From sequence record NC_023719.1: a stretch of 64,000 nt of DNA; one strand, 5' to 3'. A program made the translations under genes and the position numbers. This document shows, piece after piece, positions 1 to 64,000 of the stretch. Numbering within the stretch: position 1 is the first letter of the stretch; each line of letters opens with the position of its first letter. A model generated the notes under the pieces. That model was not told the origin of the DNA, ran no database searches, and was given only the letters and a program-made list of their open reading frames with translations.

Positions 1-2
1 AA

Positions 3-248
3 CTAATCGCCAAAAAGAAAGATGATGTAGCAATCGAGCTTCGCAAATACCCTAAAATCCAAGCTAAGTTAATTGATATGATTAAAAATGGTGTAGAAGC
101 TACAGATGTCCATCAAACTGAAGACTTTGATTCTGAAATGAGCGAAGAGGACTTCGAAGAAATGATGAGACGCGAAGCGGAAGATATTAAAAACGGTGGC
201 AATGACGCTGAAGAAACTTCTGGTGGAGCAGAATGGGATGACCTATAA
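3..248 (+). CDS. 3' end of a gene entering the window; possibly the C-terminus of a RecA/UvsX-like recombinase with an acidic tail
   Basis: Open frame LIAKKKDDVAIELRKYPKIQAKLIDMIK...acidic tail...EWDDL* (TAA 246-248). The K-D-D-x4-L-R-K-Y-P-K-I pattern resembles the RecA C-terminal helix (KENxxxxLKENPEL). Only 81 codons are visible. Confidence 0.35.
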   Translation, partial: LIAKKKDDVAIELRKYPKIQAKLIDMIKNGVEATDVHQTEDFDSEMSEEDFEEMMRREAEDIKNGGNDAEETSGGAEWDDL

Positions 249-252
249 TTAG

Positions 253-277
253 AAGAGGACTATATGTCCTCTTTTTT
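253..277 (+). terminator. Intrinsic terminator
   Basis: AAGAGGAC-tatat-GTCCTCTT followed by a T run, directly after the stop at 248. Confidence 0.8.
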
Positions 278-343
278 AATTTATTCAACTATTTTAATTA
301 TAATTTATTTAATAATCATTTATTAAGAAAGGAAGGAAATAAT

Positions 344-730
344 ATGTTTTATGTATCTGTAAGTTACATGTATCCATCGTTAGAGTGGAAGGTAAAAGCA
401 GAGAAAATTGATATTTCAAGCGAAGATGAGGAAAGCTATAATATTCCATATGAATTAGACGAATATGAATTAAATTACCCTGTACCAAGAAGTAATAAGA
501 TATATAAAAGCGGAAGTAAAGAAGAAAATGAAGACAATTTATCTTGTGGTTATAGTGTACTAGATATGCCTCAATATGTATCGGTTGATAAATTAGAAGG
601 TTTTGCTTCTTGTTATACTTTAGATAGTACTAAATCAATAGAACTTCTTAAGGAATCATTAAAGAATAAATTAAAAACAAATATCGAGTTTTATCAACAA
701 AGGTTAGATGATTTAGAAAAATTACAATAA
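344..730 (+). CDS. Hypothetical protein, 128 aa
   Basis: ORF with upstream AAGGAAGG RBS; no family recognised. Confidence 0.75.
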   Translation: MFYVSVSYMYPSLEWKVKAEKIDISSEDEESYNIPYELDEYELNYPVPRSNKIYKSGSKEENEDNLSCGYSVLDMPQYVSVDKLEGFASCYTLDSTKSIELLKESLKNKLKTNIEFYQQRLDDLEKLQ

Positions 731-743
731 ATGGAGGAAAACC

Positions 744-1427
744 ATGTCTTTTAAGAAAAAAACTAAAGTAAATAATTTAGAATCATATCGCGTAGAAGTT
801 AAAGTGATGCATGGAGATGGAGATTTGTATGAAAAACTTACTTTAGGTCCATTTTCGAAAGAAAAATTTCCAGAAGTTGTTGGCATACAGACAGCATTTG
901 AAGAAATGCTTAATAATGATAAAGAAACTAATAATAGCCAAGAATATTATGAAAACTTACCATATTTTAGTAGATTTTTAATGCCTCATTGGAAATATGA
1001 TGTATTTGCTAAAGAATGCGATATTTATCGTTATGTAATGGTAAAAGAATATGCATTTTTCTATATAGATGAAAATGGTGATGAATATGAAATAGAGCAA
1101 CTTAGTCTTGATGATTTCCCAAAGTTTTATTATATAAAAATAAAACTCCGTGACGGGAAAAGTTTTACAGGTATTCATACAGAAGAAGTTGTAATAACTT
1201 ATTGCGAGCTAGAAGAAGAATTGCAATCTAGTTGGGGATTAGTTCCATTAGAAAACGGAGAAGAATTTGTTTCAAAATACTATGCTGAGAAAGAGATAGA
1301 TAGAGAAGATTGGATAGATGAAAGAGAATTTTTTATTTTAAAACACTTTGGATTAAAATTAGAAGATGAAGAATCGGAGTACGCTTATTATGATGAGCTC
1401 GAAAAAATAGAAAATAAATATTCTTAA
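744..1427 (+). CDS. Hypothetical acidic protein, 227 aa
   Basis: GGAGG RBS, co-oriented operon context. Confidence 0.8.
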   Translation: MSFKKKTKVNNLESYRVEVKVMHGDGDLYEKLTLGPFSKEKFPEVVGIQTAFEEMLNNDKETNNSQEYYENLPYFSRFLMPHWKYDVFAKECDIYRYVMVKEYAFFYIDENGDEYEIEQLSLDDFPKFYYIKIKLRDGKSFTGIHTEEVVITYCELEEELQSSWGLVPLENGEEFVSKYYAEKEIDREDWIDEREFFILKHFGLKLEDEESEYAYYDELEKIENKYS

Positions 1428-1445
1428 AATAAGAGGGTATAAGCG

Positions 1446-1760
1446 ATGGAACATTTATTTGAGTTTGATAGAAAAATAAGTAATTGTCCTATTTGTGATA
1501 AAAAATTAAAGTCTCTCGATGATTTTTACCAAGAATGTGGAAATAGATGCATATTTATTTACCATGACGTTCATTCTATCGTTTTAAGGATAAATATATT
1601 TAATACGGGTTCATACAGTTTATTACTTCACAATAATAGTCATGGTTATAGCAATGAAGACTTAATCTTGTTTAGTCAACAAGAAAGAGAATTAATTGAA
1701 GATATAGAAGAATGGAAGAAAAACGATAATTATCTTGTAGAGATTTTAAAAAATAGTTAG
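1446..1760 (+). CDS. Stand-alone copy of the C-terminal Cys4/WKxNDxYL domain of the 42.6-61 kb array family, 104 aa
   Basis: CPIC...CGNRC...EWKKNDNYLVEILK matches the array consensus, with no N-terminal variable domain. Confidence 0.8.
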   Translation: MEHLFEFDRKISNCPICDKKLKSLDDFYQECGNRCIFIYHDVHSIVLRINIFNTGSYSLLLHNNSHGYSNEDLILFSQQERELIEDIEEWKKNDNYLVEILKNS

Positions 1761-1773
1761 AGAGGTAATTATA

Positions 1774-1992
1774 ATGAATTATCTTAAATGTGAAGTTTGC
1801 GGAAATTACGATGAAATACCAGAGCGTACAATTAGATTACATGGGAAATTTGGTGTATCTTCTGTGTGCGGCGCCTGCATTGAAAAGAAAGATCGAGAGC
1901 AACTAGAGTATGATGCAAGTGAATGTTGCTATGATTCTGTTGAAGAGTATTTAGCGGGAGAAAATTATCGTAAGTATTTTAAGGGAGAATAA
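1774..1992 (+). CDS. Small putative Zn-finger protein (CxxC...CxxC)
   Basis: CEVC and CGAC motifs; GAGGT RBS. Confidence 0.65.
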   Translation: MNYLKCEVCGNYDEIPERTIRLHGKFGVSSVCGACIEKKDREQLEYDASECCYDSVEEYLAGENYRKYFKGE

Positions 1993-1993
1993 T

Positions 1994-2701
1994 ATGAAAA
2001 CTTTTTTAATACAAACAGTAAATAACACTATTAGACACGATTTTTGTTTCCAGTTAGTGGAAGCAATTGAGTATAACAATTGGTTTTATAATGACAAAAC
2101 GTACAATTATGTTTTATCTGATAGAATTGTAAGACAAAGTGATTTAATACCAATTGGTAGTCTAGAGTTTGTTTTTAACTATTTAGAAAAGCATCACCAA
2201 GTAAAAGACTTAAGACCTATAAATATTCCAAAAGAATTAAGAACAAGTAGATTTTTAAAGAGGAATGTTTATGTTGCGAATAAAAATGAAATTGTATTAA
2301 CAAAAGATAAATTCGTTAAGTCAAATTCTAGATACAAGAAGTTCACTGATGTAACCCGTAGGGTTGATAGTTTACCTGATGATGAATATATTGTTTCAGA
2401 TTTAATTGATATTCAGAGTGAATGGAGAACCCTTGTATATAGGCAAAGATTAGTCGGATTACAGAATTATTCAGGAGATTTTACGCTTTTCCCTGATGTT
2501 GATTTAATTGAAGAGATGATTTCATCATATAAAGATTGCCCACCAGCTTACACATTAGATGTAGGAGTTGGTAGAGATGGTACATTTGTTATCGAAGTTC
2601 ATCCATTTATTTCTTGTGGTTTGTATGGTTTTAGGGATAATAAGATTTTACCTACAATGTTTGTAGAAGCGTTCAACTATGAGATTAAAAAAGGGATATA
2701 A
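1994..2701 (+). CDS. ATP-grasp domain protein, R2K_3/DUF4343-like
   Basis: Motifs SEWRTLV, AYTLDVG and VIEVHPFISCGLYG are typical of DUF4343/R2K ATP-grasp proteins. Confidence 0.75.
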   Translation: MKTFLIQTVNNTIRHDFCFQLVEAIEYNNWFYNDKTYNYVLSDRIVRQSDLIPIGSLEFVFNYLEKHHQVKDLRPINIPKELRTSRFLKRNVYVANKNEIVLTKDKFVKSNSRYKKFTDVTRRVDSLPDDEYIVSDLIDIQSEWRTLVYRQRLVGLQNYSGDFTLFPDVDLIEEMISSYKDCPPAYTLDVGVGRDGTFVIEVHPFISCGLYGFRDNKILPTMFVEAFNYEIKKGI

Positions 2702-2717
2702 TTCCCTTTTTATTTTG
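2688..2717 (+). terminator. Intrinsic terminator
   Basis: AAAAAGGGA-tataat-TCCCTTTTT followed by a T-rich tail. Confidence 0.6.
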
Positions 2718-2788
2718 CTTAAAACTAAAAATAAAATAAATAATTAGTTTTTTTGTATTTTAAAATAGTAGATAAAGGAGGTATGAGA

Positions 2789-3013
2789 ATGAAGTTTGAC
2801 AAGTTGGTAGAGAGATGTAAGGTTTTTAGCGATGATGATATTTATGTGTATATAAAATTTCAAGGAGATTGGAAATATATTCCACTTTCGCATTTTAGTG
2901 GTGAGACAGTAACAAGTAAGTTAAATAGTATATCAATATTTGGAGAGCCAGATTACATCTTATTTACTGATGATAATGTAAGAGTATATATGAAAGACAT
3001 AGAAAGAGATTGA
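2789..3013 (+). CDS. Hypothetical protein
   Basis: Start moved to the ATG downstream of AAAGGAGG (ORF track start 2753). Confidence 0.6.
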   Translation: MKFDKLVERCKVFSDDDIYVYIKFQGDWKYIPLSHFSGETVTSKLNSISIFGEPDYILFTDDNVRVYMKDIERD

Positions 3014-3030
3014 ATTTAATCAATCTCTTT
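3003..3030 (+). terminator. Intrinsic terminator (near-identical to 3762-3787)
   Basis: AAAGAGATTGA-atttaa-TCAATCTCTTT. Confidence 0.7.
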
Positions 3031-3095
3031 TAATTTGATTATTATTTAATTTATTGAACTATTTTTATTACAATATCAATAAAGGAGGAATGAAA

Positions 3096-3761
3096 ATGGA
3101 GATGCTTTCAGTTTTATTCATAGTACTTATATTGTTTGGAACGTGTATTTATTTGTTTGGTAGTTTAATTGAAAGAACAAAAAGGCGAGAAGCTGAAATG
3201 TTAGAAGAAATGAATCAAATAATTGATAGCTTTATACAACAACAAAAAGAAGAAAAAGAAGCTGAAGAGAGAGCAGTTATAGTACATCTTGAAAAACAAC
3301 GAGAAGAAAGAAAGAAAATTAGAGTAGAGAAAGTATATCATGCTATTATGAAAGAATTAGAAGAAGAAGGGATTACTTGCATATATGCAGAAAGATCTGT
3401 GAGAATCCCAGATTGGATATTGAAAAGAGGTACAAGTTCACCAGTCTTAAATGCTCCTAGAATTTATTATAGTTATGATAGCAAAGAAGATATGCATGAT
3501 GCTTCATATAATGGTTTACTTGATAAGTATCAAGTGTTTGATGACTATGAAAAAATTACTAGTTATATACAGGAGAATTTTAACAATATAGATGTGGCGA
3601 AAGAGACTATTAAGAGAAGCGTAAGAACTCGTTTAAGTGCAGATATAACCAGGGCGTTAAACGGAGAAAGTGATGAAAGACATACTATTAGAGGGTTCAA
3701 GCCTGGTAGTCATTTTAGTATAGGTAATTTGTTAGATGATGACTACTCTGATATTTTTTAA
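3096..3761 (+). CDS. N-terminally membrane-anchored coiled-coil protein, paralog of 4110-4919
   Basis: Hydrophobic N-terminus, charged coiled coil, then ELEEEGIT...YYSYDSKEDMH; start placed after AAAGGAGG at 3081-3088. Confidence 0.75.
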   Translation: MEMLSVLFIVLILFGTCIYLFGSLIERTKRREAEMLEEMNQIIDSFIQQQKEEKEAEERAVIVHLEKQREERKKIRVEKVYHAIMKELEEEGITCIYAERSVRIPDWILKRGTSSPVLNAPRIYYSYDSKEDMHDASYNGLLDKYQVFDDYEKITSYIQENFNNIDVAKETIKRSVRTRLSADITRALNGESDERHTIRGFKPGSHFSIGNLLDDDYSDIF

Positions 3762-3787
3762 AAAGAGATTGAAAATTCAATCTCTTT
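3762..3787. terminator. Bidirectional terminator between converging genes
   Basis: AAAGAGATTGAA-aa-TTCAATCTCTTT. Confidence 0.7.
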
Positions 3788-3965
3788 CTTTTTTGCCAAT
3801 TTCCCATTTGATTTTTCCAAACTGTTTGCTTAATTTTTTTTTCTCTTCAAGTGCTTCCCATTTATAGCAGAAATATTCTGGTTTAATAATATAATCAAAG
3901 TTCTCATCTACAATAAAAATTCCCCATGAGTTATATTCACTATACCAAGTGATAAAACCTTCCAT
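3777..3965 (-). CDS. Small hypothetical protein, 62 aa
   Basis: Has its own RBS (AAAGGA) and a consensus promoter at 3987-4025. Confidence 0.7.
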   Translation of the reverse strand: MEGFITWYSEYNSWGIFIVDENFDYIIKPEYFCYKWEALEEKKKLSKQFGKIKWEIGKKERD

Positions 3966-3986
3966 TTCATCACAATCCTTTTTAGT

Positions 3987-4025
3987 TTATATATTAATTA
4001 TATCATATTTTATGAAATATGTAAA
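3987..4025 (-). promoter_or_regulatory. sigmaA-like promoter, conserved phage class
   Basis: Minus strand TTTACA (4025-4020), 17 bp spacer, TG-A-TATAAT (4002-3997), then TAATATATAA. Confidence 0.8.
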
Positions 4026-4109
4026 CTGTTTTTTAATTAAAGTGTTTTAGTTCCTTTAATTTTAATAACTATTTTTTCTAAAATATATAAACAAGAGGAG
4101 GAGAGAAAA

Positions 4110-4919
4110 ATGCAACTAGAATTTTTCATTAGTATTGGGATGACCTTAGTATTTTTTGGAACATCAATGTTTTTGCTTTCTAACCATGTAAAGCATTCAA
4201 AAAAGATGTTAAGACAGTTAGAAAATATAGAAAAAGATTTAAATGAAGCTTTAGATGAAAAATTTGAACAATCTAAAAAGGATTTCACACAAATTGTAGA
4301 TGAAGAAATTAAATCTGTTATTTCTATTCAAGAAGAAAAAAGAAGTTCTTTAAGAGAAGGAAGAATGTTAAAAGAAGCAGAAAGAAGAAAAAAAGAAGCC
4401 CACAGGGAAAAAATAGAAAAATTAATGAGAGATATTTTAACTGAGTTAGCAGATGAAGGTATATCTTCTATCACAAGTAATGAAAGAATCGTATCGAGTA
4501 TGTATAACTATAGTACAAAAACAATTAAGTATTTGTATTTTAGTTATGATGATAAAAGTGAAATGCATAAAAAATTATATAAAAATAGATCGAAATTTGA
4601 AAAAGAATATAAAATAAAAGCTAAATATGAAACATTATACGAGTATTTATCAGATCATTATGATGATAAAGTTACTGTTAAAGAAATAATAAAAGATGAT
4701 ATTAAAATGGCGCTAGGAAATGAGTTGGCTGATGCGCTAACAGGAGAAACTGAGAATAAAGAAGAACAAAAAAGACCAAGAAGGGCTGGTATTCAAAGAC
4801 GTCCAAGATCATCAGGGATAGTTGGGAATAGCAAAGGTGGGATTTTGGATAAAATTAACAATGACAACGAAGAGCATAAGAAGTTTTTAGAAGAATTAAA
4901 AAAATTGTATAATATATAA
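4110..4919 (+). CDS. N-terminally membrane-anchored coiled-coil protein, paralog of 3096-3761
   Basis: Hydrophobic N-terminus, then ELADEGIS...YFSYDDKSEMH; GAGGAGG RBS. Confidence 0.8.
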   Translation: MQLEFFISIGMTLVFFGTSMFLLSNHVKHSKKMLRQLENIEKDLNEALDEKFEQSKKDFTQIVDEEIKSVISIQEEKRSSLREGRMLKEAERRKKEAHREKIEKLMRDILTELADEGISSITSNERIVSSMYNYSTKTIKYLYFSYDDKSEMHKKLYKNRSKFEKEYKIKAKYETLYEYLSDHYDDKVTVKEIIKDDIKMALGNELADALTGETENKEEQKRPRRAGIQRRPRSSGIVGNSKGGILDKINNDNEEHKKFLEELKKLYNI

Positions 4920-4953
4920 AATAAAGTGTTGTTACGATAGTTAAAAATTACCA

Positions 4954-4983
4954 TTGTACTTTTAAACACAACTGATATATAAT
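4954..4983 (+). promoter_or_regulatory. Candidate sigmaA-like promoter of the SASP gene
   Basis: TTGTAC (4954-4959), 18 bp spacer, TATAAT (4978-4983). Confidence 0.45.
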
Positions 4984-5039
4984 TAACTCAGGTAAGGAAA
5001 ACCAATCCTTATCTAAAAAAAATCTAGGAGGAATTTCAA

Positions 5040-5285
5040 ATGGCAAACAAACAAAACGAGTATGTAGCTAGCGAGAAACTTCATATCCCTGGGTTAGAAA
5101 GTACAATGCAAAGTTTAAAAATGGAAATAGCAACAGAACTAGGTATGCCAGATTATGAGAATATGGATAAAGGTGAACTTTCATCTCGTCAAAATGGTTA
5201 TGTAGGTGGTCAGATGACTAAACGATTAGTTCGTATGGCTCAAGAAACTTTAGCTGAAAACTACAACAAAAATAAATTAAATTAG
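5040..5285 (+). CDS. Alpha/beta-type small acid-soluble spore protein (SASP)
   Basis: LKMEIATELG...DKGELSSRQNGYVGGQMTKRLVRMAQ matches the alpha/beta SASP signature; AGGAGG RBS. Confidence 0.92.
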   Translation: MANKQNEYVASEKLHIPGLESTMQSLKMEIATELGMPDYENMDKGELSSRQNGYVGGQMTKRLVRMAQETLAENYNKNKLN

Positions 5286-5354
5286 TATCTAGTTAATTAT
5301 TATTTAGTTATCTGAGTTAAAAGAAAATTAAAAAAAGAATAATTATGAATAAAT

Positions 5355-5387
5355 AAAAACCGATGAATTAATTTTCATCGGTTTTTT
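5355..5387. terminator. Bidirectional terminator
   Basis: AAAAACCGATGAA-ttaatt-TTCATCGGTTTTT between converging genes. Confidence 0.75.
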
Positions 5388-5775
5388 CATTTTCGTTAAA
5401 AGTGAAATTAAGTACATATTTACGGGGGATGATATATTCAACTTTGTATTTATCGTCTTCGTAATGTATATTTGATATTTGACAAAAATCAGTTAAATTA
5501 CTTAAAATGAATTCATCAAAGTCTGAATGTATTTTATCTTCATCACTTAAATTAGAATACACTTTTTCAGTTTTAAAAGTTACATCAATAGAATTTAATT
5601 TAATTTTGCTTTGTTTTAATGAACATTTATTTAGTTCATTGTCGCTTTTAAATTGAAGAAAATCCTTTAGAATGGTTTTAGCTACTATTTTTTCAATATT
5701 ATTTTTATCTGAATAGATATTGATGTTAATAGTTTTTTCTTGCGGACTAATTTTGTCTTTTATTGTTTTACTCAT
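5368..5775 (-). CDS. Hypothetical protein, 135 aa, coupled to the primase gene
   Basis: 4-nt overlap with the upstream minus-strand ORF. Confidence 0.7.
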   Translation of the reverse strand: MSKTIKDKISPQEKTININIYSDKNNIEKIVAKTILKDFLQFKSDNELNKCSLKQSKIKLNSIDVTFKTEKVYSNLSDEDKIHSDFDEFILSNLTDFCQISNIHYEDDKYKVEYIIPRKYVLNFTFNENEKTDEN

Positions 5776-6479
5776 TTTATTCTTTCTCCCATTCTTCTTA
5801 GTTTTTCTCTTAAGCTTAACATTTTATTTTGATCAAGCAAAGTAAATAATTCTTCTGGAGAATGTTTTTGAATCCAATTATCCAAGTCAGTTCCTTTTGG
5901 AAAGATAGTACCATTAAATTTAACATCTAAATCTCCAAGAGTAGGAAGATTTTTGATTCCTTCTTCACCTTCCTTACCAGCACTATCATTATCATATAAA
6001 ATGTCAAGTCTCTTAGCATATCTTGCTAATGAACCTAAGTGCCAAAGAGTTCCATGGGCTCCAAATGTAGAAGTTACAATTTTTAATCCATTTTGCCATG
6101 ATGTAATAACATCAATTTGTCCTTCAGTAATAATAGCTCTATTGTGATCTCTTATATCGTGTCTATTTTGCCATAAGCCAAATAAGATTTTTCTTGCAGA
6201 GAAAGGATACATATCGTATTTTGGTTTTAATGTATCGAAAACTGATCTTCCACTAATTGTAACTATTTTTCCATTGTTATCAAATACTGGAAAAGTAATC
6301 CTACCTCTAAGTTTAGTGTATTTTTTATGTCCTATAGGTGCATAACCTATAGACCAATATTCAATTGTTTCTTCATTTATTCCCCTTGATTGTAAGTATC
6401 TTCTCCCTGGTTCGCCAATAATTGGATGTTTAAGAGCCCATTTGTAATATTCATTTTCTAAATCAAAGTTATTCTCCAT
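5772..6479 (-). CDS. dnaG: DnaG-type DNA primase catalytic core (Toprim_N + TOPRIM), no CHC2 Zn-binding domain
   Basis: YLQSRGI...IGYAP, GRITFPVFD..GKIVTISGR, IITEGQIDV, LYDNDSAGKEG, KGTDLD motifs. Confidence 0.85.
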   Translation of the reverse strand: MENNFDLENEYYKWALKHPIIGEPGRRYLQSRGINEETIEYWSIGYAPIGHKKYTKLRGRITFPVFDNNGKIVTISGRSVFDTLKPKYDMYPFSARKILFGLWQNRHDIRDHNRAIITEGQIDVITSWQNGLKIVTSTFGAHGTLWHLGSLARYAKRLDILYDNDSAGKEGEEGIKNLPTLGDLDVKFNGTIFPKGTDLDNWIQKHSPEELFTLLDQNKMLSLREKLRRMGERIK

Positions 6480-6559
6480 TGTTTCACCAGTCTCTCTTTA
6501 TAAATAATATATATTTTATGTATAAAGTGGGATTTATTTATAAAAAGAGAGAAAAAAAT

Positions 6560-6593
6560 GGACACTTGTTAACTGACGATTAAGCAAGTGTCC
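6560..6593 (+). other. Hairpin carrying the motif GTTAA-CTGACG-ATTAAGCA (second copy at 14434-14454)
   Basis: GGACACTTG...CAAGTGTCC stem enclosing TTAACTGACGATTAAG. Confidence 0.5.
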
Positions 6594-6782
6594 CAAAGAG
6601 ATGAATAGAGAGAAAGAAATAGTTTTCTTCCTATTAGAGAATACGTGTAACTATTTAAAATATAACTAAAAAATATAAATTATTTTTTTAATTGTAATTT
6701 TATCTCAAGTTTGAATTATAGAATTAATGAATTCATATAAAGATTACAAAAATGAACATAAGATTGATGAGGTGGAAGAGAA

Positions 6783-9700
6783 ATGTGTCCTTCATTTAGA
6801 AGAAGTAATAAAGGGATATTTCAAGATAATAGTAATGTTTTATCTATTTTTCATGGTACTGATGCATTTTTATTAGAAGATGAGTTAAATGAATCTCAAT
6901 GGAATCATATAGAAGCTAGAGCTGAAATGTTTAGAGCTCAGTATACAAGTGGAATTCTAAGTGATTTCAATTTAGTAAAAGTAGATAATAATAGTTCTTA
7001 TATAGAAACTAAAGATTCTAAACCGTTCTATGTATTAGTAGATGGTTATTTAGTGAAAATTGGTGGTAATCAGTTTGGAAATATTTTATCATCAGATAGC
7101 AGATTGATATTTGATACAAATTTAGAAAATGAAGTTGATAAACTTCACTTTATTGAATTTTGGTTTGAAGCAATTAATCATTCTCAAGATTTAAGAAAAT
7201 TTGGTGGAGAAGATACTAGTCTAATAACAAATAAGATGTTGGACGATAGAATTAAGACAGAAACATCTAGAAGGATTCAAATGCAATGGAAAATAAGTTA
7301 TCATCAAACATTAACTTTAGATGATGAAATAGGTAAATGGATAAAAGTTGGAGATCATTTATACAAGAAGAATTTCAATCCTATTTATGACTTAAATGGA
7401 AATTTAACGAATCCTGGAATAAGATACGCAATAATTGTTGCTAAAAACAGTCATGTATCAGGAGAAGAGTTACTAATACATGAAGAAGCTAGAGTTAAAT
7501 TAAAGGAAAATAACGCATTTAAAGATTTAAATAAAGGTGAAAATGGAGATATTTCTTTTACAGATGAAAACAATTTATTTGAATCTGAAACTTTAAATGG
7601 CGCGTTAGATGAATTGAAAATTCAATCTAATAATATTGGAAAGAATAGAACTGAAATAGTAACTGATATTATTCATTCTGGTTTTACGAAGTTAGGAGAA
7701 ATAGGGGAAGATGTTATTCTTGATGATAATTATCTTATAGAAAGGAACAACTTTGAACTCAGTGAATCCACTGTATATATTAATGGTCAAAGAATTTCAA
7801 TTCCAAAAAGAATGATTAATCTAAGCGAGCCTCCAGAAAATGGTTCAAGAGAAGATTTAGTGTTTTTAGAGGCTTTTTGGACTATGAAAAACCCAGGTGA
7901 TGCTATTTATAAAAATAACTGCGTCGAAGATAGTATTGAAAGATACACCATTACTTATGAAAAAATATTAGAATGGAGAATTAGAATTGTAGATGGAGTA
8001 GATTTTGCTAAATTTACAATGGATGGGTTCACTGTAGATACAGACAACTTAGATTCAGATAAATACAATAATAAAGTTATACTCCCAATGGGTAAAAAAT
8101 CATCACCCATAACTTATAACACTTCGCAATATGATAATGGTATTATTAGATTTAGTAATTATAAACAAAATTCAAACAACGATATAGGTTTCTATTTAGC
8201 TGGTAATGGTGATGCAGAATCAAAATTAATATTAGATACTATTGATGGATATATTTATGCTATTCCAATGTTTAAAATTAAACGTAGGAACTCTAAAGAA
8301 TTTAGTGCGAATAACAGCTATGGCAGTTCATCGGTTAAGCAAGTTATAAAACAATACATTGATTTTAATAATGTCCAGCCAAATGAATTACAAAAATTAA
8401 GCTTAAATAGTGATTTAGTACAATATTTCAAAACAGTTATTGGAAGAAAATTTATATATGTGCCTGAAAAAGAGAGTTATAAATTTTTAGTTGTTAGTGC
8501 TGATGAAACAAATAATGTAGTGACTATTAAGAATATTGGAACTCAATTGATTGATTACAATGATGCTTACTGGGTAATAGTTAGTAGTAGACCAGATGAG
8601 AAATATTCTGATGTAGTTTATAGAGATGATATTATTGATCTTAGACACAAGGTATCATTTTCTAATTGTGACTACAAAAGTTTATTAGAGAAAAACTTTA
8701 ATAAATTATTAAAAGGTAAATTGAACACTAAAGAACAAATAAAAATGAAAAAAGAGTATATTAACTTACAGCCAGCCCAAATTGAAATTGCATCAAGTTT
8801 TAAGCCAGTAAAAGTTAATCAAGCGGATGGAAATTCCAAAAAATTAGTTAATATGATGAGTGGTTTTAGTAACAATAGTAAGAGTAAAATGTATTGGTTA
8901 ACGCCACCAGAGTATTATGGAGATAACCCTTTAGAATTTAAGTGGATAGAAGAGGAAAATGCATTTTCTGCAACTAAAGAATATTTTTGTTATACTCATT
9001 CAGTACCAGTTAACGTAAAAATTAATTCTTATTACTTAGCTGGTTTTAAATTAAAAGGTGGAACGGGATATTTTCATATTCATGAAACAGGAAATGAAAA
9101 TTCTTTCACTGATATAACTGGTATAGCGGAGAATGATGAATATCAAAATTTTTATTTACCATTCAAAACAGAAAACAAAAGAAGTATTTATTATGAGTTT
9201 GAAAATGAAAAATTAAATAGTGGTGGGACTCGTATTGGTTATTATGAAACGATGTTTAAAGATGTTTTTCTTTATGAAATAGATGAAGCAACATATAATC
9301 TTATTCTTAATAAAAATGTAGAATATGTTGGAGATAAATTAACTCAAAAATTCCCTTATGTAAGTAGTTATCCTACTGTCGTTGAAAACTTAATTCCTAA
9401 TTTGAACAGTGAAATTTGGGATCAGTATAGTAAAGCCAAAATAGTAAATGGAAAACTAGTTTTAACTGCTAATGAAAGTGAAGTAAATTCTTTTATTGTT
9501 TTAGATGGGCAGTCTTTTACAACTTATATACTTGAATGCGATTATATTAGTGAAGATGGAAAACAACCAACGATTTATACAACTAGTGATAAAGTAGATT
9601 GGTGGGAACTAGGTTTCGTCTATCGTCATGGATCGATAATTGTTTTCTATACTGGTAATTGGACTTCTAAAATAGCTATTGACTTTCACAATTCAAATAA

Positions 9701-12700
9701 AGGTACATTTACTTTTGAAAACTTCAAATTATCAAAGGTAAATAGCTACATTGAACAGTATGTACCTTATGGAAGATGGGTTTTGCCGGAGGACTTAATA
9801 TTAGAGAATTTAAATTTAAAAACAAATTTAAGAGACGATAGAAAAACAATATCAGACGCTATAACACTTGATACAGTTGTAGATAAAATAGAAGCTGCGA
9901 AAACATCTCAAAAACATATTATAACGAAACAAGCGACAAAAGGTATTTGGTCTATTGGTGATACTATTACTATCAAGGCTGAAAAAGGAATCATTGGAGG
10001 AGTTCTAAATAGTGAAGATATTTTAGCTAAAATATTAACTAATTCTGGTGGTTCAATTTCGAAAGTTGAAGTAGATGATATTTCTAAACTTACAGTGAAT
10101 AAGAGTTTTAAAATATTCAATGCTTCAACAAATGAAATAAGTAACACAGTTTACAATGTAAACGATATTTTAGTAGGCAATAAGCAAATTGTTTTTTCAC
10201 CTGAACTAACTATAGATGATAATGATGTTAGAATATTAGTAGAGACATCTGTATCTAATTCAGTACCGTTAGCCAAAGCTGCCGGTTTAATAGGCACTTG
10301 GGAAGGATTAGAATCTAAAAAAGTTATTTTCAAAATTACAACTCCTCCAACTACTAATAATAGTGATATTGAATTACGTTACGTAGTTAATTATCAAGCG
10401 GGTGAAGGAATTAAGAAAGTTCCTTGTGAAATTTTCAATCCAATAATTAATGACATTGAATATACAAGAGATTCTTCATTAGAGTTAAAAGCTGATTTTA
10501 GAGGAAAGGTTATTAGAAGTGTTATCGAAAATCCACACGTTGTAAAAGAAAGTATAACTTCTACTACTCTACTAAATCCATTAGATAGCGGGTGGATAGA
10601 GTATGATGGTTCTATGATACAATACTTAAACGGTTTAGTTAGAACATTAGAAAGTAATAGTAGTGATAAGATAACACAACAGATTTTTTCTTTTGATATT
10701 TTAGAAGAAGTTGAACGTCAAATTGGAAGAATACCTAAAATTACAAAAGATGAAAAATTGCAATGGTTGAAAAATAACATCAGCGGTATTACTAGTAATT
10801 GGTACGGTTATGGGAGTAGTGTAGGAGGGTATGGAGTTGAATTTGCGGTTTTCGCTGCTTCAATTGGCTGGACTAATAAAGTTAATCATTTAAAGTCAAA
10901 CATTTCTAAATTAAGCATTACTTCTTTTGATTTACAAAATCTGATTGATTCAAATGGTTTAATGTATTTTACAGTTTACACTATCAATAAATCAAACACA
11001 TCGACACCATCAATAGTATTTACTGATTATATAGAACTAAACATTTTAATGAAAAATGTTTCTGAGACTGATTATGAGACATTTACACCAAGTATTAAAG
11101 AGAGATTATTGGTTGATGACCCTTCTTTGTTTAAAGAAGGAGAAAACATGATTAATCCTATCAATATTTTGCCTTATACTTCATTGGATAAGTCTACGAA
11201 TACTGTTATGGTAGGTTTACCTAGCTCTTATAACAACACTAATATTGTAAGTGATTATGACTTTACAGTTAATATCAAAGATCTAATTAACAATAAGGGT
11301 TTTAGTGTTAGATTTATGAGTCAACCAAATAAATATTACACTCTGAGTTTTGATTTAAAGTTAATTAAGTCTGCTAATGGTATAAGGGTTGGAATATTAA
11401 AAGATAATGGACAATATAGCTACACTACCTATACAACTGATGGATTGATTTCAACAACTATTAATGTTCCAAAAACTGGAGAAGTTGTTTTTGTTGTAGA
11501 AAGTTTAACAAATCAAGGAAGTTTTAAAGCAAGTAATCTAATGTTAACGCCTGGGTTAACATCGAAGCCATTTGTTCCATTTTCTAAGTTTGTAAAGAGA
11601 AAACGCAAGTTAAATTTCCTAAATAAAATATCTGGAAGTACATTTGAAAATCCCCATAGAGATTTATGGAAAGATGGTAATTTAGAACAACCTTCAGAGT
11701 TTTTCGAAGAAAATGAACAAATCTATTATGAACAAGCAAGTAAAGAAGATGGAACTGTAATGGAGTATTATTTAAATACAATAGGGAGATATCCGCAAGA
11801 TTTATTTGAATTTGACTTATCTCACTTAGGATTATCACTTTCTGAAATTAGAGCTGCTCTTAAGAAAGTAAAAGTTAGATGGGTTGGCTTTGGTTTTGGT
11901 GATAGCGGTGGTAAGAGAACTTACGGTAGTACTATATATATATGGGAAAACAACGCTTGGAATAATAGCTATGGATTACAGCACAACAGTAATACTTCTG
12001 CTGTTATCGAGAAAGATATACCCTTTAATACAAATAAAAGTATTATTAGTGATGATCAAAAAATACGTTTATTGTCTCGTTCTACTTATCCAGCTAGTAA
12101 AAATATACAGGCTAGTACTTTTGTAGATTATGTTTCATTGGAAATAGAGTTAGCAGATTGGGTAGATACAGTTAAGAAGAATGTAGTGAAAGTTAGAAAA
12201 GAAACAAAAGAGATAAAAACTATTTACCCAACAGTTTCTCCTTCAACTGGTAGAACTGATAAGATTGAGTTGTTCTATAATTATGTCCCATACCAAGGGA
12301 TTCTTATAAATAGTATTAATAGCTTAAGAACAAAGTATGCAGACAACAACTTTATGTATAATACCACTCTAGGAACAGGTAACATTTGTAAATCTGGAAG
12401 TAATGTTGAGAGTGTTAATTTACCATTAACTCCAAATACTAGAGATTTTGATTTAGTTCCAAAAAAACAATCGCATTCTTACAATAATTTAGAGTCTAAA
12501 AATGTAAGATTTAATCTTAATAACTCTAACATTGGTTTACCTAATTATTATTCGCTTGTTGATTTAGATTTCAATTTAGAAAATAGTGATATTAAAATTG
12601 AGAGAGGTATTTACGCTTATAGTTCAACACCTTATGGTTTCTTAACTATTGATACTTTAGATAATTTCTCATTATTATATCATCCAATGTTAGTTGAGTT

Positions 12701-12815
12701 TAATAATCAATTATATATGATTGTATTTGCTTACAATAACAATCATAATAATACATTGAGCGCGGTAGATATGTTTTCTATTGATGGTAGGCCTTTATTG
12801 AAGGAGGATAGTTAA
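6783..12815 (+). CDS. Large virion structural protein (baseplate/tail-fibre type), 2010 aa
   Basis: N-terminal FLLEDELNESQW...ETSRRIQ domain shared with 14501 and 34712 (reminiscent of DUF4815-type ELNELQ N-termini); beta-rich repeated modules. Confidence 0.7.
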   Translation: MCPSFRRSNKGIFQDNSNVLSIFHGTDAFLLEDELNESQWNHIEARAEMFRAQYTSGILSDFNLVKVDNNSSYIETKDSKPFYVLVDGYLVKIGGNQFGNILSSDSRLIFDTNLENEVDKLHFIEFWFEAINHSQDLRKFGGEDTSLITNKMLDDRIKTETSRRIQMQWKISYHQTLTLDDEIGKWIKVGDHLYKKNFNPIYDLNGNLTNPGIRYAIIVAKNSHVSGEELLIHEEARVKLKENNAFKDLNKGENGDISFTDENNLFESETLNGALDELKIQSNNIGKNRTEIVTDIIHSGFTKLGEIGEDVILDDNYLIERNNFELSESTVYINGQRISIPKRMINLSEPPENGSREDLVFLEAFWTMKNPGDAIYKNNCVEDSIERYTITYEKILEWRIRIVDGVDFAKFTMDGFTVDTDNLDSDKYNNKVILPMGKKSSPITYNTSQYDNGIIRFSNYKQNSNNDIGFYLAGNGDAESKLILDTIDGYIYAIPMFKIKRRNSKEFSANNSYGSSSVKQVIKQYIDFNNVQPNELQKLSLNSDLVQYFKTVIGRKFIYVPEKESYKFLVVSADETNNVVTIKNIGTQLIDYNDAYWVIVSSRPDEKYSDVVYRDDIIDLRHKVSFSNCDYKSLLEKNFNKLLKGKLNTKEQIKMKKEYINLQPAQIEIASSFKPVKVNQADGNSKKLVNMMSGFSNNSKSKMYWLTPPEYYGDNPLEFKWIEEENAFSATKEYFCYTHSVPVNVKINSYYLAGFKLKGGTGYFHIHETGNENSFTDITGIAENDEYQNFYLPFKTENKRSIYYEFENEKLNSGGTRIGYYETMFKDVFLYEIDEATYNLILNKNVEYVGDKLTQKFPYVSSYPTVVENLIPNLNSEIWDQYSKAKIVNGKLVLTANESEVNSFIVLDGQSFTTYILECDYISEDGKQPTIYTTSDKVDWWELGFVYRHGSIIVFYTGNWTSKIAIDFHNSNKGTFTFENFKLSKVNSYIEQYVPYGRWVLPEDLILENLNLKTNLRDDRKTISDAITLDTVVDKIEAAKTSQKHIITKQATKGIWSIGDTITIKAEKGIIGGVLNSEDILAKILTNSGGSISKVEVDDISKLTVNKSFKIFNASTNEISNTVYNVNDILVGNKQIVFSPELTIDDNDVRILVETSVSNSVPLAKAAGLIGTWEGLESKKVIFKITTPPTTNNSDIELRYVVNYQAGEGIKKVPCEIFNPIINDIEYTRDSSLELKADFRGKVIRSVIENPHVVKESITSTTLLNPLDSGWIEYDGSMIQYLNGLVRTLESNSSDKITQQIFSFDILEEVERQIGRIPKITKDEKLQWLKNNISGITSNWYGYGSSVGGYGVEFAVFAASIGWTNKVNHLKSNISKLSITSFDLQNLIDSNGLMYFTVYTINKSNTSTPSIVFTDYIELNILMKNVSETDYETFTPSIKERLLVDDPSLFKEGENMINPINILPYTSLDKSTNTVMVGLPSSYNNTNIVSDYDFTVNIKDLINNKGFSVRFMSQPNKYYTLSFDLKLIKSANGIRVGILKDNGQYSYTTYTTDGLISTTINVPKTGEVVFVVESLTNQGSFKASNLMLTPGLTSKPFVPFSKFVKRKRKLNFLNKISGSTFENPHRDLWKDGNLEQPSEFFEENEQIYYEQASKEDGTVMEYYLNTIGRYPQDLFEFDLSHLGLSLSEIRAALKKVKVRWVGFGFGDSGGKRTYGSTIYIWENNAWNNSYGLQHNSNTSAVIEKDIPFNTNKSIISDDQKIRLLSRSTYPASKNIQASTFVDYVSLEIELADWVDTVKKNVVKVRKETKEIKTIYPTVSPSTGRTDKIELFYNYVPYQGILINSINSLRTKYADNNFMYNTTLGTGNICKSGSNVESVNLPLTPNTRDFDLVPKKQSHSYNNLESKNVRFNLNNSNIGLPNYYSLVDLDFNLENSDIKIERGIYAYSSTPYGFLTIDTLDNFSLLYHPMLVEFNNQLYMIVFAYNNNHNNTLSAVDMFSIDGRPLLKEDS

Positions 12816-13931
12816 ATGAGAAATATCTTAGTTAATCGTAAAAATTTAAAAGTAACGGGGAGTAATAGGTCTCCCCTACCTTTTGAAATAGAAATTAATA
12901 ATATAGATGTTACTAATTTAAAAAAGGAAGTTAAATATATAGAGTTAGAAAATAAATTCATTGAAGAAACATTAGAATCAGGAGAAGTAATAAAGAAGAA
13001 ACTTTATTTACTCCCTCAAGAAAACAAAGATGAACCAGTATCTTTTGCGAGAAAAATTGAAACAACTGAAATTACTGACAAACCTGTTATGGTAAATATT
13101 ATAAAGAAAAACCCAGCTCTTGATGATAATGGAGTTCAGAAAAAAAGTGAAATTACGCATTTTGGTGAGACAACTAAAATAACATCTGAACCAGTGATGA
13201 TTGATATTGAAATAAAAAAAGAAGATGGTACAATTGATATTCGAAAAATTCAAAAAACAGATGATAATAATAACCCGTTATATTATGGAGAAATTGGCAC
13301 AGGGATTTTTAATAATGTTTTTATCCTAGAAACAATAAGTGAGCAAAAACGAAATAACAATAATGAACCTTTATACTATAAAGAGACTAGAAAAGATATT
13401 GTAATTAAAAAACAACAAAAATCATTAGAGATAACTAAAGATGACCCTAGATGGAATGAACAGTTAGAAGAAGTAAAAGAAAAAATTAGTAAAACAAAAA
13501 TTGTTTCTTTTGAGGAAAATATGGAGCATTTCAATCTTGAAGATATCGTTAAACATAAAGAGGAACAACTTATAAATGGTACTTTCTATTCAAGAGCTAT
13601 ATTATTTGAAGTGATGAATAAAAAGATATTTTCAACAAATTTGTCCTCATATAAAGCGGATTTAGGAGTTGGGTTTATATCTTTACCTCCTAATGGAGAA
13701 ATTAGAACTGTGAAATTAACTTTACCTTTATCTGAAGAAATAATCGGGATTAAATTAGAATCCAGCGATTCAGGTGTTGAAATAAAAATAGGTAACACTA
13801 CTAATAATATGCAGTTGATTGATCAAAATAATGAATGTTATTTTGAAACAGCAGTATCTGAAGTATATGTTAATTTTAAGAATACATCTAATAAACGAAT
13901 TAATATTAATTCGTTTGCTTTATTAGTATAA
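12816..13931 (+). CDS. Hypothetical virion-associated protein, 371 aa
   Basis: Abuts the 2010-aa gene; short internal repeats (NNNPLYY/NNEPLYY, ITDKPVM/ITSEPVM). Confidence 0.7.
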   Translation: MRNILVNRKNLKVTGSNRSPLPFEIEINNIDVTNLKKEVKYIELENKFIEETLESGEVIKKKLYLLPQENKDEPVSFARKIETTEITDKPVMVNIIKKNPALDDNGVQKKSEITHFGETTKITSEPVMIDIEIKKEDGTIDIRKIQKTDDNNNPLYYGEIGTGIFNNVFILETISEQKRNNNNEPLYYKETRKDIVIKKQQKSLEITKDDPRWNEQLEEVKEKISKTKIVSFEENMEHFNLEDIVKHKEEQLINGTFYSRAILFEVMNKKIFSTNLSSYKADLGVGFISLPPNGEIRTVKLTLPLSEEIIGIKLESSDSGVEIKIGNTTNNMQLIDQNNECYFETAVSEVYVNFKNTSNKRININSFALLV

Positions 13932-13956
13932 AGAGGTATAAAGAGGTGAGAAAATC

Positions 13957-14298
13957 TTGTCAAATGAAATTAAAGAAGAACTAAGAAAAATAGCAGAAAG
14001 CAATTTGCCAGAATCCGTTATTGTTATAAGTTATATGGAACACATGTTAGATTTAGTTGCTACAATCACTAAAGAATTATCTAACTTGATAGATAAAGAA
14101 AAAATAAGTCCTGAATTACAACTGAAATTAGATATGTTAGAAAGTTTATTGCAATATAGTTCTGTAGATTTTGCTAATATTGAAAATCCAATGCAGGCTT
14201 ATAAAATACCTAAGACGATAGAGCTAAAAAATCAAACTAGAAAAGTGCAAGAACGATATTTAAAAAAGCAAATTGAAAAAGGTGTGTTTGGAGATTAA
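13957..14298 (+). CDS. Hypothetical helical protein, possible fibre chaperone
   Basis: TTG start after GAGGTGA; last gene before a terminator. Confidence 0.65.
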   Translation: MSNEIKEELRKIAESNLPESVIVISYMEHMLDLVATITKELSNLIDKEKISPELQLKLDMLESLLQYSSVDFANIENPMQAYKIPKTIELKNQTRKVQERYLKKQIEKGVFGD

Positions 14299-14326
14299 AG
14301 ATATGCTTTGGCATATCTTTAATTTT
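14294..14326 (+). terminator. Intrinsic terminator
   Basis: 13-bp stem ATTAAAGATATGC-tttg-GCATATCTTTAAT followed by TTT. Confidence 0.75.
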
Positions 14327-14500
14327 GTTTAATAATTATCAAAAACTTAAATAATTTAAAGACTACATAGTTAAATAATAATTATTTTACATACGACAAA
14401 CGCATAGGTTATAAAAATTTTAATGATTTATATGTTAATACTGACGATTGAGCAGTTTTGAACTATTAAGTTCGTGAAAATATATGAGGGGTGAAAAATA

Positions 14501-15883
14501 ATGACAGCTTCTTTCAACAGAAATAATAAAGGCGCATTACATGAGGATAGTAATATTTTATCAATTTTTTATGGAAAAGACGCATATTTGCTTGAAGATG
14601 AACTAAATGAAGCGCAATGGAACGTGATTGAGGCGCAAGCAGAAAACATTAGAGTTCAATATACTAGTGGTATTTTAAGTGAATTTGATGTCGTTCAAGT
14701 TGACAATAGTAATGCTTACATTGATAGTATTAATGGCAAACCGTTGACTTTATTGGTTGATGGGTATATTGTTAAAGTTGGTGGAAACAAATACGATAAT
14801 GAATTATCTAGCGATAGCAGAGTATTGTTTAATCCAAAACCTACATCAAGTGGTAACCAAAACCATTTACACTATCTTGAATTTTGGTTTGAGGCAGTAA
14901 GCTATGCGTCAACTTTAAGAAAGTTTGGCGGAGAAGATACTAAAGAGATCACAAATAAGATGTGGGATGATAGAGTTAAAGTTGAGACATCTAGAAGAAT
15001 CCAAATGAAGTGGAAAGTTTCTTATGCTCAAGATTTAACTTCTAAAGGTTTTGAAAATGTTGGAGATAACTTATGGAAAAAAGTTGGAGAACCTACTTAT
15101 AATACAACAACTGGCGCTTTAGTTAAACCTGGTATTTCTTATGCTATTATATTTGCTAATGGTACTAATAGTGTTTCTGGTAATCCAGTAGTTTATGAAC
15201 ACTCTAAAGCTGTCATGAAAGATAATAACATTAAGAAAGACTTAGAAAGTAAATTAGCGTCTTCTAGTGTTATTGATAAAATCAAGCAAGATTTAGCAGA
15301 TTTAGAAAATAATTTAACTGTAGAGTTAAATAAACTTAGAGATGATTTTGAAACTAATAAATTACTTGTTGCAAATCAACTAGATGAATTAAGGCAAGAT
15401 TCTATTCAAACTAAAGAATTACTTGATCAAATAAAAGCTGACGTTCAAAAGAATAAAGATGCAATAATTGCTATGGATAAGGCTATTACTAAAATACAAG
15501 TTCAATTAGAATTAGATGGTCGTGTACCTGGAAATGGTGGTACTTTCGCAGATACATTTGATGGAACTGGTAGTAGAATGACATTGGATAAAACTAAAAC
15601 AGATATTATTAATGCAATTAATGCTGGAACAACTATTTTACCAGTAGCTAGTACAGAAGGCTTTGTTGTTGGTACACAAATCACTATTTTTGATGATATT
15701 GCTAACGAAGAAGCTATAATTGTAGCTATTGGTGATGGAACTATAACTATCGCTGCTACTACAAATGCTTACAAAAAAGGTGCAAAAGTTGTTCGTAGTA
15801 ATGTAATAATTGATACAGACAAGGCTGAAATGGGGACTGGTTATTGGCAGACTTATAACGTTGAAGTAATTGAGGTGTTGTAA
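14501..15883 (+). CDS. Virion structural protein with the shared LLEDELNE N-terminal domain and a coiled-coil stalk, 460 aa
   Basis: N-terminal ~240 aa clearly similar to the 6783 product; heptad region KIKQDLADLENNLTVELNKL... Confidence 0.75.
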   Translation: MTASFNRNNKGALHEDSNILSIFYGKDAYLLEDELNEAQWNVIEAQAENIRVQYTSGILSEFDVVQVDNSNAYIDSINGKPLTLLVDGYIVKVGGNKYDNELSSDSRVLFNPKPTSSGNQNHLHYLEFWFEAVSYASTLRKFGGEDTKEITNKMWDDRVKVETSRRIQMKWKVSYAQDLTSKGFENVGDNLWKKVGEPTYNTTTGALVKPGISYAIIFANGTNSVSGNPVVYEHSKAVMKDNNIKKDLESKLASSSVIDKIKQDLADLENNLTVELNKLRDDFETNKLLVANQLDELRQDSIQTKELLDQIKADVQKNKDAIIAMDKAITKIQVQLELDGRVPGNGGTFADTFDGTGSRMTLDKTKTDIINAINAGTTILPVASTEGFVVGTQITIFDDIANEEAIIVAIGDGTITIAATTNAYKKGAKVVRSNVIIDTDKAEMGTGYWQTYNVEVIEVL

Positions 15884-15901
15884 AGTAAAAATCTACTTTA
15901 C

Positions 15902-15964
15902 ATAATTAATATTTATCCTTCTATGTGAAAATCAACATACCATAGAAGGGTTTATGTTAATTAT
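15902..15964 (+). repeat. Conserved intergenic long hairpin, copy 1
   Basis: ATAATTAATAT-tt-ATCCTTCTATG...CATAGAAGGGT-tt-ATGTTAATTAT. Confidence 0.8.
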
Positions 15965-16001
15965 CCGTTACATATTGCTTTCAAAATAAGGAGGATTTTA
16001 G

Positions 16002-19000
16002 ATGGTAAAATACTATTATGATAAATACGCATCAATTAGTACTACCAAGTATGTAGAACCCGCGTGGATTAATATGAACGCAACTGGCTCAACCGTAGCT
16101 TTTACTCTCAAACCTAAGAGTTACTCGTTTAATTCAACTACAGGAAAGTTCAGTTTGTCTACTGATACATGGGGCCAAGCTGAAGAAACAATTCAAGTTG
16201 GACAAACTTGTTATGGATATGCTAGTGGAGAACTTTATGAATATACAGCTATACAATCAGCATCTTCAGGATCTGTGCCAATTTCTCTTTATAAAAAAAG
16301 AGAAATAGATACTACTACCCAAACAACATATTCAAAAGGTGCTTTATTACAGTCTAATATTGTTGCAGAAGATGGAACTTACCCTGTCAATGGACGTCAC
16401 ACTGATGGCTATTGGTATGTAAGAGGTTCTATTGCTAATACTGCGCCAACAGTTCCAGGTGTATTTGTATATCCTGAGGGGTCATTGGAAGTAGGTGATT
16501 CTAAAGTTGTTTCGTGGGGAGCATCTACAGATATAGATGGAAATTTGTCTAAATATATCTTAGAAGTATCTATTGATAGTGGTACTTGGACTCAAATAGG
16601 AACTCCAACTACAAATACCTTTAATTATACTATCCCAACAGCTGTTAATATTAAATTTAGAGTTAAAGCTCAAGATAATGATGGTTTAGAATCTGGATAT
16701 AGAGAAAGTTCTGTATTTACAGTACAAACACTAAATTCTAATATGGTAATTGATAAACCTTATTTAGTAGATGGTAATGGTGGTAGGAAATTAGTACTAT
16801 TAGAAAACGAAGCATTAGTTTTAGGACTTAGAGACTCCACCAACAATAGAGTTTATTGTTACAAATCAGTTGATAAAGGTTTAACTTGGTCAAAAATATT
16901 TGATAGAGGCATAGTTTCTAAAGATATTTCTTTAACTACTCAAGGGAATTTTATTCATTTATTGATAGCTGAATCAACAACAGTGTCTTATTATAAGTTG
17001 AACGAACTAGGGGAAGTTATTTCTTCTAATCTTTCAATTGATACGGGACAAATTGCAATTAGCAATATATCTTTAATAATCAATCCAGCAAATGGTTACT
17101 TGCATGCAGTATGGGCAAGTAAAGATTCAACGTATTCGAATTCATATAATCTCCGATATGCAAATAGTACTGACGGTGGGAGTACATGGTCGAGTGTAGA
17201 GCAAATAACTAAAATTAATAATACAACATATCATTTTGAATCCCCATCTATTGCAATTCATCAAAATGAACCTCTAATTGTATGTCAAACAAAAGGGTTT
17301 TATTTGAATGGTTCTGTAGTAGGTAGCGGCAATTCTTATGGTATCTTGCTATTGAGTAAAAATGCATCCTTAACTACAGATACTTCTAGTAATATTAATC
17401 TCCCATGGAAACACAAACTCATATATGGTGTTGATTCGTACGTACAGTCTAATCCTTCTGTAGTAACAAGTAAGGAAGGCGTCATTCACGTAACGTGGAC
17501 AGGTGCAGATAGTGCTTTTCCGTCAATACAAAATCTTAGATATAATTGGTCAACTGATGGCGGAGTAACTTGGAAATCACAAGTTACAAATAAAATAACA
17601 AATGAAACTACTAAAAATCAACTTTATCCATCAATAACTATTGATAAAACTGAAACCGCGCGTATAGTATGGCAAAGCGAAAACGGCGTTAATCAATATA
17701 CATTAAGACAGCTAAAAATGCTAAATGGTCAAGGAGAGTTAGATAAACCAGCTAATATTAAAACTGTAATAGGAGTATCGCCAGCTACGCTTTACGATCC
17801 TTCTTTGTTGGGTAAATTTGGAGATGTACCGTTTACAGTCTTTAATAAAACGTCTAATGATTCAAAATTATTAAGTGTTGACTGTATTGGTGAATATACG
17901 ATAAATAAAGCTCCAACAAAACCCGGCGCTTTTACTCAACCTACTGAAACTATTTTAGAGATAGGAGATTCTAAAATAATTTCATGGGGAGCGTCTACAG
18001 ATGAAAATGGAAATCTCTCTAATTATGTTTTAGAAGCTTCTATTAATAATGGCGCTTGGATACAAATGGGAGCCCCAACTACAAATACACTTACCCTTAC
18101 TATACCGAGTGTTCCTTCTGGCGCCAGCGCTAAGTTTAGAGTTAAGGCTGTTGATACTGAAGGCTTGACATCAGAATATACAGAAAGTTCTGTATTTACA
18201 GTAGTAGTGCCAACTTATTATTGGAGCAAATATTCTGTTATAGAAGAAAGACCATTAATTATGAGCATGTATAGTTATACTCCTTGGGATAATGAAACTA
18301 CTTTAGCAATTTCAAATTATGAAGGCAGGTTGTACTCTAGTTATATCGTTGAAGACAAGAAATTTAAACTTGTATCACTTGTGTCTTCAATTGCTTCGCT
18401 AACTGTAGGTACATTTGTATATTTAGATGCAGGTAATGATAGAATATCTAGTTTATATGTTGCTTATAATGATGGATTTAATATAGCTTTTAGCGATACT
18501 GTCTATGAATTGGTAGAAGGAGATTTGGTCTATAAAAAAGGTGATTTATTACAATCTGATATTGTAGGCGTATATAATGCATACACTAATAATGCTAGAA
18601 ATTCAGATGGTTTTTGGTATGTTAGGGGCGCAAGTACAAAAATCACTACCCCTGGCGCTTTTACCCAACCTACTGGGACTTTAGAAATAGGTGATTCTAA
18701 AATTATATCTTGGGGAGTAAGTAGTGGTGTTTTTTCCAAATATATTTTAGAAGTATCAATTAATAACGGGAATTGGACTAAAATAGCTGAACCAACATCA
18801 AATAGTTACACTTATGTTATACCTACAAGTGTCAGTCTTAAATTCAGGGTTAAAGCTGTTGGAGCTACTAACATAGAATCAGAGTATGTAGAAAGTAGTA
18901 TATTTACAGCTCAACCGCCACAGTACTATTATGATAAGTTTGCTTCAATAAGTAATACTCAATATGTTGATAACGCTCCATGGGAATATCTGGGACCAGG

Positions 19001-20624
19001 GCGAGCTTGGTATTCAGCTACGTACACGTCTTATGGAATTGATTCAAATGGTAAATATTACAATAGTGGTACACTATGGGGAGGGCCTGTGAGTTCAGGT
19101 TCTATGTCATATATTACTGGTGGAGCCGGTAATAATTCCACAGTAACGCGATATACCGCATTAGAATCTACGCCTAATCCAGTAATGGAAATAGCAATCG
19201 ACGTCCATATAAAACGAGCAAGTAATATTACACAAACAACGACATGGTCAAAAGGTTCTTTGATGCAAACCGGAATAATTGGAAGTGCTACATCATATCC
19301 AACTAATGGAAGACACACTGATGGTTATTGGTATGTGCGTGGTTTACGAGTTAGTCAATCAATTGCTCCTCCAGGAATATTTAATATAGCATCAGATAAA
19401 GGTAAATTTTTACCAAATGAAGTTGTAAATATATCATTTGATTCTTCTTCAGCTTCAAATATTTCAATTTATGAAGTAGATTATAGATATAATGAAAACT
19501 CTTGGATTCCATTAGATTACAATAACACTTTAGCGAGAACACTAACTACAACGACTGATAAATCACTTAAAACCTTACAATTCAGAGTAAGGGTTAAAGA
19601 TAAAAATAATGTATACTCGGATTATGTTTATTCTGACATTTTCAAAATAGATCATAATACTGCGCCAGTTATTACCATAACTAGCCCAACTAATGATATA
19701 ACTTTATACGAAAATGATTTTTTAAATGTTGTTGGAACAATTAACGATATTGACCAGGATCAAAACTTAATCATATATTGTCAAGTTAATAATCAAGAAA
19801 AGCACATAATATTTGAAAAACAAAGTTCAACTCAAGCACAATTTGCGAAACAATTAAAATTTACAAATGGGAAATTGCATAATGAAGATATAGAGATATC
19901 AGACGCTTTAAGCGAAGATTTATTGCATAGTATAAAAATATGGGTAGAAGATAGTGAAGGTGGAAAATCTAACATTGAAACACGCTCGTTTTATGTGGAA
20001 CTTAATCACATACCTTTAATTTCTATAAATGAAATCATTCCAAACGGAATTATTGATAGTGACAAATTTATTATTTCTGGAACAACCTCTGATCAAGATG
20101 AGGATTCTATTATTAAAGTGACTTATAAAATTAATAATGGAATTATTACAGAGATTTATAGTGGTGCTGGCGGAAATTGGCAATTTGAAGTTTCATTAGT
20201 CCAATTGAAGGTTGGAGAAAATAGAATCACTGTTGAAGCGACCGATAACTATAACGCTAAATCTGTTAAAATTATTAAACTTAATAAAAATGAAATCAAT
20301 AAACCTATTTTAGAATCTATTGCTAGATATAAAATAGAACCTCCAAAAGAAGTAGTAAAAGGAGTATTGTTATTCATCCAAAGAGATGAACAACTTGATA
20401 TAAAAGTAGAAATCTCCATGAATATGTTGAATGAACAAGAAAACTTTATTGAATTAAATCCCGAAAACTCTGCCCCTATGCCAAATAAAATTGGTATAAT
20501 AGAGGATACTTTCCATCATGAGGTTCTAGAAAACAAAGAAAACATTATTTTAAAAATAACAGCACTAAGACAAAATGTAGATGATAATTACAAAATTCAT
20601 TTAATTTCAGGTGTAGTTGAGTAA
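16002..20624 (+). CDS. Mosaic tail-appendage/fibre protein A (Fn3 + BNR/Asp-box propeller + Ig-like + conserved C-terminus), 1540 aa
   Basis: Fn3-like FRVKAxD modules; Asp-boxes SVDKGLTW, STDGGSTW, STDGGVTW; 3x GxWYVRG cassettes; C-terminus ...LISGVVE. Confidence 0.75.
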   Translation: MVKYYYDKYASISTTKYVEPAWINMNATGSTVAFTLKPKSYSFNSTTGKFSLSTDTWGQAEETIQVGQTCYGYASGELYEYTAIQSASSGSVPISLYKKREIDTTTQTTYSKGALLQSNIVAEDGTYPVNGRHTDGYWYVRGSIANTAPTVPGVFVYPEGSLEVGDSKVVSWGASTDIDGNLSKYILEVSIDSGTWTQIGTPTTNTFNYTIPTAVNIKFRVKAQDNDGLESGYRESSVFTVQTLNSNMVIDKPYLVDGNGGRKLVLLENEALVLGLRDSTNNRVYCYKSVDKGLTWSKIFDRGIVSKDISLTTQGNFIHLLIAESTTVSYYKLNELGEVISSNLSIDTGQIAISNISLIINPANGYLHAVWASKDSTYSNSYNLRYANSTDGGSTWSSVEQITKINNTTYHFESPSIAIHQNEPLIVCQTKGFYLNGSVVGSGNSYGILLLSKNASLTTDTSSNINLPWKHKLIYGVDSYVQSNPSVVTSKEGVIHVTWTGADSAFPSIQNLRYNWSTDGGVTWKSQVTNKITNETTKNQLYPSITIDKTETARIVWQSENGVNQYTLRQLKMLNGQGELDKPANIKTVIGVSPATLYDPSLLGKFGDVPFTVFNKTSNDSKLLSVDCIGEYTINKAPTKPGAFTQPTETILEIGDSKIISWGASTDENGNLSNYVLEASINNGAWIQMGAPTTNTLTLTIPSVPSGASAKFRVKAVDTEGLTSEYTESSVFTVVVPTYYWSKYSVIEERPLIMSMYSYTPWDNETTLAISNYEGRLYSSYIVEDKKFKLVSLVSSIASLTVGTFVYLDAGNDRISSLYVAYNDGFNIAFSDTVYELVEGDLVYKKGDLLQSDIVGVYNAYTNNARNSDGFWYVRGASTKITTPGAFTQPTGTLEIGDSKIISWGVSSGVFSKYILEVSINNGNWTKIAEPTSNSYTYVIPTSVSLKFRVKAVGATNIESEYVESSIFTAQPPQYYYDKFASISNTQYVDNAPWEYLGPGRAWYSATYTSYGIDSNGKYYNSGTLWGGPVSSGSMSYITGGAGNNSTVTRYTALESTPNPVMEIAIDVHIKRASNITQTTTWSKGSLMQTGIIGSATSYPTNGRHTDGYWYVRGLRVSQSIAPPGIFNIASDKGKFLPNEVVNISFDSSSASNISIYEVDYRYNENSWIPLDYNNTLARTLTTTTDKSLKTLQFRVRVKDKNNVYSDYVYSDIFKIDHNTAPVITITSPTNDITLYENDFLNVVGTINDIDQDQNLIIYCQVNNQEKHIIFEKQSSTQAQFAKQLKFTNGKLHNEDIEISDALSEDLLHSIKIWVEDSEGGKSNIETRSFYVELNHIPLISINEIIPNGIIDSDKFIISGTTSDQDEDSIIKVTYKINNGIITEIYSGAGGNWQFEVSLVQLKVGENRITVEATDNYNAKSVKIIKLNKNEINKPILESIARYKIEPPKEVVKGVLLFIQRDEQLDIKVEISMNMLNEQENFIELNPENSAPMPNKIGIIEDTFHHEVLENKENIILKITALRQNVDDNYKIHLISGVVE

Positions 20625-20638
20625 ATAAATCTAGTTAA

Positions 20639-20701
20639 ATAATTAATATTTACCCTTCTATGTGAAAACTAAAGTAGTATAGAAGGGTTTATGTTGATTA
20701 T
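20639..20701 (+). repeat. Conserved intergenic long hairpin, copy 2
   Basis: ATAATTAATAT-tt-ACCCTTCTATG...TATAGAAGGGT-tt-ATGTTGATTAT. Confidence 0.8.
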
Positions 20702-20748
20702 TACGTTACATATAGATTTTTACTAAATAATTGTAAGGAGGTTTCAAA

Positions 20749-23700
20749 ATGGTAAATTTTTATTACAACAAATATAATACAATTGAAAAATATGATATAG
20801 TCCAGTCATATTCTTTGAGATCAAGAACTTTTGAAGAAGGCGGTAGTTCTATAAGAAATGGGATAAGAATAATGCTTGAAGCTATTTCTTCAGGCGAATA
20901 TTTTGAAACTATGTATAGACAACTTACCGAATCGTCACCCGGCAATTATGTGCCTAATGATTCAGTTACTATTAGGGATGATGGTACTGATGATAGATAC
21001 TATGAAGCTCCACCTATGGAATTTGTGAGTGGTAAACTGTACTACATGAAAACGAACAAAAGATATTTAGGTTTCGTTTTAACAAAAGGTTCTGCAACCG
21101 GTCTTGAAACTTATCATTATTGGACAGGCGAAATTTTCACATTGCAAAGGGGTAATTACACTTATTCACAAGGTACTTTAGTGAGTAGCAATATCATTGC
21201 GGAAGATGGAGTTCTACCAGCTAATGGACGTCATACAGATGGATTTTGGTATGTTAAAGGAACTCAAGTCTCTTCATTACCATCTGGCACTATAATTGTT
21301 TCGGATAAATTTACAACACAAAATCCTTCATCTAGAAAATTAGTTCGCTTAGGAAATGGATGGTTACTATCTTTAATGGTACGACAAAACTCCAGCATGA
21401 ATATAATGGTGTCTAGAGACAAGGGTAATACTTGGACCTTTAGTGGATCAGTAAGTAACAACACTATAAAGGATGCAGCAGTTACAGCGGTTGGTAATGA
21501 TGCGGTTATCGCACTTCAAAATGACGGCGAAATCCAAGTATGGAAATGGTCTAGTACTACTAGCTCAAATTCTTATGTAGGTGTTATAGTGAATGGAGTA
21601 CAATTATCTAGTGATGGAATATCTATTTTTTATGATAATATAGAAAAAGTATTATTTGCAACATGGGCTAGAAAAAATGGTAGTAGTTACGCTATTTACT
21701 ATGCTAAATCATTTGATAATGGTGCCACTTGGCCAAGAAATAATATAGTGTTTTCAATAGATGTAGCTGGATATGATTATACTTGCCCATCAATTGTAGC
21801 CCATGGTAGCAATGCTTATATAATAGCTCGTTATGTTAGAGGTACAAATAATTCAATTGTTTACGCAAAGAGCGTTAATAAGGGTGATAGCTTCATAACC
21901 GCAGAAACACTCTATGATGCTGGAATCTATCTTGCGACATCGCCAATAGCAGTTGTTGATAAAAGCGGGAGAGTACATGTAACTTGGAATGGACATGAAT
22001 CAACTAATGCTTCAATTCATGTGATGTCTCGTTATTTAGATGATTCAACTAATAGTTGGATAGAGCCTACTACTAAAATACCACAAAGTAATAACTTAAG
22101 TAAATCAACATTGACGGTTGATCAAAATGGAAACGTTTATGTTATTGGAGAAAATTATGGAAATATAATTAGTTACGTATCAAAAGATAGAGGAATTACT
22201 TGGTCGACTTCATCTACAATTGTTGCAAGCGGTTCAATGTCTCAATCTTTATATGACCCTACTTGGAATATTAATTTTAGTGGAGATCTTAACTCACCAC
22301 CTCCATTTATTTATAGAAAAACAAGTGATACAGTAATTGAATATAAGGGTACATTTACTACTAATGACCCACCTCCAACACCTGGGGTGTTTACTCAACC
22401 TACTGGAAGTTTAGAAATAGGAGATTCTAAAGTAGTTGCATGGGGAACATCATTAGACGCGGTAAAATATATTCTTGATGTTTCAATTAATGGTGGAACT
22501 TGGAATCAAATTGGAACGCCAACAACTAACAGTTTCACATATACTATTCCAACAGCTACAAGTGTTAGATTCCGTGTTAAAGCGCAAGGAAGCAATGGGT
22601 TGGAATCAGGTTACCAAACAAGTAACGTATTCACTGTTACAGAGCCAATGTATTATTGGGGTAAATACAATACAATTAGCACTCCAAGTACTTCTTATAA
22701 TTTAACGTGGAATTTCCAATTTGAAATGAATTGGAGTGATGTTGATTCAAGTCGCGCAATACATGGTTACACAAGTTACACTGTTGGTTCAAACGGTGTA
22801 CCAGCAGAATCAGGTTCTTATGTATTGAAATATTATGATGATATTTCTGGATCTATAACTTTATACTTTGTTAGCGGTGGAAATTTATATAGAGACACTG
22901 CGTCCTCATCTAGTAGAACTCACTCTAGATATATAGCTACAATTAAGGATGTAAGTACTGGATATACTTATTCTAGAGGTTCATTTATTGAAAATGTTGT
23001 AGGTGGCTATAGTGCTTATACAAATAACTCTAGGAACCCTGACGGATATTGGTATGTGAGAGGCAGTAGAACTAATCAATCTATTGTACCAACTGGAGCA
23101 TTTAATATAGCTTCTAATAATGGTAAATTTAGACCAAATGAAGTTGTAAATATATCATTTGGAGCATCAACAGCCTCTAATATTTCATTGTATGAAGTAG
23201 ATTATAAATATAATGAAAACTCTTGGTCTCAGTTAGCTTATAATAATACTTTGGTAAGAACATTAACTACAACAACTGATAAGTCTCTTAAAACCTTACA
23301 ATTTAGAGTAAGAGCGAAAAATACAAGTAATGTATATTCAGATTACATTTACTCTATTGTTTTCAATATAGATCATAATTCTGCACCAGTTTTAACTTTA
23401 AATAATCCAAATAATGGTATAACTTTATATGAGAATGATTTTTTAAATATCAATGGTACGATTAATGATATTGATCAGAACCAAAATTTAAATATATACG
23501 TTCAAATAGATAATTATAAAGAACAAGTGCTAGAGACAATAACAAGTGGAACTCAAATACCATTAACTAAGCAATTGAAATTTAAAAATGGTAAACTATT
23601 TAGTGGTGATTTTGAAGTATCAGATGTTTTAAATGAAGAGTTAGAGCATAGTATAAAAGTTTGGGTAGAAGACGATGAGGGTGGTAAATCCAATGTTGAG

Positions 23701-24345
23701 ACTCGTTCGTTTAATGTCGTACCTAACCATTTGCCTTTAATATCTATAAACGAAATAAATATTGATAGTATTATTGATACCGATAAATTCATTATTACTG
23801 GAATCGTATCAGATCAAGATGAAGAACCCACTATTTCACTAACATACCACATCAATGATGGAAATAAAACCGAGATTTACAACGGTACAGGCGGAACTTG
23901 GAGTTTTGAAGTTTTTCTATCTCAGTTAAATGTAGGAGAAAATGCGATTACTTTAGAAGCTACTGATAACTTTGGAGCTAAACTTATAAAGACTATAAAA
24001 CTTAATAAAAATGAGGTTAATATCCCAATTTTAGAATCAATTGCACGCTACAAATTAGATCCTCCAAAAGGCGTTGCAAAAGGTGTACTATTATTTATTC
24101 AAAGAGATAAAGATTTAGAAACTAAAGTGGAATTGTCTATGACTATGAAGAATGAAAACGAACAGTTTATTGAATTAGTACCAGAAAGTACTTCTCCAGT
24201 AGTAAATAAAGCTGGTATTTTAGAAGATACTTATCATCATGAAGTTATAGAAGAAAAAGATAATATTATTCTGAAAATAACAGCAATAAGACAAAATGAA
24301 AGTACGGATTTTAAAATACGTTTGATTTCGGGAGTAGTAGAATAA
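20749..24345 (+). CDS. Mosaic tail-appendage/fibre protein B, 1198 aa
   Basis: Asp-boxes SRDKGNTW, SFDNGATW, SKDRGITW; Fn3 modules; 2 cassettes; same C-terminus as A. Confidence 0.75.
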   Translation: MVNFYYNKYNTIEKYDIVQSYSLRSRTFEEGGSSIRNGIRIMLEAISSGEYFETMYRQLTESSPGNYVPNDSVTIRDDGTDDRYYEAPPMEFVSGKLYYMKTNKRYLGFVLTKGSATGLETYHYWTGEIFTLQRGNYTYSQGTLVSSNIIAEDGVLPANGRHTDGFWYVKGTQVSSLPSGTIIVSDKFTTQNPSSRKLVRLGNGWLLSLMVRQNSSMNIMVSRDKGNTWTFSGSVSNNTIKDAAVTAVGNDAVIALQNDGEIQVWKWSSTTSSNSYVGVIVNGVQLSSDGISIFYDNIEKVLFATWARKNGSSYAIYYAKSFDNGATWPRNNIVFSIDVAGYDYTCPSIVAHGSNAYIIARYVRGTNNSIVYAKSVNKGDSFITAETLYDAGIYLATSPIAVVDKSGRVHVTWNGHESTNASIHVMSRYLDDSTNSWIEPTTKIPQSNNLSKSTLTVDQNGNVYVIGENYGNIISYVSKDRGITWSTSSTIVASGSMSQSLYDPTWNINFSGDLNSPPPFIYRKTSDTVIEYKGTFTTNDPPPTPGVFTQPTGSLEIGDSKVVAWGTSLDAVKYILDVSINGGTWNQIGTPTTNSFTYTIPTATSVRFRVKAQGSNGLESGYQTSNVFTVTEPMYYWGKYNTISTPSTSYNLTWNFQFEMNWSDVDSSRAIHGYTSYTVGSNGVPAESGSYVLKYYDDISGSITLYFVSGGNLYRDTASSSSRTHSRYIATIKDVSTGYTYSRGSFIENVVGGYSAYTNNSRNPDGYWYVRGSRTNQSIVPTGAFNIASNNGKFRPNEVVNISFGASTASNISLYEVDYKYNENSWSQLAYNNTLVRTLTTTTDKSLKTLQFRVRAKNTSNVYSDYIYSIVFNIDHNSAPVLTLNNPNNGITLYENDFLNINGTINDIDQNQNLNIYVQIDNYKEQVLETITSGTQIPLTKQLKFKNGKLFSGDFEVSDVLNEELEHSIKVWVEDDEGGKSNVETRSFNVVPNHLPLISINEINIDSIIDTDKFIITGIVSDQDEEPTISLTYHINDGNKTEIYNGTGGTWSFEVFLSQLNVGENAITLEATDNFGAKLIKTIKLNKNEVNIPILESIARYKLDPPKGVAKGVLLFIQRDKDLETKVELSMTMKNENEQFIELVPESTSPVVNKAGILEDTYHHEVIEEKDNIILKITAIRQNESTDFKIRLISGVVE

Positions 24346-24394
24346 ATATTAATGGAAGAATTCTCGTAATAACAATGAAAGAAGGAGGATAATA

Positions 24395-27300
24395 ATGGCT
24401 ATTATAAATAAAACAACTCCAGAAAGTAATCAACAGATACAAACAGTGGCATTTAAATTAGATAATTTATCTAAGTTAAATAACGTAACAGTAAATACTG
24501 GTAACGTTGAAGTTGTTAGTGTTGTAGGGGATACTGTTACAGTCAAATGCATAAATGGCGCAAGCGTTAGACAAATACAGACGGGTGGACAATATATCCC
24601 TGCGGATTCTAAGACAGAATCTGGGTATAATAGAGTTATTGGTGATCCAAATGCAGTAACTTTGCCACAATCATATACATTTGAAACGAGTGATGGATAT
24701 AAAGGGACTTTATATTTAATTGGGAATCCTTATTGGATTTACGATGATCAGGGCAACGGCATTGGGCTTGAAGGATGGTATTCTGGAACAGTCTATAGAC
24801 CTGAATCAGATACTCGCACATATGAATATTATTATTCATATGTGCTTACATTCGATTATGTTATAAACTCAGCTCCTACCGCTCCTAAAATAACAGTGCC
24901 CTCTATTCAATTTGAACATGGAGATAAACACTATATTTCTTTTGATTCTACAGATGCTGAAAATGATGTATTAACATATACATTAGAGACTTCTTATAAT
25001 AATGGTTCTTCGTGGAGTCAAATATATAGTGGTACTGCTAAGACGTATCAATACACAGTTCCATCAAATCAAACTCAAGTAAAATTTAGAGTAAAGGCAA
25101 CTGATGGAAAAGTAGTTACTGCATATACTGAGAGTTCTAATAAAACTATACAAGAAGTGATGTATTTTTGGAATAAATTTAACAATTATTATAATCCACC
25201 TACAGCATATAAGGGAGCTTTATTCGCAAAAGATGTTCCTATGGATGAAAGGGCTCCCGGAGACTCACCTCCACCAAATAGGCCAAGTGAAGTAGTGGGG
25301 AACCTTTATTATGAATATTATTGGGAAGAAAGGGCAGATGGTTACTATCTCCATGCAAACCTCTATGAATGGATTACAACTCCCGGCGGTGATATGAAAG
25401 GTTCATTAGCTGAAGCAAATATACAAGCAAGCTTTAATACTTATCAACATGCTCAAAAAAATCCCGATGGTTTTTGGTATGAACGAGGTCAGAGAGTTTT
25501 ATCGGAAGATATAACTCCTCCAATTATTGAATTAACAGAACAGAAAAATTTTGGGCCAACTTCTACAATTACAGTAAAAACATATGATTTATCTAGTATT
25601 ACGAAATTAAAATGGGCAAAAGGACAACAAAGCGCAACATATTTTGCATCAAATGGAACAAATATAACAAATGGAAGTTTTACAGTTTCTGAAAACGGAG
25701 ATTATACTGTTTACGCTGAAGATGAGAAAACCAATAAAGCTATTCAAGTATTTACAGTTAAAATGGTTAATACTGCACCTACAGCACCAACTTTGAATGT
25801 ACCAACTATTCAATTTGAATATGGAGATAAACATCAAGTTACGTTTAGCTCTACAGATGCTGAAAATAACACTATACAATACACATTAGAATCATCTAAT
25901 GATAATGGAAATGAATGGCAAGTTATATATTCTGGACAAACTAAGTCTTTTGAATACACAGTTCCTTCAGATAAAACTCAAGTTAAGTTTAGAGTAAAAG
26001 CAAGTGATGGTATTTTAGAAACTGGATATACTACAAGCGAAAATAAAACAATACGCGAAGTTATGTATTATTGGGCAAAATACAATAATGTTCAAGAAAT
26101 GCAATATACAATAAAATATAATACACCGGAAGTTATAGTAAGTGATTTATCATATCAAGGTCAAAACTATAACACTAGTGGTCATCCTACTTATTCTTAC
26201 GATCCACCTTACGGTTTTATAACTCCAAAAGGTACGGGTACTATTATTGGGGATTACGCTGGTAGATATATTCCAGGTACTGTATATGCTACGCCTAGTG
26301 ATGGTTATTACTATTCTGATTATTTGTATATAAAATCAATATCTTATGATAGTAATTATACAAAACAAACAATTTCAACTCAAATATTACAAAGGGTTCC
26401 AAACGGTTTACAAGATAAAATGGGGGCTTATTTATCAACAGTTACTGGTGGATATAATGCTTATAAAACTGGAGTTAAAAATCAAGATGGATATTGGTAT
26501 GTTCGTGGATTAAGAGTTATTCAATTTATCTCACCGCCTGGGGCATTTACTTCTCCTAGTTTAGGGACAAAATTGAAACCTAATCAATCTATTACTATAG
26601 GCTTTTCAGCTTCGCAAGCTACAAATTTAAGTGTTTATGAAGTTGATTATAAATATAATGCTAATTCTTGGGTTGCGTTACCTAGTAATTTAAACCTTAC
26701 TCGCTCATTAATAACTTCATCAGATAAATCTTTAACATCTATGCAATTTAGGGTTAGAGCAAAAAATACTAGTAACACTTATTCAGATTATATTTATTCA
26801 GAAGTTTATGTGTTGGATCATAATATTTCACCAACAATAACTCTAACTAGTCCTTCTAATGATGTGATGTTATATAAAAACGATATATTGACTATTAGTG
26901 GCGAAGTAAACGACGTTGATCAAGAGCAAAATGTATTAGTTTATTATCAAATAGATGATTATGCACATGAATTTGCAATAGCAGGTGAAAGTTCAACGCA
27001 AATATTATTATCTAAAAAACTACAACTTAAAACAGGCAAATTATATGATGGTGATATAGCAGTAACTGAAGTTTTGAAATCTGATAAAGTTCATAAATTA
27101 AAAGTTTGGGCAATAGATAATGTTGGTGGTATATCGGATATTATAGAACGTACTTTCACAGTGTTTCCTAACCATGATCCTTTGTTAACTTTAAATGAAA
27201 TAATTCCAAGTGGCGTATTAGATAGCGATAAGTTTACTATTTCTGGTTCAGTATCTGATGAAGACGTTGATTCTGTAATTTCAGTTACTTACTGTATAAA

Positions 27301-27790
27301 TAATGGAGACAGTACTGAAATCTATACTGGTGCCGGTGGCAATTGGGAGTTTAATGTTTTTCTATCTCAATTGAAGGTTGGAGAAAATGATATAATAATT
27401 AATGCGACTGATGATTATGGAGCTAAATATACTAAAACAGTTAAGTTAAATAAAGATGAAATTAATGTTCCTGTTTTAGAATCAGTTGCTAGATATAAGA
27501 TAGATCCGCCAAAGGGTACAGCTAAAGGTATTTTATTGTTCATCCAAAGAGATTCTGAATTAGAAACAAAAGTAGAATTATCGATGACTATGAAAAATGA
27601 AGAAGAGCAATTTGTTGAAATACTCGCAGAGAATACAGCCCCGCTTCCAAATAAAAATGGTTTAGTAGAAGATACTTATCACCACGAGGTTATAGAAGAT
27701 AAAGAAAATATTATTCTTAAAATAGCTGCGCTGAGACAAGACGAAAACAGCGATTATAAAATCCACTTAATCTCAGGTGTTGTTGAGTAA
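24395..27790 (+). CDS. Mosaic tail-appendage/fibre protein C (no BNR propeller), 1131 aa
   Basis: Duplicated Fn3-like APTAP...FRVKA module, 2 cassettes, same C-terminus. Confidence 0.75.
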   Translation: MAIINKTTPESNQQIQTVAFKLDNLSKLNNVTVNTGNVEVVSVVGDTVTVKCINGASVRQIQTGGQYIPADSKTESGYNRVIGDPNAVTLPQSYTFETSDGYKGTLYLIGNPYWIYDDQGNGIGLEGWYSGTVYRPESDTRTYEYYYSYVLTFDYVINSAPTAPKITVPSIQFEHGDKHYISFDSTDAENDVLTYTLETSYNNGSSWSQIYSGTAKTYQYTVPSNQTQVKFRVKATDGKVVTAYTESSNKTIQEVMYFWNKFNNYYNPPTAYKGALFAKDVPMDERAPGDSPPPNRPSEVVGNLYYEYYWEERADGYYLHANLYEWITTPGGDMKGSLAEANIQASFNTYQHAQKNPDGFWYERGQRVLSEDITPPIIELTEQKNFGPTSTITVKTYDLSSITKLKWAKGQQSATYFASNGTNITNGSFTVSENGDYTVYAEDEKTNKAIQVFTVKMVNTAPTAPTLNVPTIQFEYGDKHQVTFSSTDAENNTIQYTLESSNDNGNEWQVIYSGQTKSFEYTVPSDKTQVKFRVKASDGILETGYTTSENKTIREVMYYWAKYNNVQEMQYTIKYNTPEVIVSDLSYQGQNYNTSGHPTYSYDPPYGFITPKGTGTIIGDYAGRYIPGTVYATPSDGYYYSDYLYIKSISYDSNYTKQTISTQILQRVPNGLQDKMGAYLSTVTGGYNAYKTGVKNQDGYWYVRGLRVIQFISPPGAFTSPSLGTKLKPNQSITIGFSASQATNLSVYEVDYKYNANSWVALPSNLNLTRSLITSSDKSLTSMQFRVRAKNTSNTYSDYIYSEVYVLDHNISPTITLTSPSNDVMLYKNDILTISGEVNDVDQEQNVLVYYQIDDYAHEFAIAGESSTQILLSKKLQLKTGKLYDGDIAVTEVLKSDKVHKLKVWAIDNVGGISDIIERTFTVFPNHDPLLTLNEIIPSGVLDSDKFTISGSVSDEDVDSVISVTYCINNGDSTEIYTGAGGNWEFNVFLSQLKVGENDIIINATDDYGAKYTKTVKLNKDEINVPVLESVARYKIDPPKGTAKGILLFIQRDSELETKVELSMTMKNEEEQFVEILAENTAPLPNKNGLVEDTYHHEVIEDKENIILKIAALRQDENSDYKIHLISGVVE

Positions 27791-27808
27791 ATAAATTCTA
27801 CTTTAAAT

Positions 27809-27868
27809 AATTAATATTTATCCTTCTACGTGAATTCTAAAATCACGTAGGGGGATTTGATATTAATT
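27809..27868 (+). repeat. Conserved intergenic long hairpin, copy 3
   Basis: AATTAATATT-t-ATCCTTCTACGTGA...TCACGTAGGGGGAT-tt-GATATTAATT. Confidence 0.75.
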
Positions 27869-27954
27869 TATCAGATACATAGATAAAATAAGTAAATTAT
27901 TGAAAAACAACAGGAAGATAACAATAGAGAAAAGAAATAGAGGAGGAAATTTTG

Positions 27955-30900
27955 ATGGTGAAATATTATTATGAAAGGTTCACAGCTAACGCTTCTTACG
28001 CAGAATCTTCTTCTGTTGAAAACTTTGGAATAACTTATATAGCAGCAGCTTATAAGCATGAAAGATATAGTTTTGATACAATCAATAATAAATATAATGT
28101 TGTATCTGGTACTCATATCTCAGTGGGAGATGGATTATATTTACCAACTACAATGTATGCAGTTTCTAGTGATGGTACAACGCTAGATATATATGAACTT
28201 CAAGAACCAGATCCCGCAAGTACAGAAGCAACTGCTAAAGTTTACTGGTCAAGGAAATCTACCTCTAGGTCGGTAGCAACTTATAGTAAAGGTAATCTAG
28301 TTCAAAGCAATATAGTTGCAGAAGATGGTAATTACCCAACTAATGGTCGCCATACTGATGGTTACTGGTATGTTAGAGGCGCTCAAATTATACCAGAAAC
28401 TATTACAACAGAGCTGTTTACAACACTTGGCAATAATAAACGGAAATTAGTTCGCCTCCCTAACGGATGGCTTGTATCAGCTGTTGCTGGAGCTGATAGT
28501 ACAAATAAAAATATATTAGTATCTATATCGAAAGATAATGGTAATACTTGGCAAGAATTATGGAGAAAATCAGCTGAAAACCCAGATGTAGCGTTAGTTG
28601 TTATTGGTAGTGATGTTGGTATATTATACGGATTGAGAGCATCTATTCAATACGAAGTTTATTTTAGAAAATTCAAAAGTGATACTAGTACATTTGATAA
28701 TGATGTTACTATTGTCAATACTGTGCAAACAATATCCCAAAATACGCTAACAGCTTATTACGATAAGGGTTCAAACAATCTACATGTAGCTTGGTCTCAA
28801 TATAATAATGGATATAATCTAGCTTACAGTAAGTCAAACAATAAAGGTCTTAGTTTTTCATCTTATAAAGAGATTGTCAATGTTGGAGATTCTAGATACA
28901 GCGCAACTTATCCTTATATTACATCTGTAAATGGGAATTTGAAAATTTTCTATAAACTTATACAAACTAATCAATATATCATGATGCTTAATAGCGTAGA
29001 TAATGGTGAGACTTTTAGTAATCCGTCTACTGTTCATAGTGGAGGAGTCGCTAATAGTTCTAGATTGAGTTCGCCATCAGCAGTGGTAGATCAAACTAAT
29101 CGTTTGCACTTAGTCTATTCGGATGGGGAAAATGGTGAATTTGGTGAAAATCAAACGCCGCATATAATTCATCTTTACTCTAATAACGGAGGAGCTAATT
29201 GGACTAGAGCTTCTGGTTCAGCTCCGTTAAATTTGTACAATAACCAAGAAGATCCAAGTATAGCTGTGGATAAGCGCGGATATGTTTATATTGCTGGTTC
29301 TACTGACGGCGGTGGGGTTAACGCTAGTGTTAATTTATTTATATCAAAAGATAGAGGGGAAACTTGGGGTAATGTTATCAAAATAAGTGATAAAGCTAAC
29401 TACCCTTCGTTGATGCAAGATGATGATTTCGTTGGAATTCTTGGCGACATCCCACCAATGATTTATGTGTCTAACGATACAACAAGATCAATTAAATTTA
29501 AAGGAACTTATACTGTAGAAGAAGCACCAACTATGCCAGGAACATTTACCCAGCCTACTGGTACTTTAGAAATAGGTGATTCTAAAGTTGTATCTTGGGG
29601 AACATCAAATGATGTAAATGGAAACCTTTCCAAATATATCTTAGAAGTATCTATTAATGGCGGTTCTTGGACGCAAATAGGAACTCCAACTACAAACACT
29701 TTTAATTATACTATACCAACAGCTACTAGTATTAAGTTTCGAGTTAAAGCTCAAGACACTGCTGGTTTAGAGTCTGGATATAGAGAAAGCTCTGTATTTA
29801 CGGTAACAGATCAAATGTACTATTGGAGTAAATATAATTCCGTTAAAAATGAAGAATTAAATAAAAACGATCTTAATTATGGAACTATTGTTGAGTATTC
29901 ACATGAATCTAGTTATTCCGATACTATAAGCAAAGTTATTGGAGCAGTTTGGAACTCTATCATTAAATATAATGAAAACCCGTTTAATCAACCCCCATAT
30001 GAAAAATTTGTATACACTGATTTAAAAATAGTTGATGGACAAATGACATTATTGGGTGAAAGTTTATCTATTAATTCATCATCAACTCTACTTGAGATGG
30101 GGAAATACTATTATTTCAATTCATATAATGGTATTTACGCAATAAAGACTCAATTACCCGAAGCTTCAGCTGTAGTTGATAGAAGTATTCATATATATTC
30201 TTTATCTCCTTCAGGAGTAATTTCTTATACGAAAGGCAGTTTGGTTCAAAGCAATATTCAAAGTATATATAATGCTTATCAAAACGACGCAAGAAACCCT
30301 GATGGATACTGGTACGTGAGGGGTAGTAGAGTTAGCCAAACAATTTCACCTCCAGGAGTATTTAATATACCATTAGAAAATAATCAATTAAAACACAGTC
30401 AACCAGTTACTATAACATTTGGGGCATCGAGTGCTTCTAATTTATCTTTATATGAAGTTGATTATAGATATAATGGTGCCGGCAATTGGTTAGCATTGTC
30501 TTATAATAATACACTAACTAGAAGTTTAACTATAACTAGTGATAAAAGTTTATTAAATATACAATTTAGAGTAAGAGCTAAAGATACTAATAATATTTAT
30601 TCAGATTACGTTTACTCTGACACTATTTTAGTGGATCATAATAATGCACCTACTCAACCAGGGGATTTTGTAAAGCCTACAGGCGTATTAGAAATTGGAG
30701 ATTCTAAAGTATTTATAGCTGGAATGTCAATTGACATAGATGGTAACCTATCTAAATACGTATGGGAAGTATCTCTAAATAACGGAGCATACTCTATAGT
30801 TGGAGAAAGTGAAATTCCAAGCTTCACTTATATAATACCAAGTTCTACGAGTTTAAGAATGAGAGTTAAAGCAGTAGATTCTAAAGGTGCTTCAAGTGGA

Positions 30901-33435
30901 TATAGAGAAAGTGAAGTTTACACAGTAGTAAAAGCTAAATATTTTTGGACAAAATATAATGTAGTTCAAATTTCAAAATATCAACATGATGGTTTTGCAA
31001 CTGATACATCAGTTACCCTTGGCACTGGTGGTACTCATGGCAATGATTTCGCTATTGACGAAAACACAGGCCAGTATTCTTTAGTTGGAGAAACTAAACA
31101 ACCATCAAGATTAAATCCACCTAAAGTTGGAGAATATATTATTTTTGTTATCGATGGTTATTTATATAAAATAACTTCTGTAGGCTCGATTAGTGCTGAC
31201 AGTGGTTCTTGGCCAAATTCTACTTGGCAAAAAGCTAAGATAAAAACTACTACATTTGAAGGAAAAGGTACTCCGATTGAAACAAATATCATCGCAGAAG
31301 AAGGTACGTATCCTGTTGATGGAAAACATACCGATGGCTTTTGGTATGTTAGAGGTGCAAAGGTTACTTCTTTAGTTTCAAGTGTAGTAATTGATGATAA
31401 AAATTACAAAACTGCTCCTAATTATGGTAGGAAATTAATTAGATTAGATAGTGGTACCTTAATAGCTGCCGCTTGGAGTGGTACAAGTACAACTTTTGGA
31501 ACATTTAAAATAAGGAAATCATTAGACAATGGCAATACTTGGATTACATTACGAGGTCTTAGTTTAGGTGCAAATGGTGCTACCGATGTTGCGTTAGCTA
31601 CTGATGGAATTAAAATTTTCATATTATACATTCGAAGCGTTGCGGCATCTAATGTGCATGTGACAATAGATATTATGACTGAATCTGGAGAAATACTAAA
31701 AAATGTATTTCCAATTGACACAGGGCAATATGAAATTAGAGGTATATCAATAGCAGTTGATAGATCAAATGGACACGCGCATGCTATATGGGCAAGTAAG
31801 AATGCAACGTATCCAAATTCTTTTAACCTTCGTTATTCTAAAAGTACTGATGGTGGACAAACTTGGTCTACAGTTGAACAAAAAACAGCCCATAATACTG
31901 TAGGTAGAGAAGTAAGTAATCCATCTGTTGTTGTAAACAATGGAGAACCTATTATTGCTGCTGAATTTGCACATGAAGTCACTGGTAATTACATTATATG
32001 TTTTAAAAGTCAATCAAATAGTCCAGTTTATTCTAGTGCTTCATATATCCAAATTAATCCATCATTAACAGCAGATAAAGATGGCGTGCTTCATGCAGTA
32101 TGGAATGGTAGAAACCCATCGTTTAGTAGAAATAATATTTTTTATTCAAAATCAATGGATAATGGAATTAGTTGGTCAAATGCAATTAACTTGACTAATG
32201 ATTCAAATAACAATATATCAGCAAGCATAACATCAGATAAAACGGGTAAATTATATGTCGCATGGCATAATAATTCCTTAGAAATATTATCAAGTGTTTT
32301 TGATGGTACTACATGGAGTGTTGGTAAGAGAGTAATGAATGGAATAAGTGGTACAAATTTCCCATCTACATTATATGATTCTAAGTTTAATGTAATATTT
32401 GGTGAATTCCCTCCATTAATTTATACAGACTTGAATTCAAATAATATTTCATATGTAGGGTCATACGAAACAAGTGATATTCCAACTATTAAACTTTTAT
32501 CTCCAGAAGATAATCAAGTCCTTTACGAAAATGATACGTTTAAAATAAGTGGTAATGTTAATGATGCAGATAGTGATCAATCAGTTACTGTTTACTATCA
32601 AATTAACAATATCCAAAAAACATTAACTACAGTCGCAAGCGGAAATGAAAATGATTTCTTTAAAGAATTAATATTTAAAGATAAAAAGTTATATGATCAA
32701 AATATTGTTATAGTTGATGATTTAGTTAAAGATACACCGTATTCTTTAAAAGTTTGGTCAGTGGATAGTAGTGGTTTTGTATCTGAAGTCGCTGAACGTT
32801 CATTTAGAGTAATGCCTAACAACGCTCCAATATTAGTAGTAAATGAAATCACACCGAGTGGAATTATAAATAGTGATAAATTCACCATTTCGGGAAATGT
32901 TTCAGATGTTGATGAAAATCCAAACATCACAGTCTCCTATAAGATTAATCAGAATGAAAAAATAGAGGTCTACAATGGTTCTGGAGATGCTTGGGAATTT
33001 GAAGTTTCTTTATCTCAATTAAAATCCGGCGAAAACGATATTTCAATTGAAGCAATTGATAACTATTTTACTAAGACTATTAAGACTGTAAAACTTAATA
33101 AGAATGAAGTTAATGTTCCTATTTTAGAATCAGTTGCGAGATACAAATTAGACCCTCCAAAAGGGTCAGCTAGGGGTATATTGTTGTTCATTCAAAAAGA
33201 TGAACAACTTAATATAGAAGTAGAAATTTCAATGACAGATAATGAGCAAGAAGATTTTGTTTTATTAGTTGCGGATAACACGGTTCCAGTAGCTAACAAG
33301 CAAGGCATAGTGGAATCAACTTATCATTATGAGGTTATAGAAAACAAAAGTAATATTATATTAAAAATATCCGCTACAAAGCAAAATGCAGATAGTAATC
33401 ATAAAATTCACTTAATATCAGGAGTTGTTGAATAA
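27955..33435 (+). CDS. Mosaic tail-appendage/fibre protein D (two BNR propellers), about 1826 aa
   Basis: Two clusters of Asp-boxes (SKDNGNTW, SKDRGETW / SLDNGNTW, STDGGQTW, SMDNGISW); 3 cassettes; same C-terminus. Confidence 0.75.
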   Translation: MVKYYYERFTANASYAESSSVENFGITYIAAAYKHERYSFDTINNKYNVVSGTHISVGDGLYLPTTMYAVSSDGTTLDIYELQEPDPASTEATAKVYWSRKSTSRSVATYSKGNLVQSNIVAEDGNYPTNGRHTDGYWYVRGAQIIPETITTELFTTLGNNKRKLVRLPNGWLVSAVAGADSTNKNILVSISKDNGNTWQELWRKSAENPDVALVVIGSDVGILYGLRASIQYEVYFRKFKSDTSTFDNDVTIVNTVQTISQNTLTAYYDKGSNNLHVAWSQYNNGYNLAYSKSNNKGLSFSSYKEIVNVGDSRYSATYPYITSVNGNLKIFYKLIQTNQYIMMLNSVDNGETFSNPSTVHSGGVANSSRLSSPSAVVDQTNRLHLVYSDGENGEFGENQTPHIIHLYSNNGGANWTRASGSAPLNLYNNQEDPSIAVDKRGYVYIAGSTDGGGVNASVNLFISKDRGETWGNVIKISDKANYPSLMQDDDFVGILGDIPPMIYVSNDTTRSIKFKGTYTVEEAPTMPGTFTQPTGTLEIGDSKVVSWGTSNDVNGNLSKYILEVSINGGSWTQIGTPTTNTFNYTIPTATSIKFRVKAQDTAGLESGYRESSVFTVTDQMYYWSKYNSVKNEELNKNDLNYGTIVEYSHESSYSDTISKVIGAVWNSIIKYNENPFNQPPYEKFVYTDLKIVDGQMTLLGESLSINSSSTLLEMGKYYYFNSYNGIYAIKTQLPEASAVVDRSIHIYSLSPSGVISYTKGSLVQSNIQSIYNAYQNDARNPDGYWYVRGSRVSQTISPPGVFNIPLENNQLKHSQPVTITFGASSASNLSLYEVDYRYNGAGNWLALSYNNTLTRSLTITSDKSLLNIQFRVRAKDTNNIYSDYVYSDTILVDHNNAPTQPGDFVKPTGVLEIGDSKVFIAGMSIDIDGNLSKYVWEVSLNNGAYSIVGESEIPSFTYIIPSSTSLRMRVKAVDSKGASSGYRESEVYTVVKAKYFWTKYNVVQISKYQHDGFATDTSVTLGTGGTHGNDFAIDENTGQYSLVGETKQPSRLNPPKVGEYIIFVIDGYLYKITSVGSISADSGSWPNSTWQKAKIKTTTFEGKGTPIETNIIAEEGTYPVDGKHTDGFWYVRGAKVTSLVSSVVIDDKNYKTAPNYGRKLIRLDSGTLIAAAWSGTSTTFGTFKIRKSLDNGNTWITLRGLSLGANGATDVALATDGIKIFILYIRSVAASNVHVTIDIMTESGEILKNVFPIDTGQYEIRGISIAVDRSNGHAHAIWASKNATYPNSFNLRYSKSTDGGQTWSTVEQKTAHNTVGREVSNPSVVVNNGEPIIAAEFAHEVTGNYIICFKSQSNSPVYSSASYIQINPSLTADKDGVLHAVWNGRNPSFSRNNIFYSKSMDNGISWSNAINLTNDSNNNISASITSDKTGKLYVAWHNNSLEILSSVFDGTTWSVGKRVMNGISGTNFPSTLYDSKFNVIFGEFPPLIYTDLNSNNISYVGSYETSDIPTIKLLSPEDNQVLYENDTFKISGNVNDADSDQSVTVYYQINNIQKTLTTVASGNENDFFKELIFKDKKLYDQNIVIVDDLVKDTPYSLKVWSVDSSGFVSEVAERSFRVMPNNAPILVVNEITPSGIINSDKFTISGNVSDVDENPNITVSYKINQNEKIEVYNGSGDAWEFEVSLSQLKSGENDISIEAIDNYFTKTIKTVKLNKNEVNVPILESVARYKLDPPKGSARGILLFIQKDEQLNIEVEISMTDNEQEDFVLLVADNTVPVANKQGIVESTYHYEVIENKSNIILKISATKQNADSNHKIHLISGVVE

Positions 33436-33971
33436 TGGCTTTAGAATATAGAGAAAGGCAACCCGATGGAACTTTAGGTGGTAAACCAGTCAAAGTAGGT
33501 ACTGGTTTATCGCTTGAAGAAAAAATTGAATCACTCGGTGGAGAGTTAGCTGTAGAGAAAATTGAAGGTATTCAAAATGCAACGACTGTTAATGAACTTG
33601 GCGGTCAATTAGCATTAGAAAAAACAAAAGGCATTGAGAATACTAAAACCATCAATGAACTTGGTGGTGAATTAGCTCTAGAAAAGATAAAAGGTATGGA
33701 GAATGCTCAAACTATCAATGGGCTTGGCGGAGAATTAGCCCTAGAAAAAATTAAGGGTATTCAAAATACTTCACTTATTAATAGTTTGGGTGAAGAATTA
33801 ACTCAAGAGAAAATCAAGGGTATTCAAAACACATCTATTATTAATGGTCTTGGGGAGCAGCTTACTCAAGAAAAGATCAAAAGCATTCAAAAAGATGCTA
33901 TTATTAATGATCTTGTATTGGCTGTAGAGGAGCTGAAAGCAGAAGTTGCAGCCTTAAAAGGAGGTGAATAA
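33435..33971 (+). CDS. Coiled-coil tail-fibre assembly-type (XkdW-like) protein with six 21-aa repeats
   Basis: G[GE][EQ]LxxEKxKGxxNxxxINxL x6 (33537-33914); sits between the fibre genes and xkdX. Confidence 0.6.
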   Translation: MALEYRERQPDGTLGGKPVKVGTGLSLEEKIESLGGELAVEKIEGIQNATTVNELGGQLALEKTKGIENTKTINELGGELALEKIKGMENAQTINGLGGELALEKIKGIQNTSLINSLGEELTQEKIKGIQNTSIINGLGEQLTQEKIKSIQKDAIINDLVLAVEELKAEVAALKGGE

Positions 33972-33973
33972 AG

Positions 33974-34114
33974 ATGGCATTTTGGAGCATGGCTTATAAA
34001 TACAAATGGGTAACAATTGATCAATTAAAATTAGTAGTTAAAACTGAATCGAATCCTTTTGGTGAAATTACACCTGAAGAGTTCAAAACAATCACAGGAA
34101 AAGATTTCGAATAA
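33974..34114 (+). CDS. xkdX: XkdX-family small phage protein (not in the ORF track), 46 aa
   Basis: MAFWSMAYKYKWVTIDQLKLVVKTESNPFGEITPEEFKTITGKDFE; the ITPEEFKTITG motif is typical of XkdX; GGAGGTGA RBS. Confidence 0.85.
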   Translation: MAFWSMAYKYKWVTIDQLKLVVKTESNPFGEITPEEFKTITGKDFE

Positions 34115-34119
34115 AAAAC

Positions 34120-34146
34120 AAAGAGACCTTATTGGTCTCTTTTTAT
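34120..34146. terminator. Bidirectional terminator
   Basis: AAAGAGACC-ttatt-GGTCTCTTT(TT). Confidence 0.7.
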
Positions 34147-34491
34147 TTTTTCTAAGTTAGCGCCATCAATCAAAGTATAAAAAGCGCTACATGTATCGCA
34201 TAACTTTGGTTTATTTAAGAAGTCTTCTTTATGATTTATGATATATGAAGTTTCCCCGCAATGAGGACATTTAATTACATAATCAAATTGAATAACGTTA
34301 TTATTCTGCATTTTTCTAATAATACTATCTACAGAATGAGCTGGTATATCGTTTCTGCCAGTATGTTTTTTGCACCATTTAGTTAGACCGCTAAGTCTAA
34401 CTAAATCAACTCCTTCTAGTTTAAAAATAGAAATTATTTCCTCAAACATACGATCTAAAATTGGATCTCTAATGATTTCAAACCCATCCAT
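34129..34491 (-). CDS. Hypothetical Zn-ribbon protein (CPHC...CDTC)
   Basis: Two CxxC pairs at the C-terminus; start moved to the ATG 8 nt after GGAG. Confidence 0.65.
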   Translation of the reverse strand: MDGFEIIRDPILDRMFEEIISIFKLEGVDLVRLSGLTKWCKKHTGRNDIPAHSVDSIIRKMQNNNVIQFDYVIKCPHCGETSYIINHKEDFLNKPKLCDTCSAFYTLIDGANLEKIKRDQ

Positions 34492-34711
34492 GTTATCAAC
34501 TCCAAAGTATATTTTCATATTAAAAATAGAAAGAGATGAGTGTTTTTATAACTTCTAATAATTAAAATAAAAATAAAATATTTAAAAATAATTAATTTGT
34601 AATATAAAAGTGATAATAAGGATTATTATTGTTATGATTACATTAAAAATGATAGTATTTTTATCTAAAAAACTACTCTTAAGAAGATTTATATATAAGG
34701 AGTTGGAATTT

Positions 34712-37675
34712 GTGGGGAATTTTGAAAGAAACGCTAATGGTAAATTTCAAAAAGAAGCTTCTTTTTATACGATTTTTCATGGAAAAAAATCGATTTTATT
34801 AGAAGATGAATTGAACGAACTGCAATGGGTACAAATTGAACGATTAGCAACTATGGCTAGAGGGCAATATACTAATGGAGTAATGAATAACTTTGATATT
34901 AAAACAACTAATTATGATGATATTTTTTATTTAGATTCAAACTCCCAATTTTCTGTTTTAATGGATGGGTATGATTTAAGGATTGGCCATAATATAGTAG
35001 CTAACCAACCTACTGATTTAGAGTCAAAAGATAATAGAGTAGTTATTAAGTTGTCTCATGATAATAGTGGGTATGATTTTGTATTCCTTGAAGCTTGGTT
35101 TGAAGTAATGAGAGCTGGAGAAACTATCAAAAAATTTGGTGGTACCGATACTCCATCTATACCTTTTGAAATGAAAGATGGTAGACTTGGAAAAGAAACA
35201 TCTAGAAGAATTCAATTTAGATGGAGAATACGTTCAGTAAAGAATAAATCAAATTTAAATGAAATATTTGCTCAAAATTATGACGGACAAGATACTTCTA
35301 TTAAATACGAATTTGAAGATAATGTTTATACTGCAAACGTAGGGGTACAAAGATATAAAGACGAGAACGATAAAAATACCTATGAGGATGTAAAAACTTT
35401 AGGTAGGATATATGCGATACCACTTTTTAAAGTTAATAGAAATAATAGTTATATAATTAAACGCAATCAAATAGAAGACTTAGTACCAAGGTCAGTATTA
35501 AGATTGCTAGGCGAATATGATATTAGCAAGATTGCCCACGCGGTTGATTATGTAAAATTATTAAAAGTATCTTCTATTGGGCTTTCTTCAACTATTGGTG
35601 ATAGAGGCGTATGGATTGATGGTAAACTAGTTCATTACGCAGAAAGAAGTTACGGTTTAGTTGTTATAAGAAAAATGGATGGTTCAATTGTATTTACTGA
35701 ATCGTATGATATTTATGGTTCAGATAGTGTTAACGATCCTGATAGGAAAGAAAATGGTATACGTAATGCTAATTTATTAGCTTCTAAATTGGCAGAGTAT
35801 GATAATGAGTATATAGTAATAATTTATACTTATGACGAGCCACAAGAGAATAGATTGCAACCAGCATTAGTGGAGCAAATAAAACGCTGTGGTGGTGGAG
35901 CTTTATTTGAAAGTTCGGAATTCGAATACAGAAGTGCATACATCTTAATTGGTAGTCCAGGTATAGGAGAAAATAAAGGTATTGAATTATATGAAGGTGA
36001 AGAATACGAGGATGAAAACGCTTTCGTTTCTTTGACAACATTTTTAGTTGATGGAGAAGTTTTATCTGGCGGTGGAAGTAGAACTGGTGGAGTTGCAGTA
36101 AATAAAAGAATGTCTTTAGCCTCAATGTCTGACGTAGAGACAACTGCAGAAATATTACGTGGCATGGGAGGTTCAGGGGTATATTCGACGCGTCAATATG
36201 GAATTGAATCACCTTTTGAAGAACAATCAAAAGTATTCTCTGTTAGCTATAATACAATAGGAGAACATAATCATCCTAATTTTAGAGGTATGCCTGGCTT
36301 GCCAGAGTTAGCTATTGTTATTAACGGATACTACATGAGAACAAGACATAACGACTATAGAACATTTGTTCCAACATATAAATACAATGATGAAAGTAAA
36401 AAAGGAGATTATTTGTATAGAGAGGAAGTTTTTCCGCCTAAAGTACCTGATAATATCAAAAATGCCCCATTAGCAACACAATATGATTATATGAAGAATG
36501 TTCATACTAATAATCCACAAGATTGTGAATGGCATTTAGCGTATATGGAAGTGTGGTGGGAAAAATTTGATCCTACTTTAACTGATTATAGTGATAGTTT
36601 TAGGCATCAAATTAATAATTCTGATGCTTTCGAATTATTCGCAGATCATATTTATTGGAGTATAAGTGGCTTGAAAAATAGAGGAGAAAATGTTGCATTT
36701 TTCCCAATTTCTGCTTTAGATTTTGATGAAAGTGGAAAACCAATTTATCTAAATTTGAGATATAGAATCAACACTATGGTTGTTGGTACCTTGGAAGATA
36801 TACCGTTTAATAGAGAGAAAGCAATAGAAGGAATTATTGATAATACAAATCGTTTTACTTTAATGAGAGATTTACAAACTAAAAAGCGATATAAATACAC
36901 TAGTTGGGATAAGTTGATTGATTCTGGAAGGGCTAGATTTAAGTGTGCAGATTTAATAAAGCTTATGGAAAAATGCCCGGGTATTGATGGGATAGGAGCT
37001 CCGCCTATATATGAATCTGCTAATAGAAATGATGAAGAGTATGATGTTTATAAATCAGATGGATCGGCTCCTTTGAACTCATGTTATTACAATCATAGTT
37101 ATTCTACAAAAGTAAGAGATGCTTCTGGAAGAGTTAATGGAGAACGTTCATTTAATGATCCTAATTTATTTGTAGCTAAAACAGTTTGGGATGAAGCGGT
37201 TTATCATGGTTACTCATATGCTTTACCTTTAGAGTTAATATTGAGAACGCCAAGAGAAAGTTGGAACCCATATGATGTAAAATTAAATGATTACTCAGTT
37301 ATGGTTGCTGAAAATAATGATGGAAAAGGTAAGAGTATTGATAAGCCTTATTCTGGTTATCATTATGAAGCTTATAATTTTACTATTCCAGCTGATATGT
37401 ATGATGCAATTGATATTAGTGTTTCTGATGTTGCGGATACAGCTAATAATGCTTTCATATTAGATAAGAACGGTGTATCAAGGAAGTTTATGGCAAGTGG
37501 GATTAAGATATATGATTATGATTCTGTAAGAATGAGATTTCCAATATACTCTGAATTCCATGATTTTACTAAGGGAGCAGTTGAGGTTTCTCTCTTAAAA
37601 GATCAAATAAAAGACGCATTAATGAAGATTTATAAGGGTACAATTACAGAAAACGAGATAGAAAATCTCTTCTAA
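34712..37675 (+). CDS. Virion protein: shared LLEDELNE N-terminal domain + ILEI/PANDER (GG-type lectin)-like domain + uncharacterised C-terminal domain
   Basis: GTG start 9 nt after AAGGAG (track start 34610 is spurious). RSYGLVVI...YDIY...YIVIIYTYDE...YRSAYILIGSPG is an ILEI/GG-domain pattern. Confidence 0.7.
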   Translation: MGNFERNANGKFQKEASFYTIFHGKKSILLEDELNELQWVQIERLATMARGQYTNGVMNNFDIKTTNYDDIFYLDSNSQFSVLMDGYDLRIGHNIVANQPTDLESKDNRVVIKLSHDNSGYDFVFLEAWFEVMRAGETIKKFGGTDTPSIPFEMKDGRLGKETSRRIQFRWRIRSVKNKSNLNEIFAQNYDGQDTSIKYEFEDNVYTANVGVQRYKDENDKNTYEDVKTLGRIYAIPLFKVNRNNSYIIKRNQIEDLVPRSVLRLLGEYDISKIAHAVDYVKLLKVSSIGLSSTIGDRGVWIDGKLVHYAERSYGLVVIRKMDGSIVFTESYDIYGSDSVNDPDRKENGIRNANLLASKLAEYDNEYIVIIYTYDEPQENRLQPALVEQIKRCGGGALFESSEFEYRSAYILIGSPGIGENKGIELYEGEEYEDENAFVSLTTFLVDGEVLSGGGSRTGGVAVNKRMSLASMSDVETTAEILRGMGGSGVYSTRQYGIESPFEEQSKVFSVSYNTIGEHNHPNFRGMPGLPELAIVINGYYMRTRHNDYRTFVPTYKYNDESKKGDYLYREEVFPPKVPDNIKNAPLATQYDYMKNVHTNNPQDCEWHLAYMEVWWEKFDPTLTDYSDSFRHQINNSDAFELFADHIYWSISGLKNRGENVAFFPISALDFDESGKPIYLNLRYRINTMVVGTLEDIPFNREKAIEGIIDNTNRFTLMRDLQTKKRYKYTSWDKLIDSGRARFKCADLIKLMEKCPGIDGIGAPPIYESANRNDEEYDVYKSDGSAPLNSCYYNHSYSTKVRDASGRVNGERSFNDPNLFVAKTVWDEAVYHGYSYALPLELILRTPRESWNPYDVKLNDYSVMVAENNDGKGKSIDKPYSGYHYEAYNFTIPADMYDAIDISVSDVADTANNAFILDKNGVSRKFMASGIKIYDYDSVRMRFPIYSEFHDFTKGAVEVSLLKDQIKDALMKIYKGTITENEIENLF

Positions 37676-37697
37676 AGTGTAAAAAGTGTAAATTCTT

Positions 37698-37719
37698 AAG
37701 GGGCTTCGGCCTCTTTTTT
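37698..37719 (+). terminator. Intrinsic terminator with C(UUCG)G tetraloop
   Basis: AAGGGGC-TTCG-GCCTCTT-TTTT. Confidence 0.85.
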
Positions 37720-37770
37720 GTTATATATCAATAAAATATTCTTATTAAAGATTAGAAGGGAGAGATAACG

Positions 37771-38118
37771 TTGGAAAAAAATCCTAATTGGGTACCAGTT
37801 GATAATGTTGATTTTTCAAAAAGAAAAGTTAAAGAGTGGGCTACTATTTATAAAGTGAAGTTACTGGAAGAGCCTGATGATGATAGATTATGGTCAGAAT
37901 ATGAATGGGCTTATAATTTCTTTGATTTAAAATATCAAGCAGATTTAGACAATGTTGAAAAGTTAGAAGAATTCTTTGAAGAGTTTTCAGAAAGAGAAAT
38001 GAGAGCAATGGAATTAAGAAGGGATTTGTTTATGGGCGCTAGTATTGGCGAAAAAGAAATCTTAAAAGAGAAATATATCGAAACTGAATGGGTTCGCAAT
38101 ATTTTTAACGTATTTTAA
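37771..38118 (+). CDS. Hypothetical protein, 115 aa
   Basis: TTG start after AAGGGAG. Confidence 0.65.
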   Translation: MEKNPNWVPVDNVDFSKRKVKEWATIYKVKLLEEPDDDRLWSEYEWAYNFFDLKYQADLDNVEKLEEFFEEFSEREMRAMELRRDLFMGASIGEKEILKEKYIETEWVRNIFNVF

Positions 38119-38133
38119 AGGAGACTAATAAAA

Positions 38134-38487
38134 ATGACAACTATAATAGAAGCTTATTTACCGTTTGGAAATTTCAGCGTTATTGAAGATGGAAAAAGAG
38201 TAAAGAACTTAATTGAATTTAAATTCGAAGCAGAAGCTTTAGGTTTATCGTATTTGACTTTAAAATTTGGAGATATTGAAAGACCTGATAATACAGATGT
38301 CTCAAAGACTGTAATGGCTCATTTAGCTAATCAACTCCAACATATAAAAATTGAAATAAATGGACCTATGGGATCTGACGTTACTGTATATATTGACGGA
38401 GTATGTGAAAAGACTTTACAAAAATTGAATTTAGAATGTGATAAATATGGTGAAAATAATTTAACGATACAAAAAGTTTTATGTTAA
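38134..38487 (+). CDS. Hypothetical protein, 117 aa
   Basis: AAGGAG RBS; operon context. Confidence 0.7.
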   Translation: MTTIIEAYLPFGNFSVIEDGKRVKNLIEFKFEAEALGLSYLTLKFGDIERPDNTDVSKTVMAHLANQLQHIKIEINGPMGSDVTVYIDGVCEKTLQKLNLECDKYGENNLTIQKVLC

Positions 38488-38507
38488 AATAAGGAAGTGA
38501 AGATTAA

Positions 38508-39221
38508 ATGACAGCAGTAAATGTCAGTCAATGCAAGGTTTGTCAAAGTCAATTTCGCAATGTAATCGAGCAATTACATTTAAATGGGTTATCGCCTGAA
38601 AAAATATTTGAGTATTTAAGTCATTTGACAGATCCAAATGAGAAAGCAGTAGTTCAAAAAGAAAATATAAAACCTTCTTCTATAAGACGTCATTTAAAGA
38701 ATCACTTTAATTCTGAAGAAGGTTCAAAGATTAAAATAGCAGAAACAAGAGCTAGATTAACTCAAAGTCGTAATTTATATAACGAAGGTGTACAAATCAC
38801 AATTGATAAAGTTAATACGATTAGTCATTTAATAGATTCCGCTATGATTAGAATTGAAGAGTTAGACGATCATGCTAATAAAAGAGAAAAACACTCTATG
38901 ACTATTAATTACATGAATTCAATTAAAGGTTTAGTCGAAACTTTAGGTAAATTAACTGGAGAGTTAAAACAAGAAGGTACAATAGATATTAACTTCTTTA
39001 GTAATGAAATTGCTAACTTTGCTGAGATAGTTTTACAATCAATTAGATCTGTTGATAGACAATTAGGTCTAAACGGGCAATTAGAAGTAACTTTCGCGCA
39101 AGAGTTTGGTACTCAATGGAAGAATTTCCAAGATAGACAAGTTAGAATTGTTAACGGTGAAATTGGTATGATGGATGAGAATAAACATATGAATGTTAAT
39201 ACATTTAATGAAAATGTTTAA
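38508..39221 (+). CDS. Putative C2H2-type Zn/HTH plus coiled-coil protein (small-terminase-like architecture)
   Basis: CKVC...GLSPEKIFEYL...SSIRRHLKNH followed by a long helical region. Confidence 0.45.
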   Translation: MTAVNVSQCKVCQSQFRNVIEQLHLNGLSPEKIFEYLSHLTDPNEKAVVQKENIKPSSIRRHLKNHFNSEEGSKIKIAETRARLTQSRNLYNEGVQITIDKVNTISHLIDSAMIRIEELDDHANKREKHSMTINYMNSIKGLVETLGKLTGELKQEGTIDINFFSNEIANFAEIVLQSIRSVDRQLGLNGQLEVTFAQEFGTQWKNFQDRQVRIVNGEIGMMDENKHMNVNTFNENV

Positions 39222-39236
39222 TAGAGAGGTGAAATA

Positions 39237-39758
39237 ATGTCTAATTACAAATTTAAAAAGTTTAATGATTTAGTAAATTTTCTGTTTAGCGCAAAGTTAG
39301 TTAGTAATGAGTTTGATAATGCATTAGACGATTGGGAAGCCTCTTATGTATCTATTACAATATCACAAGGTTTAGAATTATCACTTAATACTAAAATAAT
39401 AGATCCGAGTGGTGTAAATGAATATATGACTTGGAAAAACGTAAAACCTTTAGTTAGGTCATATTTAAGTCAAAATATGACTCAAGAATTTAGTAATATT
39501 GAATGGTTTGATAGAATAGTATTACAAATTGATAAGTTAGATATTAGACTTAGATGCCCGAAAAAATTAAAAGACGTATTTGATCCAACTATTCAATATG
39601 ATTCATTTAGATTAAACTTCTTGACAGATTTAGGGTTACACATGATGATGGCTAACGCTGTTGAGAAAGAATTTCCAGCAGATCCAGAAGCATTCAGTAA
39701 CTGGAATCTCTACATCTATAATATCGTAGAAAAATGGAAAAAAGATAATGGAAAATAA
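39237..39758 (+). CDS. Hypothetical protein, 173 aa
   Basis: GAGGTGA RBS. Confidence 0.7.
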   Translation: MSNYKFKKFNDLVNFLFSAKLVSNEFDNALDDWEASYVSITISQGLELSLNTKIIDPSGVNEYMTWKNVKPLVRSYLSQNMTQEFSNIEWFDRIVLQIDKLDIRLRCPKKLKDVFDPTIQYDSFRLNFLTDLGLHMMMANAVEKEFPADPEAFSNWNLYIYNIVEKWKKDNGK

Positions 39759-39781
39759 TTATTATATAGTGAATAGTTTTT

Positions 39782-39838
39782 AATAAAAAACAACAAATGA
39801 TTAAGTTTTGGTAAAATAATCATTTGTTGTTTTTTATT
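39782..39838. terminator. 22-bp perfect inverted repeat / bidirectional terminator
   Basis: AATAAAAAACAACAAATGATTA (39782-39803) and TAATCATTTGTTGTTTTTTATT (39817-39838) between converging genes. Confidence 0.75.
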
Positions 39839-39848
39839 TGCTTGAATT

Positions 39849-40133
39849 TCAATTATCTATATTGCAAGTTTTAACAGCATAATGGAAAATCAATTGTTTA
39901 TCTTTTAATTCTGTAACTCTATTACTTGTTTCATCAAAACGAATAATTTTGTCATCAGAAGGATAATTAAATGGTAATAGAGCTGGGACACCTGGTATTC
40001 TATCATCTAACATATACAACTTATCTTCAAAAAGGAAAAAATCAAAGCCTCTTTTAATAAGTGTTGGTAGTATATTAAACATCTCTACGTAATCATAAAT
40101 ATTCATGTTTAACTCCTCAATTAAAGTTTGCAA
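39849..40133 (-). CDS. Small hypothetical protein, minus-strand family 2
   Basis: FFLFEDKLY...PFN...LIFHY. Confidence 0.6.
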   Translation of the reverse strand: MQTLIEELNMNIYDYVEMFNILPTLIKRGFDFFLFEDKLYMLDDRIPGVPALLPFNYPSDDKIIRFDETSNRVTELKDKQLIFHYAVKTCNIDN

Positions 40134-40555
40134 ACAATAATTTCAACGTCAATATCTTTAAAAGTTTCTTGAATAAAATTCCTACTTTCACTCCAACTTA
40201 ATCTATCAAGGCCGCTACCAATTAGTGGCATACCGATTTTTTTAATATTGTTTTCTAAAACAACTTTTTTTAGGTTGAGGATGGTTTGATTGAAAGAATC
40301 TCTTGTTGGTTTACCAGTAGAATATTTTTTCGTAATTAAATTTAATACTTGATGAGTTAAAATGTTCTTTTTATATAAAATAACATCGCCGATTGCTAAA
40401 TCCATATTTTGAAGTTTAGGTCTTAGCCCACCATATCTTTTTGCAAATTCAACAGCGATGCCAGCACCCATTCGTGCATCAGTTGCAATGCAATGCGCTA
40501 GTACGTAATCTGTTGGTAGAGTGAATAGATCTTTTTTAGTTTCTTCGTAATGCAT
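40121..40555 (-). CDS. Macrodomain protein of TARG1/OARD1 (DarG-like) class, ADP-ribose hydrolase
   Basis: DLF...LAHCIATDARMGAGIAVEF, LITK...KPT and MPLIGSGLDRLSW align by eye with TARG1 motifs, including the catalytic Lys and Asp. Confidence 0.88.
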   Translation of the reverse strand: MHYEETKKDLFTLPTDYVLAHCIATDARMGAGIAVEFAKRYGGLRPKLQNMDLAIGDVILYKKNILTHQVLNLITKKYSTGKPTRDSFNQTILNLKKVVLENNIKKIGMPLIGSGLDRLSWSESRNFIQETFKDIDVEIIVCKL

Positions 40556-40624
40556 TTCTTACACCTCCAATATTATAATAATAAGATCATTATCTGTAGA
40601 AAGTGAGTTAATTTTATCCAAGTA

Positions 40625-40861
40625 TTAAACTTTGTAGATGTATTGTAATATTACGTCTATAGAAGTTAATTGAATTACATCTTCACAATATTTAATGTCG
40701 TTAAATTCTATGATGTCACCAGCTCTAAGTTGATAAAAAGGAACATTTACGTTTAAAAACTCATAGAATTTTTCATGATAATTTTTTACATAAACCCTAT
40801 CTTCTATTAAATAGAACTCTGATTTCATATTAAGGAAGCTTTTGATTATTTCTACGCTCAT
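40625..40861 (-). CDS. Small hypothetical protein, family 2
   Basis: FYLIEDRVY...PFY...ILQYI. Confidence 0.6.
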   Translation of the reverse strand: MSVEIIKSFLNMKSEFYLIEDRVYVKNYHEKFYEFLNVNVPFYQLRAGDIIEFNDIKYCEDVIQLTSIDVILQYIYKV

Positions 40862-40864
40862 TTC

Positions 40865-41164
40865 TTAGACCTTTCTTTCGTTAGTATTTGATTGAATATA
40901 ATTCATAAACAACTCTAAGTTTTTAGGTAATATCGTTATTTTTTCTTTACCCGTGAAAGCCTTAGGATTTGCAAATTTTCTTTTATAGAAGTATTCATAA
41001 AAAGGGTAGTAAGTAGGTAAGTAATCAATTTGATTTTCTAAGTACTTATATTTACGACGAATAAATACTTCGTTATCTATAAGAAAAAAATCCCACAAAT
41101 CCAAATTTGGTTCAATATCGAAATTTAAAGAAAATTTAATCCTAATCGTTGAATCCATATGCAT
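40865..41164 (-). CDS. Small hypothetical protein, family 2
   Basis: FFLIDNEVF...PFY...LFMNYI. Confidence 0.6.
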   Translation of the reverse strand: MHMDSTIRIKFSLNFDIEPNLDLWDFFLIDNEVFIRRKYKYLENQIDYLPTYYPFYEYFYKRKFANPKAFTGKEKITILPKNLELFMNYIQSNTNERKV

Positions 41165-41372
41165 AATGCATCAAAATCTCCTTTTCGTTAGGTAAAAGTA
41201 TTATGCTTTCTGTATCTACAATCATTGTAGATGATGTTAACATGAAACAACTACTTTCAAAGCTAAATATTATTCTATATAAGAAAATATCTTCTGGGTC
41301 ATTCTTTGTATAGAGGTTATTTTTATAAAGATAGACTTCGTCTATATAAGGCATTTTCATAAGACATACCAC
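41142..41372 (-). CDS. Small hypothetical protein, family 2
   Basis: VYLYKNNLY...ILLPNEKEILMHYA. Confidence 0.55.
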   Translation of the reverse strand: MVCLMKMPYIDEVYLYKNNLYTKNDPEDIFLYRIIFSFESSCFMLTSSTMIVDTESIILLPNEKEILMHYAYGFND

Positions 41373-41492
41373 CTTTTAATGAAATTATATAGTTATTTCT
41401 ATATATGCAAACAGCTTATTAATTTTTATTTAAAAAATAGTTCGCTATCCTTATATATATATCAAATAACAAAAAATAAAAGAGGGGAAAAT

Positions 41493-42044
41493 GTGAAAAT
41501 ACTATTTATATCTTTAGCGATAACAGTTTTGTTTTCTCTCATTAATTTCTTTTTATATCGTTTTATTTCTAAAAAGAGATTAGAATATTTTAATGAATTA
41601 TTTTTTGAATTAAGTGCTTATCAATTGTGTATAATATTTTGCTTGCCGGTTATGAACATTTATTATTTCATTGGTATGTTACTCGATTTAAGAAACTTGA
41701 AAAAAGAAAAAATCAATTTAGAACTTGGATTAATAGAAATAAGTGATTTAAACGGAACTTTACTTAATGAGCAACAAATCGAGAAAATTGACGCTATTGT
41801 TACAATGATGACACTACTTGATTATCATATAAAGACGAAATACGGGATTGATGGGAAGAAAAACCATACTTGTCTTCAACTAACTACATCAAGTAATGAT
41901 ATTAATATTGATTTATCTATTTATTTTGTAAAAGATGAATTAACGTGGTCTAATTTAAGTATAATTGAACGAGGAACCGTGGTTAGAGTTGAAAGTGATA
42001 AAATAGAAAAATGTTTAAGATTAATAGAAGATTTTGTAAATTAA
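41493..42044 (+). CDS. Membrane protein with two N-terminal TM segments
   Basis: GTG start after AGAGGGG; two hydrophobic helices. Confidence 0.65.
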   Translation: MKILFISLAITVLFSLINFFLYRFISKKRLEYFNELFFELSAYQLCIIFCLPVMNIYYFIGMLLDLRNLKKEKINLELGLIEISDLNGTLLNEQQIEKIDAIVTMMTLLDYHIKTKYGIDGKKNHTCLQLTTSSNDINIDLSIYFVKDELTWSNLSIIERGTVVRVESDKIEKCLRLIEDFVN

Positions 42045-42055
42045 AGGAGAAAAAT

Positions 42056-42262
42056 ATGAGTACAAAACAAGTGCAGAAATCGCAAGTAAGTAAATCGGAA
42101 ATTGCAGATAAAATAAAGCAAAAGTATGTTTTAAATAAGACTATTGCAAAGAGTATTGTAGATGATGTTGTTACGCAGACGCATAGACACGGTTTTGTAT
42201 TAGTATCAAGAAAAAGATTGTCTTATTTAGAAGAGTTAGAGAAAAAATTAAAGCAAAGTTAG
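42056..42262 (+). CDS. Small basic hypothetical protein
   Basis: ATG after AAAGGAG (track start 42011 extended too far). Confidence 0.65.
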   Translation: MSTKQVQKSQVSKSEIADKIKQKYVLNKTIAKSIVDDVVTQTHRHGFVLVSRKRLSYLEELEKKLKQS

Positions 42263-42277
42263 AAAGAAGGGATAATT

Positions 42278-42502
42278 TTGTACGATACAATAGTACTTTC
42301 AATATTTTTTGTGATAGTAGTTCCAATGATTTTTTTATTACTCTTAAGTAGAGGAAAAGTTGAAATGAAATGTTTGAAATGTAAGAAAACGTTTACTCAA
42401 TTTAGAGTGCGTTCTCATAGCTACTATTATGAGCAAAGATGCCCACATTGCAACTATAGATATAGCACAATGAGAAGAAAGAAAGTTACCCTAAAAAGGT
42501 AA
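42278..42502 (+). CDS. TM helix + Zn-ribbon (CLKC...CPHC) small protein
   Basis: Hydrophobic N-terminus, two CxxC. Confidence 0.65.
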   Translation: MYDTIVLSIFFVIVVPMIFLLLLSRGKVEMKCLKCKKTFTQFRVRSHSYYYEQRCPHCNYRYSTMRRKKVTLKR

Positions 42503-42510
42503 CTTTTTTA
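42482..42510 (+). terminator. Intrinsic terminator before the array
   Basis: AAAGTTACC-ctaaaaa-GGTAACTTT-TTT. Confidence 0.7.
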
Positions 42511-42559
42511 TTTTTAACACTTTATTACATAAAATGAATTAAAAAAGGAGAGAAGAACA

Positions 42560-43225
42560 ATGGAATTACAACTAAGAGGGTTAAATATACAAGCGCATTC
42601 GCATATAGTAGGAAAAATCGAAGAAATAAAAAAATATTGTGATTCATTCACAGAACAATCTTTTAATGATGCAGGGAAATTAGAAATTAAATTGTTGTTT
42701 AAGAAAAATAGAGATTTTCGACAATTAAACTTGGAATTAATTTCTAAGAGAAAAAAATATTTTCTTCAATCTCTTCAAATAGAAGATGGTAAAATTTATA
42801 ACTCTCTATACTCAGAAAATGGTGAAGCTTTGCAAATTTCTTTAGGTTTAATTAGAGAATTAAGTAAAATTACTGATTTTTTTTATCTTAGTGATCACAA
42901 GTTAGATTTTGACATTGATAAAATTTATTGTAGAGATAATCTTTGTCCATTTTGCGAAAGTAAAATGAATAAGAAAGAGGAGTATTTATCTTATAGCGTA
43001 ACACCAAACATAGAAGTTTACGAGTGTATAAACAATTGTTATAAGCTTTCCAGATCAAAAAATAAAATTGAAATGAGTGGGAATTTTCAAATAATTGGTC
43101 AAAATCATTATGTGGACTTAGATGAATCTATAGAGGAAAGAATTAAGGCGTTAAAAGAAATATCAGAGGAAATTGACTATTGGAGAGAAGGAGATAGATA
43201 TTTAGCAGAAATTTTGAAAAAATAA
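42560..43225 (+). CDS. Array family member 1
   Basis: CRDNLCPFC...CINNCY...YWREGDRYLAEILK. Confidence 0.85.
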   Translation: MELQLRGLNIQAHSHIVGKIEEIKKYCDSFTEQSFNDAGKLEIKLLFKKNRDFRQLNLELISKRKKYFLQSLQIEDGKIYNSLYSENGEALQISLGLIRELSKITDFFYLSDHKLDFDIDKIYCRDNLCPFCESKMNKKEEYLSYSVTPNIEVYECINNCYKLSRSKNKIEMSGNFQIIGQNHYVDLDESIEERIKALKEISEEIDYWREGDRYLAEILKK

Positions 43226-43239
43226 GAGAGGTAAATATC

Positions 43240-43554
43240 TTGATTAATTCAAAAGAATATAATGATTCTATAAGTCGAATAAGAGAAATCTTGGAAATTA
43301 AACAAGTTGAACTATCTCTCGTCACTGGCGTAGAGATAGAAATAAGCGAACTTCCAAAAGTAGATGATTGCATATGTTTCAGAGTAATGAAGAGAAACAA
43401 TTTTTTTCCAAGCATGTTAATGAGAATTGATACTTATATTAAGGGTTCTAAAATATTATATCAATATAGCAATTATAGGAAGTCTTATGAGTATGATTCA
43501 GTAGACTTAGTTATAGAAAAAATAAAGGAGTATCATTTTAAATGCAAAGTTTAA
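43240..43554 (+). CDS. Hypothetical protein (family 3-like), inserted in the array
   Basis: RIREILEIKQVELSLVTGVEIE resembles the 63582 N-terminus. Confidence 0.65.
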   Translation: MINSKEYNDSISRIREILEIKQVELSLVTGVEIEISELPKVDDCICFRVMKRNNFFPSMLMRIDTYIKGSKILYQYSNYRKSYEYDSVDLVIEKIKEYHFKCKV

Positions 43555-43871
43555 CATATTCTAAAAAAATTACAAACAAAATAAAAGATGCATTAGAAAG
43601 TGGAATTGTAGCGAGATTGTTGATAGATAATGAATTGAATTTAAGTTTATACGAAACGGAGAAAATGTCTTCTTTATTCTCATACAGTAAAAATTTCCAT
43701 GTAGAGATAAAGACAAGATTTCAAGTATACGACGTATTAAAAGTTGAAATAGCTTACGACGACGAGAACATTTATATATACCATACTTTGGGTGGAGATA
43801 AGCACAAATACCTTTTTGAATTCGAGTGTATAGACAAGGCGGTAGATCACATAAATTCTTTTTTCAACTAA
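43542..43871 (+). CDS. Hypothetical protein inserted in the array (possibly family 3)
   Basis: Coupled ORF; no Cys4 motif. Confidence 0.65.
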   Translation: MQSLTYSKKITNKIKDALESGIVARLLIDNELNLSLYETEKMSSLFSYSKNFHVEIKTRFQVYDVLKVEIAYDDENIYIYHTLGGDKHKYLFEFECIDKAVDHINSFFN

Positions 43872-43892
43872 AATAAAGGAAGGGTTAATCAG

Positions 43893-44543
43893 ATGAAGGG
43901 AAACTACTGGTACGAATTTGTGAGAGAAAATAAATTTAGTATTGTCGTTAATGACGTTGTTTTAGGACTATTAAATAACATTATTGAGTTTTCAGATAAA
44001 TCTACTATAACTTTAAATAGTGTCAAAGATGTGTTTAGTAAATATGAATTGAATATAGAAAAAGATAATTTCAAGAAGTCAATTTTTTTATTTTGTATTA
44101 ATAATAACTTGGTAAAAGCAAGTAAATATAATGCTTTTACCTCTGATGAATTAAGTGACGCTGTTGATTTCATGTTAGAACGAGATATTAATTATTATTT
44201 TGAAGAAATTTATCAAAATTCTAATGAATGGCAAAAAAATGAAAAAACGATATTTTGTAAAGATAATGTTTGTCCTATTTGTAATTCAAACATTGAAAAA
44301 ATAAGTGGTAAGCCAGTTTTAGTTGGTCACGAATACGTATCTTGTATAAGAGAATGTTACAGTGTCATGAGGCCATTATCAGAACGTGGTTATATCTTCT
44401 TAGACGTTTCTATAAAATTTGAAGGCTCAGGTAGATTTAAATCAATTGGTAGTACCCCTAGAGAAATTGCAAATGCAATTGTTACTTCAATAAATTACTG
44501 GAAAGAAAACGATAGATATTTAGCTGAATTATTAAAAGAATAA
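43893..44543 (+). CDS. Array family member 2
   Basis: CKDNVCPIC...CIRECY...YWKENDRYLAELLK. Confidence 0.85.
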   Translation: MKGNYWYEFVRENKFSIVVNDVVLGLLNNIIEFSDKSTITLNSVKDVFSKYELNIEKDNFKKSIFLFCINNNLVKASKYNAFTSDELSDAVDFMLERDINYYFEEIYQNSNEWQKNEKTIFCKDNVCPICNSNIEKISGKPVLVGHEYVSCIRECYSVMRPLSERGYIFLDVSIKFEGSGRFKSIGSTPREIANAIVTSINYWKENDRYLAELLKE

Positions 44544-44554
44544 TGATAGTAACA

Positions 44555-44584
44555 AAGATGGTGATATTATTTACCATCTTTTTA
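44555..44584 (+). terminator. Intrinsic terminator inside the array
   Basis: AAGATGGT-n10-ACCATCTT-TTT. Confidence 0.65.
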
Positions 44585-44660
44585 TTTTTCAAGACTATTT
44601 TAAATATAATTATCATATAACATAGATTTTACAATTAAATTTAAAAGAGGGTGATAGATA

Positions 44661-45278
44661 ATGTTTAACTTTAAAGGTGTTTATTTTAATTTAACCAAGA
44701 GAGAAGAAAATCATTTAAACGAACTCATCTCATTATCAGAGAACATAATTATAAAAAAAGATGAATCTCTCTGTACGCATAAAAGATATGATATTTACAG
44801 CGTTAGTGTTGTTATTAATAGTAAATGTAATTTTAAATTTAATGTAAAAGTAGATAATTATATCAACAGAATTATATCTTTTAAAGATATAGAAAATAAT
44901 TGCAAATTATCTTACACTGATATTGTAGATGGCGTTTTTTTAATGAAAAATGAAGAATTTAGAAAGAAACTTGATGTACTTAAATGTAAAAATAATATAT
45001 GTCCAATGTGCGGCGCTACGATGATAGAAGAAAGTGTGTTTATTAATATATTTTCTAGGTTAGAATGTTTGAATTCTTGTTATCGTATAACTAATAATAA
45101 TTTATTTTCATCAAATAAAATTTCAATTGGCGCAGTATTACTTAATGATATTTACATTAATGTAGGGGAAAGAGATTTTTCTTTACAGAAAAGAATTGAA
45201 ATAGTAGAAGAATCTTATGAAAAAATACTCTATTGGAAAGAGAACGATAGATATTTAACAAAACTACTGCAAAAATGA
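44661..45278 (+). CDS. Array family member 3
   Basis: CKNNICPMC...CLNSCY...YWKENDRYLTKLL. Confidence 0.85.
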   Translation: MFNFKGVYFNLTKREENHLNELISLSENIIIKKDESLCTHKRYDIYSVSVVINSKCNFKFNVKVDNYINRIISFKDIENNCKLSYTDIVDGVFLMKNEEFRKKLDVLKCKNNICPMCGATMIEESVFINIFSRLECLNSCYRITNNNLFSSNKISIGAVLLNDIYINVGERDFSLQKRIEIVEESYEKILYWKENDRYLTKLLQK

Positions 45279-45320
45279 TTGTCAAAATTATTGTTAATGT
45301 GATATAATAAATATATAAGG
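45279..45320 (+). promoter_or_regulatory. sigmaA-like promoter, conserved phage class
   Basis: TTGTCA (45279-45284), 18 bp spacer, TG-A-TATAAT (45303-45308), AAATATATAAGG. Confidence 0.75.
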
Positions 45321-45327
45321 AGAAATA

Positions 45328-45969
45328 ATGATGTATGATTTTGAAGGTATTGAAATTAATATTACAGAAGATGACAAGAGAGTTTTAATCTTAGAAGAAA
45401 TTAGAGAGTTGTCGTCTAAAATAAAAACAAAACAATCACAAATAAATGCGTATGGAAAATTGTTTCATAACATAACTGTAATAGTATACTTAAAAGATAG
45501 TCAATATTTTGCTTTTCGTTTATGTCTCAATGAATCGATGGAAATATCAAATGTAACAATAACTGAAAACCATGCTCTAATGGTGGGTAAAATAGATCAA
45601 ATGATAAGACTTTCTAAAATTGTAGATATGATGTACGTTTATCAAAATGAAGAAATGAATGAAAAATTAGACATTATAAGATGTCTAAGCGAAAAATGCC
45701 CTATCTGTTCTTCTGAAGTATTGAAGAACCGTTTTGGATTAAATCACGCTCGAAAATGTATTAACGGATGTTACACAACTGAATATCGAGAAAATATAAA
45801 ATTATTAAAAATAGATGTGCAGTTGTTTGATGAAGCAGATGACGTATTCTTTATTAAGCACGGTAAAACAACGTTGCAAGATAGAATAAACATAATTAAT
45901 AATCTTTATAGTGAAATTTTATTTTGGAAAGAAAATGACAGGTATTTAGCTAAAATACTAGTGAAATGA
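45328..45969 (+). CDS. Array family member 4
   Basis: CLSEKCPIC...CINGCY...FWKENDRYLAKIL. Confidence 0.85.
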   Translation: MMYDFEGIEINITEDDKRVLILEEIRELSSKIKTKQSQINAYGKLFHNITVIVYLKDSQYFAFRLCLNESMEISNVTITENHALMVGKIDQMIRLSKIVDMMYVYQNEEMNEKLDIIRCLSEKCPICSSEVLKNRFGLNHARKCINGCYTTEYRENIKLLKIDVQLFDEADDVFFIKHGKTTLQDRINIINNLYSEILFWKENDRYLAKILVK

Positions 45970-45979
45970 GTGGTAAATA

Positions 45980-46594
45980 ATGTATGAATTTGGAGATTTA
46001 AAAATAAATGCTACTAAAGGACAAGTTGAGAAATTGGATGACATTAAGAGTGTTAGTGATTCAATTACTACAAGTTTAGTTTATAGATCTACTGATAAAT
46101 TAGTTTTTTTAGTAAAAGTAGCAAAAAACAATCATAAATACACTTTCTTTATGACTTTAAGGGAAGATGAAATAATGAAGATAAGTTTCGAACAACCTCA
46201 ATATACTGATAAAAAATTATTATTTTCACAACTATCGCATGTAATGTTTGAACATTTAATAATTGTTGCAGATTCGTTATACTTAAGTCAAGATGAACAA
46301 TGCAATGATAAACTAAAAGCTATAATTTGTCAAGATTCTTGTCCTATTTGTGATTCAAAATTGGAAAATAACAATGATTTTTCTGTTACTCTTAAATCAT
46401 GTGCAAATAATTGCTATGAAATAAATAAGAGTTTTAATAAAATGTTATTTCAATTAATGATATTTGATAATCTTTATATTAACAACACAGTCACATCTTT
46501 GCAACAGAGAATAGAGTTTGTAGATAAAGTTTATGATGAAATCTTATATTGGAAAAACGGAGAAAGATATCTTGTAAAATTACTTTCAAAATGA
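45980..46594 (+). CDS. Array family member 5
   Basis: CQDSCPIC...CANNCY...YWKNGERYLVKLL. Confidence 0.85.
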   Translation: MYEFGDLKINATKGQVEKLDDIKSVSDSITTSLVYRSTDKLVFLVKVAKNNHKYTFFMTLREDEIMKISFEQPQYTDKKLLFSQLSHVMFEHLIIVADSLYLSQDEQCNDKLKAIICQDSCPICDSKLENNNDFSVTLKSCANNCYEINKSFNKMLFQLMIFDNLYINNTVTSLQQRIEFVDKVYDEILYWKNGERYLVKLLSK

Positions 46595-46607
46595 AGGAGT
46601 TAATATT

Positions 46608-47261
46608 ATGTATTTATACATTTTTAATGATATTAAAATGAGTGTACGTGAAAATATTGCAAATTTACTTGAAGATCTTTCATATTATGACGTTAAAATA
46701 ATTGGAAGCAGCATAAAAAATCTTACTGAGGTTTACGAAGTGAAAGTTACTAATAAAAGTTGTTCAATTTGTTTTAAAATGCATGTTGACAAACATTCAA
46801 GACAATTCTTTGGATTAACAATTCCTTCCAGTAACTATGAAGAAGATAGTTTACTTTATGGAGCTAAAGAATTGGAATTGATATTTTTAGATTTTATTGA
46901 AAAATTAGATTTAGCTGGAAATAAAGAAATAAATGAAATATTAGATACTATAAAGTGTGAAAATGGATTGTGTCCTATTTGTAAATCCAAAGTAAAAATA
47001 CGGATAACACATAGTCACAATACTTATACCTGTCAAAATGAATGTTATATATTAATAACTCGACCTTTAAAAAGTAATAAAGTTAAATCAATACTTGATG
47101 TAATAATTTTTGGAAGCAGTATTTTTGAAAAAGGTGAAGAAAAACCAGACATAGCAAGAATGCCTATGCATTTGAAAATAAACTTTATAGATAGAATCTA
47201 TAGACAAATTAACTATTGGAAAAACGGAGAAAAATATTTAGCGAAAATACTTTCAAAATAA
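46608..47261 (+). CDS. Array family member 6
   Basis: CENGLCPIC...CQNECY...YWKNGEKYLAKIL. Confidence 0.85.
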   Translation: MYLYIFNDIKMSVRENIANLLEDLSYYDVKIIGSSIKNLTEVYEVKVTNKSCSICFKMHVDKHSRQFFGLTIPSSNYEEDSLLYGAKELELIFLDFIEKLDLAGNKEINEILDTIKCENGLCPICKSKVKIRITHSHNTYTCQNECYILITRPLKSNKVKSILDVIIFGSSIFEKGEEKPDIARMPMHLKINFIDRIYRQINYWKNGEKYLAKILSK

Positions 47262-47275
47262 AAGGGGGATACAAA

Positions 47276-47590
47276 ATGAAAAAAATATATTTTAATGTTA
47301 GCAATGGACAAATAGAAGATCCAAATAATAGTTATTTTCCAAGGTATAAAGCGATGTGCCGTTTTGGGAAAATTAAAGAAATATACACTCTCTTTTCTAT
47401 TGATGCAATATTAGAAAACGGACAAGATTGGGTAGATCATCAAATAAAACATGAGTATAAAGATTGGAAGTATTATTCTAACTTAAGAAAAGAATTACAA
47501 AATTTTATTGCACAACCAAAGTTTTGGTTTAAAAGAACAAACTACAAAGAAGGATTAACTAATAAATTTGTATGGATTAAAATTTATTAA
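47276..47590 (+). CDS. Unrelated hypothetical protein inserted in the array
   Basis: ATG after AAAGGGGG; no Cys4 motif. Confidence 0.65.
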   Translation: MKKIYFNVSNGQIEDPNNSYFPRYKAMCRFGKIKEIYTLFSIDAILENGQDWVDHQIKHEYKDWKYYSNLRKELQNFIAQPKFWFKRTNYKEGLTNKFVWIKIY

Positions 47591-47606
47591 AAAGGGTGCG
47601 TTTTAA

Positions 47607-48275
47607 ATGTATAATAAAAAAGAAATAATTTTTTGTGGCGAGTTACTGTTATGTAGTAATGAGATTGAAATAAAATTAAAAGAAATATCAAAAGTTTGTG
47701 ATTTAATGGAGATTAAAGAGTATAGGGCAGAACAGTACAGTGGTATGAACATATTGGCAGTATTTATAGCTGTTACGAAAAAAGATTTTACAGAAAATTT
47801 TATAATGCGTTATCATAAAAAAACTAAAACTATAATAAGCATACAGAGAACTCAAATTGGATTTGAGCAACCTTTCGAAAGACAAACAATAACTAGGCAA
47901 AATAAAGAATTAACAAGTATAATAGACAGAATGCTTATACATGGTGATGAACAAATTAAGAAAAAAATAGAACTCTTCTGGTTTAAGGATGGGTGTCCTA
48001 TTTGCAAATCAAAAGAAATAAAAATCATTGAGGAAGATTATTTTGGTGTAATTGTAAATTGCCAAAATGGATGTTTTCATTTAGACTCATCGAGCTCAGA
48101 GGAATCTATTGATTTTTTAATAAAGTTTTTTGATGAATCACCCTTTTTTTCATTATCTCTAAACTCATCTTTGGACGAGAAGTTAGAAACTATTAATAAA
48201 ATTTATGAAAAAATTAATTATTGGAAAGAAAATGATAGATATTTATTAAGAATGTTAACTAACAAAGGAGAGTAA
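47607..48275 (+). CDS. Array family member 7
   Basis: GCPIC...CQNGCF...YWKENDRYLLRML. Confidence 0.85.
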   Translation: MYNKKEIIFCGELLLCSNEIEIKLKEISKVCDLMEIKEYRAEQYSGMNILAVFIAVTKKDFTENFIMRYHKKTKTIISIQRTQIGFEQPFERQTITRQNKELTSIIDRMLIHGDEQIKKKIELFWFKDGCPICKSKEIKIIEEDYFGVIVNCQNGCFHLDSSSSEESIDFLIKFFDESPFFSLSLNSSLDEKLETINKIYEKINYWKENDRYLLRMLTNKGE

Positions 48276-48279
48276 AGAA

Positions 48280-48951
48280 ATGATTTACGAAAACGTATAT
48301 AAACTTGATTGGTTGGAATTTGGTGCCTCAGTAGATGAGATAGAAAAATTCAATGATATTGTTAGCGTTAGTGATACTATAAAAGTTAAAAAAGTTGAGC
48401 GAAATAGTGAACTAAGATTTTATCTAGTTGAAGCTTCAAATATAGAAAAAACTATAGAATTTGTAATAAAGATATCAGAAAATAACGTAATAGTTAGTAT
48501 AGATGACACTAAACCATTTGATTATGATGAGAAGATTCGCCATTTTGATAGTACAATTATAGCGGTATTGTCAAATATCGCAGACTCTTTATTTTTAGCT
48601 AAAAATAAAGAAATAAAAAAGAAAATTGATATAATTCATTGCATCGATAATCTGTGTCCTATTTGCGGAAATGAGATAAAAAAAGGTATAGAAAAAGAAA
48701 TGTTGAATAGATTTGATTCATTAACATGTAAGAACGGATGTTATGTAGTAGACTTTCGTAATTTTAATTTCGAACATCAAAGTACAGTTGTATCTGTGAC
48801 ATTTTTCCGAAAAAATAAAATTAGTTCAAAATTATTAAGTTCTTTAAGTCGAAGAATGATAACAATAGATCAAATATATGCTAGTATTCAATGGTGGAAA
48901 AGTAATGATAGATACTTAGCAAAAATACTAACAGAAAGTGATGGTAAATAA
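48280..48951 (+). CDS. Array family member 8
   Basis: CIDNLCPIC...CKNGCY...WWKSNDRYLAKIL. Confidence 0.85.
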   Translation: MIYENVYKLDWLEFGASVDEIEKFNDIVSVSDTIKVKKVERNSELRFYLVEASNIEKTIEFVIKISENNVIVSIDDTKPFDYDEKIRHFDSTIIAVLSNIADSLFLAKNKEIKKKIDIIHCIDNLCPICGNEIKKGIEKEMLNRFDSLTCKNGCYVVDFRNFNFEHQSTVVSVTFFRKNKISSKLLSSLSRRMITIDQIYASIQWWKSNDRYLAKILTESDGK

Positions 48952-49612
48952 AATGAGTCATAATGAGGAATTTATATATGAAAATTTTAAAATGCATATG
49001 CCTAAAGGAAGAAAAGAAGAATTAATAAACATTATTGAATTAAGTGACGCTGTTTCAATTGAAAAAAAGCATTATACTCTTGATGATTCACCTGGAAAAA
49101 CAAAAGCATGTTATAGGTTCACAGTAACAAAAAGTGGTGGTGAATTTAAATTTGACATATATGCGGATGATTTATCTCATTATCACCAATCAATTTTGAT
49201 TGAAGAAGCTCGAGACGATGTATTTAAGTTTTATCAATTAGAGTTACAACATATATTAGACTTCATTTATATTTCAAGCAATAACGAATTAAAGAGAAAA
49301 ATTGAGGTCATAAGATGTAAAAATGAAAAGTGTCCTATTTGTGATTCAAAGGTAGATATTGACGATAGAGCGTTTAATGGGAATAATGCTTCATTAAGAT
49401 GTAGTAATGGTTGCTATGTCGTACGCGGCGTCATGGAATCATTAAATAGTTTTTATTTTAATGTAATAATATTTAAAGACGAATCTAGCTATTATAAGTC
49501 TAATGTGGCATTGGAAGAAAAGATAAAAAGAGTTAATGCGATTTATGATAAAATAGAGTATTGGAAAGAGAATGATAAGTACTTAATAAAAATACTTAAA
49601 GAGGATGATTGA
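48938..49612 (+). CDS. Array family member 9
   Basis: CKNEKCPIC...CSNGCY...YWKENDKYLIKIL. Confidence 0.85.
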   Translation: MMVNKMSHNEEFIYENFKMHMPKGRKEELINIIELSDAVSIEKKHYTLDDSPGKTKACYRFTVTKSGGEFKFDIYADDLSHYHQSILIEEARDDVFKFYQLELQHILDFIYISSNNELKRKIEVIRCKNEKCPICDSKVDIDDRAFNGNNASLRCSNGCYVVRGVMESLNSFYFNVIIFKDESSYYKSNVALEEKIKRVNAIYDKIEYWKENDKYLIKILKEDD

Positions 49613-50204
49613 TATGGTAGATATTATCAACTTTGGCGGTATACCCATAAAAGCTGATAGGCAAATGTACAACAAGTTAAGTGATATCTTAGAAAATTGC
49701 GATAGCATTCATACCGAGTTAGAATATCAAAGTTCGTTTGTTACAAGTTATAAAGTAATTATTATAAAAAACAATCAATCAATTGAATTTAATATTTCAA
49801 TGAAACAAGATATGAGCCTATTTATTATTAAAATAAATGACCATGAAAAACATAGATTTAAGATAATGACTATATTATCTATAATATCTAATAAATTATT
49901 ATTTATGAATGATGAAAAAATGATAGGTAAGCTAAAAATAATCTGTTGCAAGCAAGAAAGTAGATGTCCAATTTGTAATTCCGAGTTAAGCAAAAGCATG
50001 TTGAAAGAATGCGTTAATGGCTGTTATTATTTAATGATATATGACAAAACAGTTTTTTATGCGACTGTATTTAATGAAACATTTGATATTTCTGGTGATG
50101 AGTCTACAATTGAAGAAAAAATTAATACAATAAACAAGCTTTACGATAAAATTAATTATTGGAAAGAGAATGATAAATACTTAACGAATATTCTTTCGAA
50201 TTAG
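49605..50204 (+). CDS. Array family member 10
   Basis: RCPIC...CVNGCY...YWKENDKYLTNIL. Confidence 0.85.
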   Translation: MIDMVDIINFGGIPIKADRQMYNKLSDILENCDSIHTELEYQSSFVTSYKVIIIKNNQSIEFNISMKQDMSLFIIKINDHEKHRFKIMTILSIISNKLLFMNDEKMIGKLKIICCKQESRCPICNSELSKSMLKECVNGCYYLMIYDKTVFYATVFNETFDISGDESTIEEKINTINKLYDKINYWKENDKYLTNILSN

Positions 50205-50208
50205 AGAG

Positions 50209-50811
50209 GTGAACTTTGTGTTTGGAAATTTGAAGTTTTATGTATTTAAAGGTATTCTTATGAGAGTTTCGGAAAGAGACAAACTAGGGCTCAAAGAGAT
50301 TATCAAATATAGTGATAAAATCACTATTCAGAAGTCTAAAAGAATAAATTTAACTATTTATCAAGTAACAGCGGAAAGTGGAAAAATAAAAATTCTTTTC
50401 AATTTTGGAGTCAAGAAAATAAGTAGAAAATTTTTCTACGTATCACATGTAAGAAAATTGCAAAATATAGCAAACGAACTTTATCTAGCGAAAGACAAAG
50501 ACTTAAAAAAGAAGGTAAATAGTATAACATGTAAAAATAAAGTTTGCCCTATTTGTGGTTCAAAAGTTGATATTAATAGAGAAATAGGTTGGGTAAATGC
50601 TATATGTATAAATAAATGTTACAGAATACAATTTAGGGCAAAAAACTATACTCATGTTCTTGGATACGATATATTTAGTAAAGTTTACCAGCCAACATAT
50701 CATGATCTATCTATGGAAGAGAGAATTAAAGAAATCAATACTCTCTATAAGAAAATATCTTATTGGAAAGAAGATGAAAAATACCTATTTAAATTACTAG
50801 AGCAAGGGTGA
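50209..50811 (+). CDS. Array family member 11
   Basis: CKNKVCPIC...CINKCY...YWKEDEKYLFKLL. Confidence 0.85.
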   Translation: MNFVFGNLKFYVFKGILMRVSERDKLGLKEIIKYSDKITIQKSKRINLTIYQVTAESGKIKILFNFGVKKISRKFFYVSHVRKLQNIANELYLAKDKDLKKKVNSITCKNKVCPICGSKVDINREIGWVNAICINKCYRIQFRAKNYTHVLGYDIFSKVYQPTYHDLSMEERIKEINTLYKKISYWKEDEKYLFKLLEQG

Positions 50812-50817
50812 TGAAAA

Positions 50818-51459
50818 GTGTTAGAAAGTCTTTTTAGTGATATCAAATTTGAAAACATTAACATAAGAGTTAAAGCATCAGAAGAAGAGAAGCTTAAAGA
50901 TTTAAAGCGTCTATGTAATATAAAAATTACAAAATCAATTATTTACCCTCAATATAAAGATTATCCAACTAGAGAAATTCATCATGTAACAATTAAGAGA
51001 GGAAAGTCAAAAGAGAGATTTAAGCTTATCTTAAACGGTAAAACGAAGAAGATAATTGATGTACAGACAAAATATGATCTTTATTGTTCGACATCAAAAC
51101 AATTTGAGATTTTATTGACTAAAATTTATTTCTCAGAAGATAAAACAATTAAAGATAAAGCTGACATTATAAACTGTAAAAGTGGAAATTGTCCAATCTG
51201 CAATTCTAAAATAAAGAAGAGTATAAATTTCATTGAAAAAATGGTTTGCCCTAATGGCTGCTATAAATTAAGAAGAAGTTTGCTGTATGATACAATCGTT
51301 GGGGTCGATGTAGAGTTTTTTGGTAAGATGCAAAAATATAGAGAATTTAAAGAACATTATGTAGGCTTTAAGTATAAAATTTATCAAATTGAACAAATAT
51401 ATAGTACGATTTCATATTGGAGAGAAGAAAATAGATATTTAATCAAAATGCTTTCATAG
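50818..51459 (+). CDS. Array family member 12
   Basis: CKSGNCPIC...CPNGCY...YWREENRYLIKML. Confidence 0.85.
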   Translation: MLESLFSDIKFENINIRVKASEEEKLKDLKRLCNIKITKSIIYPQYKDYPTREIHHVTIKRGKSKERFKLILNGKTKKIIDVQTKYDLYCSTSKQFEILLTKIYFSEDKTIKDKADIINCKSGNCPICNSKIKKSINFIEKMVCPNGCYKLRRSLLYDTIVGVDVEFFGKMQKYREFKEHYVGFKYKIYQIEQIYSTISYWREENRYLIKMLS

Positions 51460-51470
51460 GAGAGATAACT

Positions 51471-52082
51471 ATGATTAATATTGGCGGAATAGATATTCAT
51501 ACAGATAAAATGAAAGAAAGAAGACTAAGAGAAATTATTGATATGTGCGATTCAATTACTCTTATTAGGATAAGGGAAATAAATTGTCTTTTACAGCATA
51601 AGATGATAGCGAGAAAAAATGATTACTCTATTGAATTCACACTATCAACTAATTTGCAAAACGACTTAATTGTTATACACTGTGATGGTTTTAATTCATC
51701 ATCTGCTAAGGTGTTAATATATATTTTAGAAAAAATCTATCTTTCTCAAAACAAAGAATTGCAAGAGAAATTAAATATTATAAATTGTGAAAACAAGAAA
51801 TGTCCAATTTGTAACTCCGAAATGAGTTCAAAAATACTCGCAAATGGCTTAGAAAAATTGATTTGCAATAATTCTTGTTTTAGGGCAGCAAATTTTAAAG
51901 AAAAATCTATGAAATTCAGTTGTAACGTATATGAAAAACATTTACATGTGAATTTGATAGATTCTACAGAAAGCATAGCTTTTAAAGAACAGAAAATTAA
52001 TGAAGTTTACAATTTAATTAATTACTGGAAAGAACATGATAGATATTTAATAAGAGTATTGTCTCAAGAGGTGAAGATGTAA
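51471..52082 (+). CDS. Array family member 13
   Basis: CENKKCPIC...CNNSCF...YWKEHDRYLIRVL. Confidence 0.85.
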   Translation: MINIGGIDIHTDKMKERRLREIIDMCDSITLIRIREINCLLQHKMIARKNDYSIEFTLSTNLQNDLIVIHCDGFNSSSAKVLIYILEKIYLSQNKELQEKLNIINCENKKCPICNSEMSSKILANGLEKLICNNSCFRAANFKEKSMKFSCNVYEKHLHVNLIDSTESIAFKEQKINEVYNLINYWKEHDRYLIRVLSQEVKM

Positions 52083-52687
52083 TGTTTGATTTTAATGGGA
52101 TAAAAATTAAAACTAATTCAAATAGAGAAAAGAAATTACAAGACATATTAGATAATAGTGATCATATAAAAATCATTAATGAAAAAATAAACAGCTACAC
52201 AGATTACGGCAGTAGGGAATACAATGTGATGGCTTACAAAGGTAGTTTTTCTATTTGGTTTTCATTGCATATCGATAGTGAGAATAGATTAACAGATGTA
52301 ATAGCTGATTTAAGTCATAATGCGCCAGTTACGAGTTTAAATTTCATCGCTGAACGATTATATCTTTCATATAATAAAGACTTTAAAGAAAAATTAGATA
52401 TTATAAGATGTAAAGATAAGAGATGTCCCATTTGTAATTCAAAAATGAATATTGCAACATATTTTGAATTTAATGATGAACTGGCATGTAATAATAGATG
52501 TTTTTACACTTTATTATCAAAAACACACCTAACAAATTTTACATGTAAAATTTTTAATGACAAGAAGAGTGATAAATCATTAAGTCTAACGCTAAAAGAG
52601 AGAATTGAAATGATTGACGAAATATACAACAAAATACTTTATTGGAAAGAAGAAGATAGATATTTAATGAAAATAATGAAAGGATGA
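52082..52687 (+). CDS. Array family member 14
   Basis: CKDKRCPIC...CNNRCF...YWKEEDRYLMKIM. Confidence 0.85.
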   Translation: MFDFNGIKIKTNSNREKKLQDILDNSDHIKIINEKINSYTDYGSREYNVMAYKGSFSIWFSLHIDSENRLTDVIADLSHNAPVTSLNFIAERLYLSYNKDFKEKLDIIRCKDKRCPICNSKMNIATYFEFNDELACNNRCFYTLLSKTHLTNFTCKIFNDKKSDKSLSLTLKERIEMIDEIYNKILYWKEEDRYLMKIMKG

Positions 52688-53319
52688 ATATAATGATAAC
52701 TTTTGGTAGTATAAAATTAGAAGTTAATTCAACGTTAGAGGAAAAATATTTAAAAGAGATTGAGAGTATGTGTGATTCTATAGAAATAAACACTATGAAA
52801 GTAGAACCTACTAACTTAACAGATCATATAGTAAAAGCTACTACAAGAGGATATTCAATTTACTTTACTCTAAGTACAAATTATGATGAATTATTTACAG
52901 TGCAATTTATTAATATTTGTTCAACTAAAAGAGAACAAGAATTAAGTTATATCATACAAGGTATTAAGATTTTTCAAAATAAAGAAATTCAAGAAAAAAT
53001 GAATGTCATTAACTGTGAAAATAATCAATGCCCTATATGTAATTCAGAAATCAAAAATGATCCATATACGTTTAGTGGTTATAGAAAAGTTTGTAAAAAT
53101 GGTTGCTATCTTATTGCTATAAATGAAGATTTCTCCCCAAGAGGTGTAATGATATTCGATGAAACTATTGAACTAGTGAATTCTAATTTATATAATCTAA
53201 TACCCGCTGATAAAGATATAGATAGTTTTGTTAAAATCTTAAACAAAATATATGACAAAACGATGTACTTAAAAGAAAATGATAGATATTTAGCTAAAAT
53301 AATGGAGGGAAACAAGTGA
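52684..53319 (+). CDS. Array family member 15
   Basis: CENNQCPIC...CKNGCY...YLKENDRYLAKIM. Confidence 0.85.
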   Translation: MNIMITFGSIKLEVNSTLEEKYLKEIESMCDSIEINTMKVEPTNLTDHIVKATTRGYSIYFTLSTNYDELFTVQFINICSTKREQELSYIIQGIKIFQNKEIQEKMNVINCENNQCPICNSEIKNDPYTFSGYRKVCKNGCYLIAINEDFSPRGVMIFDETIELVNSNLYNLIPADKDIDSFVKILNKIYDKTMYLKENDRYLAKIMEGNK

Positions 53320-53945
53320 TAACTTTCGGCACTATAAAATTAAAAGCCTCTACACAATTAGAAGAGGAATACTTAAAAGAAATTGATTCTACGTGTGACT
53401 CTCTAAAAATAATATCTGAAGAAATAGCGAATTATGGTTTAATGGAGCATAGAGTAAAAGCTACAAAAAATGGATATTCAATTTATTTTTCCCTACATGT
53501 ATCACTCTCTAATAAATCAATACTTGGAGTATCATTCATCAACTCTCCATCTATAGCGTGGATAGAGTATGAGCTCGAAAACGTTGTGCAAGGTATTAAG
53601 GCATTTCAAAATAAAGAAGTGCAGAAAAAATTAGATATAATTAATTGCATAGATGATAAATGTCCATTATGTGGTTCAAAAACTGAAAAAACAAGACTTA
53701 TATTTAGTGGACACAAGAAGCATTGTGAAAATAGATGTTACGTTGTTAACGTAAGTAAAAATAATCGTTTGCCAAGAGAAGTGAGCGTTTTTGAAGAATC
53801 TAACATTTTGACAGAGTTCATCACCATTAGAAATAACTATACTAGTTTTAAAGACTTTACCACATCTTTAAATGAAATTATTGACAAAATAGCATATTTA
53901 AAAGAGAATGATAGATATTTAGCTAGAATATTGAAAGGAGATTAG
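53316..53945 (+). CDS. Array family member 16
   Basis: CIDDKCPLC...CENRCY...YLKENDRYLARIL. Confidence 0.85.
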   Translation: MITFGTIKLKASTQLEEEYLKEIDSTCDSLKIISEEIANYGLMEHRVKATKNGYSIYFSLHVSLSNKSILGVSFINSPSIAWIEYELENVVQGIKAFQNKEVQKKLDIINCIDDKCPLCGSKTEKTRLIFSGHKKHCENRCYVVNVSKNNRLPREVSVFEESNILTEFITIRNNYTSFKDFTTSLNEIIDKIAYLKENDRYLARILKGD

Positions 53946-53948
53946 TGA

Positions 53949-54587
53949 ATGATTAAATTTCAAAATTTAGAATTTAAAGTTGATTTTCCCGAAGAAGAGA
54001 GATATCTGAAAGAAATCGAAGAGATGTGTGATTCCATAGAAATAGAAGAAACGCATCATAAGAATTGGTCTTTTGCTTATAACTTTAACAATGCAACAGA
54101 GTATAGAGTAAAAGTTACAAAAGGGAGCTTAGTAATTAAATTTTATCTATTTATCAAAAAGAAACAACTACACGCTACAAGATTTTTCAATTTTTCCACA
54201 GAATATAATAAGCATAATCAATTCATCTTTGTTTTAAAATGCCTTAGACACTTAGAAAACAAAGAGATACAAGAACACTTAGATACAATAATTTGTAAAG
54301 ATAATATTTGCCCAATATGTGAATCAGAATTAAAAATAGATGAATTTAGAAGTCTAATGGGTAAAGAATGTGCTAACAAATGTTATTTTGTTTCTTTAGA
54401 TAGAAATAGTATCTTCCCAACTGGCTTCGGTACATTTGATGAAAATGCTATATTAGACAATTCAGATGAGAGTGTAGAAAAAATAATTAGAAACATGTAT
54501 AGAATTCGGAAGTCAATAAACTACTGGAGAGAAAACGATAGATATTTAGCTAAAATACTCAAAGGAAGAAGTAATGAAGATGATTAA
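53949..54587 (+). CDS. Array family member 17
   Basis: CKDNICPIC...CANKCY...YWRENDRYLAKIL. Confidence 0.85.
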   Translation: MIKFQNLEFKVDFPEEERYLKEIEEMCDSIEIEETHHKNWSFAYNFNNATEYRVKVTKGSLVIKFYLFIKKKQLHATRFFNFSTEYNKHNQFIFVLKCLRHLENKEIQEHLDTIICKDNICPICESELKIDEFRSLMGKECANKCYFVSLDRNSIFPTGFGTFDENAILDNSDESVEKIIRNMYRIRKSINYWRENDRYLAKILKGRSNEDD

Positions 54588-55194
54588 TTTTGCAGGGTTA
54601 GATTTAAAACTTAAATCAGATAAAGATGAATCACTCCTACAACGAATACAAAAAGAAAGTGAAGAGATCATCGTTTATCAATCTTTAGGTCTTTTCGATT
54701 TTTGTATCAAATTAATAGCAAATAATAAATCTATACGATTTAATATTTCTTTAAGTTCAGATGGTAATGTATTTAAAATATATTATAGTGATTACTCCGA
54801 TCATACAAATACGCAAAATTTAACTTATATACTAGAAGATTTAATTGTGATAAGTAATGCAGAGCTCAGTAGAAAAGTAGATATAATAAGGTGTACAAAT
54901 GAAATTTGCCCAATTTGTCAGTCTAAATTAGAAAGACGTTATGGTAATATCTACAACTTAGCTTGTCATAACGGATGTTATGATATAGCTATGCATTCAA
55001 AGATAAAATTAAACTTTGGTGTTTCATTCTTTCATGAAAAAAGTTATCAGTTATATGGAGCTTTGCGAAATATAGATAATGCTATATATTCTACAGATGA
55101 AAAGTTTGAAACAGTGTATAAGATTTATGATGAAATAAACTATTGGAAAGAAAATGATAGATACTTAATGAAGATTATAAAAGGAGAGGCTTAA
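54574..55194 (+). CDS. Array family member 18
   Basis: CTNEICPIC...CHNGCY...YWKENDRYLMKII. Confidence 0.85.
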   Translation: MKMINFAGLDLKLKSDKDESLLQRIQKESEEIIVYQSLGLFDFCIKLIANNKSIRFNISLSSDGNVFKIYYSDYSDHTNTQNLTYILEDLIVISNAELSRKVDIIRCTNEICPICQSKLERRYGNIYNLACHNGCYDIAMHSKIKLNFGVSFFHEKSYQLYGALRNIDNAIYSTDEKFETVYKIYDEINYWKENDRYLMKIIKGEA

Positions 55195-55758
55195 ATGTCT
55201 AACTTTAACTTCGCAGGGGAGTCAAAAGTGTTAATGGAAGAATTAGAAGACATCAGTGATAAAATGAAAGTTACTAAAACTGATGATTACTCATATGTAA
55301 TAGAAGCTAATAGAGGAGAATCAAGTGTAATATTTAAAATTATAACAGATGATTCTAGTATTATGTTTGGAATAGAGTATAAAAGTTATTTCTCACAAAG
55401 AATAGGTACTATAATAAATATCATGGAAGATTTATGTTTAAGTGGAGATAAAGATTTACAGCATAAATTTGACACTATTCAATGTGAAAATAATAAATGC
55501 CCTGTGTGTAACTCGGAAATGATTTTAAATTTTATGGAACAATCGTGTAGTAATAAATGTTACTCAATTTCACCTTTATTTGGAAAATATACTATTCAAT
55601 TTGATGCAAAATTATTTACTGATCAACCATTTGAAATATACCCTTATATGAAAATGAAAGATAAAATAAAAGTTATTAACGAGTTATATGATTCAATCAA
55701 TTACTGGAAGGAAGATGATAAATACTTAATAAAAATACTTTCAAAAGGAGATGCATAG
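55195..55758 (+). CDS. Array family member 19
   Basis: CENNKCPVC...CSNKCY...YWKEDDKYLIKIL. Confidence 0.85.
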   Translation: MSNFNFAGESKVLMEELEDISDKMKVTKTDDYSYVIEANRGESSVIFKIITDDSSIMFGIEYKSYFSQRIGTIINIMEDLCLSGDKDLQHKFDTIQCENNKCPVCNSEMILNFMEQSCSNKCYSISPLFGKYTIQFDAKLFTDQPFEIYPYMKMKDKIKVINELYDSINYWKEDDKYLIKILSKGDA

Positions 55759-56325
55759 ATGATTAATATAATACTTAATAATAGAGAAAAAGAGAAGATT
55801 AGAGAACTTGAAGAAATAAGCGATACAATGAAAACAATACAAATTGGAAAAAACGAATATGAAGTAAAAGTTGTAAAAAACAAAACTACTATTACCTTTA
55901 CTATCGTGACAGATATAATGACTAATGGAATAACAGAAATTGTTTACAAAAATCTATCTGAATTCAAGCTTAGAAATTTAGTTTGTGTTATAGAAGATCT
56001 TTATTTACCCAATGATAAAAACTTACAAGAAAAACTACATATTATTTATTGTGTAGATGACGTTTGTCCTATATGCGGTATGAAGTTAAAGCAAATATAT
56101 TCTGATAAAAAAGAATGTAAAAATAAATGTTACGAAGTACTTATTGTAAGAAATGGATGTAAGATAAATTTTCTTGTTAAAATCTTCAAAACTCAAGAAT
56201 ACGAAGTTTATCCGACAAGGGCTTTAAAAGAAAAAATAGAAATCGTTAATCAAATATGTTATCAAATAAATTTTTGGAAAAATAATGATAGATACTTAAT
56301 GAGACTGATAGAAGGAGAAAACTAA
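55759..56325 (+). CDS. Array family member 20
   Basis: CVDDVCPIC...CKNKCY...FWKNNDRYLMRLI. Confidence 0.85.
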   Translation: MINIILNNREKEKIRELEEISDTMKTIQIGKNEYEVKVVKNKTTITFTIVTDIMTNGITEIVYKNLSEFKLRNLVCVIEDLYLPNDKNLQEKLHIIYCVDDVCPICGMKLKQIYSDKKECKNKCYEVLIVRNGCKINFLVKIFKTQEYEVYPTRALKEKIEIVNQICYQINFWKNNDRYLMRLIEGEN

Positions 56326-56327
56326 AT

Positions 56328-56900
56328 ATGTTGCTTGATATAAAACTTCGTGTATCAGAAATTGAATCAGTAAAAGAACTAATAGCAATTAGTGATCAAA
56401 TTAACATCTCTAAAGAAGAAAAAAATTTGTATAAAATGATAGCAACAAGAGGAAAAAATACTATAAAAGTTACAATTGAAACAAATGAGAATAAAATGAT
56501 TTATTCAATGAAAAATGAGCAGCCATATGCAGAAAAAATACATGATATAGAGGAAATAGTTGAGTATTTATACGTAAACGACAATCAAGAATTACAGAGT
56601 AAGTTAGATGCTATATTGTGTAAAAACAATCTATGTCCAATATGCAATTCAGAACTAGAATTAGACATATATGCTGTTGCCGAAGTAATAAGCTGCAAAA
56701 ATAAATGCTATTCGGTAATAGATCTAACGGGAAGATTTAAACTATATTTTCATGTAGTTATATTTGGAGAAAACATCTCTGCCTCTCCACATGATAAAAT
56801 ACTTAACAAGGTCGATACGGTTAATCAATTATATGACAAGATAAATCTCTGGAAAGATAACGATAACTACTTAACAAAAATGTTAATGGAGGGTAACTAG
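56328..56900 (+). CDS. Array family member 21
   Basis: CKNNLCPIC...CKNKCY...LWKDNDNYLTKML. Confidence 0.85.
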   Translation: MLLDIKLRVSEIESVKELIAISDQINISKEEKNLYKMIATRGKNTIKVTIETNENKMIYSMKNEQPYAEKIHDIEEIVEYLYVNDNQELQSKLDAILCKNNLCPICNSELELDIYAVAEVISCKNKCYSVIDLTGRFKLYFHVVIFGENISASPHDKILNKVDTVNQLYDKINLWKDNDNYLTKMLMEGN

Positions 56901-57448
56901 TGTTCATAGAAGCTGGTAGTAGAATAAAAGCAACGATGCAAAAAATCATAGACATTAGTGACGACATGGAAATATCTGTTGAAACGGGTGAAATATACAA
57001 AATAAGAGTTACAAAAGGTAAGGCTGTCATTGACTTCAAAGCTTTAGTGAATAAAGATAATGAATTAAAAGATATACGTTATAAGTTTCCATTTAATAGA
57101 CTAAAAAATTTAGAAACTATCATAGAAGACTTGTACTTACAAGATGATAAAGAACTAAGTAATAAACTAGAAAAAATCTATTGTTCAAATAACATATGCC
57201 CTATATGTAATTCAAAACTAGAAAGAACTCGTGTAAGAGCAAATTGTGAAAACGGTTGCTATTCTTTATCTCCACATGATTATCTCAAATTTCACTTTAC
57301 TCTTTGGGTATTTGATAACAAATATGATGTTTGTCCAGATTTAAGCTTAGAAACTAAAACAATCACTATTAATGAAATATGTAGTCAAATAGACTACTGG
57401 AAAGAAAATGATAATTACTTAGCAGAAATAATAAAAGGGGAAAATTAA
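56900..57448 (+). CDS. Array family member 22
   Basis: CSNNICPIC...CENGCY...YWKENDNYLAEII. Confidence 0.85.
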   Translation: MFIEAGSRIKATMQKIIDISDDMEISVETGEIYKIRVTKGKAVIDFKALVNKDNELKDIRYKFPFNRLKNLETIIEDLYLQDDKELSNKLEKIYCSNNICPICNSKLERTRVRANCENGCYSLSPHDYLKFHFTLWVFDNKYDVCPDLSLETKTITINEICSQIDYWKENDNYLAEIIKGEN

Positions 57449-57449
57449 C

Positions 57450-57995
57450 ATGTTTGTAGAAGCTGTAGGTAATGATAAAGAAAAACTGCAAGAAATTATA
57501 GACATCAGCGATAAAATAGAAGTCTCTAAAGACGATGAAACATATATAGTAAAAGCTACTAAAGGTGACACACTCATTAAATTTGCAATCACGGCAGATG
57601 AAAATAATAAATTAAAAAGAGTACACTATAAAATACCATTTACATTTAATAAACACACAAATTTAGCAAATATCATAGAAGACTTATATTTACCAAATGA
57701 TAAAGATTTACAAGATAAACTACAAGTAATCTATGGCGTAAATAGAATATGCCCTATATGTAATTCACAATTAGAAAAAAACTATAGATTAGAATGTGAA
57801 AACAACTGCTATTCGTTTTTATCAATCAATAGTCTCAAACTATACTTTAATATCAAAATATTTGACACTAAATACAGAGTAGATCAAACATCCAGCTTAG
57901 ACGATAAAATAAATACTATCAATGAAATATACAACCAATTAAACTATTGGAAAGAAGATGACAGATACTTAACAGAATTCATCAAACGAAACTAA
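57450..57995 (+). CDS. Array family member 23
   Basis: ICPIC...CENNCY...YWKEDDRYLTEFI. Confidence 0.85.
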   Translation: MFVEAVGNDKEKLQEIIDISDKIEVSKDDETYIVKATKGDTLIKFAITADENNKLKRVHYKIPFTFNKHTNLANIIEDLYLPNDKDLQDKLQVIYGVNRICPICNSQLEKNYRLECENNCYSFLSINSLKLYFNIKIFDTKYRVDQTSSLDDKINTINEIYNQLNYWKEDDRYLTEFIKRN

Positions 57996-57996
57996 T

Positions 57997-58037
57997 TTTA
58001 CAAAAATTGCATATTTTGATATAATTAATATATAAGG
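57997..58037 (+). promoter_or_regulatory. sigmaA-like promoter, conserved phage class
   Basis: TTTACA (57997-58002), 17 bp spacer, TG-A-TATAAT (58020-58025), TAATATATAAGG. Confidence 0.8.
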
Positions 58038-58053
58038 AGAGGAGAAAATAACT

Positions 58054-58650
58054 ATGCCTATTATTAGAATTAAACAATATGAAATCATTACTAATTCACA
58101 TAAAGAAACAGAAAGACTTAAAGAAATCATAGGATTAAGCAAAAAGAACTTCACTATAGTAAAAGATAAACTAACATATAACATAAGAATTAAACTAAAA
58201 AAATCATTCTTACAATTCACAATCAAAACAAACAGTGAAAATGTAATTACTAAAATATCCTATAGTAACGGAAAATCAAATCGTTCAGTAAATAAAATAC
58301 TGCACGTATTAAACAATATCATAGAAGATATTAACTTAGTTACTAATGAAGGTCTAAGGGATAAACTAGAACTTATAAGATGTCATGATAATCTTTGTCC
58401 TATTTGTAGTTCTCCACTAGAAAAAATAAGCAGCTTTGAAAGACATTGCAAAAATGATTGCTATAGTATCTGGTATTCAACAAAATATCATGAAATAGAA
58501 GTATCTGTAACAATATTTGAAAAGAAACTAAAAGCATTTGGATCAAACTCGATGAAAACAAAAATCAACACTATAAACGCTATATGTAATCAAATCTTTT
58601 ACTGGAAACAAAGCGATAATTATCTTGCAAAACTTATATTGCAAGATTAA
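58054..58650 (+). CDS. Array family member 24
   Basis: CHDNLCPIC...CKNDCY...YWKQSDNYLAKLI. Confidence 0.85.
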   Translation: MPIIRIKQYEIITNSHKETERLKEIIGLSKKNFTIVKDKLTYNIRIKLKKSFLQFTIKTNSENVITKISYSNGKSNRSVNKILHVLNNIIEDINLVTNEGLRDKLELIRCHDNLCPICSSPLEKISSFERHCKNDCYSIWYSTKYHEIEVSVTIFEKKLKAFGSNSMKTKINTINAICNQIFYWKQSDNYLAKLILQD

Positions 58651-58667
58651 GAAAGGAGAAAACTATT

Positions 58668-59261
58668 ATGTTAACTACTAGAATTAAACAATTTGAATTC
58701 AATACTACTCCTACCGAAGACATGAAGCTATTTGACATCCTTAGTATAAGTGATAACGTATCTATTACTAAAGACGGCTTAGTTTATCATGTCACTTCTC
58801 AAAAAGATGATACTACTGTAGAATTTTCAATAGTAACAAATACAAAAAACTACATTATTAACATCATATATGATAAACAAAAACCTCTTTTTTTATCAAA
58901 TCAAATTTTAGTACCTCTAATTAACATAGCGGAAGACTATGCTTTAGACACTAATAAAGAACTACAAGAAAAACTAACAACTATTTTATGTAAAGATAAT
59001 TTTTGTCCAATATGTAACTCTCAACTCATAGAAGGAAAAAGACACGAATTAAAATGTAATAACAACTGTTATAGTATAAGCTATTCAAATTACACCCGTA
59101 CTATAGATCTAGAAGCAACTATCTTTAATGAAGAATTCCAAGCATACGGAGATCAATCAATAAAAGATAAAATAGAAGCTATAAATCTTATATATGAACA
59201 AATCTCACACTGGAAAGAAAACGATAAATACTTAACAAAAATACTAAAAGGAGAAAACTAA
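58668..59261 (+). CDS. Array family member 25
   Basis: CKDNFCPIC...CNNNCY...HWKENDKYLTKIL. Confidence 0.85.
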   Translation: MLTTRIKQFEFNTTPTEDMKLFDILSISDNVSITKDGLVYHVTSQKDDTTVEFSIVTNTKNYIINIIYDKQKPLFLSNQILVPLINIAEDYALDTNKELQEKLTTILCKDNFCPICNSQLIEGKRHELKCNNNCYSISYSNYTRTIDLEATIFNEEFQAYGDQSIKDKIEAINLIYEQISHWKENDKYLTKILKGEN

Positions 59262-59262
59262 T

Positions 59263-59856
59263 ATGGACGTTATCGAAATTAAACAATTTGAGATAAATAC
59301 TTCACAAGAAGAATACAAAATACTTAGTGATATCCTTAATATAAGCAATAATTTTTCTATTACAAAAGAAAATTCAACTTACTATATTACATCTCAAAAA
59401 GAAAACGCTTGCATAAAATTTTCACTAGTAATAAATCAATATAATCATATAGCTAAAGTTGTATATAACGAAGGAAAACAAAAATACAACATACATGCAA
59501 TAGCAAGAACCCTAACTGACATAGCAGAAGATTACACTATAGCTACTAATAAAAAAATAAAACATAAACTATCAATAATAAAATCTGAAAATAATAAATG
59601 CCCTATTTGTAATTCTCAACTAACAATGCTATCAGAAAGTGAATTAAAATGTAAAAACAACTGCTACAACATATTCAATTCAAACTACAGCGGGTCAATT
59701 GACTTTGTAGTAACAATCTTTGGTAAAGAGCACTCAATATATGGAGACTATTCAATAAAATCTAAAGTAAGACTCATCAACAAAATTTATAATCATATCT
59801 CCAACTGGAAAAAGAACGAAAAGTATCTAGCAAAAATACTAAAAGGAGAATACTAA
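59263..59856 (+). CDS. Array family member 26
   Basis: KCPIC...CKNNCY...NWKKNEKYLAKIL. Confidence 0.85.
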   Translation: MDVIEIKQFEINTSQEEYKILSDILNISNNFSITKENSTYYITSQKENACIKFSLVINQYNHIAKVVYNEGKQKYNIHAIARTLTDIAEDYTIATNKKIKHKLSIIKSENNKCPICNSQLTMLSESELKCKNNCYNIFNSNYSGSIDFVVTIFGKEHSIYGDYSIKSKVRLINKIYNHISNWKKNEKYLAKILKGEY

Positions 59857-59857
59857 T

Positions 59858-60448
59858 ATGCTCTCTATCAAAATTAAACAATTTGAAATAAACACTACTC
59901 CAAAAGAATATGATCTACTTAGAGATATCATTAAAGCAAGTGATAAAATATCTATCACAAAAGAAAATCTAACTTACTATGTCACATCTCAAAAAGATGA
60001 AACAATTATAGAATTCTCAATCATAATAAATCCAAGAAACGATATTATCAACATCCTCTATGATAAAAAGAAATCTCCCTTCCCAATATATAAAGTCGTG
60101 CGAGCTCTAACAAACATAACAGAAGATCTCCATCTAGAAACTAATAAAAAATTATACAATAAACTAAAAATCATACAATGCGAAGATCACAAATGCCCTA
60201 TATGCGGATCTGAACTCTTAATATTACAAAATGAATCAAAATGCAAAAATAAATGTTATAGCGTACACTACTCAACATCTAGCTACGCTATAGATTTAGA
60301 AGTAAACATCTTTAATGAAGAATTCACAGCATACGGAAATCAATCAATAGAAAACAAAATAGATACTATAAATCTTATCTGTAATCAAATCTCTTACTGG
60401 AAAGAAGATGACAAATACTTAACGAAAATACTAAAAGGAGAATACTAA
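59858..60448 (+). CDS. Array family member 27
   Basis: CEDHKCPIC...CKNKCY...YWKEDDKYLTKIL. Confidence 0.85.
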   Translation: MLSIKIKQFEINTTPKEYDLLRDIIKASDKISITKENLTYYVTSQKDETIIEFSIIINPRNDIINILYDKKKSPFPIYKVVRALTNITEDLHLETNKKLYNKLKIIQCEDHKCPICGSELLILQNESKCKNKCYSVHYSTSSYAIDLEVNIFNEEFTAYGNQSIENKIDTINLICNQISYWKEDDKYLTKILKGEY

Positions 60449-60449
60449 C

Positions 60450-61001
60450 ATGCTCAATATAAAAACTACAAAAGAAGAACAAGAAAAACTACAAGAAATA
60501 ACAAACATCTGTGATAAAATAGAAACAACTAAAATCTCAAGCGACAAATACAAAATAAAAGCTACAAAAGGAAACATCACTATAAACTTCTCAATTGTGA
60601 CAAATCAAGATAACGGAATAAGATTCGTCAATTATAAATCACCCTTCAACAAACTAAAAAATCTACAACAAATCATAGAAGATCTATATATACCCAACGA
60701 TAAAAAACTACAAAATCAACTAACCACTATATATAGCGAAAACAATCTTTGCCCTATATGTAACTCAAAACTAAATACTCCCTCAACTAAAATAAAAAAA
60801 TGCAACAATAAATGCTATTTGCTTTTCTTAACTTCACGAGACGAACACAAAATACATTTCAATATTAGAATATTCGATGATTTCTTTAAAATTCAGGAAG
60901 ATCAAAACTTATATAAAAAAATAAACATCATAAACACTATATATAATCAAATCTCTCACTGGAAAGAAAACGAAAATTATATAGCAAAACTACTAAAATA
61001 A
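60450..61001 (+). CDS. Array family member 28
   Basis: LCPIC...CNNKCY...HWKENENYIAKLL. Confidence 0.85.
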   Translation: MLNIKTTKEEQEKLQEITNICDKIETTKISSDKYKIKATKGNITINFSIVTNQDNGIRFVNYKSPFNKLKNLQQIIEDLYIPNDKKLQNQLTTIYSENNLCPICNSKLNTPSTKIKKCNNKCYLLFLTSRDEHKIHFNIRIFDDFFKIQEDQNLYKKINIINTIYNQISHWKENENYIAKLLK

Positions 61002-61006
61002 AACAC

Positions 61007-61035
61007 AAACTATCTTATAATAAGGTAGTTTTTTT
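61007..61035 (+). terminator. Intrinsic terminator closing the array
   Basis: AAACTATCTTA-taa-TAAGGTAGTTT-TTTT. Confidence 0.7.
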
Positions 61036-61299
61036 ACTCTCAACAACTAAGTTTACTATAGTAAACACGTACGCGCGAGCAACACTTTATCTTCATTTCT
61101 AACCTCATTTTTTCAAAAAACACTAAAATATCTATAGTGTAAATAAACGTGGAACAGTAGTGTAAATAGAACACTAAATAATAATCGTTTGGTAGGTGTA
61201 AATCGTGAAAAATTCCGTATAAATCAATAGAAAATCCACCTCAAAAGATCAAACCAGATCAAACAAGGCTGGTGTAATAAGTGTCAACAACGAGAGAGA

Positions 61300-61765
61300 A
61301 CAACAAAAAAGACTTCAAAAACAGGAGAAATGTAAAAAAAACTACATAAAAAATAAAAAACTTCTATATATATAAAAAAGAATTATGTAAAAGATAAAAA
61401 AAACATATATACAAACTAATCAATATATATATAGAAAACTAGCATAAACATAAATAAACTTATATATAAAAAAGAAAGCATATATATAAGAAACTACTAT
61501 AAAACATATATAGAAACATTCGTAAAACTCATATATAAAAATTACTATATAAAACATGAAACGATATATAAACAACATTCAAAAAATATCATAATAAATC
61601 ATAAACATATATATAGAAAAACATAAAACAATCATATAAGAAAGACTCAAAGAAACATGAAATCATACAAGAAAACATATATAGAAAACATTCATAAAAC
61701 TACATAAAAGAGAGAAATCATAAACATATAAGAGAGAAATCATGCAAGAAAACATGAAATCAGAG
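61300..61765. repeat. A/C-rich degenerate repeat tract (ATATATAGAAAAC and GAAATCAT units)
   Basis: Multiple CATATATAGAAA(A)C and GAAATCAT(A/G)CAAGAAAACAT variants; no long ORF. Confidence 0.6.
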
Positions 61766-61936
61766 CTCGCGCAACACGGTGACTCTGTCTGAATACGCTG
61801 TTTTGAACACTTCTAGATCAAAAAGCAAGCGCAGATAAAAGCAGATGAAGGAAATTGGAGAGAAAAGTGAGTGAGTGTGATGGAAAATTGCTGTAAATAG
61901 CATATAAAAGCGTGTCAAATTGGTGAAAGCAAATTA

Positions 61937-61966
61937 AAAGAACTATAGAATTTGCTATAGTTCTTT
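61937..61966. repeat. 12-bp perfect inverted repeat
   Basis: AAAGAACTATAG-aatttg-CTATAGTTCTTT. Confidence 0.85.
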
Positions 61967-61986
61967 AGAGATAGATATTGAATTTG

Positions 61987-62070
61987 ATGTAGTATAGATC
62001 AATTAATAAGAAAATTCTATATATAGAAAAGAGAAGAAAGTTTGTTTTTATTAATTGATCTATACTACAT
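61987..62070. repeat. 23-bp perfect inverted repeat enclosing the palindrome TTCTATATATAGAA
   Basis: ATGTAGTATAGATCAATTAATAA (61987-62009) / TTATTAATTGATCTATACTACAT (62048-62070); palindrome at 62015-62028. Confidence 0.9.
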
Positions 62071-62230
62071 TAGGGGGAAAATGGAAAATTCTTAATCCAA
62101 GTAAGAAAGTAGGTATCCCCCTATGTAGGTTTTTACAACAAAATATGGAGGAATGTTGTAAAATGAAAAACTATTCAACAGTAATGTATCGCTAACTATA
62201 TATTAGCGGCTGCCGTAGCAGCAAGAAAAG

Positions 62231-62315
62231 TTCTATAGCTCTATATATAGAAGATTAGAACTCTTTTTGCTGCCCGCAGATCATTTAGTGATCTTCTATA
62301 TATAGAGCTATAGAA
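62231..62315. repeat. 25-bp perfect inverted repeat containing CTATATATAG
   Basis: TTCTATAGCTCTATATATAGAAGAT (62231-62255) / ATCTTCTATATATAGAGCTATAGAA (62291-62315). Confidence 0.9.
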
Positions 62316-62581
62316 ATAGAAAAAATAGAAAAGCTCTATATATAGATCATTCTTTTAGATCGTTCCTTATTGTAGCTTCACTTAATAAAGATAAGAAAGT
62401 GTTCCCGTACTCTTTCTTCTATTCCGGAATTAATAATATTATAAGAGGATAGCATTAGATTTTTAACACTTTTAAATTATTTCCCGATTATTTCCCAAAC
62501 ATTGTAATAGTATATGTAATGAAGAGAATTGAGATAGAGTATAAAGATGAAAAGAGCGACAACGTGATTGTTTAAAAATAG

Positions 62582-62621
62582 TTTACAAAGTTATTAGAAT
62601 ATGATATAATAAATATATAAG
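62582..62621 (+). promoter_or_regulatory. sigmaA-like promoter, conserved phage class
   Basis: TTTACA (62582-62587), 17 bp spacer, TG-A-TATAAT (62605-62610), AAATATATAAG. Confidence 0.8.
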
Positions 62622-62645
62622 AACAAATATAGGGAGAAGGAAACG

Positions 62646-63014
62646 ATGGACAGAAAAGAAGAGTTGATTAGTCAGATCGAAGAAGATTTATTGATATTGA
62701 CATTATCTATGGGGATAAAGGTATTGAAGAATGACGATAGTTTTAATGTATTAGATCATAAGAATTATCGATTATTCGCTATATATATAGAAGAAGCTAA
62801 GATAGGTTATAGATATAAAGTGTTATTAAATTATGAAGGTAAGTTAGGAAATATAAACATTAGGGGTTCTCATAATATAGTAGAAAGTTATGATGAAGAA
62901 GTTGTATATAGTAAAGTAAAGAAGATGATAGACGCTATAGTTGAAAATGATGGAACGGTGAAGAGGACGTATATTGATGATGGATTCGAAGTTAAGAGAT
63001 CTGGTGAAAGTTGA
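62646..63014 (+). CDS. Hypothetical protein, family 3 (tentative)
   Basis: First gene after the promoter; GGGAGAAGG RBS. Confidence 0.7.
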   Translation: MDRKEELISQIEEDLLILTLSMGIKVLKNDDSFNVLDHKNYRLFAIYIEEAKIGYRYKVLLNYEGKLGNINIRGSHNIVESYDEEVVYSKVKKMIDAIVENDGTVKRTYIDDGFEVKRSGES

Positions 63015-63264
63015 ATTAGTATCTTTAGCATTAGTAAAAGAAATATATATAAAAGAAAATAGTAATCTTATAGATGTATATGATTCAAATGATTGGAGAA
63101 TTTTTGCTATTTATTATGATAAGCAAGCGGATCTATATATAGTAAGAACTATTATGAAGTGGAAACGTAAAGAATGGATGCGTAATACCGTGATAATTTC
63201 TAAAACCGCAGATATAGAAGAGACGTTGAGAAATTCAAAGAGAGCTATACGAGCTCTTATGTGA
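62974..63264 (+). CDS. Hypothetical protein, family 3
   Basis: KLRDLVKVELVSLALVKEI N-terminal pattern. Confidence 0.65.
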   Translation: MMMDSKLRDLVKVELVSLALVKEIYIKENSNLIDVYDSNDWRIFAIYYDKQADLYIVRTIMKWKRKEWMRNTVIISKTADIEETLRNSKRAIRALM

Positions 63265-63273
63265 GGTGAGTTT

Positions 63274-63585
63274 GTGGATAGAATAAGAGAATATATAGAT
63301 AGTGAGATAGTAGGGTGTGCCTTGATGGGTAATTTCCCCGAGTATAAGTGTAATTATCTTTATTGTTCGAGTAATCTTAGTCTTAATGTATGGATCGGCG
63401 AAATTTTTTATTTTGAGATTAGTGAAGATAGAGAGGGTGGATATATTGTTTCTCCAAATATGTGGAATTTAAAGACATATGTAAAGATGCGGTATATGGC
63501 TGATGAGATTAGAGTAGATACTGAAGAAGAAGTGATGAATATAGCTAGGCACTTTCTTAGGTTGAAGGGAGAAAGAGTCGTATGA
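63274..63585 (+). CDS. Hypothetical protein, family 3
   Basis: RIREYIDSEIVGCALM; GTG start after GAGGTGAG. Confidence 0.65.
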   Translation: MDRIREYIDSEIVGCALMGNFPEYKCNYLYCSSNLSLNVWIGEIFYFEISEDREGGYIVSPNMWNLKTYVKMRYMADEIRVDTEEEVMNIARHFLRLKGERVV

Positions 63586-63911
63586 GTAGTTATGATAGAA
63601 TTCATGAGTGGTTAAAAGAATCATTAGTAGGTTTATCTTTAATTAGAAGTGTAGAGTTTGAGTACGTAAGTCATATAGCTTTTGGATCTAATAAAGAGAT
63701 AAGAAGCATTTATATAAATTGTGAAAGTTTGCTGTTTTTAAATTTAGTTATATATGAAATGAGTGACAAGTGTATATTTCAGTGTAGTAATGGTTTTCGT
63801 TTTAGGCACGATAAAGAAAATCATTATATATCGACTGAAGATTTTGATATATGTATTGAGAGGTTAGAAGAATGGATAGAAGAGATAATGCAAGTAAAGA
63901 TAATACTATAA
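63582..63911 (+). CDS. Hypothetical protein, family 3
   Basis: RIHEWLKESLVGLSLIRSVEFEY. Confidence 0.7.
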   Translation: MSSYDRIHEWLKESLVGLSLIRSVEFEYVSHIAFGSNKEIRSIYINCESLLFLNLVIYEMSDKCIFQCSNGFRFRHDKENHYISTEDFDICIERLEEWIEEIMQVKIIL

Positions 63912-64000
63912 GCAACTATACTAGAGTAGTGGAACGTTTAAAAGAATTATTAGTGATGTTATCTTTATTTAGAGAGGTAGAGATTGAATATCATTATTAT
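63908..64000 (+). CDS. 5' part of a further family 3 paralog running off the window (ATA or GTG start)
   Basis: ISNYTRVVERLKELLVMLSLFREVEIEY aligns with MSSYDRIHEWLKESLVGLSLIRSVEFEY of 63582. Confidence 0.55.
   Translation, partial: MSNYTRVVERLKELLVMLSLFREVEIEYHYY

Follow-up and report, generated by a model that had tools for sequence, protein, structure and literature searches.

Three conserved hairpins between fibre genes of Bacillus phage G as probable punctuation marks of a late message

Three similar 63-base hairpins precede paralogous, giant tail-fibre-like genes of Bacillus phage G, and most likely they are ordinary punctuation marks of the mRNA (a weak stop signal, an end protector or a cutting site) and not a new kind of RNA. 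Judged from the comparison of the copies, they are conserved well above the neutral expectation and clearly under selection, and the pattern of their changes points to an element which acts as sense-strand RNA. We tentatively prefer to read them as leaky intrinsic terminators (attenuators) that also protect the 3' ends of the messages. The initial annotation had proposed a candidate new cis-acting RNA, which claims too much when a single genome supplies all three copies and these are paralogous; attenuation, processing and stabilisation are functions of already known kinds. To our knowledge, phage G is the sole cultivated megaphage, and its gene regulation is barely known. If the hairpins indeed create or protect RNA ends, they would provide a simple handle on the dosing of alternative host-binding proteins; if not, they would be a clear case of selected intergenic structure carried along by gene duplication. 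Either way, the result is incremental and adds no new RNA class.

Hairpins and gene neighbourhood

The window, a stretch of 64,000 nucleotides, comprises bases 310001-374000 of the phage G genome (497,513 bases). The copies are found where they had been reported, before gp424, gp425 and gp427 (Table 1). In copies 1, 2 and 3, respectively, the distance from the preceding stop codon to the hairpin is 18, 13 and 18 nt, and that from the hairpin to the next start codon is 37, 46 and 86 nt. They track the downstream genes whose products start with MVKYYY/MVNFYY, being present before all three of these and before neither gp426 nor gp428. The lack of the element in front of gp426 had also been noticed correctly, and the homology of the gp425-gp426 junction to the other junctions ends just past the stop codon. 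The gp424 protein contains BNR propeller and Ig-like domains. The canonical terminators after gp422 and gp429 are likely the upstream boundary and the end, respectively, of a gp423-gp429 transcription unit.

Table 1. Positions of the hairpins, their flanking motifs and the surrounding genes in the window
Feature	Position	Strand	Remarks
Canonical terminator after gp422	14295-14330	+	12-bp stem, 4-nt loop, tail TTTTGTTT
gp423	14501-15883	+	Gene before hairpin copy 1
5' flank of copy 1	15872-15901	+	Conserved; gp423 last codons, stop and 18-nt spacer
Hairpin copy 1	15902-15964	+	gp423-gp424 spacer; covariance model 90.8 bits
3' motif CGTTACATAT	15966-15975	+	Conserved; directly after copy 1
gp424 (1540 aa)	16002-20624	+	Fibre/adhesin-like paralog; follows copy 1, precedes copy 2
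5' flank of copy 2	20608-20637	+	Conserved; gp424 end, stop and 13-nt spacer; equivalent hexamers 15 nt apart
Hairpin copy 2	20638-20702	+	gp424-gp425 spacer; covariance model 92.4 bits
3' motif CGTTACATAT	20704-20713	+	Conserved; after copy 2
gp425 (1198 aa)	20749-24345	+	Paralog; follows copy 2; no hairpin after it
gp425-gp426 junction	24346-24394	+	No hairpin
gp426 (1131 aa)	24395-27790	+	Paralog without MVKYYY N-terminal domain; precedes copy 3
5' flank of copy 3	27774-27808	+	Conserved; gp426 end, stop and 18-nt spacer
Hairpin copy 3	27809-27868	+	gp426-gp427 spacer; covariance model 84.6 bits
3' motif CAGATACATAG	27872-27882	+	Diverged; after copy 3
gp427 (1826 aa)	27955-33435	+	Paralog; follows copy 3; 3' end overlaps gp428 start
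gp428 and gp429	33435-34114	+	Small genes; also downstream of the single fibre gene in relatives
Canonical terminator after gp429	34114-34151		A-tract/stem/U-tract; faces opposite-strand gp430

RNA folding bore out the architecture described before, with an outer AU stem, a U-rich internal loop and an inner stem of 11-14 bp. In copy 1, the outer stem (15902-12/15954-64) is followed by a UU/UU internal loop, the inner stem (15915-25/15941-51) and a 15-nt loop. Copy 2 has the same arrangement (outer stem 20638-49/20691-702, UU/UU, inner stem 20652-62/20678-88, 15-nt loop), and its terminal loop is able to form a mini-helix of 4 bp. Copy 3, where the sequence homology begins at 27807 and the paired region at 27809, consists of the outer stem 27809-18/27859-68, a U/UU internal loop, an inner stem of 14 bp (27820-33/27843-56) and a 9-nt loop. 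The outer stems thus have 10-12 A-U/G-U pairs and the inner stems 11, 11 and 14 bp, giving helices of 22, 23 and 24 bp in total over two coaxial stems. The fold energies of copies 1, 2 and 3 are -22.3, -24.4 and -26.4 kcal/mol (z-scores -5.3, -5.1 and -7.2; none of 200 shuffles folded as well), and the cores closed by G-C pairs have -9.4, -10.7 and -16.0 kcal/mol.

Conservation and strand of the element

The hairpin copies are 72-82% identical, compared with 60-70% for their flanks and 42-56% for the four-fold sites of the flanking paralogs, which are near saturation (37% by chance). Uniformity is higher in the 5' part than in the 3' part, with 91-94% identity over the first 33 aligned columns. 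The 22-mer of the 5' arm has three plus-strand occurrences where chance predicts 0.03. The high conservation of primary sequence covers the 5' arm and the first loop bases (GUGAA), whether they are paired or not. The copies had been described as covarying, and the pairs named in support are correct: one is U-G, C-G and U-A in copies 1, 2 and 3, and another is U-A, U-A and C-G. However, the observed covariation score was reached in 116 of 500 column shuffles, and the covariation is without statistical support because there are only three sequences and no relatives with the element.

The strand is indicated by the pairing itself. On the plus strand 67 of 68 cells are paired, versus 59 of 68 on the minus strand, which also folds worse. 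The initial annotation had taken the recurring wobbles as a sign of RNA rather than DNA structure; the eight wobble cells are all G-U on the plus strand (they would be A-C on the minus strand), so that the one-sided changes speak for sense-strand RNA. This bias bears on a different explanation, in which the hairpin is mainly a DNA-level feature without RNA function, namely a duplication scar or recombination linker, a stem-loop cassette copied with each fibre gene. Its likeness might then be kept by gene conversion, or it might be a short homology patch for swaps of fibre modules, by analogy with the PeSLs of T4-type phages, which set a precedent (PMC4122927, PMC2839356). The copies lie exactly at the paralog boundaries, within a repeated block of ~110 nt that extends into the last codons of the upstream gene and is more uniform in its 5' part; the relatives have one fibre and no cassette; and a short stretch of nucleotides at the end of gp423 is matched, in a different reading frame, at the ends of the fibre genes, which could have guided unequal crossing-over. 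Nevertheless, we consider the DNA-level explanation unlikely, since a DNA-only element would not show the G-U bias: all one-sided changes, about seven events, are G-U on the plus strand and none is A-C (about 1% in a sign test worked by hand). Moreover, flanks of 60-70% identity are a poor substrate for conversion confined to ~100 nt, direct repeats would favour deletions, and the promoter half that defines a PeSL is absent. A DNA cruciform was rejected, because as DNA the hairpins fold more weakly (-10 to -14 kcal/mol) and the minus strand is imperfect.

The conserved block could also contain a sigma-A-like promoter that overlaps the stop codon of the preceding gene and the beginning of the 5' arm. 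Transcription would then start at the U's of the internal loop, and the inner stem would stand at the 5' end of the fibre messages, guarding them from 5' exonuclease. Hexamers of this type are present at 15878-15906 (TTGTAA-17-CATAAT), 20617-20643 and 27783-27811 (TTGAGT-17-AATAAT), the best conserved block covers about -40 to +20 of the putative start, and the element tracks the downstream genes. We regard such a promoter as quite improbable, since the spacer of 17, 15 and 17 nt is not kept, such matches are as frequent as in shuffled sequence (109 found, 107 expected), and the hexamers are unlike the strong promoter consensus of phage G itself. In addition, the conserved 3' arm of the outer stem has undergone only changes that keep the pairing; the 5' arm must therefore be transcribed, which requires read-through from upstream.

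No promoter is evident downstream of the hairpins. The motif CGTTACATAT resembles the -35 part of the early promoters of phage G, and no -10 follows it at the spacing of phage G promoters. The early regions contain many cassettes of a stem-loop with a promoter, in which a U-rich run, an A-rich run and a CAGTTTACATA box have the spacing seen in the fibre cassette, and the fibre cassette carries CGTTACATAT where the early cassettes carry the CAGTTTACATA box. The hexamer TACATA is enriched 4.2-fold upstream of phage G genes, an enrichment that stems from the -35 box of the early promoters (GTTTACATA-N15-TATAAT). A general late-promoter motif TACATA-N11-TAAAT was discarded, having just three occurrences and hence not forming a general class. 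The late -35 box of SPO1 resembles CGTTACA, and an SPO1-type late promoter was likewise discarded, as the matching -10 is absent downstream. Several other candidates were dropped as well. The AT-rich 17-mer of the 5' arm, taken as a genome-wide site with up to three mismatches, has 66 and 64 matches on the two strands, which indicates low complexity. In copies 1 and 2, the top of the 5' stem could pair alternatively with the downstream TTACATA box, but a change in copy 3 breaks this pairing. Mini-ORFs that begin in the 3' arm (ATG, ATG and TTG) and run for 9-11 codons have a length typical of chance in AT-rich DNA and a Shine-Dalgarno-like spacing that is too short, and the complementarity of the loops to the downstream ribosome-binding region amounts to 5-6 nt of A/U, which was judged to be chance.

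Possible roles in termination, end protection and cleavage

The layout of the hairpins, an A-rich arm, a G/C-based stem and a U-rich arm, is that of phage G's own terminators. They are stable stem-loops on the transcribed strand with G-C pairs at the base, 13-18 nt past the stop codon, and a simple terminator scan missed them, its loop limit being 8 nt. The short loop typical of terminators is not found: the loops measure 15, 15 and 9 nt, whereas 122 of the 131 terminator-like hairpins of phage G, and 190 of 205 in a second set, have loops of 3-8 nt. The C-G-rich base of the inner stem is immediately followed by a U-rich run with 5-6 U in 8 nt in copies 1 and 2 and about 4-5 in copy 3, according to the choice of the stem end; its longest uninterrupted stretch is three, and copy 3 falls below the 5-of-8 U rule if counted from the last G-C pair. 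The U-tract score lies at the 2nd and 18th percentile of the 205 terminator-like hairpins. Thus, the earlier statement that there is no U-tract and no classic terminator holds insofar as the U-run is among the weakest of phage G, but goes too far in view of the U content of copies 1 and 2 and the terminator-like layout.

Terminators of B. subtilis with weak A-U/G-U bottom pairs and interrupted U-tracts require NusA/NusG (Mandell et al. 2021, PMC8060035), and the phage G hairpins are similar to these in being sense-strand stem-loops soon after a stop codon, in having a stem base prolonged by weak A-U/G-U pairs into the upstream A-tract, and in their interrupted U-rich tract. They differ in the far larger loops, in an uninterrupted U-run of three, in the primary sequence conserved among the copies and in the absence of the TTNTTT pause motif from the tract. 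Phage G encodes a NusG-family paralog, gp582. We propose that the hairpins lie in the sense RNA of a long late transcript, probably from gp423 to gp429, where the G/C-based inner stem would fold as the RNA emerges and some polymerases would let go at the weak hybrid over the U-rich stretch behind it (UUUAUGUU or UUUGAUAU), to an extent depending on elongation factors. On the released or trimmed RNA, the A-rich 5' arm would then pair with the U-rich run, and the resulting helix of 22-24 bp would protect the message upstream of it against 3' exonucleases. In this way, every hairpin would lower and set the message level of the next fibre gene, and the stepwise lowering would give the order gp423 > gp424 > gp425/426 > gp427-429. 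Termination would have to be partial, because a promoter downstream is not evident. We infer the read-through from upstream, the 3' ends at the hairpins and the effect on the fibre ratios.

Terminators usually conserve shape and not sequence. Given the identity of the first 33 columns, termination alone is therefore insufficient as an explanation. The hairpin might be a sequence-specific site for a phage factor, either a loading hairpin for gp582, by analogy with the elements that recruit specialised NusG paralogs or with nut/put-type elements, or the target of an RNA-binding regulator. The 5' arm and the start of the loop (GUGAA) are unusually conserved irrespective of pairing, and gp582 combines an NGN domain with a KOW motif, while the UpxY, LoaP and RfaH models match it as well. 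But gp582 is a candidate partner only, the genome has just three copies, with other late operons having none, and we hold such a site to be very improbable. A broader proposal, which we likewise think improbable though not to that degree, is a phage-G-specific regulatory RNA read by sequence and shape, by host RNase III or gp582, that evolved as one fibre gene became four and sets the ratios of alternative receptor-binding fibres from one 20 kb operon.

The main competitor to the leaky terminator is cleavage by host RNase III, suggested in the initial annotation, which we consider possible but doubtful. By analogy with the R-sites of T7 and the processing signals of SP82, the enzyme would recognise the helix of 22-24 bp and make a single cut on its 3' side, close to the U-rich internal loop, thus splitting the polycistronic fibre message; the upstream RNA would retain a protective 3' hairpin and the downstream RNA would gain a monophosphate 5' end near a strong Shine-Dalgarno sequence. 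The geometry does fit: the dsRNA measures about two turns and consists of two stems separated by a U-rich internal loop of 2x2 or 1x2 nucleotides. An ideal RNase III substrate is 22 bp long, and where only one strand is cut at irregular sites, the 3' hairpins that remain have a stabilising effect (PMC3867540); the classic sites in B. subtilis are stable stem-loops with small internal bulges (PMC4838370), and the SP82 targets of the Bacillus enzyme have internal loops and a single cut on the downstream side (PMC1935012). In addition, copy 3 retains an outer helix of 10 bp although its 3' arm carries both an insertion and a deletion, and the U-tract is the poorer for it; the narrow specificity of RNase III could account for the conserved sequence itself; and the loop size and U-tract are atypical among phage G terminators. 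On the other hand, geometry is the sole tie to the enzyme, and the present results do not separate RNase III from the alternatives. The A-tract/U-tract terminators of phage G also reach about 22 bp. RNase III targets are few in Bacillus (PMC4838370), which makes the prior low, and three sites in 497 kb are unusually few for a general processing system.

The T7 R-sites and the sites cut by Bs-RNase III in SP82 early mRNA (Panganiban & Whiteley 1983; Mitra & Bechhofer 1994, as cited in PMC4838370 and PMC1935012) are likewise intercistronic hairpins of ~60 nt with an upper and a lower stem around a small internal loop, a total helix of about two turns and several similar copies in one phage. The SP82 sites, as described there, belong to early transcripts, whereas the phage G hairpins, three per genome, lie in a late structural operon and are likened to them by their geometry.

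Copy number, relatives and origin

A covariance-model search over all 497,513 bases of phage G returned only the three copies, and no relatives with the element were found. The further matches in phage G are ordinary terminators with at most 28.5 bits, the next best one genome-wide being a classic A-tract/stem/U-tract terminator between gp250 and gp251. There is no Rfam hit over the window at the gathering thresholds, and at E <= 5 only chance-level matches appear, for example mir-135 with 24.7 bits where 59.2 are needed. A search with an exact 20-mer and a gapped stem pattern found phage G alone in IMG/VR and nothing in metagenomes. When isolated phages in GenBank were searched, neither gp423 nor the fibre N-domain had a match outside phage G. 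The hairpin is absent from 38 loci with the fibre N-domain and from three further loci found via the C-domain.

In related prophages, the module consists of a gp423-like gene, one fibre gene, a gp428-like and a gp429-like gene, with coupled junctions and without a hairpin; the C-terminal third of gp423 is homologous to the gene directly preceding the fibre gene there. Since the relatives have one fibre and no hairpin, the cassette is a novelty of phage G tied to the multiplication of the fibre gene. It seems that the hairpin cassette entered the gp423/fibre junction once and was then multiplied as a unit of hairpin and fibre gene. A compact and translationally coupled module of adaptor, one fibre and two small genes in the relatives thus stands against four giant paralogs with private RNA punctuation in phage G.

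Like the PeSLs of T4-type phages (PMC2839356, PMC4122927), the element is a short, conserved cassette with a stem-loop that recurs in the intergenic spaces bordering variable genes, possibly with a dual role in expression and module shuffling. In the PeSLs, however, the stem-loop is coupled to a functional early promoter, and copies are numerous in hyperplastic regions, while the phage G cassette has no recognisable promoter and is present in three copies in one fibre cluster, with no relative carrying it.

The REP elements in the malEFG message of E. coli are intercistronic stabiliser hairpins. The phage G hairpins share with stabilisers of this type a stable hairpin between cistrons which could hold back 3' exonucleases and cause genes of one operon to be expressed unequally; REPs form genome-wide families, whereas the phage G element is private to one locus.

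Structure, conservation and distribution of the hairpin

The window matches bases 310001-374000 of Bacillus phage G (JN638751.1 / NC_023719.1) on the + strand with 100% identity, and the hairpins lie in a same-strand gene run from gp420 to gp429. The element is a real, selected RNA hairpin of the sense strand. The places and folds reported in the initial annotation were confirmed: in all three copies an outer stem of 10-12 A-U/G-U pairs is followed by a U-rich internal loop and an inner stem, which has 11, 11 and 14 bp and a terminal loop of 15, 15 and 9 nt in copies 1, 2 and 3 (preceding gp424, gp425 and gp427, respectively). The three copies fold at -22.3, -24.4 and -26.4 kcal/mol (z-scores -5.3, -5.1 and -7.2), and folds of the reverse strand are poorer (z -1.9 to -5.0). 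Moreover, 67 of the 68 cells are paired on the + strand versus 59 on the - strand, since each of the eight wobble cells is G-U in the + orientation, and about seven independent one-sided changes produce no A-C pair on the + strand (about 1%, sign test by hand). The + strand has three occurrences of the 22-mer from the 5' arm, where 0.03 are expected. The individual pair changes named previously are correct, and two pairs are changed on both sides; "covarying" is nevertheless undemonstrated as a description, since with three sequences 116 of 500 shuffles reach an equal or better score.

Conservation is a stronger argument than covariation for selection on the hairpins. Their pairwise identity is 72-82%, reaching 91-94% in the first 33 aligned columns and 56-71% in the remaining ones, whereas identity at four-fold degenerate sites, taken from the best conserved part of the paralogs, is 42-56%, with 37% expected by chance. 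Homology between copy 1 and the other copies starts only about 35 nt 5' of the hairpin and fades soon 3' of it; the element stands out as an island of conservation. With a covariance model built from the three copies and scanned over the 497,513-base genome, the copies themselves reach 85-92 bits on the + strand, compared with 33-38 bits on the - strand. No further copy was revealed, every other match being at most 28.5 bits; the next-best match, with that score, lies between gp250 and gp251 and is a textbook A-tract/stem/U-tract terminator. No Rfam family matched at its gathering threshold. When IMG/VR and a metagenome collection were scanned with exact and gapped patterns, phage G alone was recovered, apart from two chance 20-mer matches without a hairpin. 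The hairpin is private to the phage G fibre cluster and absent from relatives. Copy 3 (window 27808-27869) scored 24.7 bits, where 59.2 are needed, with the Rfam microRNA precursor model mir-135, a chance-level match due to its generic long-hairpin shape.

Table. Coordinates of the hairpins and other features (L008 and L014, phage G stretches outside the window; L059, Lysinibacillus sp. contig NZ_JBNNMG010000041.1)
Feature	Position	Strand	Basis or remark
Hairpin copy 1	window 15902-15964	+	fold
Hairpin copy 2	window 20638-20702	+	fold
Hairpin copy 3	window 27809-27868	+	fold
gp423-type N-terminal domain	window 6783-7529, 14501-15250, 34709-35230; L008 43584-44189		sequence identity
Internal MVKYYY ... 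NGRHTDGYWYV domain copies	window 18921-19343, 22858-23076, 30937-31359		within gp424, gp425, gp427
gp582	L014 5521-6123		
gp423-like + fibre + gp428-like module	L059 1593-4276		47-51% identity
Early-region cassettes, examples	L014 24870-24960, 26150-26240, 32070-32160		genome 448900, 450180, 456103
Cassettes upstream of gp191 and gp193	L008 32880-33010, 33440-33560		
Array of paralogous units	window 42800-61100		
ATTA(A/T)TATTTAGTG sites	genome 78276, 82592, 155598, 199957, 415505	+	

Possible functions of the hairpin

The most likely job of the hairpin is to punctuate the message of the fibre operon, and all five readings (terminator, RNase III site, DNA relic, promoter and factor site) are known kinds of element. 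We rank first, tentatively and with less than even confidence, a leaky terminator doubling as a 3'-end protector. The base of the inner stem is C-G-rich and a U-rich run follows it directly (UUUAUGUU in copies 1 and 2, UUUGAUAU in copy 3), matched by an A-rich run in the 5' arm, and this layout equals that of the phage's real terminators, for example after gp422 and gp429. The denial of a U-tract in the initial annotation is thus correct only in part. A simple terminator scan skipped the hairpins, whose loops exceed its 8-nt limit. Against the terminator reading, among the 131 terminator-like hairpins after + strand ORFs, the loop has 3-8 nt in 122 and the leading U-run is at least 5 in 83. 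In a second scan of 205 terminator-like hairpins, copies 1 and 2 rank at the 2nd and 18th percentile for U-tract score, copy 3 does not pass the 5-of-8 U rule, and a 15-nt loop was seen just three times. As terminators, the hairpins are weak against phage G's own set. In B. subtilis, weak terminators whose stems end in A-U/G-U pairs at the bottom and whose U-tracts are interrupted function with the help of NusA and NusG (PMC8060035), and phage G encodes a NusG-family paralog, gp582, with an NGN domain and a KOW motif, which scores under the cut-off of the NusG equivalog and in addition matches the antiterminator models UpxY, LoaP and RfaH. By analogy, a leaky stop of tunable strength is plausible; it would act at each hairpin, aided by elongation factors.

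A processing site for RNase III ranks second and is rather unlikely. The helix of 22-24 bp, with two stems flanking a small internal loop, fits this enzyme, whose ideal substrate helix is 22 bp and which, on cutting once at an irregular site, leaves behind a protective 3' hairpin (PMC3867540). Internal loops are also a feature of the SP82 sites that the Bacillus enzyme cleaves, each being cut a single time on its downstream side (PMC1935012), and the classic sites in B. subtilis form stable stem-loops that contain small bulges (PMC4838370). In addition, copy 3 has kept its outer helix despite an insertion and a deletion that worsen its U-tract, which slightly favours a "long helix" function. 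However, the element is linked to the enzyme by shape alone, and RNase III targets are few.

A promoter with a 5' hairpin is very improbable: a sigma-A-like hexamer pair does overlap the 5' flank, but its spacers are 17, 15 and 17 nt in copies 1, 2 and 3, and pairs of this kind turn up no more often than in shuffled sequence. After the hairpin, CGTTACATAT looks like the -35 box found in the many early promoters of the phage (AAAACAGTTTACATA, ~15 nt, TATAAT), but a -10 box is absent 3' of this motif. The fibre hairpin cassette may descend from a generic phage G stem-loop and promoter cassette, a type that resembles the PeSLs of T4 (PMC4122927). That the hairpin is a factor-binding site is hardly credible.

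Fibre module in relatives and origin of the cassette

The proteins gp424, gp425, gp426 and gp427 (1131-1826 aa) have BNR/sialidase-type propellers, Ig-like domains and a glucodextranase-B-like domain, are taken in by one PHROG, and were named the "gp424 adhesion protein family" in a recent paper (PMC12484599), so that "fibre" appears a fair label. The domain of the first 150 residues of gp424 is found again inside gp424, gp425 and gp427, and is therefore a repeated module, more than an N-terminal anchor. The N-terminal 170-250 residues of gp423 are common to gp420 (54% identity), gp431 (38%) and gp211 (25%), and may be an attachment domain shared by several large tail proteins.

Homologues of the first 150 residues of gp424 occur in 38 prophage-like IMG/VR contigs. 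In 18 of the 19 relative loci read, the last codons of the preceding gene, a homologue of gp423 in its C-terminal third, form the fibre-gene ribosome-binding site, the fibre starts 4-6 nt past the stop of that gene, and there is no spacer or hairpin before it. The 300 C-terminal residues common to the fibres are also present in two metagenome contigs, one Lysinibacillus contig and several IMG/VR loci. Wherever downstream sequence is readable in the relative loci, the fibre stop overlaps a gp428-like start, and a gp429-like gene then follows in two of them. The common, tightly coupled module thus consists of a gp423-like gene, one fibre, a gp428-like gene and a gp429-like gene. The Lysinibacillus contig has a compact form of it, which fits the published move of the phage G host to Lysinibacillus.

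Phage G has four fibres, and long spacers occur only where the hairpin is present, in three junctions of 118, 124 and 164 nt. As noted earlier for the gene at 24395 (gp426), the 49-nt gp425/gp426 junction carries no hairpin, and the gp427/gp428 overlap has none either. The presence of the hairpin tracks downstream genes starting with the MVKYYY-type domain (3/3), not the type of the upstream gene. The simplest history would be one insertion at the gp423/fibre junction, after which the unit of hairpin and fibre multiplied; the ends of gp423 and the fibre genes share a short nucleotide match, in different frames, which may have guided the multiplication. That the hairpin is itself a relic of duplication or recombination at the DNA level is improbable.

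Other repeats and cassettes in phage G

The early regions contain many near-identical cassettes of terminator stem, T-run, A-run, CAGTTTACATA, ~15 nt and TGTGATATAAT, some with identical spacers, which are PeSL-like stem-loop and promoter units. Duplicated cassettes of a second private family lie upstream of gp191 and gp193; they consist of an AT-rich block and a canonical terminator hairpin (GAAAGTC.GTT ... AA.TGACTTTC plus T-run), and the stem differences between the two copies all keep pairing. In the window, about 25-30 paralogous units of 550-690 bp (families D1-D7 and D9) also make up a very large array; each unit resembles a small gene in which a C..CP(I/V)C-type motif is conserved and TGGAAAGAAAATGATAGATA encodes a C-terminal motif. 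Furthermore, the motif ATTA(A/T)TATTTAGTG is repeated in several intergenic regions, six times on the + strand and twice on the - strand, and its AT-rich half resembles the 5' arm of the hairpin.

Follow-up and report, generated by a model that had tools for sequence, protein, structure and literature searches.

Four cassette-bearing genes of phage G belong to a tail-fibre family of Lysinibacillus-group prophages

What are the four large, cassette-bearing genes gp424-gp427 of Bacillus (Lysinibacillus) phage G, where do they come from, and how would their products be held on the virion? To our knowledge, phage G is the largest cultivated phage and the only cultivated one of ∼0.5 Mb. The window analysed here, a stretch of 64,000 nt from NC_023719.1, corresponds to 310-374 kb of its genome and, in the part compared, is 100% identical to JN638751.1 (326002-334345). 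Its four ORFs of interest are gp424-gp427, which are unannotated in GenBank and appear in PMC12484599 only as ‘gp424 adhesion protein family ... only found in phage G’. A preliminary description made from the letters alone had read them as paralogous fibre genes with a recombination-shuffled receptor-binding repertoire, anchored by the C terminus.

Ten cassettes on a common C-terminal core

All four genes, like the cassettes and cores within them, lie on the plus strand: gp424 at 16002-20624 (1540 aa), gp425 at 20749-24345 (1198 aa), gp426 at 24395-27790 (1131 aa) and gp427 at 27955-33435 (1826 aa; ATG start at 27955, with an alternative TTG at 27952). Regular-expression and profile searches both recovered the ten cassettes counted previously, distributed 3, 2, 2 and 3 over the genes. 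Given as profile envelopes, they occupy 16011-16427 (aa 4-142) and 18216-18629 (aa 739-876) in gp424, 20758-21261 (aa 4-171) and 22651-23064 (aa 635-772) in gp425, 25163-25489 (a short copy, aa 257-365) and 26066-26509 (aa 558-705) in gp426, and 27964-28380 (aa 4-142), 29818-30324 (aa 622-790) and 30940-31356 (aa 996-1134) in gp427; the third cassette of gp424, which we used for folding, spans 18924-19343 (aa 975-1114). The end motif DG[YF]WY[VE][RK]G matched ten times in the six-frame translation of the window, 10/10 within gp424-gp427, against a chance expectation of 1.5e-6. Likewise, the cassette profile found exactly ten matches in the whole 497.5-kb phage G genome.

The cassette is an all-beta domain of ∼140 aa, with lengths from 109 to 169 aa, in which the first strand (YYYxKY) and the last ∼35 aa (...KGxLxQSxI...NGRHxDGYWYVRG) are conserved and the interior is highly variable. 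The interiors had been called unrelated, and indeed they show no BLAST similarity to one another, but all ten fit a single domain profile, nine of them aligning end to end and the short gp426 cassette covering positions 6-140. Prediction of a single cassette, gp424 cassette 3, with AF2 gave a high-confidence fold (pLDDT 95.6), with which the BFVD models of all four proteins agree. This predicted fold had no match in the PDB, and PDB sequence and profile searches with gp425, gp427 and alignments A2, A3 and A4 returned nothing significant. The ESM Atlas gave no usable lead, and the cassette motif strings did not occur in the literature searched. SLH-anchored bacterial surface proteins are among the protein clusters that the profile matched; in the cellular giants, cassette arrays are N-terminal and three SLH wall-anchor domains C-terminal. 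Judged by the models, the cassette is a candidate new adhesin fold, present in 696 clusters and without a Pfam family or PDB neighbour.

From the N terminus, and with Cas for cassette, gp424 reads Cas-FN3-BNR(246-632)-FN3-Cas-FN3-Cas-C1-Ig1-Ig2-CTD and gp425 Cas-BNR(172-536)-FN3-Cas-C1-Ig1-Ig2-CTD. The order in gp426, which lacks a BNR propeller, is unknown N-domain(1-155)-FN3-short Cas-unknown ∼90 aa-FN3-Cas-C1-Ig1-Ig2-CTD, and that in gp427 is Cas-BNR(143-519)-FN3-Cas-C1-FN3-Cas-BNR(1135-1507)-Ig1-Ig2-CTD. The propeller count of 1, 1, 0 and 2 and the interleaving of FN3 modules with cassettes, which they flank, were thus as first described. In gp427, BNR_2 scored 75.3 bits (cutoff 31.4) and BNR_4 45.1 bits (cutoff 27.3); the scores of gp424 and gp425 were sub-cutoff (23.9 and 27.2 bits), and the four propellers share 24-32% identity with each other. 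The reported similarity of FN3 segments at the DNA level was also found, with 86% identity over 240 nt between 16485-16724 (gp424) and 29566-29805 (gp427). Other long paralogous DNA segments in gp424-gp427 are 66-76% identical, and the 86% pair is possibly a gene-conversion tract.

A C-terminus of ∼190 aa had been proposed as common to all four genes. It is indeed shared by all, but the block is larger, ∼320 aa (Ig1-Ig2-CTD, hereafter the C-core), and its terminal ARYK...LISGVVE domain, the CTD, smaller, ∼113 aa. The C-cores lie at 19659-20621 (gp424), 23380-24342 (gp425), 26825-27787 (gp426) and 32476-33432 (gp427). In gp424-gp426 an FN3-like module, C1, stands directly upstream, giving ∼425 aa in total; in gp427 C1 is placed elsewhere. 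The C-cores are 51-66% identical among the four proteins and 33-53% identical to homologues from the related loci. The CTD model (pLDDT 88) has a generic CBM/jelly-roll-like beta-sandwich fold, with the phi812 tripod protein as its best match (Z 9.2, rmsd 5.5) and others at Z 6-7. The CTD may serve as the glycan-binding tip itself, as it would in a fibre of conventional design followed by chaperone-like genes, a role that would speak against the polarity that we favour below.

A prophage module and the exchange of its cassettes

The paralogy of gp424-gp427 was borne out by their C-cores, which form one clade (support 100/99) nested inside a Lysinibacillus clade; the four copies arose by duplication of the fibre gene in the lineage of phage G. 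All four proteins match phrog_21129 (1790-2393 bits), and ∼70 homologous proteins, 720-930 aa long, were found in Lysinibacillus, Viridibacillus and Sporosarcina. We found the family in 34 genome loci and 61 viral contigs. Scans of IMG/VR gave no jumbo relative, all contigs being ≤70 kb, and a JGI metagenome scan yielded only relatives of prophage type (43-47% identity), with no long contig from a relative of phage G.

In 37 loci the fibre gene belongs to a four-gene module of constant order, in which a ∼200-aa partner comes first, followed by the fibre, a coiled-coil protein of ∼71 aa and an XkdX-like protein. In myovirus prophages of the Lysinibacillus group, this module sits between baseplate (wedge) genes and lysis genes. 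One locus, L006, reads tail terminator, sheath, tube, TMP, Dit-like, PAAR, sheath initiator, Baseplate_J, wedge, a 102-aa and a 199-aa protein, fibre, four small ORFs and amidase; another, L004, reads TMP, hub, Baseplate_J, Tail_P2_I, a 214-aa protein, fibre, holin and endolysin. Phage G has the same components, namely the Ig1-Ig2-CTD core, the partner upstream and the coiled-coil and XkdX-like genes downstream, all on the plus strand. Upstream, gp423 (14501-15883, 460 aa) is a candidate for the fibre adaptor. Its last 139 aa (nt 15461-15880) share homology with the partner, which directly precedes the fibre gene in the 37 related loci with readable flanking ORFs, and are 60% identical to the L006 partner (9399-9998 of that locus), which is itself 63% identical to the 214-aa protein of L004. 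A homologue search with the N-terminal 320 aa of gp423 gave nothing informative. Downstream, the start of gp428 (33435-33971, 178 aa, coiled-coil) overlaps the gp427 stop codon; gp428 is homologous to the ∼71-aa (72-aa) protein 3′ of the prophage fibre gene and carries an expanded 21-aa repeat, with DNA repeats at 33533-33915. The last gene, gp429 (33974-34114, 46 aa, XkdX-like), aligns by eye with the second ORF downstream of prophage fibre genes, whose L006 representative gave a sub-cutoff match to Pfam Phage_XkdX (E 2.7e-4). A bidirectional, intrinsic-terminator-like hairpin (34120-34142) closes the module after gp429.

As judged from these sequence comparisons, gp424-gp427 belong to a large tail-fibre family of Lysinibacillus-group prophages, and a tail-fibre role fits the prophage synteny. 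This membership agrees, as separate evidence, with the reassignment of the phage G host to Lysinibacillus, and it makes these four genes concrete candidates for a role in recognising the host. The surroundings of the module differ: no baseplate wedge or lysis genes adjoin gp423-gp429, whose neighbours are unknown ORFs, and the wedge and 102-aa proteins of L006 had no match in the phage G genome. By the coordinates in Table 3 of PMC12484599, the baseplate genes gp188-gp189 lie ∼200 kb away, whereas the prophage module abuts the baseplate genes, an observation at odds with the explanation preferred below.

Are the cassettes shuffled? Among 49 two-cassette prophage homologues, median pairwise identity was 32% for cassette A and 27% for cassette B, compared with 71% for both FN3 and the C-module. 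Clean single-cassette swaps bounded by constant flanks were evident, as exemplified by proteins P0012 and P0038 (A 100%, B 24%, C 97%) and by P0012 and P0013 (A 36%, B 99%, C 95%). The breakpoints fall at the cassette flanks; they were mapped on proteins because DNA-level mosaic pairs among the loci were too few (one pair). In a soil relative ∼97% identical to phage G, cassette 3 of gp424 is replaced, the contigs of soil run X1 matching phage G up to 18932 and again from 19326. The closest prophage counterparts differ from one phage G cassette to the next, and such matches also cross between positions A and B. Cassette content is therefore not fixed among relatives but varies, and on the alignments the cassette is exchanged as a unit, with breakpoints at its flanks, at the scale of the phage population. 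Since both termini are conserved, it behaves as a plug-in unit, and its natural swap points are of interest for retargeting fibres of Bacillota phages and tailocins.

The preliminary description is partly supported: cassettes are exchanged across the phage population, but nothing that we found in phage G points to programmed shuffling. Constant flanks around hypervariable cores and the one 86%-identical FN3 tract of gp424 and gp427 bear a superficial likeness to a programmed diversity generator that often switches host range (DGR, invertase shufflon or cassette conversion), which we nevertheless regard as extremely improbable. Apart from one 30-nt palindrome, inverted repeats are absent from the gp424-gp427 region; no cassette interior has a second copy at the DNA level that could act as a template; and the cassettes vary in length and through indels rather than through A-site substitutions. 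We rejected a DGR target, as no DNA repeat covers any cassette interior and a 2025 paper lists reverse transcriptase as absent from phage G. Invertible segments (Gin/Cin/Min, shufflons) were rejected as well, given that the genes are all on one strand without such repeats and that their variable parts are internal or 5′, not 3′. Moreover, five laboratory lineages of phage G are 99.9% identical, and the text that reports them, as far as it was covered, mentions no rearrangement of gp424-gp427 (PMC12484599). Diversification here is evolutionary mosaicism and not a programmed switch.

Proposed role and polarity of the fibres

The explanation that we prefer, with a probability of roughly 60%, is that gp423-gp429 are an amplified, enlarged copy of the prophage four-gene tail-fibre module, with the C-core docking on the adaptor and the cassettes and propellers distal. 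Many temperate phages with contractile tails, from Lysinibacillus and related genera, carry this module. Its fibre gene has been duplicated to four in phage G, each copy retaining Ig1-Ig2-CTD and bearing its own N-terminal string of two or three cassettes, FN3 spacers and BNR beta-propellers. The C-core would be the virion-proximal end and would dock on the adaptor, which in phage G is gp423, at its conserved C-domain, and the cassettes and propellers would form the distal end that binds the host surface. If so, phage G would display up to four different adhesive fibres, and their polarity would be unusual.

The C-terminal anchoring suggested earlier finds indirect evidence in the constant C-core, in the co-variation of the partner and in the SLH-anchored proteins with N-terminal cassettes. 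Ig1-Ig2-CTD terminates all 77 of the 77 unique related fibres, and their N-terminal part varies (Cas, Cas-F-Cas, BNR, a glycine-rich domain or Big_9). Across 35 loci, the identity of the partner C-domain tracks that of the fibre C-core (ρ = 0.88, pairs being non-independent), but much less that of the fibre N-terminal 130 aa (ρ = 0.34), although the latter are encoded 0-3 nt downstream of the partner gene. This co-variation indicates co-inheritance, not contact. In addition, a cassette that begins at fibre residue 4 leaves no room for an N-terminal attachment domain. Taken together, these patterns suggest that the fibres probably dock on the adaptor by their C termini.

The same fibres could also have conventional polarity, joined to the baseplate or adaptor at or near the N terminus, with the CTD as a tip for a conserved cell-wall glycan of the Lysinibacillus group, the small downstream proteins (71 aa, XkdX-like) as tip chaperones and the cassettes as proximal or lateral accessory binders. 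Small genes downstream of a fibre gene often encode chaperones of its C-terminal tip, in E217 and P2-type phages it is the N-terminus of the fibre that touches the wedge triplex, and the CTD sandwich resembles CBMs and the putative glycan-binding domains of the phi812 tripod protein. However, no other part of the fibre varies as much or is exchanged as often as the N-terminus, which is replaced by unrelated domains in many homologues; the partner C-domain co-varies with the C-core and not with the N-terminus; and the downstream small proteins co-vary with the C-core only weakly (ρ = 0.38-0.40). We consider this arrangement unlikely. Quite unlikely, in our view, is that the proteins decorate the virion away from the baseplate, as Hoc-like head fibres or as a coil around the tail sheath, held C-terminally. 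T4 Hoc is also attached by its C-terminal domain, the phage G sheath bears a coiled outer structure described as helical fibres, and the module is far from the baseplate genes. The FN3 modules further match PHROG 10993 (‘Hoc-like head decoration’), but this match is limited to generic FN3/Ig modules, and in every related small phage examined the gene occupies the tail-fibre slot, behind the baseplate wedge genes and beside the lysis genes. Hoc-like head decoration in particular was rejected: phrog_10993 matches only ∼100-aa FN3 stretches, at profile positions ∼240-365 of 556, and the context in relatives is tail.

Finally, the products could be non-virion proteins: adhesins that are released or displayed on the cell surface, or enzymes that act on the envelope of the host while it is being infected or lysed. 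The cassette does occur in SLH surface proteins of cells, a BNR propeller is a typical glycosidase feature, and gp424-gp427 are not among the tail-associated proteins named as detected in the covered text of a 2025 particle proteomics study, which also missed terL and the decoration protein. Against this stand the absence of an evident signal peptide from proteins that begin directly with the cassette strand and the strict synteny with baseplate genes and the adaptor/XkdX-like module in ∼100 phage loci. We consider a non-virion role very improbable. Returning to the amplified prophage module, a more far-reaching version of it can be put forward tentatively, as somewhat doubtful: the cassette may be a plug-in beta-fold adhesin domain common to phage fibres and SLH proteins, fibres of reversed polarity may dock by Ig-Ig-CTD on a gp423-family adaptor, and phage G may display four of them, perhaps forming the tail coil.

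Comparison with known systems

The closest parallel in gene order is found in the fibre modules of PBSX-like and other Bacillota myovirus prophages (XkdW/XkdX-type genes; P2 gpJ-gpI-gpH order), which likewise follow Baseplate_J and Tail_P2_I/wedge genes, precede holin and endolysin, encode a beads-on-a-string Ig/FN3 fibre and have a small XkdX-like ORF downstream. Unlike in those modules, a separate ∼200-aa partner precedes the gp424-type fibre, the fibre is conserved C-terminally and variable N-terminally, and the XkdX match falls below the Pfam cutoff (21.4 versus 23.5 bits). The gp424-type fibres have no sequence match to any solved fibre. T4 Hoc is similar in that its Ig-like modules form a string attached through a C-terminal domain, and the FN3 modules match a Hoc-like PHROG, but homology does not extend beyond generic Ig/FN3 and the gene context here is tail, not head.

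SLH-anchored, S-layer-associated proteins of Bacillota (P0115, P0087 and P0081) contain the same cassette domain in N-terminal arrays split by Ig/FN3, together with a C-terminal anchor; they are cellular and anchored to wall polymer by SLH, whereas the phage fibres end in Ig-Ig-CTD. Multi-RBP phages (CBA120 TSP1-4, phi92 and the branched fibres of phiKp24) carry several different RBPs in tandem, as phage G would with gp424-gp427, presumably widening or securing host recognition. Their RBPs differ in C-terminal enzymatic parts and dock by N-terminal adaptor domains; gp424-gp427, in contrast, share a C-terminal core and differ N-terminally. In the RBPs of lactococcal and T-even phages (head-domain exchange, gp37/gp38 mosaics), recombination at conserved linkers swaps whole binding domains between related phages, and whole-domain exchange by recombination is what we find here as well. 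In the gp424-type fibres, however, what is exchanged is a plug-in cassette, internal or N-terminal, that has conserved flanks on both sides, occurs in up to three copies per protein and moves between positions.

Four putative fibre genes with a common C-terminal core

The window corresponds to nt 310001–374000 of the phage G genome, and positions 16002–24345 were 100% identical to nt 326002–334345 of Bacillus phage G (JN638751.1). Four genes without a product name in GenBank encode gp424 (1540 aa; Cas-FN3-BNR-FN3-Cas-FN3-Cas-C1-Ig1-Ig2-CTD), gp425 (1198 aa; Cas-BNR-FN3-Cas-C1-Ig1-Ig2-CTD), gp426 (1131 aa; X-FN3-Cas(short)-X-FN3-Cas-C1-Ig1-Ig2-CTD) and gp427 (1826 aa; Cas-BNR-FN3-Cas-C1-FN3-Cas-BNR-Ig1-Ig2-CTD), where Cas is the cassette, BNR a propeller, C1 an FN3-like module and Ig1-Ig2-CTD the C-core. 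The ten cassettes of the preliminary description (three, two, two and three per gene) were recovered with both of its motifs, and its propeller counts (one, one, none and two) were correct. Translating the 64-kb window in all six frames gave ten occurrences of the end motif, all inside gp424–427, compared to 1.5e-6 expected from composition, and a cassette profile gave exactly ten matches in the whole 497.5-kb genome. The pattern of cassettes and fibre genes is real and far above chance. The DNA likeness of the FN3 segments also held (16485–16724 versus 29566–29805, 86% identity across 240 nt), with 66–76% identity in the remaining long paralogous segments. A common C-terminus is indeed present in all four proteins, but its length had been put at ~190 aa: the shared Ig1-Ig2-CTD spans ~320 aa and the terminal domain ~113 aa. 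Similarly, the cassette interiors, described as unrelated, lack mutual BLAST similarity (best E 8e-5) but all belong to one domain family.

Paralogy of the four genes was borne out by a maximum-likelihood tree of the C-core, in which the phage G copies form a single group (100/99 support) and are thus products of duplication within that phage's lineage, branching as gp427, (gp426, (gp424, gp425)). This group nests inside a Lysinibacillus clade. The 57-kb IMG/VR contig L078 also carries two tandem fibre genes (8333–10963 and 11045–13540), both with propellers, and tandem duplication is thus not peculiar to phage G. The four phage G propellers share just 24–32% identity. Several cassettes have their best matches among prophage cassettes, as exemplified by gp424 residues 739–876 (48% identity to the second cassette of the homologue P0011), and some matches cross positions, gp424 cassette 1 matching a second-position and gp425 cassette 2 a first-position cassette. 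All building blocks (Cas, FN3, BNR, C1, Ig1, Ig2 and CTD) were found in small-phage fibres, 21 of 77 of which carry a related propeller, and by sequence the phage G proteins look like concatenations of common small-phage layouts. Upstream of gp424, gp425 and gp427 (15870–16027, 20606–20774 and 27775–27881), though not of gp426, lies a shared element with 76–78% identity across 107–170 nt, possibly a promoter or leader.

Cassette domain and its exchange

Using AlphaFold2 with a 43-sequence alignment, a single cassette (gp424 residues 972–1118) was predicted to be all-beta (mean pLDDT 95.6), with ten modelled strands of which the first and penultimate are long. The best PDB match in Foldseek had only E 0.4, an exhaustive VIA search peaked at Z 3.3 (models without a match usually reach Z 7–8), and the BFVD matches were limited to phage G's own proteins and a 'tail protein (fragment)' from an uncultured siphovirus. 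No Pfam family covers the domain. Since an absent structural match is no proof of novelty, the cassette is only a candidate new fold. When 1.84 billion representative proteins were searched with a profile of the domain, 696 clusters passed E ≤ 1e-3, of which 201 also passed E ≤ 1e-10; the proteins are 140 to 2700 aa long. Among the 142 best new matches, the cassette starts at or before residue 6 in 83, and 46 contain the phage C-core. In the giant proteins P0115, P0087 and P0081, two or three N-terminal cassettes with Ig modules between them are followed by FN3 runs and three C-terminal SLH domains; this domain order marks them as wall-anchored surface proteins with cassettes at the far end. 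An unannotated, widely distributed domain without a structural neighbour is one unusual feature of this system.

Comparison of relatives revealed the cassette swaps that had been anticipated, single cassettes differing while FN3 and the C-terminal module stay alike. Across 49 two-cassette homologues, median pairwise identity was 32% for the first cassette (A), 71% for FN3, 27% for the second cassette (B) and 71% for the C-module (C). Individual pairs of homologues were P0012/P0038 (A 100%, FN3 92%, B 24%, C 97%), P0012/P0013 (A 36%, FN3 90%, B 99%, C 95%) and P0031/P0036 (A 96%, FN3 78%, B 26%, C 94%). In the first two, the low-identity tracts match the cassette limits (236–373 versus a cassette at 244–377; 3–120 versus a cassette from 4 to near 140). 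These data show exchangeable, putative binding modules in the N-terminal part of the fibres.

DNA near-identical to phage G over 16002–21900 was present in four public metagenomes, X1 (soil, ~97% identity), X2 (bovine gut, 99%+, short contigs), X3 (unnamed, near-identical) and X4 (sediment, 100%, 151-nt pieces); phage G, the sole ~0.5-Mb phage in cultivation, thus has close relatives in the wild. X1 contigs aligned with 95.5–99.3% identity to gp424 and the beginning of gp425, diverging at 18932 and resuming at 19326 with zero depth between, an interval that is the interior of gp424 cassette 3 (18924–19343). Furthermore, gp425 cassette 1 was 91% identical in X1, versus 98% in its flanks. This is good evidence from sequence that cassette 3 was exchanged within the phage G lineage, but not conclusive, as the contigs are short and of low depth. 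No programmed diversification mechanism is visible in the sequence of gp424–427: we found neither inverted repeats in the region nor a template-like DNA copy of any cassette interior, and cassette lengths are unequal (109–169 aa). Five laboratory lineages are 99.9% identical, and the available part of the 2025 study does not mention rearrangement of gp424–427 among them (PMC12484599).

A probable tail-fibre module shared with Lysinibacillus-group phages

About 70 homologues of gp425 (720–930 aa), commonly laid out as Cas(4–140)-FN3-Cas(245–380)-C-module, were found in Lysinibacillus, Viridibacillus and Sporosarcina genomes, with 40–51% identity across the C-terminal 55% of gp425. In the Lysinibacillus prophage L006, the fibre gene is preceded by tail terminator, sheath, tube, tape measure, Dit-like, PAAR, sheath initiator, Baseplate_J and wedge genes and ORFs of 102 and 199 aa, and followed by four small ORFs and an amidase. 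In four ~40-kb IMG/VR contigs (L002–L005), tape measure, hub, Baseplate_J, Tail_P2_I and a 214-aa ORF precede it, and holin and endolysin follow. Judged by gene order, it occupies the place of the tail-fibre gene in a contractile-tail phage; in phage E217, the fibre gene lies immediately 3′ of the wedge triplex gene. Alignment scans yielded 34 genome loci (Lysinibacillus, Viridibacillus, Sporosarcina, Solibacillus, Psychrobacillus, Gracilibacillus and Bacillus) and 61 viral contigs with the family, the contigs all being ≤70 kb. At the 37 loci with readable flanking ORFs, the order is a ~200-aa partner, the fibre (469–844 aa), a ~71-aa protein and a ~50-aa protein that is Phage_XkdX-like below the Pfam cutoff. 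One fibre, on a contig labelled Micromonospora provocatoris (L024), nests among Lysinibacillus sequences, probably reflecting a contaminated or mislabelled assembly.

Phage G retains the entire module, with the partner represented by the C-terminal 139 aa of gp423 (60% identity). Downstream, gp428 (33435–33971) matches a prophage 72-aa protein, its 21-aa unit (LGGELALEKIKGIQNTxxIN-like) multiplied to about seven copies versus about two in the ~71-aa prophage homologues; a SNP in gp428 is conserved across laboratory lineages, according to the part of the 2025 study available (PMC12484599). The 46-aa gp429 can be aligned to the XkdX-like ORF, and a terminator-like hairpin (34120–34142) lies 3′ of it. 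Taken together, gp423–429 most likely represent an amplified, enlarged tail-fibre (adhesin) module, either acquired from temperate Lysinibacillus myophages or common to them and phage G. The fibre family has been called only found in phage G (PMC12484599), which is untenable because homologues and the whole module occur in Lysinibacillus-group prophages and viral contigs.

Three ORFs on the strand of gp423 immediately precede it, namely gp420 (6783–12815, 2010 aa) and two smaller ones (12816–13931 and 13957–14298). None had a match in Pfam or PHROG, and they may share a structural operon with it. On the other side, gp431 (34634–37675, 1013 aa), which matched PHROG 'tail protein' entries weakly and an ILEI domain below threshold, may be a further surface or adhesin protein adjoining the module. 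Further downstream, 42560–61001 holds a long tandem array of paralogous ~200-aa ORFs.

Attachment polarity and virion role

The C-core is the sole part common to all 77 unique fibres, whose N-terminal part varies between cassette, propeller, ALK/LTK-type glycine-rich domain and Big_9. In most, the cassette begins at residue 4, leaving no space for an N-terminal attachment domain. Across 35 loci, pairwise identity of the partner C-domain correlated with that of the fibre C-core (Spearman 0.88), but only weakly with the partner's own N-part (0.32) or, despite adjacent coding, the first 130 aa of the fibre (0.34). For 18 pairs with partner C-domains at least 85% identical, median identity was 88% in the core and 30% at the N-terminus. 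This co-variation shows co-inheritance, not contact. The cellular cassette proteins, too, are anchored at the C-terminus, through their SLH domains. A counter-argument comes from the CTD, whose model (pLDDT 88) is a common beta-sandwich, most similar to the phi812 tripod protein (Z 9.2, rmsd 5.5 over 109 aligned residues), with CBMs, collagen-binding domains, PirA and XepA at Z 6–7; as the tripod's sandwich domains are presumed glycan binders, the CTD could itself be a binding tip. The universal C-core, the varying N-terminal parts and the tracking of the core by the partner C-domain speak against this, and attachment by the C-terminus is indirectly favoured. The constant core would then dock on a gp423-type adaptor, to which we give a probability of roughly 0.6. 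The probably reversed polarity is a second unusual feature.

The tail-associated proteins named as detected in the available part of the 2025 particle proteomics do not include gp424–427, and terL and the decoration protein also went undetected there (PMC12484599). The phage G sheath bears helical fibres, a coiled outer structure to which no proteins have been assigned; a link to gp424–427 is speculation. Modular, recombining receptor-binding proteins are a known class, to which the phage G genes would belong, with an unannotated cassette domain and a probable reversal of polarity as their less usual traits.

What the first reader, a model, noticed from the sequence alone, without database searches (positions are those of the whole stretch)
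42560..61001. 18.4-kb tandem array of 28 paralogs with a variable N-terminal half and a constant Cys4 + YWKExDxYLxKIL half: candidate new modular effector/adaptor system
28 co-oriented genes of 181-224 aa share L[YF]Lxx[DN]KE[LI]xxKLxxIxC, invariant CPxC and CxxxC, an (I/V)F strand, KIxxINxIY and the terminal [YFHW]W[KR]E[ND]D[RK]YLxK[IL]L. N-terminal ~100 aa are very divergent yet keep a common pattern (LxEIxx[IM]SD/CDxI...Y.V...K....I.F) (seen). All frames look intact despite deep divergence, which implies selection on every copy. I recognise no named family. A constant Zn-binding docking domain plus a diversified specificity domain resembles adaptor repertoires such as poxvirus ANK/F-box proteins. 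Candidates are a library of anti-defence or host-takeover proteins that recruit one host machine (e.g. a Clp protease or RNA polymerase) to many targets, or a gene accordion under host arms-race selection (inference).
Basis: partly seen in the sequence, partly recalled or inferred. Interest (0 to 1): 0.9.

Follow-up and report, generated by a model that had tools for sequence, protein, structure and literature searches.

The report
Phage G zinc-ribbon paralog array
The window is part of the giant Bacillus phage G, and the finding is a real run of 28 related zinc-ribbon genes of unknown function, an expansion already noted in the literature, which seems to be an old, stable gene family and not a newly found adaptor system.

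Summary
Window 42560-61001 holds 28 co-oriented, intact paralogs, gp444, gp447-451 and gp453-474 of Bacillus phage G (window = NC_023719.1 310001-374000).

It is not new. Iyer et al. [quoted passage not shown] Their exemplar, gp32, is the stand-alone C-terminal module of this family. Buchan et al. 2025 (PMC12484599) call the surrounding 35 kb a "cryptic zone".

What I add:
- Phage G has 36 genes with the module: 28 long forms, all in this array, plus 8 others.
- The roughly 95-aa Zn-ribbon-plus-helix module is an autonomous unit. It is amplified to 17-21 copies per 20 kb in uncultured G-like phages and was not found in cellular genomes.
- The long form probably arose once, by adding an alpha/beta N-domain, and then expanded in tandem. 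Tandem long forms also occur on two metagenomic contigs.
- The "constant" half averages only 34% identity, against 22% for the N-half.
- dN/dS is below 1 in both halves.
- The closest pair is 58% identical, so this is not a recent accordion.
- AlphaFold models are confident, but they have no neighbours among solved structures.
- Sigma-A-like promoters precede two blocks of the array.

My best guess, with low confidence, is a set of non-enzymatic binding proteins expressed early in infection.

The parts
42560..61001 (+). The whole tandem array: 28 long-form Zn-ribbon paralogs plus 3 unrelated inserted genes (phage G gp444-gp474)
42560..43225 (+). gp444, long form (221 aa), the most divergent member
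43240..43554 (+). gp445 (104 aa), not a family member, inserted in the array
43542..43871 (+). gp446 (109 aa), not a family member
43893..44543 (+). gp447, long form
44661..45278 (+). gp448, long form
45331..45969 (+). gp449, long form; first gene after a conserved promoter-like element
45980..46594 (+). gp450, long form
46608..47261 (+). gp451, long form
47276..47590 (+). gp452 (104 aa), not a family member (phrog_13574, unknown function)
47607..48275 (+). gp453, long form
48280..48951 (+). gp454, long form
48953..49612 (+). gp455, long form
49614..50204 (+). gp456, long form
50218..50811 (+). gp457, long form
50818..51459 (+). gp458, long form
51471..52082 (+). gp459, long form
52082..52687 (+). 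gp460, long form
52693..53319 (+). gp461, long form
53316..53945 (+). gp462, long form
53949..54587 (+). gp463, long form
54580..55194 (+). gp464, long form
55195..55758 (+). gp465, long form (187 aa); the copy modelled with AlphaFold2 (pLDDT 93, pTM 0.88)
55759..56325 (+). gp466, long form
56328..56900 (+). gp467, long form
56900..57448 (+). gp468, long form
57450..57995 (+). gp469, long form
58054..58650 (+). gp470, long form; first gene after the second conserved promoter-like element
58668..59261 (+). gp471, long form; with gp473 the closest pair (58% aa, 72% nt)
59263..59856 (+). gp472, long form
59858..60448 (+). gp473, long form
60450..61001 (+). gp474, long form, last gene of the array
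1446..1760 (+). gp410, a stand-alone short form (C-module only, 104 aa) elsewhere in the window; modelled with AlphaFold2 (pLDDT 85)
42479..42509 (+). Terminator-like hairpin plus T run just upstream of gp444
44554..44581 (+). Terminator-like hairpin plus T run between gp447 and gp448
45272..45323 (+). Conserved promoter-like element (-35-like hexamer, extended -10 TGATATAAT, conserved leader and RBS) before gp449
   Evidence: (family D17)
57989..58040 (+). Second copy of the same promoter-like element, before gp470
61010..61036 (+). AT-rich hairpin followed by seven T right after the gp474 stop. Read by eye; the terminator scan did not call it because the stem has too few G-C pairs
   Evidence: sequence; not listed

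Best explanation
The array is the long-form branch of a multigene family that is specific to phage G and its uncultured relatives.

Shown: the family's core is an autonomous module of about 95 aa. It has a four-cysteine zinc ribbon, a small beta-sheet and a long C-terminal helix that ends in a conserved aromatic-W-K-E-N-D-R-Y-L stretch.

Inferred from the best-hit pattern: in one lineage this module gained an N-terminal alpha/beta domain (helix, four strands, two helices). The resulting gene of about 200 aa then multiplied by tandem duplication to 28 copies. Those copies have since diverged deeply while each stayed intact.

Inferred function:
- No invariant His/Asp/Glu set suggests catalysis, so I read the proteins as non-enzymatic binders.
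- The Zn knuckles, one helix and the terminal helix would form a fixed scaffold.
- The variable loops and sheet surfaces would give each copy its own target, a protein or a nucleic acid.
- Most copies follow promoters of host sigma-A type, so they are probably made early, as regulators or host-takeover factors, and not as virion parts.
For: Identity and census:
- The window is 100% identical to phage G.
- Phage G has 36 module-bearing genes, and the 28 with the N-domain are all in the array.
- This agrees with the roughly 35 ZnR copies of Iyer et al., whose exemplar is gp32.

Autonomy of the module:
- An exhaustive HMM search gave 362 representatives, mostly stand-alone proteins of 85-125 aa.
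- G-like contigs carry 17-21 copies per 20 kb.

Single origin plus tandem growth:
- The C-modules of long forms are nearest to other long forms in 26 of 28 cases, while phage G short forms are nearest to metagenomic short forms.
- Identity falls with distance along the array (Spearman -0.23, p 7e-6), and the closest pairs are neighbours.
- Tandem long forms also occur on the metagenomic contigs L010 and L011.

Selection:
- All 28 frames are open, against P about 1.5e-9 per gene by chance. dN/dS is below 1 in both halves.

Fold:
- AlphaFold2 gives pLDDT 93 and pTM 0.88 for gp465 and pLDDT 85 for gp410.

Scaffold with variable surfaces:
- Conservation is limited to the knuckles, helix 86-95 and the last helix. 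Loops vary in length by up to 13 residues.

Not uniformly DNA-binding:
- pI ranges from 4.7 to 9.7 and net charge from about -9 to +21.

Promoters:
- A conserved TTTACA / 17 nt / TGATATAAT element lies before gp449 and gp470.
- It recurs 25 times in the genome, mostly ahead of small genes at 355-470 kb.
Against: - No partner, ligand or expression datum exists for any member, so the function is inferred from anatomy alone.
- The conserved C-terminal stretch may be purely structural: a Trp packing on the ribbon and an Asn/Asp helix cap. In that case it is not a shared docking surface.
- The temporal class of the promoter element is unknown. One copy precedes a gene annotated as endolysin.
- The first block, gp444-448, has no such promoter.
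- Short forms cluster beside the major capsid gene in phage G and in relatives. That position would fit late or virion proteins.
- Foldseek finds nothing significant for either domain, so the fold gives no functional lead.
- dS is near saturation (0.6-2.4), so the dN/dS values are rough.
- The promoter scan as a whole is not above chance (148 found against 147 expected).
Confidence: 0.4

Rival explanations
1. The proteins are DNA-binding. They act either as a large set of sequence-specific transcription factors or as structural DNA-packaging proteins, with the zinc ribbon contacting nucleic acid. This is the suggestion of Iyer et al. 2021.
For: - The proposal is published.
- Zinc ribbons often bind nucleic acids (established knowledge).
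- There are weak sub-threshold matches to Zn_ribbon_TFIIB, YacG and Lar-type ribbons in some short forms.
- The weak Foldseek neighbours of the N-domain have nucleic-acid-binding topologies: dsRBD-like Acb4, PUR-alpha and R2D2.
- gp206 joins the module to a different N-terminal part.
- Phage G depends on host RNA polymerase plus its own sigma factors.
Against: - Charge is not consistently basic. About half of the copies are acidic, with pI 4.7-6.3.
- No helix-turn-helix or other DNA-reading domain was detected.
- All the ribbon matches are below the curated cut-offs.
- No repeated operator-like sites were sought or found.
Confidence: 0.2
2. The proteins are an anti-defence or host-takeover repertoire in the reader's sense. 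The conserved C-module docks onto one common machine, for example ClpXP or RNA polymerase, and the variable parts bring in or block many different targets.
For: - The architecture is modular: the C-module occurs alone and with different N-parts.
- The strongest conservation is on a charged helical stretch, which could be a surface.
- Promoters are of early type.
- The family is phage-only.
- Phage G encodes its own ClpP and ClpX, both detected in particles (PMC12484599).
- The top Foldseek hit of the full model is the SPO1 anti-CBASS sponge Acb4.
Against: - Short forms lack any second domain, so a two-surface adaptor is not required by the family.
- Pairwise dN/dS is below 1 in both halves, and there are no recent duplicates.
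- The Acb4 similarity is not significant (E 0.07, TM 0.2-0.4). It is absent at sequence level, with no PF13876 match.
- There are no matches in PADLOC or to known anti-defence families.
Confidence: 0.2
3. The proteins are virion components, for example internal head or DNA-associated proteins packaged in many variants, in the way paralogous inner-body or internal proteins occur in other large phages.
For: - In phage G and in three related contigs the short forms lie directly downstream of the major capsid gene.
- The array follows a block of giant adhesin or fibre-like genes and an XkdX-family gene.
- 104 proteins, many of them non-structural, were detected in particles (PMC12484599).
Against: - Neither paper's main text names any member among the detected virion proteins. 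The supplementary table could not be read.
- Sigma-A-like promoters precede two blocks of the array.
- Charge varies widely.
- There is no similarity to known structural proteins.
Confidence: 0.12

Closest known systems
The phage G zinc-ribbon lineage-specific expansion of Iyer, Anantharaman, Krishnan, Burroughs and Aravind 2021 (Viruses 13:63, PMC7824862; exemplar YP_009015343.1 = gp32)
   Same: It is the same family. gp32 is a stand-alone copy of the C-module and matches the C-half profile at E 1.6e-14. My census of 36 genes fits their '~35 copies'.
   Different: The paper gives the family one sentence. It does not mention the main-text architecture: a 28-gene tandem array, a family-specific N-domain, amplification of the short form in relatives, or the structure models. 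Its functional suggestion (transcription factors or structural DNA binders) is untested and only weakly favoured here. I could not read its supplement.
PHROGs families phrog_4661 (long form, 205 positions) and phrog_13559 (short form, 107 positions), both 'unknown function'
   Same: Long forms match phrog_4661 over their full length at E 1e-43 to 1e-57, and match phrog_13559 with the C-half. Metagenomic short forms match both.
   Different: These are clustering products with no annotation. They add no function.
The 'cryptic zone' of phage G in Buchan et al. 2025 (npj Viruses 3:71, PMC12484599)
   Same: [quoted passage not shown] Their methylation calls fall in gp465, gp467, gp472 and gp473.
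   Different: They do not describe the ORFs as one paralogous zinc-ribbon family, and they state that the role of the zone is not known.
Poxvirus ankyrin/F-box (PRANC) adaptor repertoires
   Same: A multigene viral family with a short conserved C-terminal element and more variable remaining parts.
   Different: No ankyrin, F-box or PRANC domains were found. The conserved part is a zinc ribbon that also works alone. No cullin-type partner exists in bacteria. This is an analogy only.
Bacillus phage SPO1 Acb4 (anti-CBASS sponge, PDB 9e4w) and the dsRBD-like alpha-beta-beta-beta-alpha topology
   Same: It is the best Foldseek match of the full-length model. The match probably involves the N-domain, because the C-module alone scores Acb4 only at E 4.7. 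The Acb4 paper describes a helix, three-strand, helix core.
   Different: E is 0.07-0.3 and TM 0.2-0.4, which is not significant. The N-domain has four strands. There is no sequence match to the Acb4 family. Oligomer and ligand pocket were not testable.

Membership tests
Phage G ZnR expansion (Iyer et al. 2021) / phrog_4661 and phrog_13559 | Four-cysteine zinc-ribbon signature (CPxC ... CxxxC) | tested here: met
   Invariant in 28 of 28 long forms and in all 40 sequences of alignment A6, which includes short forms.
Phage G ZnR expansion (Iyer et al. 2021) / phrog_4661 and phrog_13559 | Significant sequence similarity to the published exemplar gp32 and to the PHROG profiles | tested here: met
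   gp32 matches the C-half HMM at E 1.6e-14. phrog_4661 matches at E 1e-43 to 1e-57 and phrog_13559 at E 1e-10 to 1e-16.
Phage G ZnR expansion (Iyer et al. 2021) / phrog_4661 and phrog_13559 | Actual zinc binding | not testable with these tools
   Inferred only from the Cys pattern and the ribbon-like AlphaFold2 model.
Poxvirus-type ANK/F-box (PRANC) adaptors | Ankyrin repeats plus a C-terminal F-box-like element | tested here: not met
   No such Pfam families at E up to 1 in nine members or in the 28 N-halves.
Acb4 anti-CBASS sponge family (PF13876) | Sequence membership in the family | tested here: not met
   No PF13876 match. The PDB profile search with the N-half does not return 9e4w.
Acb4 anti-CBASS sponge family (PF13876) | Shared fold | tested here: inconclusive
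   Foldseek E 0.07-0.3, probability 0.4-0.8, TM 0.20-0.41.
Acb4 anti-CBASS sponge family (PF13876) | Tetramer with nucleotide-binding pockets | not testable with these tools
   Only single-chain prediction is available.
Zinc-ribbon transcription factors (TFIIB/TFIIE/TFIIS-type ribbons) | Match to a curated ribbon family above its cut-off | tested here: not met
   The best match is Zn_ribbon_TFIIB at 18.6 bits against a cut-off of 22, in one short form (gp166 = P0038). The others have none.
Gene accordion (recent arms-race amplification) | Near-identical tandem copies | tested here: not met
   The closest pair is 72% identical in nucleotides and 58% in residues. No repeat copy exceeds 84% identity to its reference over 100 nt.
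Gene accordion (recent arms-race amplification) | Copy-number differences between isolates | not tested
   Only one phage G sequence is in the collections. Buchan et al. report five laboratory variants as 99.9% identical but do not comment on this array.
Known anti-phage-defence or counter-defence protein families | Match to PADLOC models | tested here: not met
   Only chance-level hits, E 0.0008-0.015 on short stretches.

The most novel reading that the evidence does not exclude
The module is a phage-invented, zinc-stabilised binding scaffold. It would be a repertoire of small 'binders' whose variable loops and, in the long forms, an added alpha/beta domain each recognise a different host or phage macromolecule. 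G-like megaphages would then carry dozens of ready-made specific inhibitors or regulators that are switched on early by host RNA polymerase. Both domains would be new folds with no solved relative.
Probability: 0.2. Interest if true: 0.75.

Novelty: already known. Interest (0 to 1): 0.42.

Why it matters
This is the largest paralog family of the only cultured megaphage. It fills about 4% of the genome and most of a region that the latest phage G study calls cryptic.

Three results turn an unexplained block of hypothetical ORFs into a defined target for structural and expression work:
- the block is one zinc-ribbon family;
- the unit is an autonomous module of about 95 aa shared by a clade of uncultured giant phages;
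- the long form is a single domain accretion followed by an old tandem expansion.

If the members prove to be specific binders, the family would be a new protein scaffold and a guide to what very large phages spend their extra coding capacity on.

Tried and rejected
Searches that found nothing useful:
- Pfam, NCBIfam, PADLOC and PDB sequence searches with single members and with profiles of the full length, the N-half and the C-half gave only chance-level zinc-knuckle hits: RING fingers, S27ae, LysW, McsA, YacG, Lar.
- Foldseek with the full-length model against PDB gave a best E of 0.07. Against the viral library BFVD it returned only phage G paralogs.
- Foldseek with the C-module model against PDB gave a best E of 1.4.
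- The word-indexed protein search returned almost only phage G itself. The exhaustive HMM search was needed to see the family.
A smaller alignment worked.
- The GTDB species genomes gave 63 pattern matches, none confirmed.
- I could not read the supplements of either paper, so I do not know whether members were detected in particles.

Ideas tested and rejected:
- The N-domain is a degenerate duplicate of the C-module: hhalign probability 0.2-1.3%.
- gp445 plus gp446, which together are the length of one member, are a decayed copy: no similarity.
- Other paralog runs flank the array: BLAST links only gp478-480 and gp492/494.
- Membrane or secreted proteins: no hydrophobic stretch in any member.
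- A zinc-binding anti-sigma factor of the CsfB/Gin or ZAS kind came to mind. No such family was returned by the Pfam scans, so I do not claim it.

Method note: the public phage G record was read in eleven separate pieces and each piece was scanned on its own.

Full report
**Identity of the window.** A megablast of window 42000-62000 against the phage collection gives a 100% match over the full length to Bacillus phage G (JN638751.1 / NC_023719.1, 497,513 bp), so window coordinate + 310000 = record coordinate. The record annotates the region only as gp444 to gp474, with no product names. Upstream lie giant proteins gp420-431 with weak BNR and glucodextranase-B matches and an XkdX-family gene, which together look like an adhesin or fibre block. 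A 1.6-kb stretch without ORFs follows the array.

- Twenty-eight + strand genes of 181-224 aa fill 42560-61001.
- In their alignment the four Cys of CPxC and CxxxC, the Pro and one Tyr are invariant, and five more columns are at least 90% conserved.
- With the local composition (43% A, 31% T) a codon is a stop with probability 0.097, so a 200-codon frame stays open by chance with P about 1.5e-9. All 28 are open.
- Three small genes inside the array (gp445, gp446, gp452) are unrelated to it.

**How variable and how constant.** Mean pairwise identity is 27.9% overall, 21.7% for the N-halves and 34.3% for the C-halves. Mapped on the predicted secondary structure of gp465, conservation sits in four short islands. 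The mean share of the commonest residue is:
- 0.96 for knuckle 1 and 0.71 for knuckle 2;
- 0.55 for the helix at 86-95;
- 0.72 for the last 14 residues of the C-terminal helix;
- 0.19-0.39 for the ribbon strands, the loops and the beta-hairpin of the C-half, the same range as the N-half.

Length varies by up to 13 residues in single loops. The picture is a fixed scaffold with variable surfaces, not a variable half joined to a constant half.

**The finding is in the literature.**
- Iyer et al. [quoted passage not shown]
- That accession is gp32. Its 117 residues are a stand-alone copy of the C-half, with both knuckles and the terminal motif.
- PHROGs holds the long form as phrog_4661 and the short form as phrog_13559, both of unknown function.
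- Buchan et al. 2025 describe a 35-kb "cryptic zone" of 66 hypothetical ORFs. By their gene numbers it covers this array, and they place methylation calls in gp465, 467, 472 and 473. They do not note the paralogy and state that the role of the zone is unknown.

**Census.** I read the public record in eleven separate pieces and scanned each on its own with profiles of the C-half (A2, A4) and the N-half (A3).
- Thirty-six genes carry the C-module: the 28 array genes; seven short forms of 92-118 aa (gp32, 34, 35, 37, 46, 166, 410); and gp206, where the module ends a 203-aa protein with an unrelated N-part.
- Only the 28 array genes have the N-domain.
- One short form, gp410, lies in this window at 1446-1760.

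**Distribution outside phage G.**
- An exhaustive HMM search of 1.84 billion representatives finds 362 proteins at E <= 0.001. The 28 best are phage G. About seven others are full-length relatives, and nearly all the rest are stand-alone modules of 85-125 aa.
- Their contigs look like phage G. A 163-kb "Bacillales bacterium" MAG contig, 75-kb and 61-kb SRA contigs, two IMG/VR contigs and a 476-kb metagenome contig carry 17-21 short forms per 20 kb. Where the flank is visible, these lie next to the major capsid gene, as gp30-37 do in phage G.
- Two short SRA contigs carry at least four tandem long forms each, so the tandem long-form arrangement is not unique to phage G.
- A motif scan of one genome for each of 185,579 bacterial and archaeal species gave no confirmed relative.
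- As far as these searches see, the family belongs to a small clade of very large phages.

**History of the array.**
- The C-modules of long forms find other long forms as best hits in 26 of 28 cases, and metagenomic long forms do likewise. Each phage G short form is closer to a metagenomic short form than to any phage G paralog.
- This fits old, orthologous short forms and a single origin of the long form by addition of the N-domain.
- The N-domain is not a detectable duplicate of the C-module.
- Identity declines with distance along the array (Spearman -0.23, p 7e-6). The closest pairs are neighbours at the 3' end: gp471/473 at 58%, gp472/473 at 51%, gp468/469 at 49%. That is expected for tandem duplication.
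- Even these pairs are only 61-72% identical in nucleotides, and no repeat copy exceeds 84% identity to its reference over 100 nt. The expansion is therefore old, not an active accordion.

**Selection.** For the six closest pairs, Nei-Gojobori dN/dS is 0.36-0.59 in the N-half and 0.19-0.46 in the C-half. With dS at 0.6-2.4 these values are approximate. Both halves are under purifying selection on average, the N-half less strictly. Positive selection at single sites cannot be excluded without orthologous arrays.

**Structure.**
- AlphaFold2 on gp465 with the 28 paralogs as alignment gives mean pLDDT 93 and pTM 0.88. The order of elements is helix, four strands, two helices, the ribbon, two more strands and a 30-residue helix.
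- I infer from the high pTM that the two halves pack as one body. No error map was available to check this.
- The short form gp410 folds on its own at pLDDT 85 and pTM 0.72.
- Foldseek finds no significant neighbour in the PDB. The best match for the full model is SPO1 Acb4 at E 0.07, then PUR-alpha, R2D2 and the RnlA N-domain. The best for the C-module alone is E 1.4.
- In the viral structure library only phage G paralogs match.
- Acb4 is described as a dsRBD-like helix, three-strand, helix protein, so the weak hits reflect a common alpha/beta topology of the N-domain and nothing more.

**Chemistry.**
- There is no invariant His, Asp or Glu constellation.
- pI runs from 4.7 to 9.7 and net charge from about -9 to +21.
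- No member has a membrane-like segment.
- This argues for soluble, non-enzymatic proteins and against a uniform role as basic DNA-coating proteins.

**Transcription signals.**
- Most genes abut or overlap, so they must be read in blocks.
- Terminator-like hairpins lie before gp444 and after gp447. By eye there is another after gp474.
- In the gaps before gp449, gp470 and gp475 sits a 52-nt element present in three copies (family D17). Its 20-nt core is found three times exactly in the window, against 0.03 expected.
- Across the phage G pieces, 25 copies share TTTACA or a near variant, a 17-nt spacer, TGATATAAT and a conserved leader. Twenty-one of them lie between 355 and 470 kb, mostly ahead of small unknown genes.
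- The hexamers fit the host sigma-A pattern with an extended -10. In Bacillus phages that pattern usually marks early genes; this rests on established knowledge and is not shown for phage G. One copy precedes a gene annotated as endolysin, so the temporal class stays open.

**Weighing the explanations.**
- I favour non-enzymatic binders on a zinc scaffold, probably made early, at confidence 0.4. This reading uses all the anatomy: an autonomous module, variable loops, purifying selection on each copy, varied charge, and the promoters.
- The published DNA-binding idea (0.2) is not excluded, but the many acidic members do not favour it.
It is not needed for the short forms and has no support from selection or fold.
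- A virion role (0.12) is suggested by the position of the short forms beside the capsid gene. Existing particle proteomes could check it.

**Verdict.** The feature is real and striking but already reported, and its function remains unknown. Its value lies in the sharper description given here and in the descriptive tests it makes possible.

Noticed in passing
window 45272-45323, 57989-58040, 62574-62625; 25 copies in the phage G record (for example L013:2280-2299, 29423-29442, 41835-41854, 48307-48326; L017:6869-6888): A highly conserved promoter-like element: an A-rich stretch, TTTACA, a 17-nt spacer, TGATATAAT, then AAATATATAA and a ribosome-binding site. Twenty-one of the 25 copies lie between 355 and 470 kb of the genome, mostly before small unknown genes. 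It is probably one temporal class of phage G promoters.
   Followed up: partly
window 61002-62645: A 1.6-kb ORF-free, very A-rich gap after the array. It has at least eight copies of a palindromic TCTATATATAGA-type motif, a perfect 25-nt inverted repeat (62231-62255 / 62291-62315) and a 26-nt one (61987-62012 / 62045-62070). No Rfam family reaches threshold. It could be a regulatory or replication-related region.
   Followed up: partly
window 43240-43871 and 47276-47590: Three unrelated small genes (gp445, gp446, gp452) are embedded in the array. gp452 belongs to phrog_13574. None has a Pfam match.
   Followed up: yes
L009:40842-41453 (phage G gp206); L005:2711-3838 and L025:2780-3922 (metagenomic relatives): The C-module also ends longer proteins with other N-terminal parts: gp206 (203 aa) and a 375-381 aa protein next to a ROS/MucR-like zinc-finger gene downstream of the capsid gene. 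Another representative, P0110, has a membrane-like N-terminus and a second ribbon.
   Followed up: partly
window 58000-62000: GC skew turns negative and AT skew rises to 0.25-0.33 over the last five array genes and the gap behind them. The rest of the window has positive GC skew. These five genes are also the youngest subfamily.
   Followed up: no
L013:19-5020 (phage G gp485-gp495) and window 62646-64000 (gp475-478): Further runs of co-oriented small genes of similar size follow the array: about 100 aa for gp475-484 and about 140-158 aa for gp485-495. BLAST links only gp478-480 and gp492/494, so any wider paralogy would need profile methods.
   Followed up: partly
L014:37784-39744 (phage G gp257, gp258): Phage G encodes its own ClpP-like and ClpX-like proteins. 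Buchan et al. report both in the particle proteome.
   Followed up: no
window 6783-37675: Six very large genes (1021-2010 aa; gp420, 424-427, 431) with weak BNR-repeat and glucodextranase-B-domain matches precede the region. Buchan et al. call gp424 an adhesion protein family found only in phage G.
   Followed up: no
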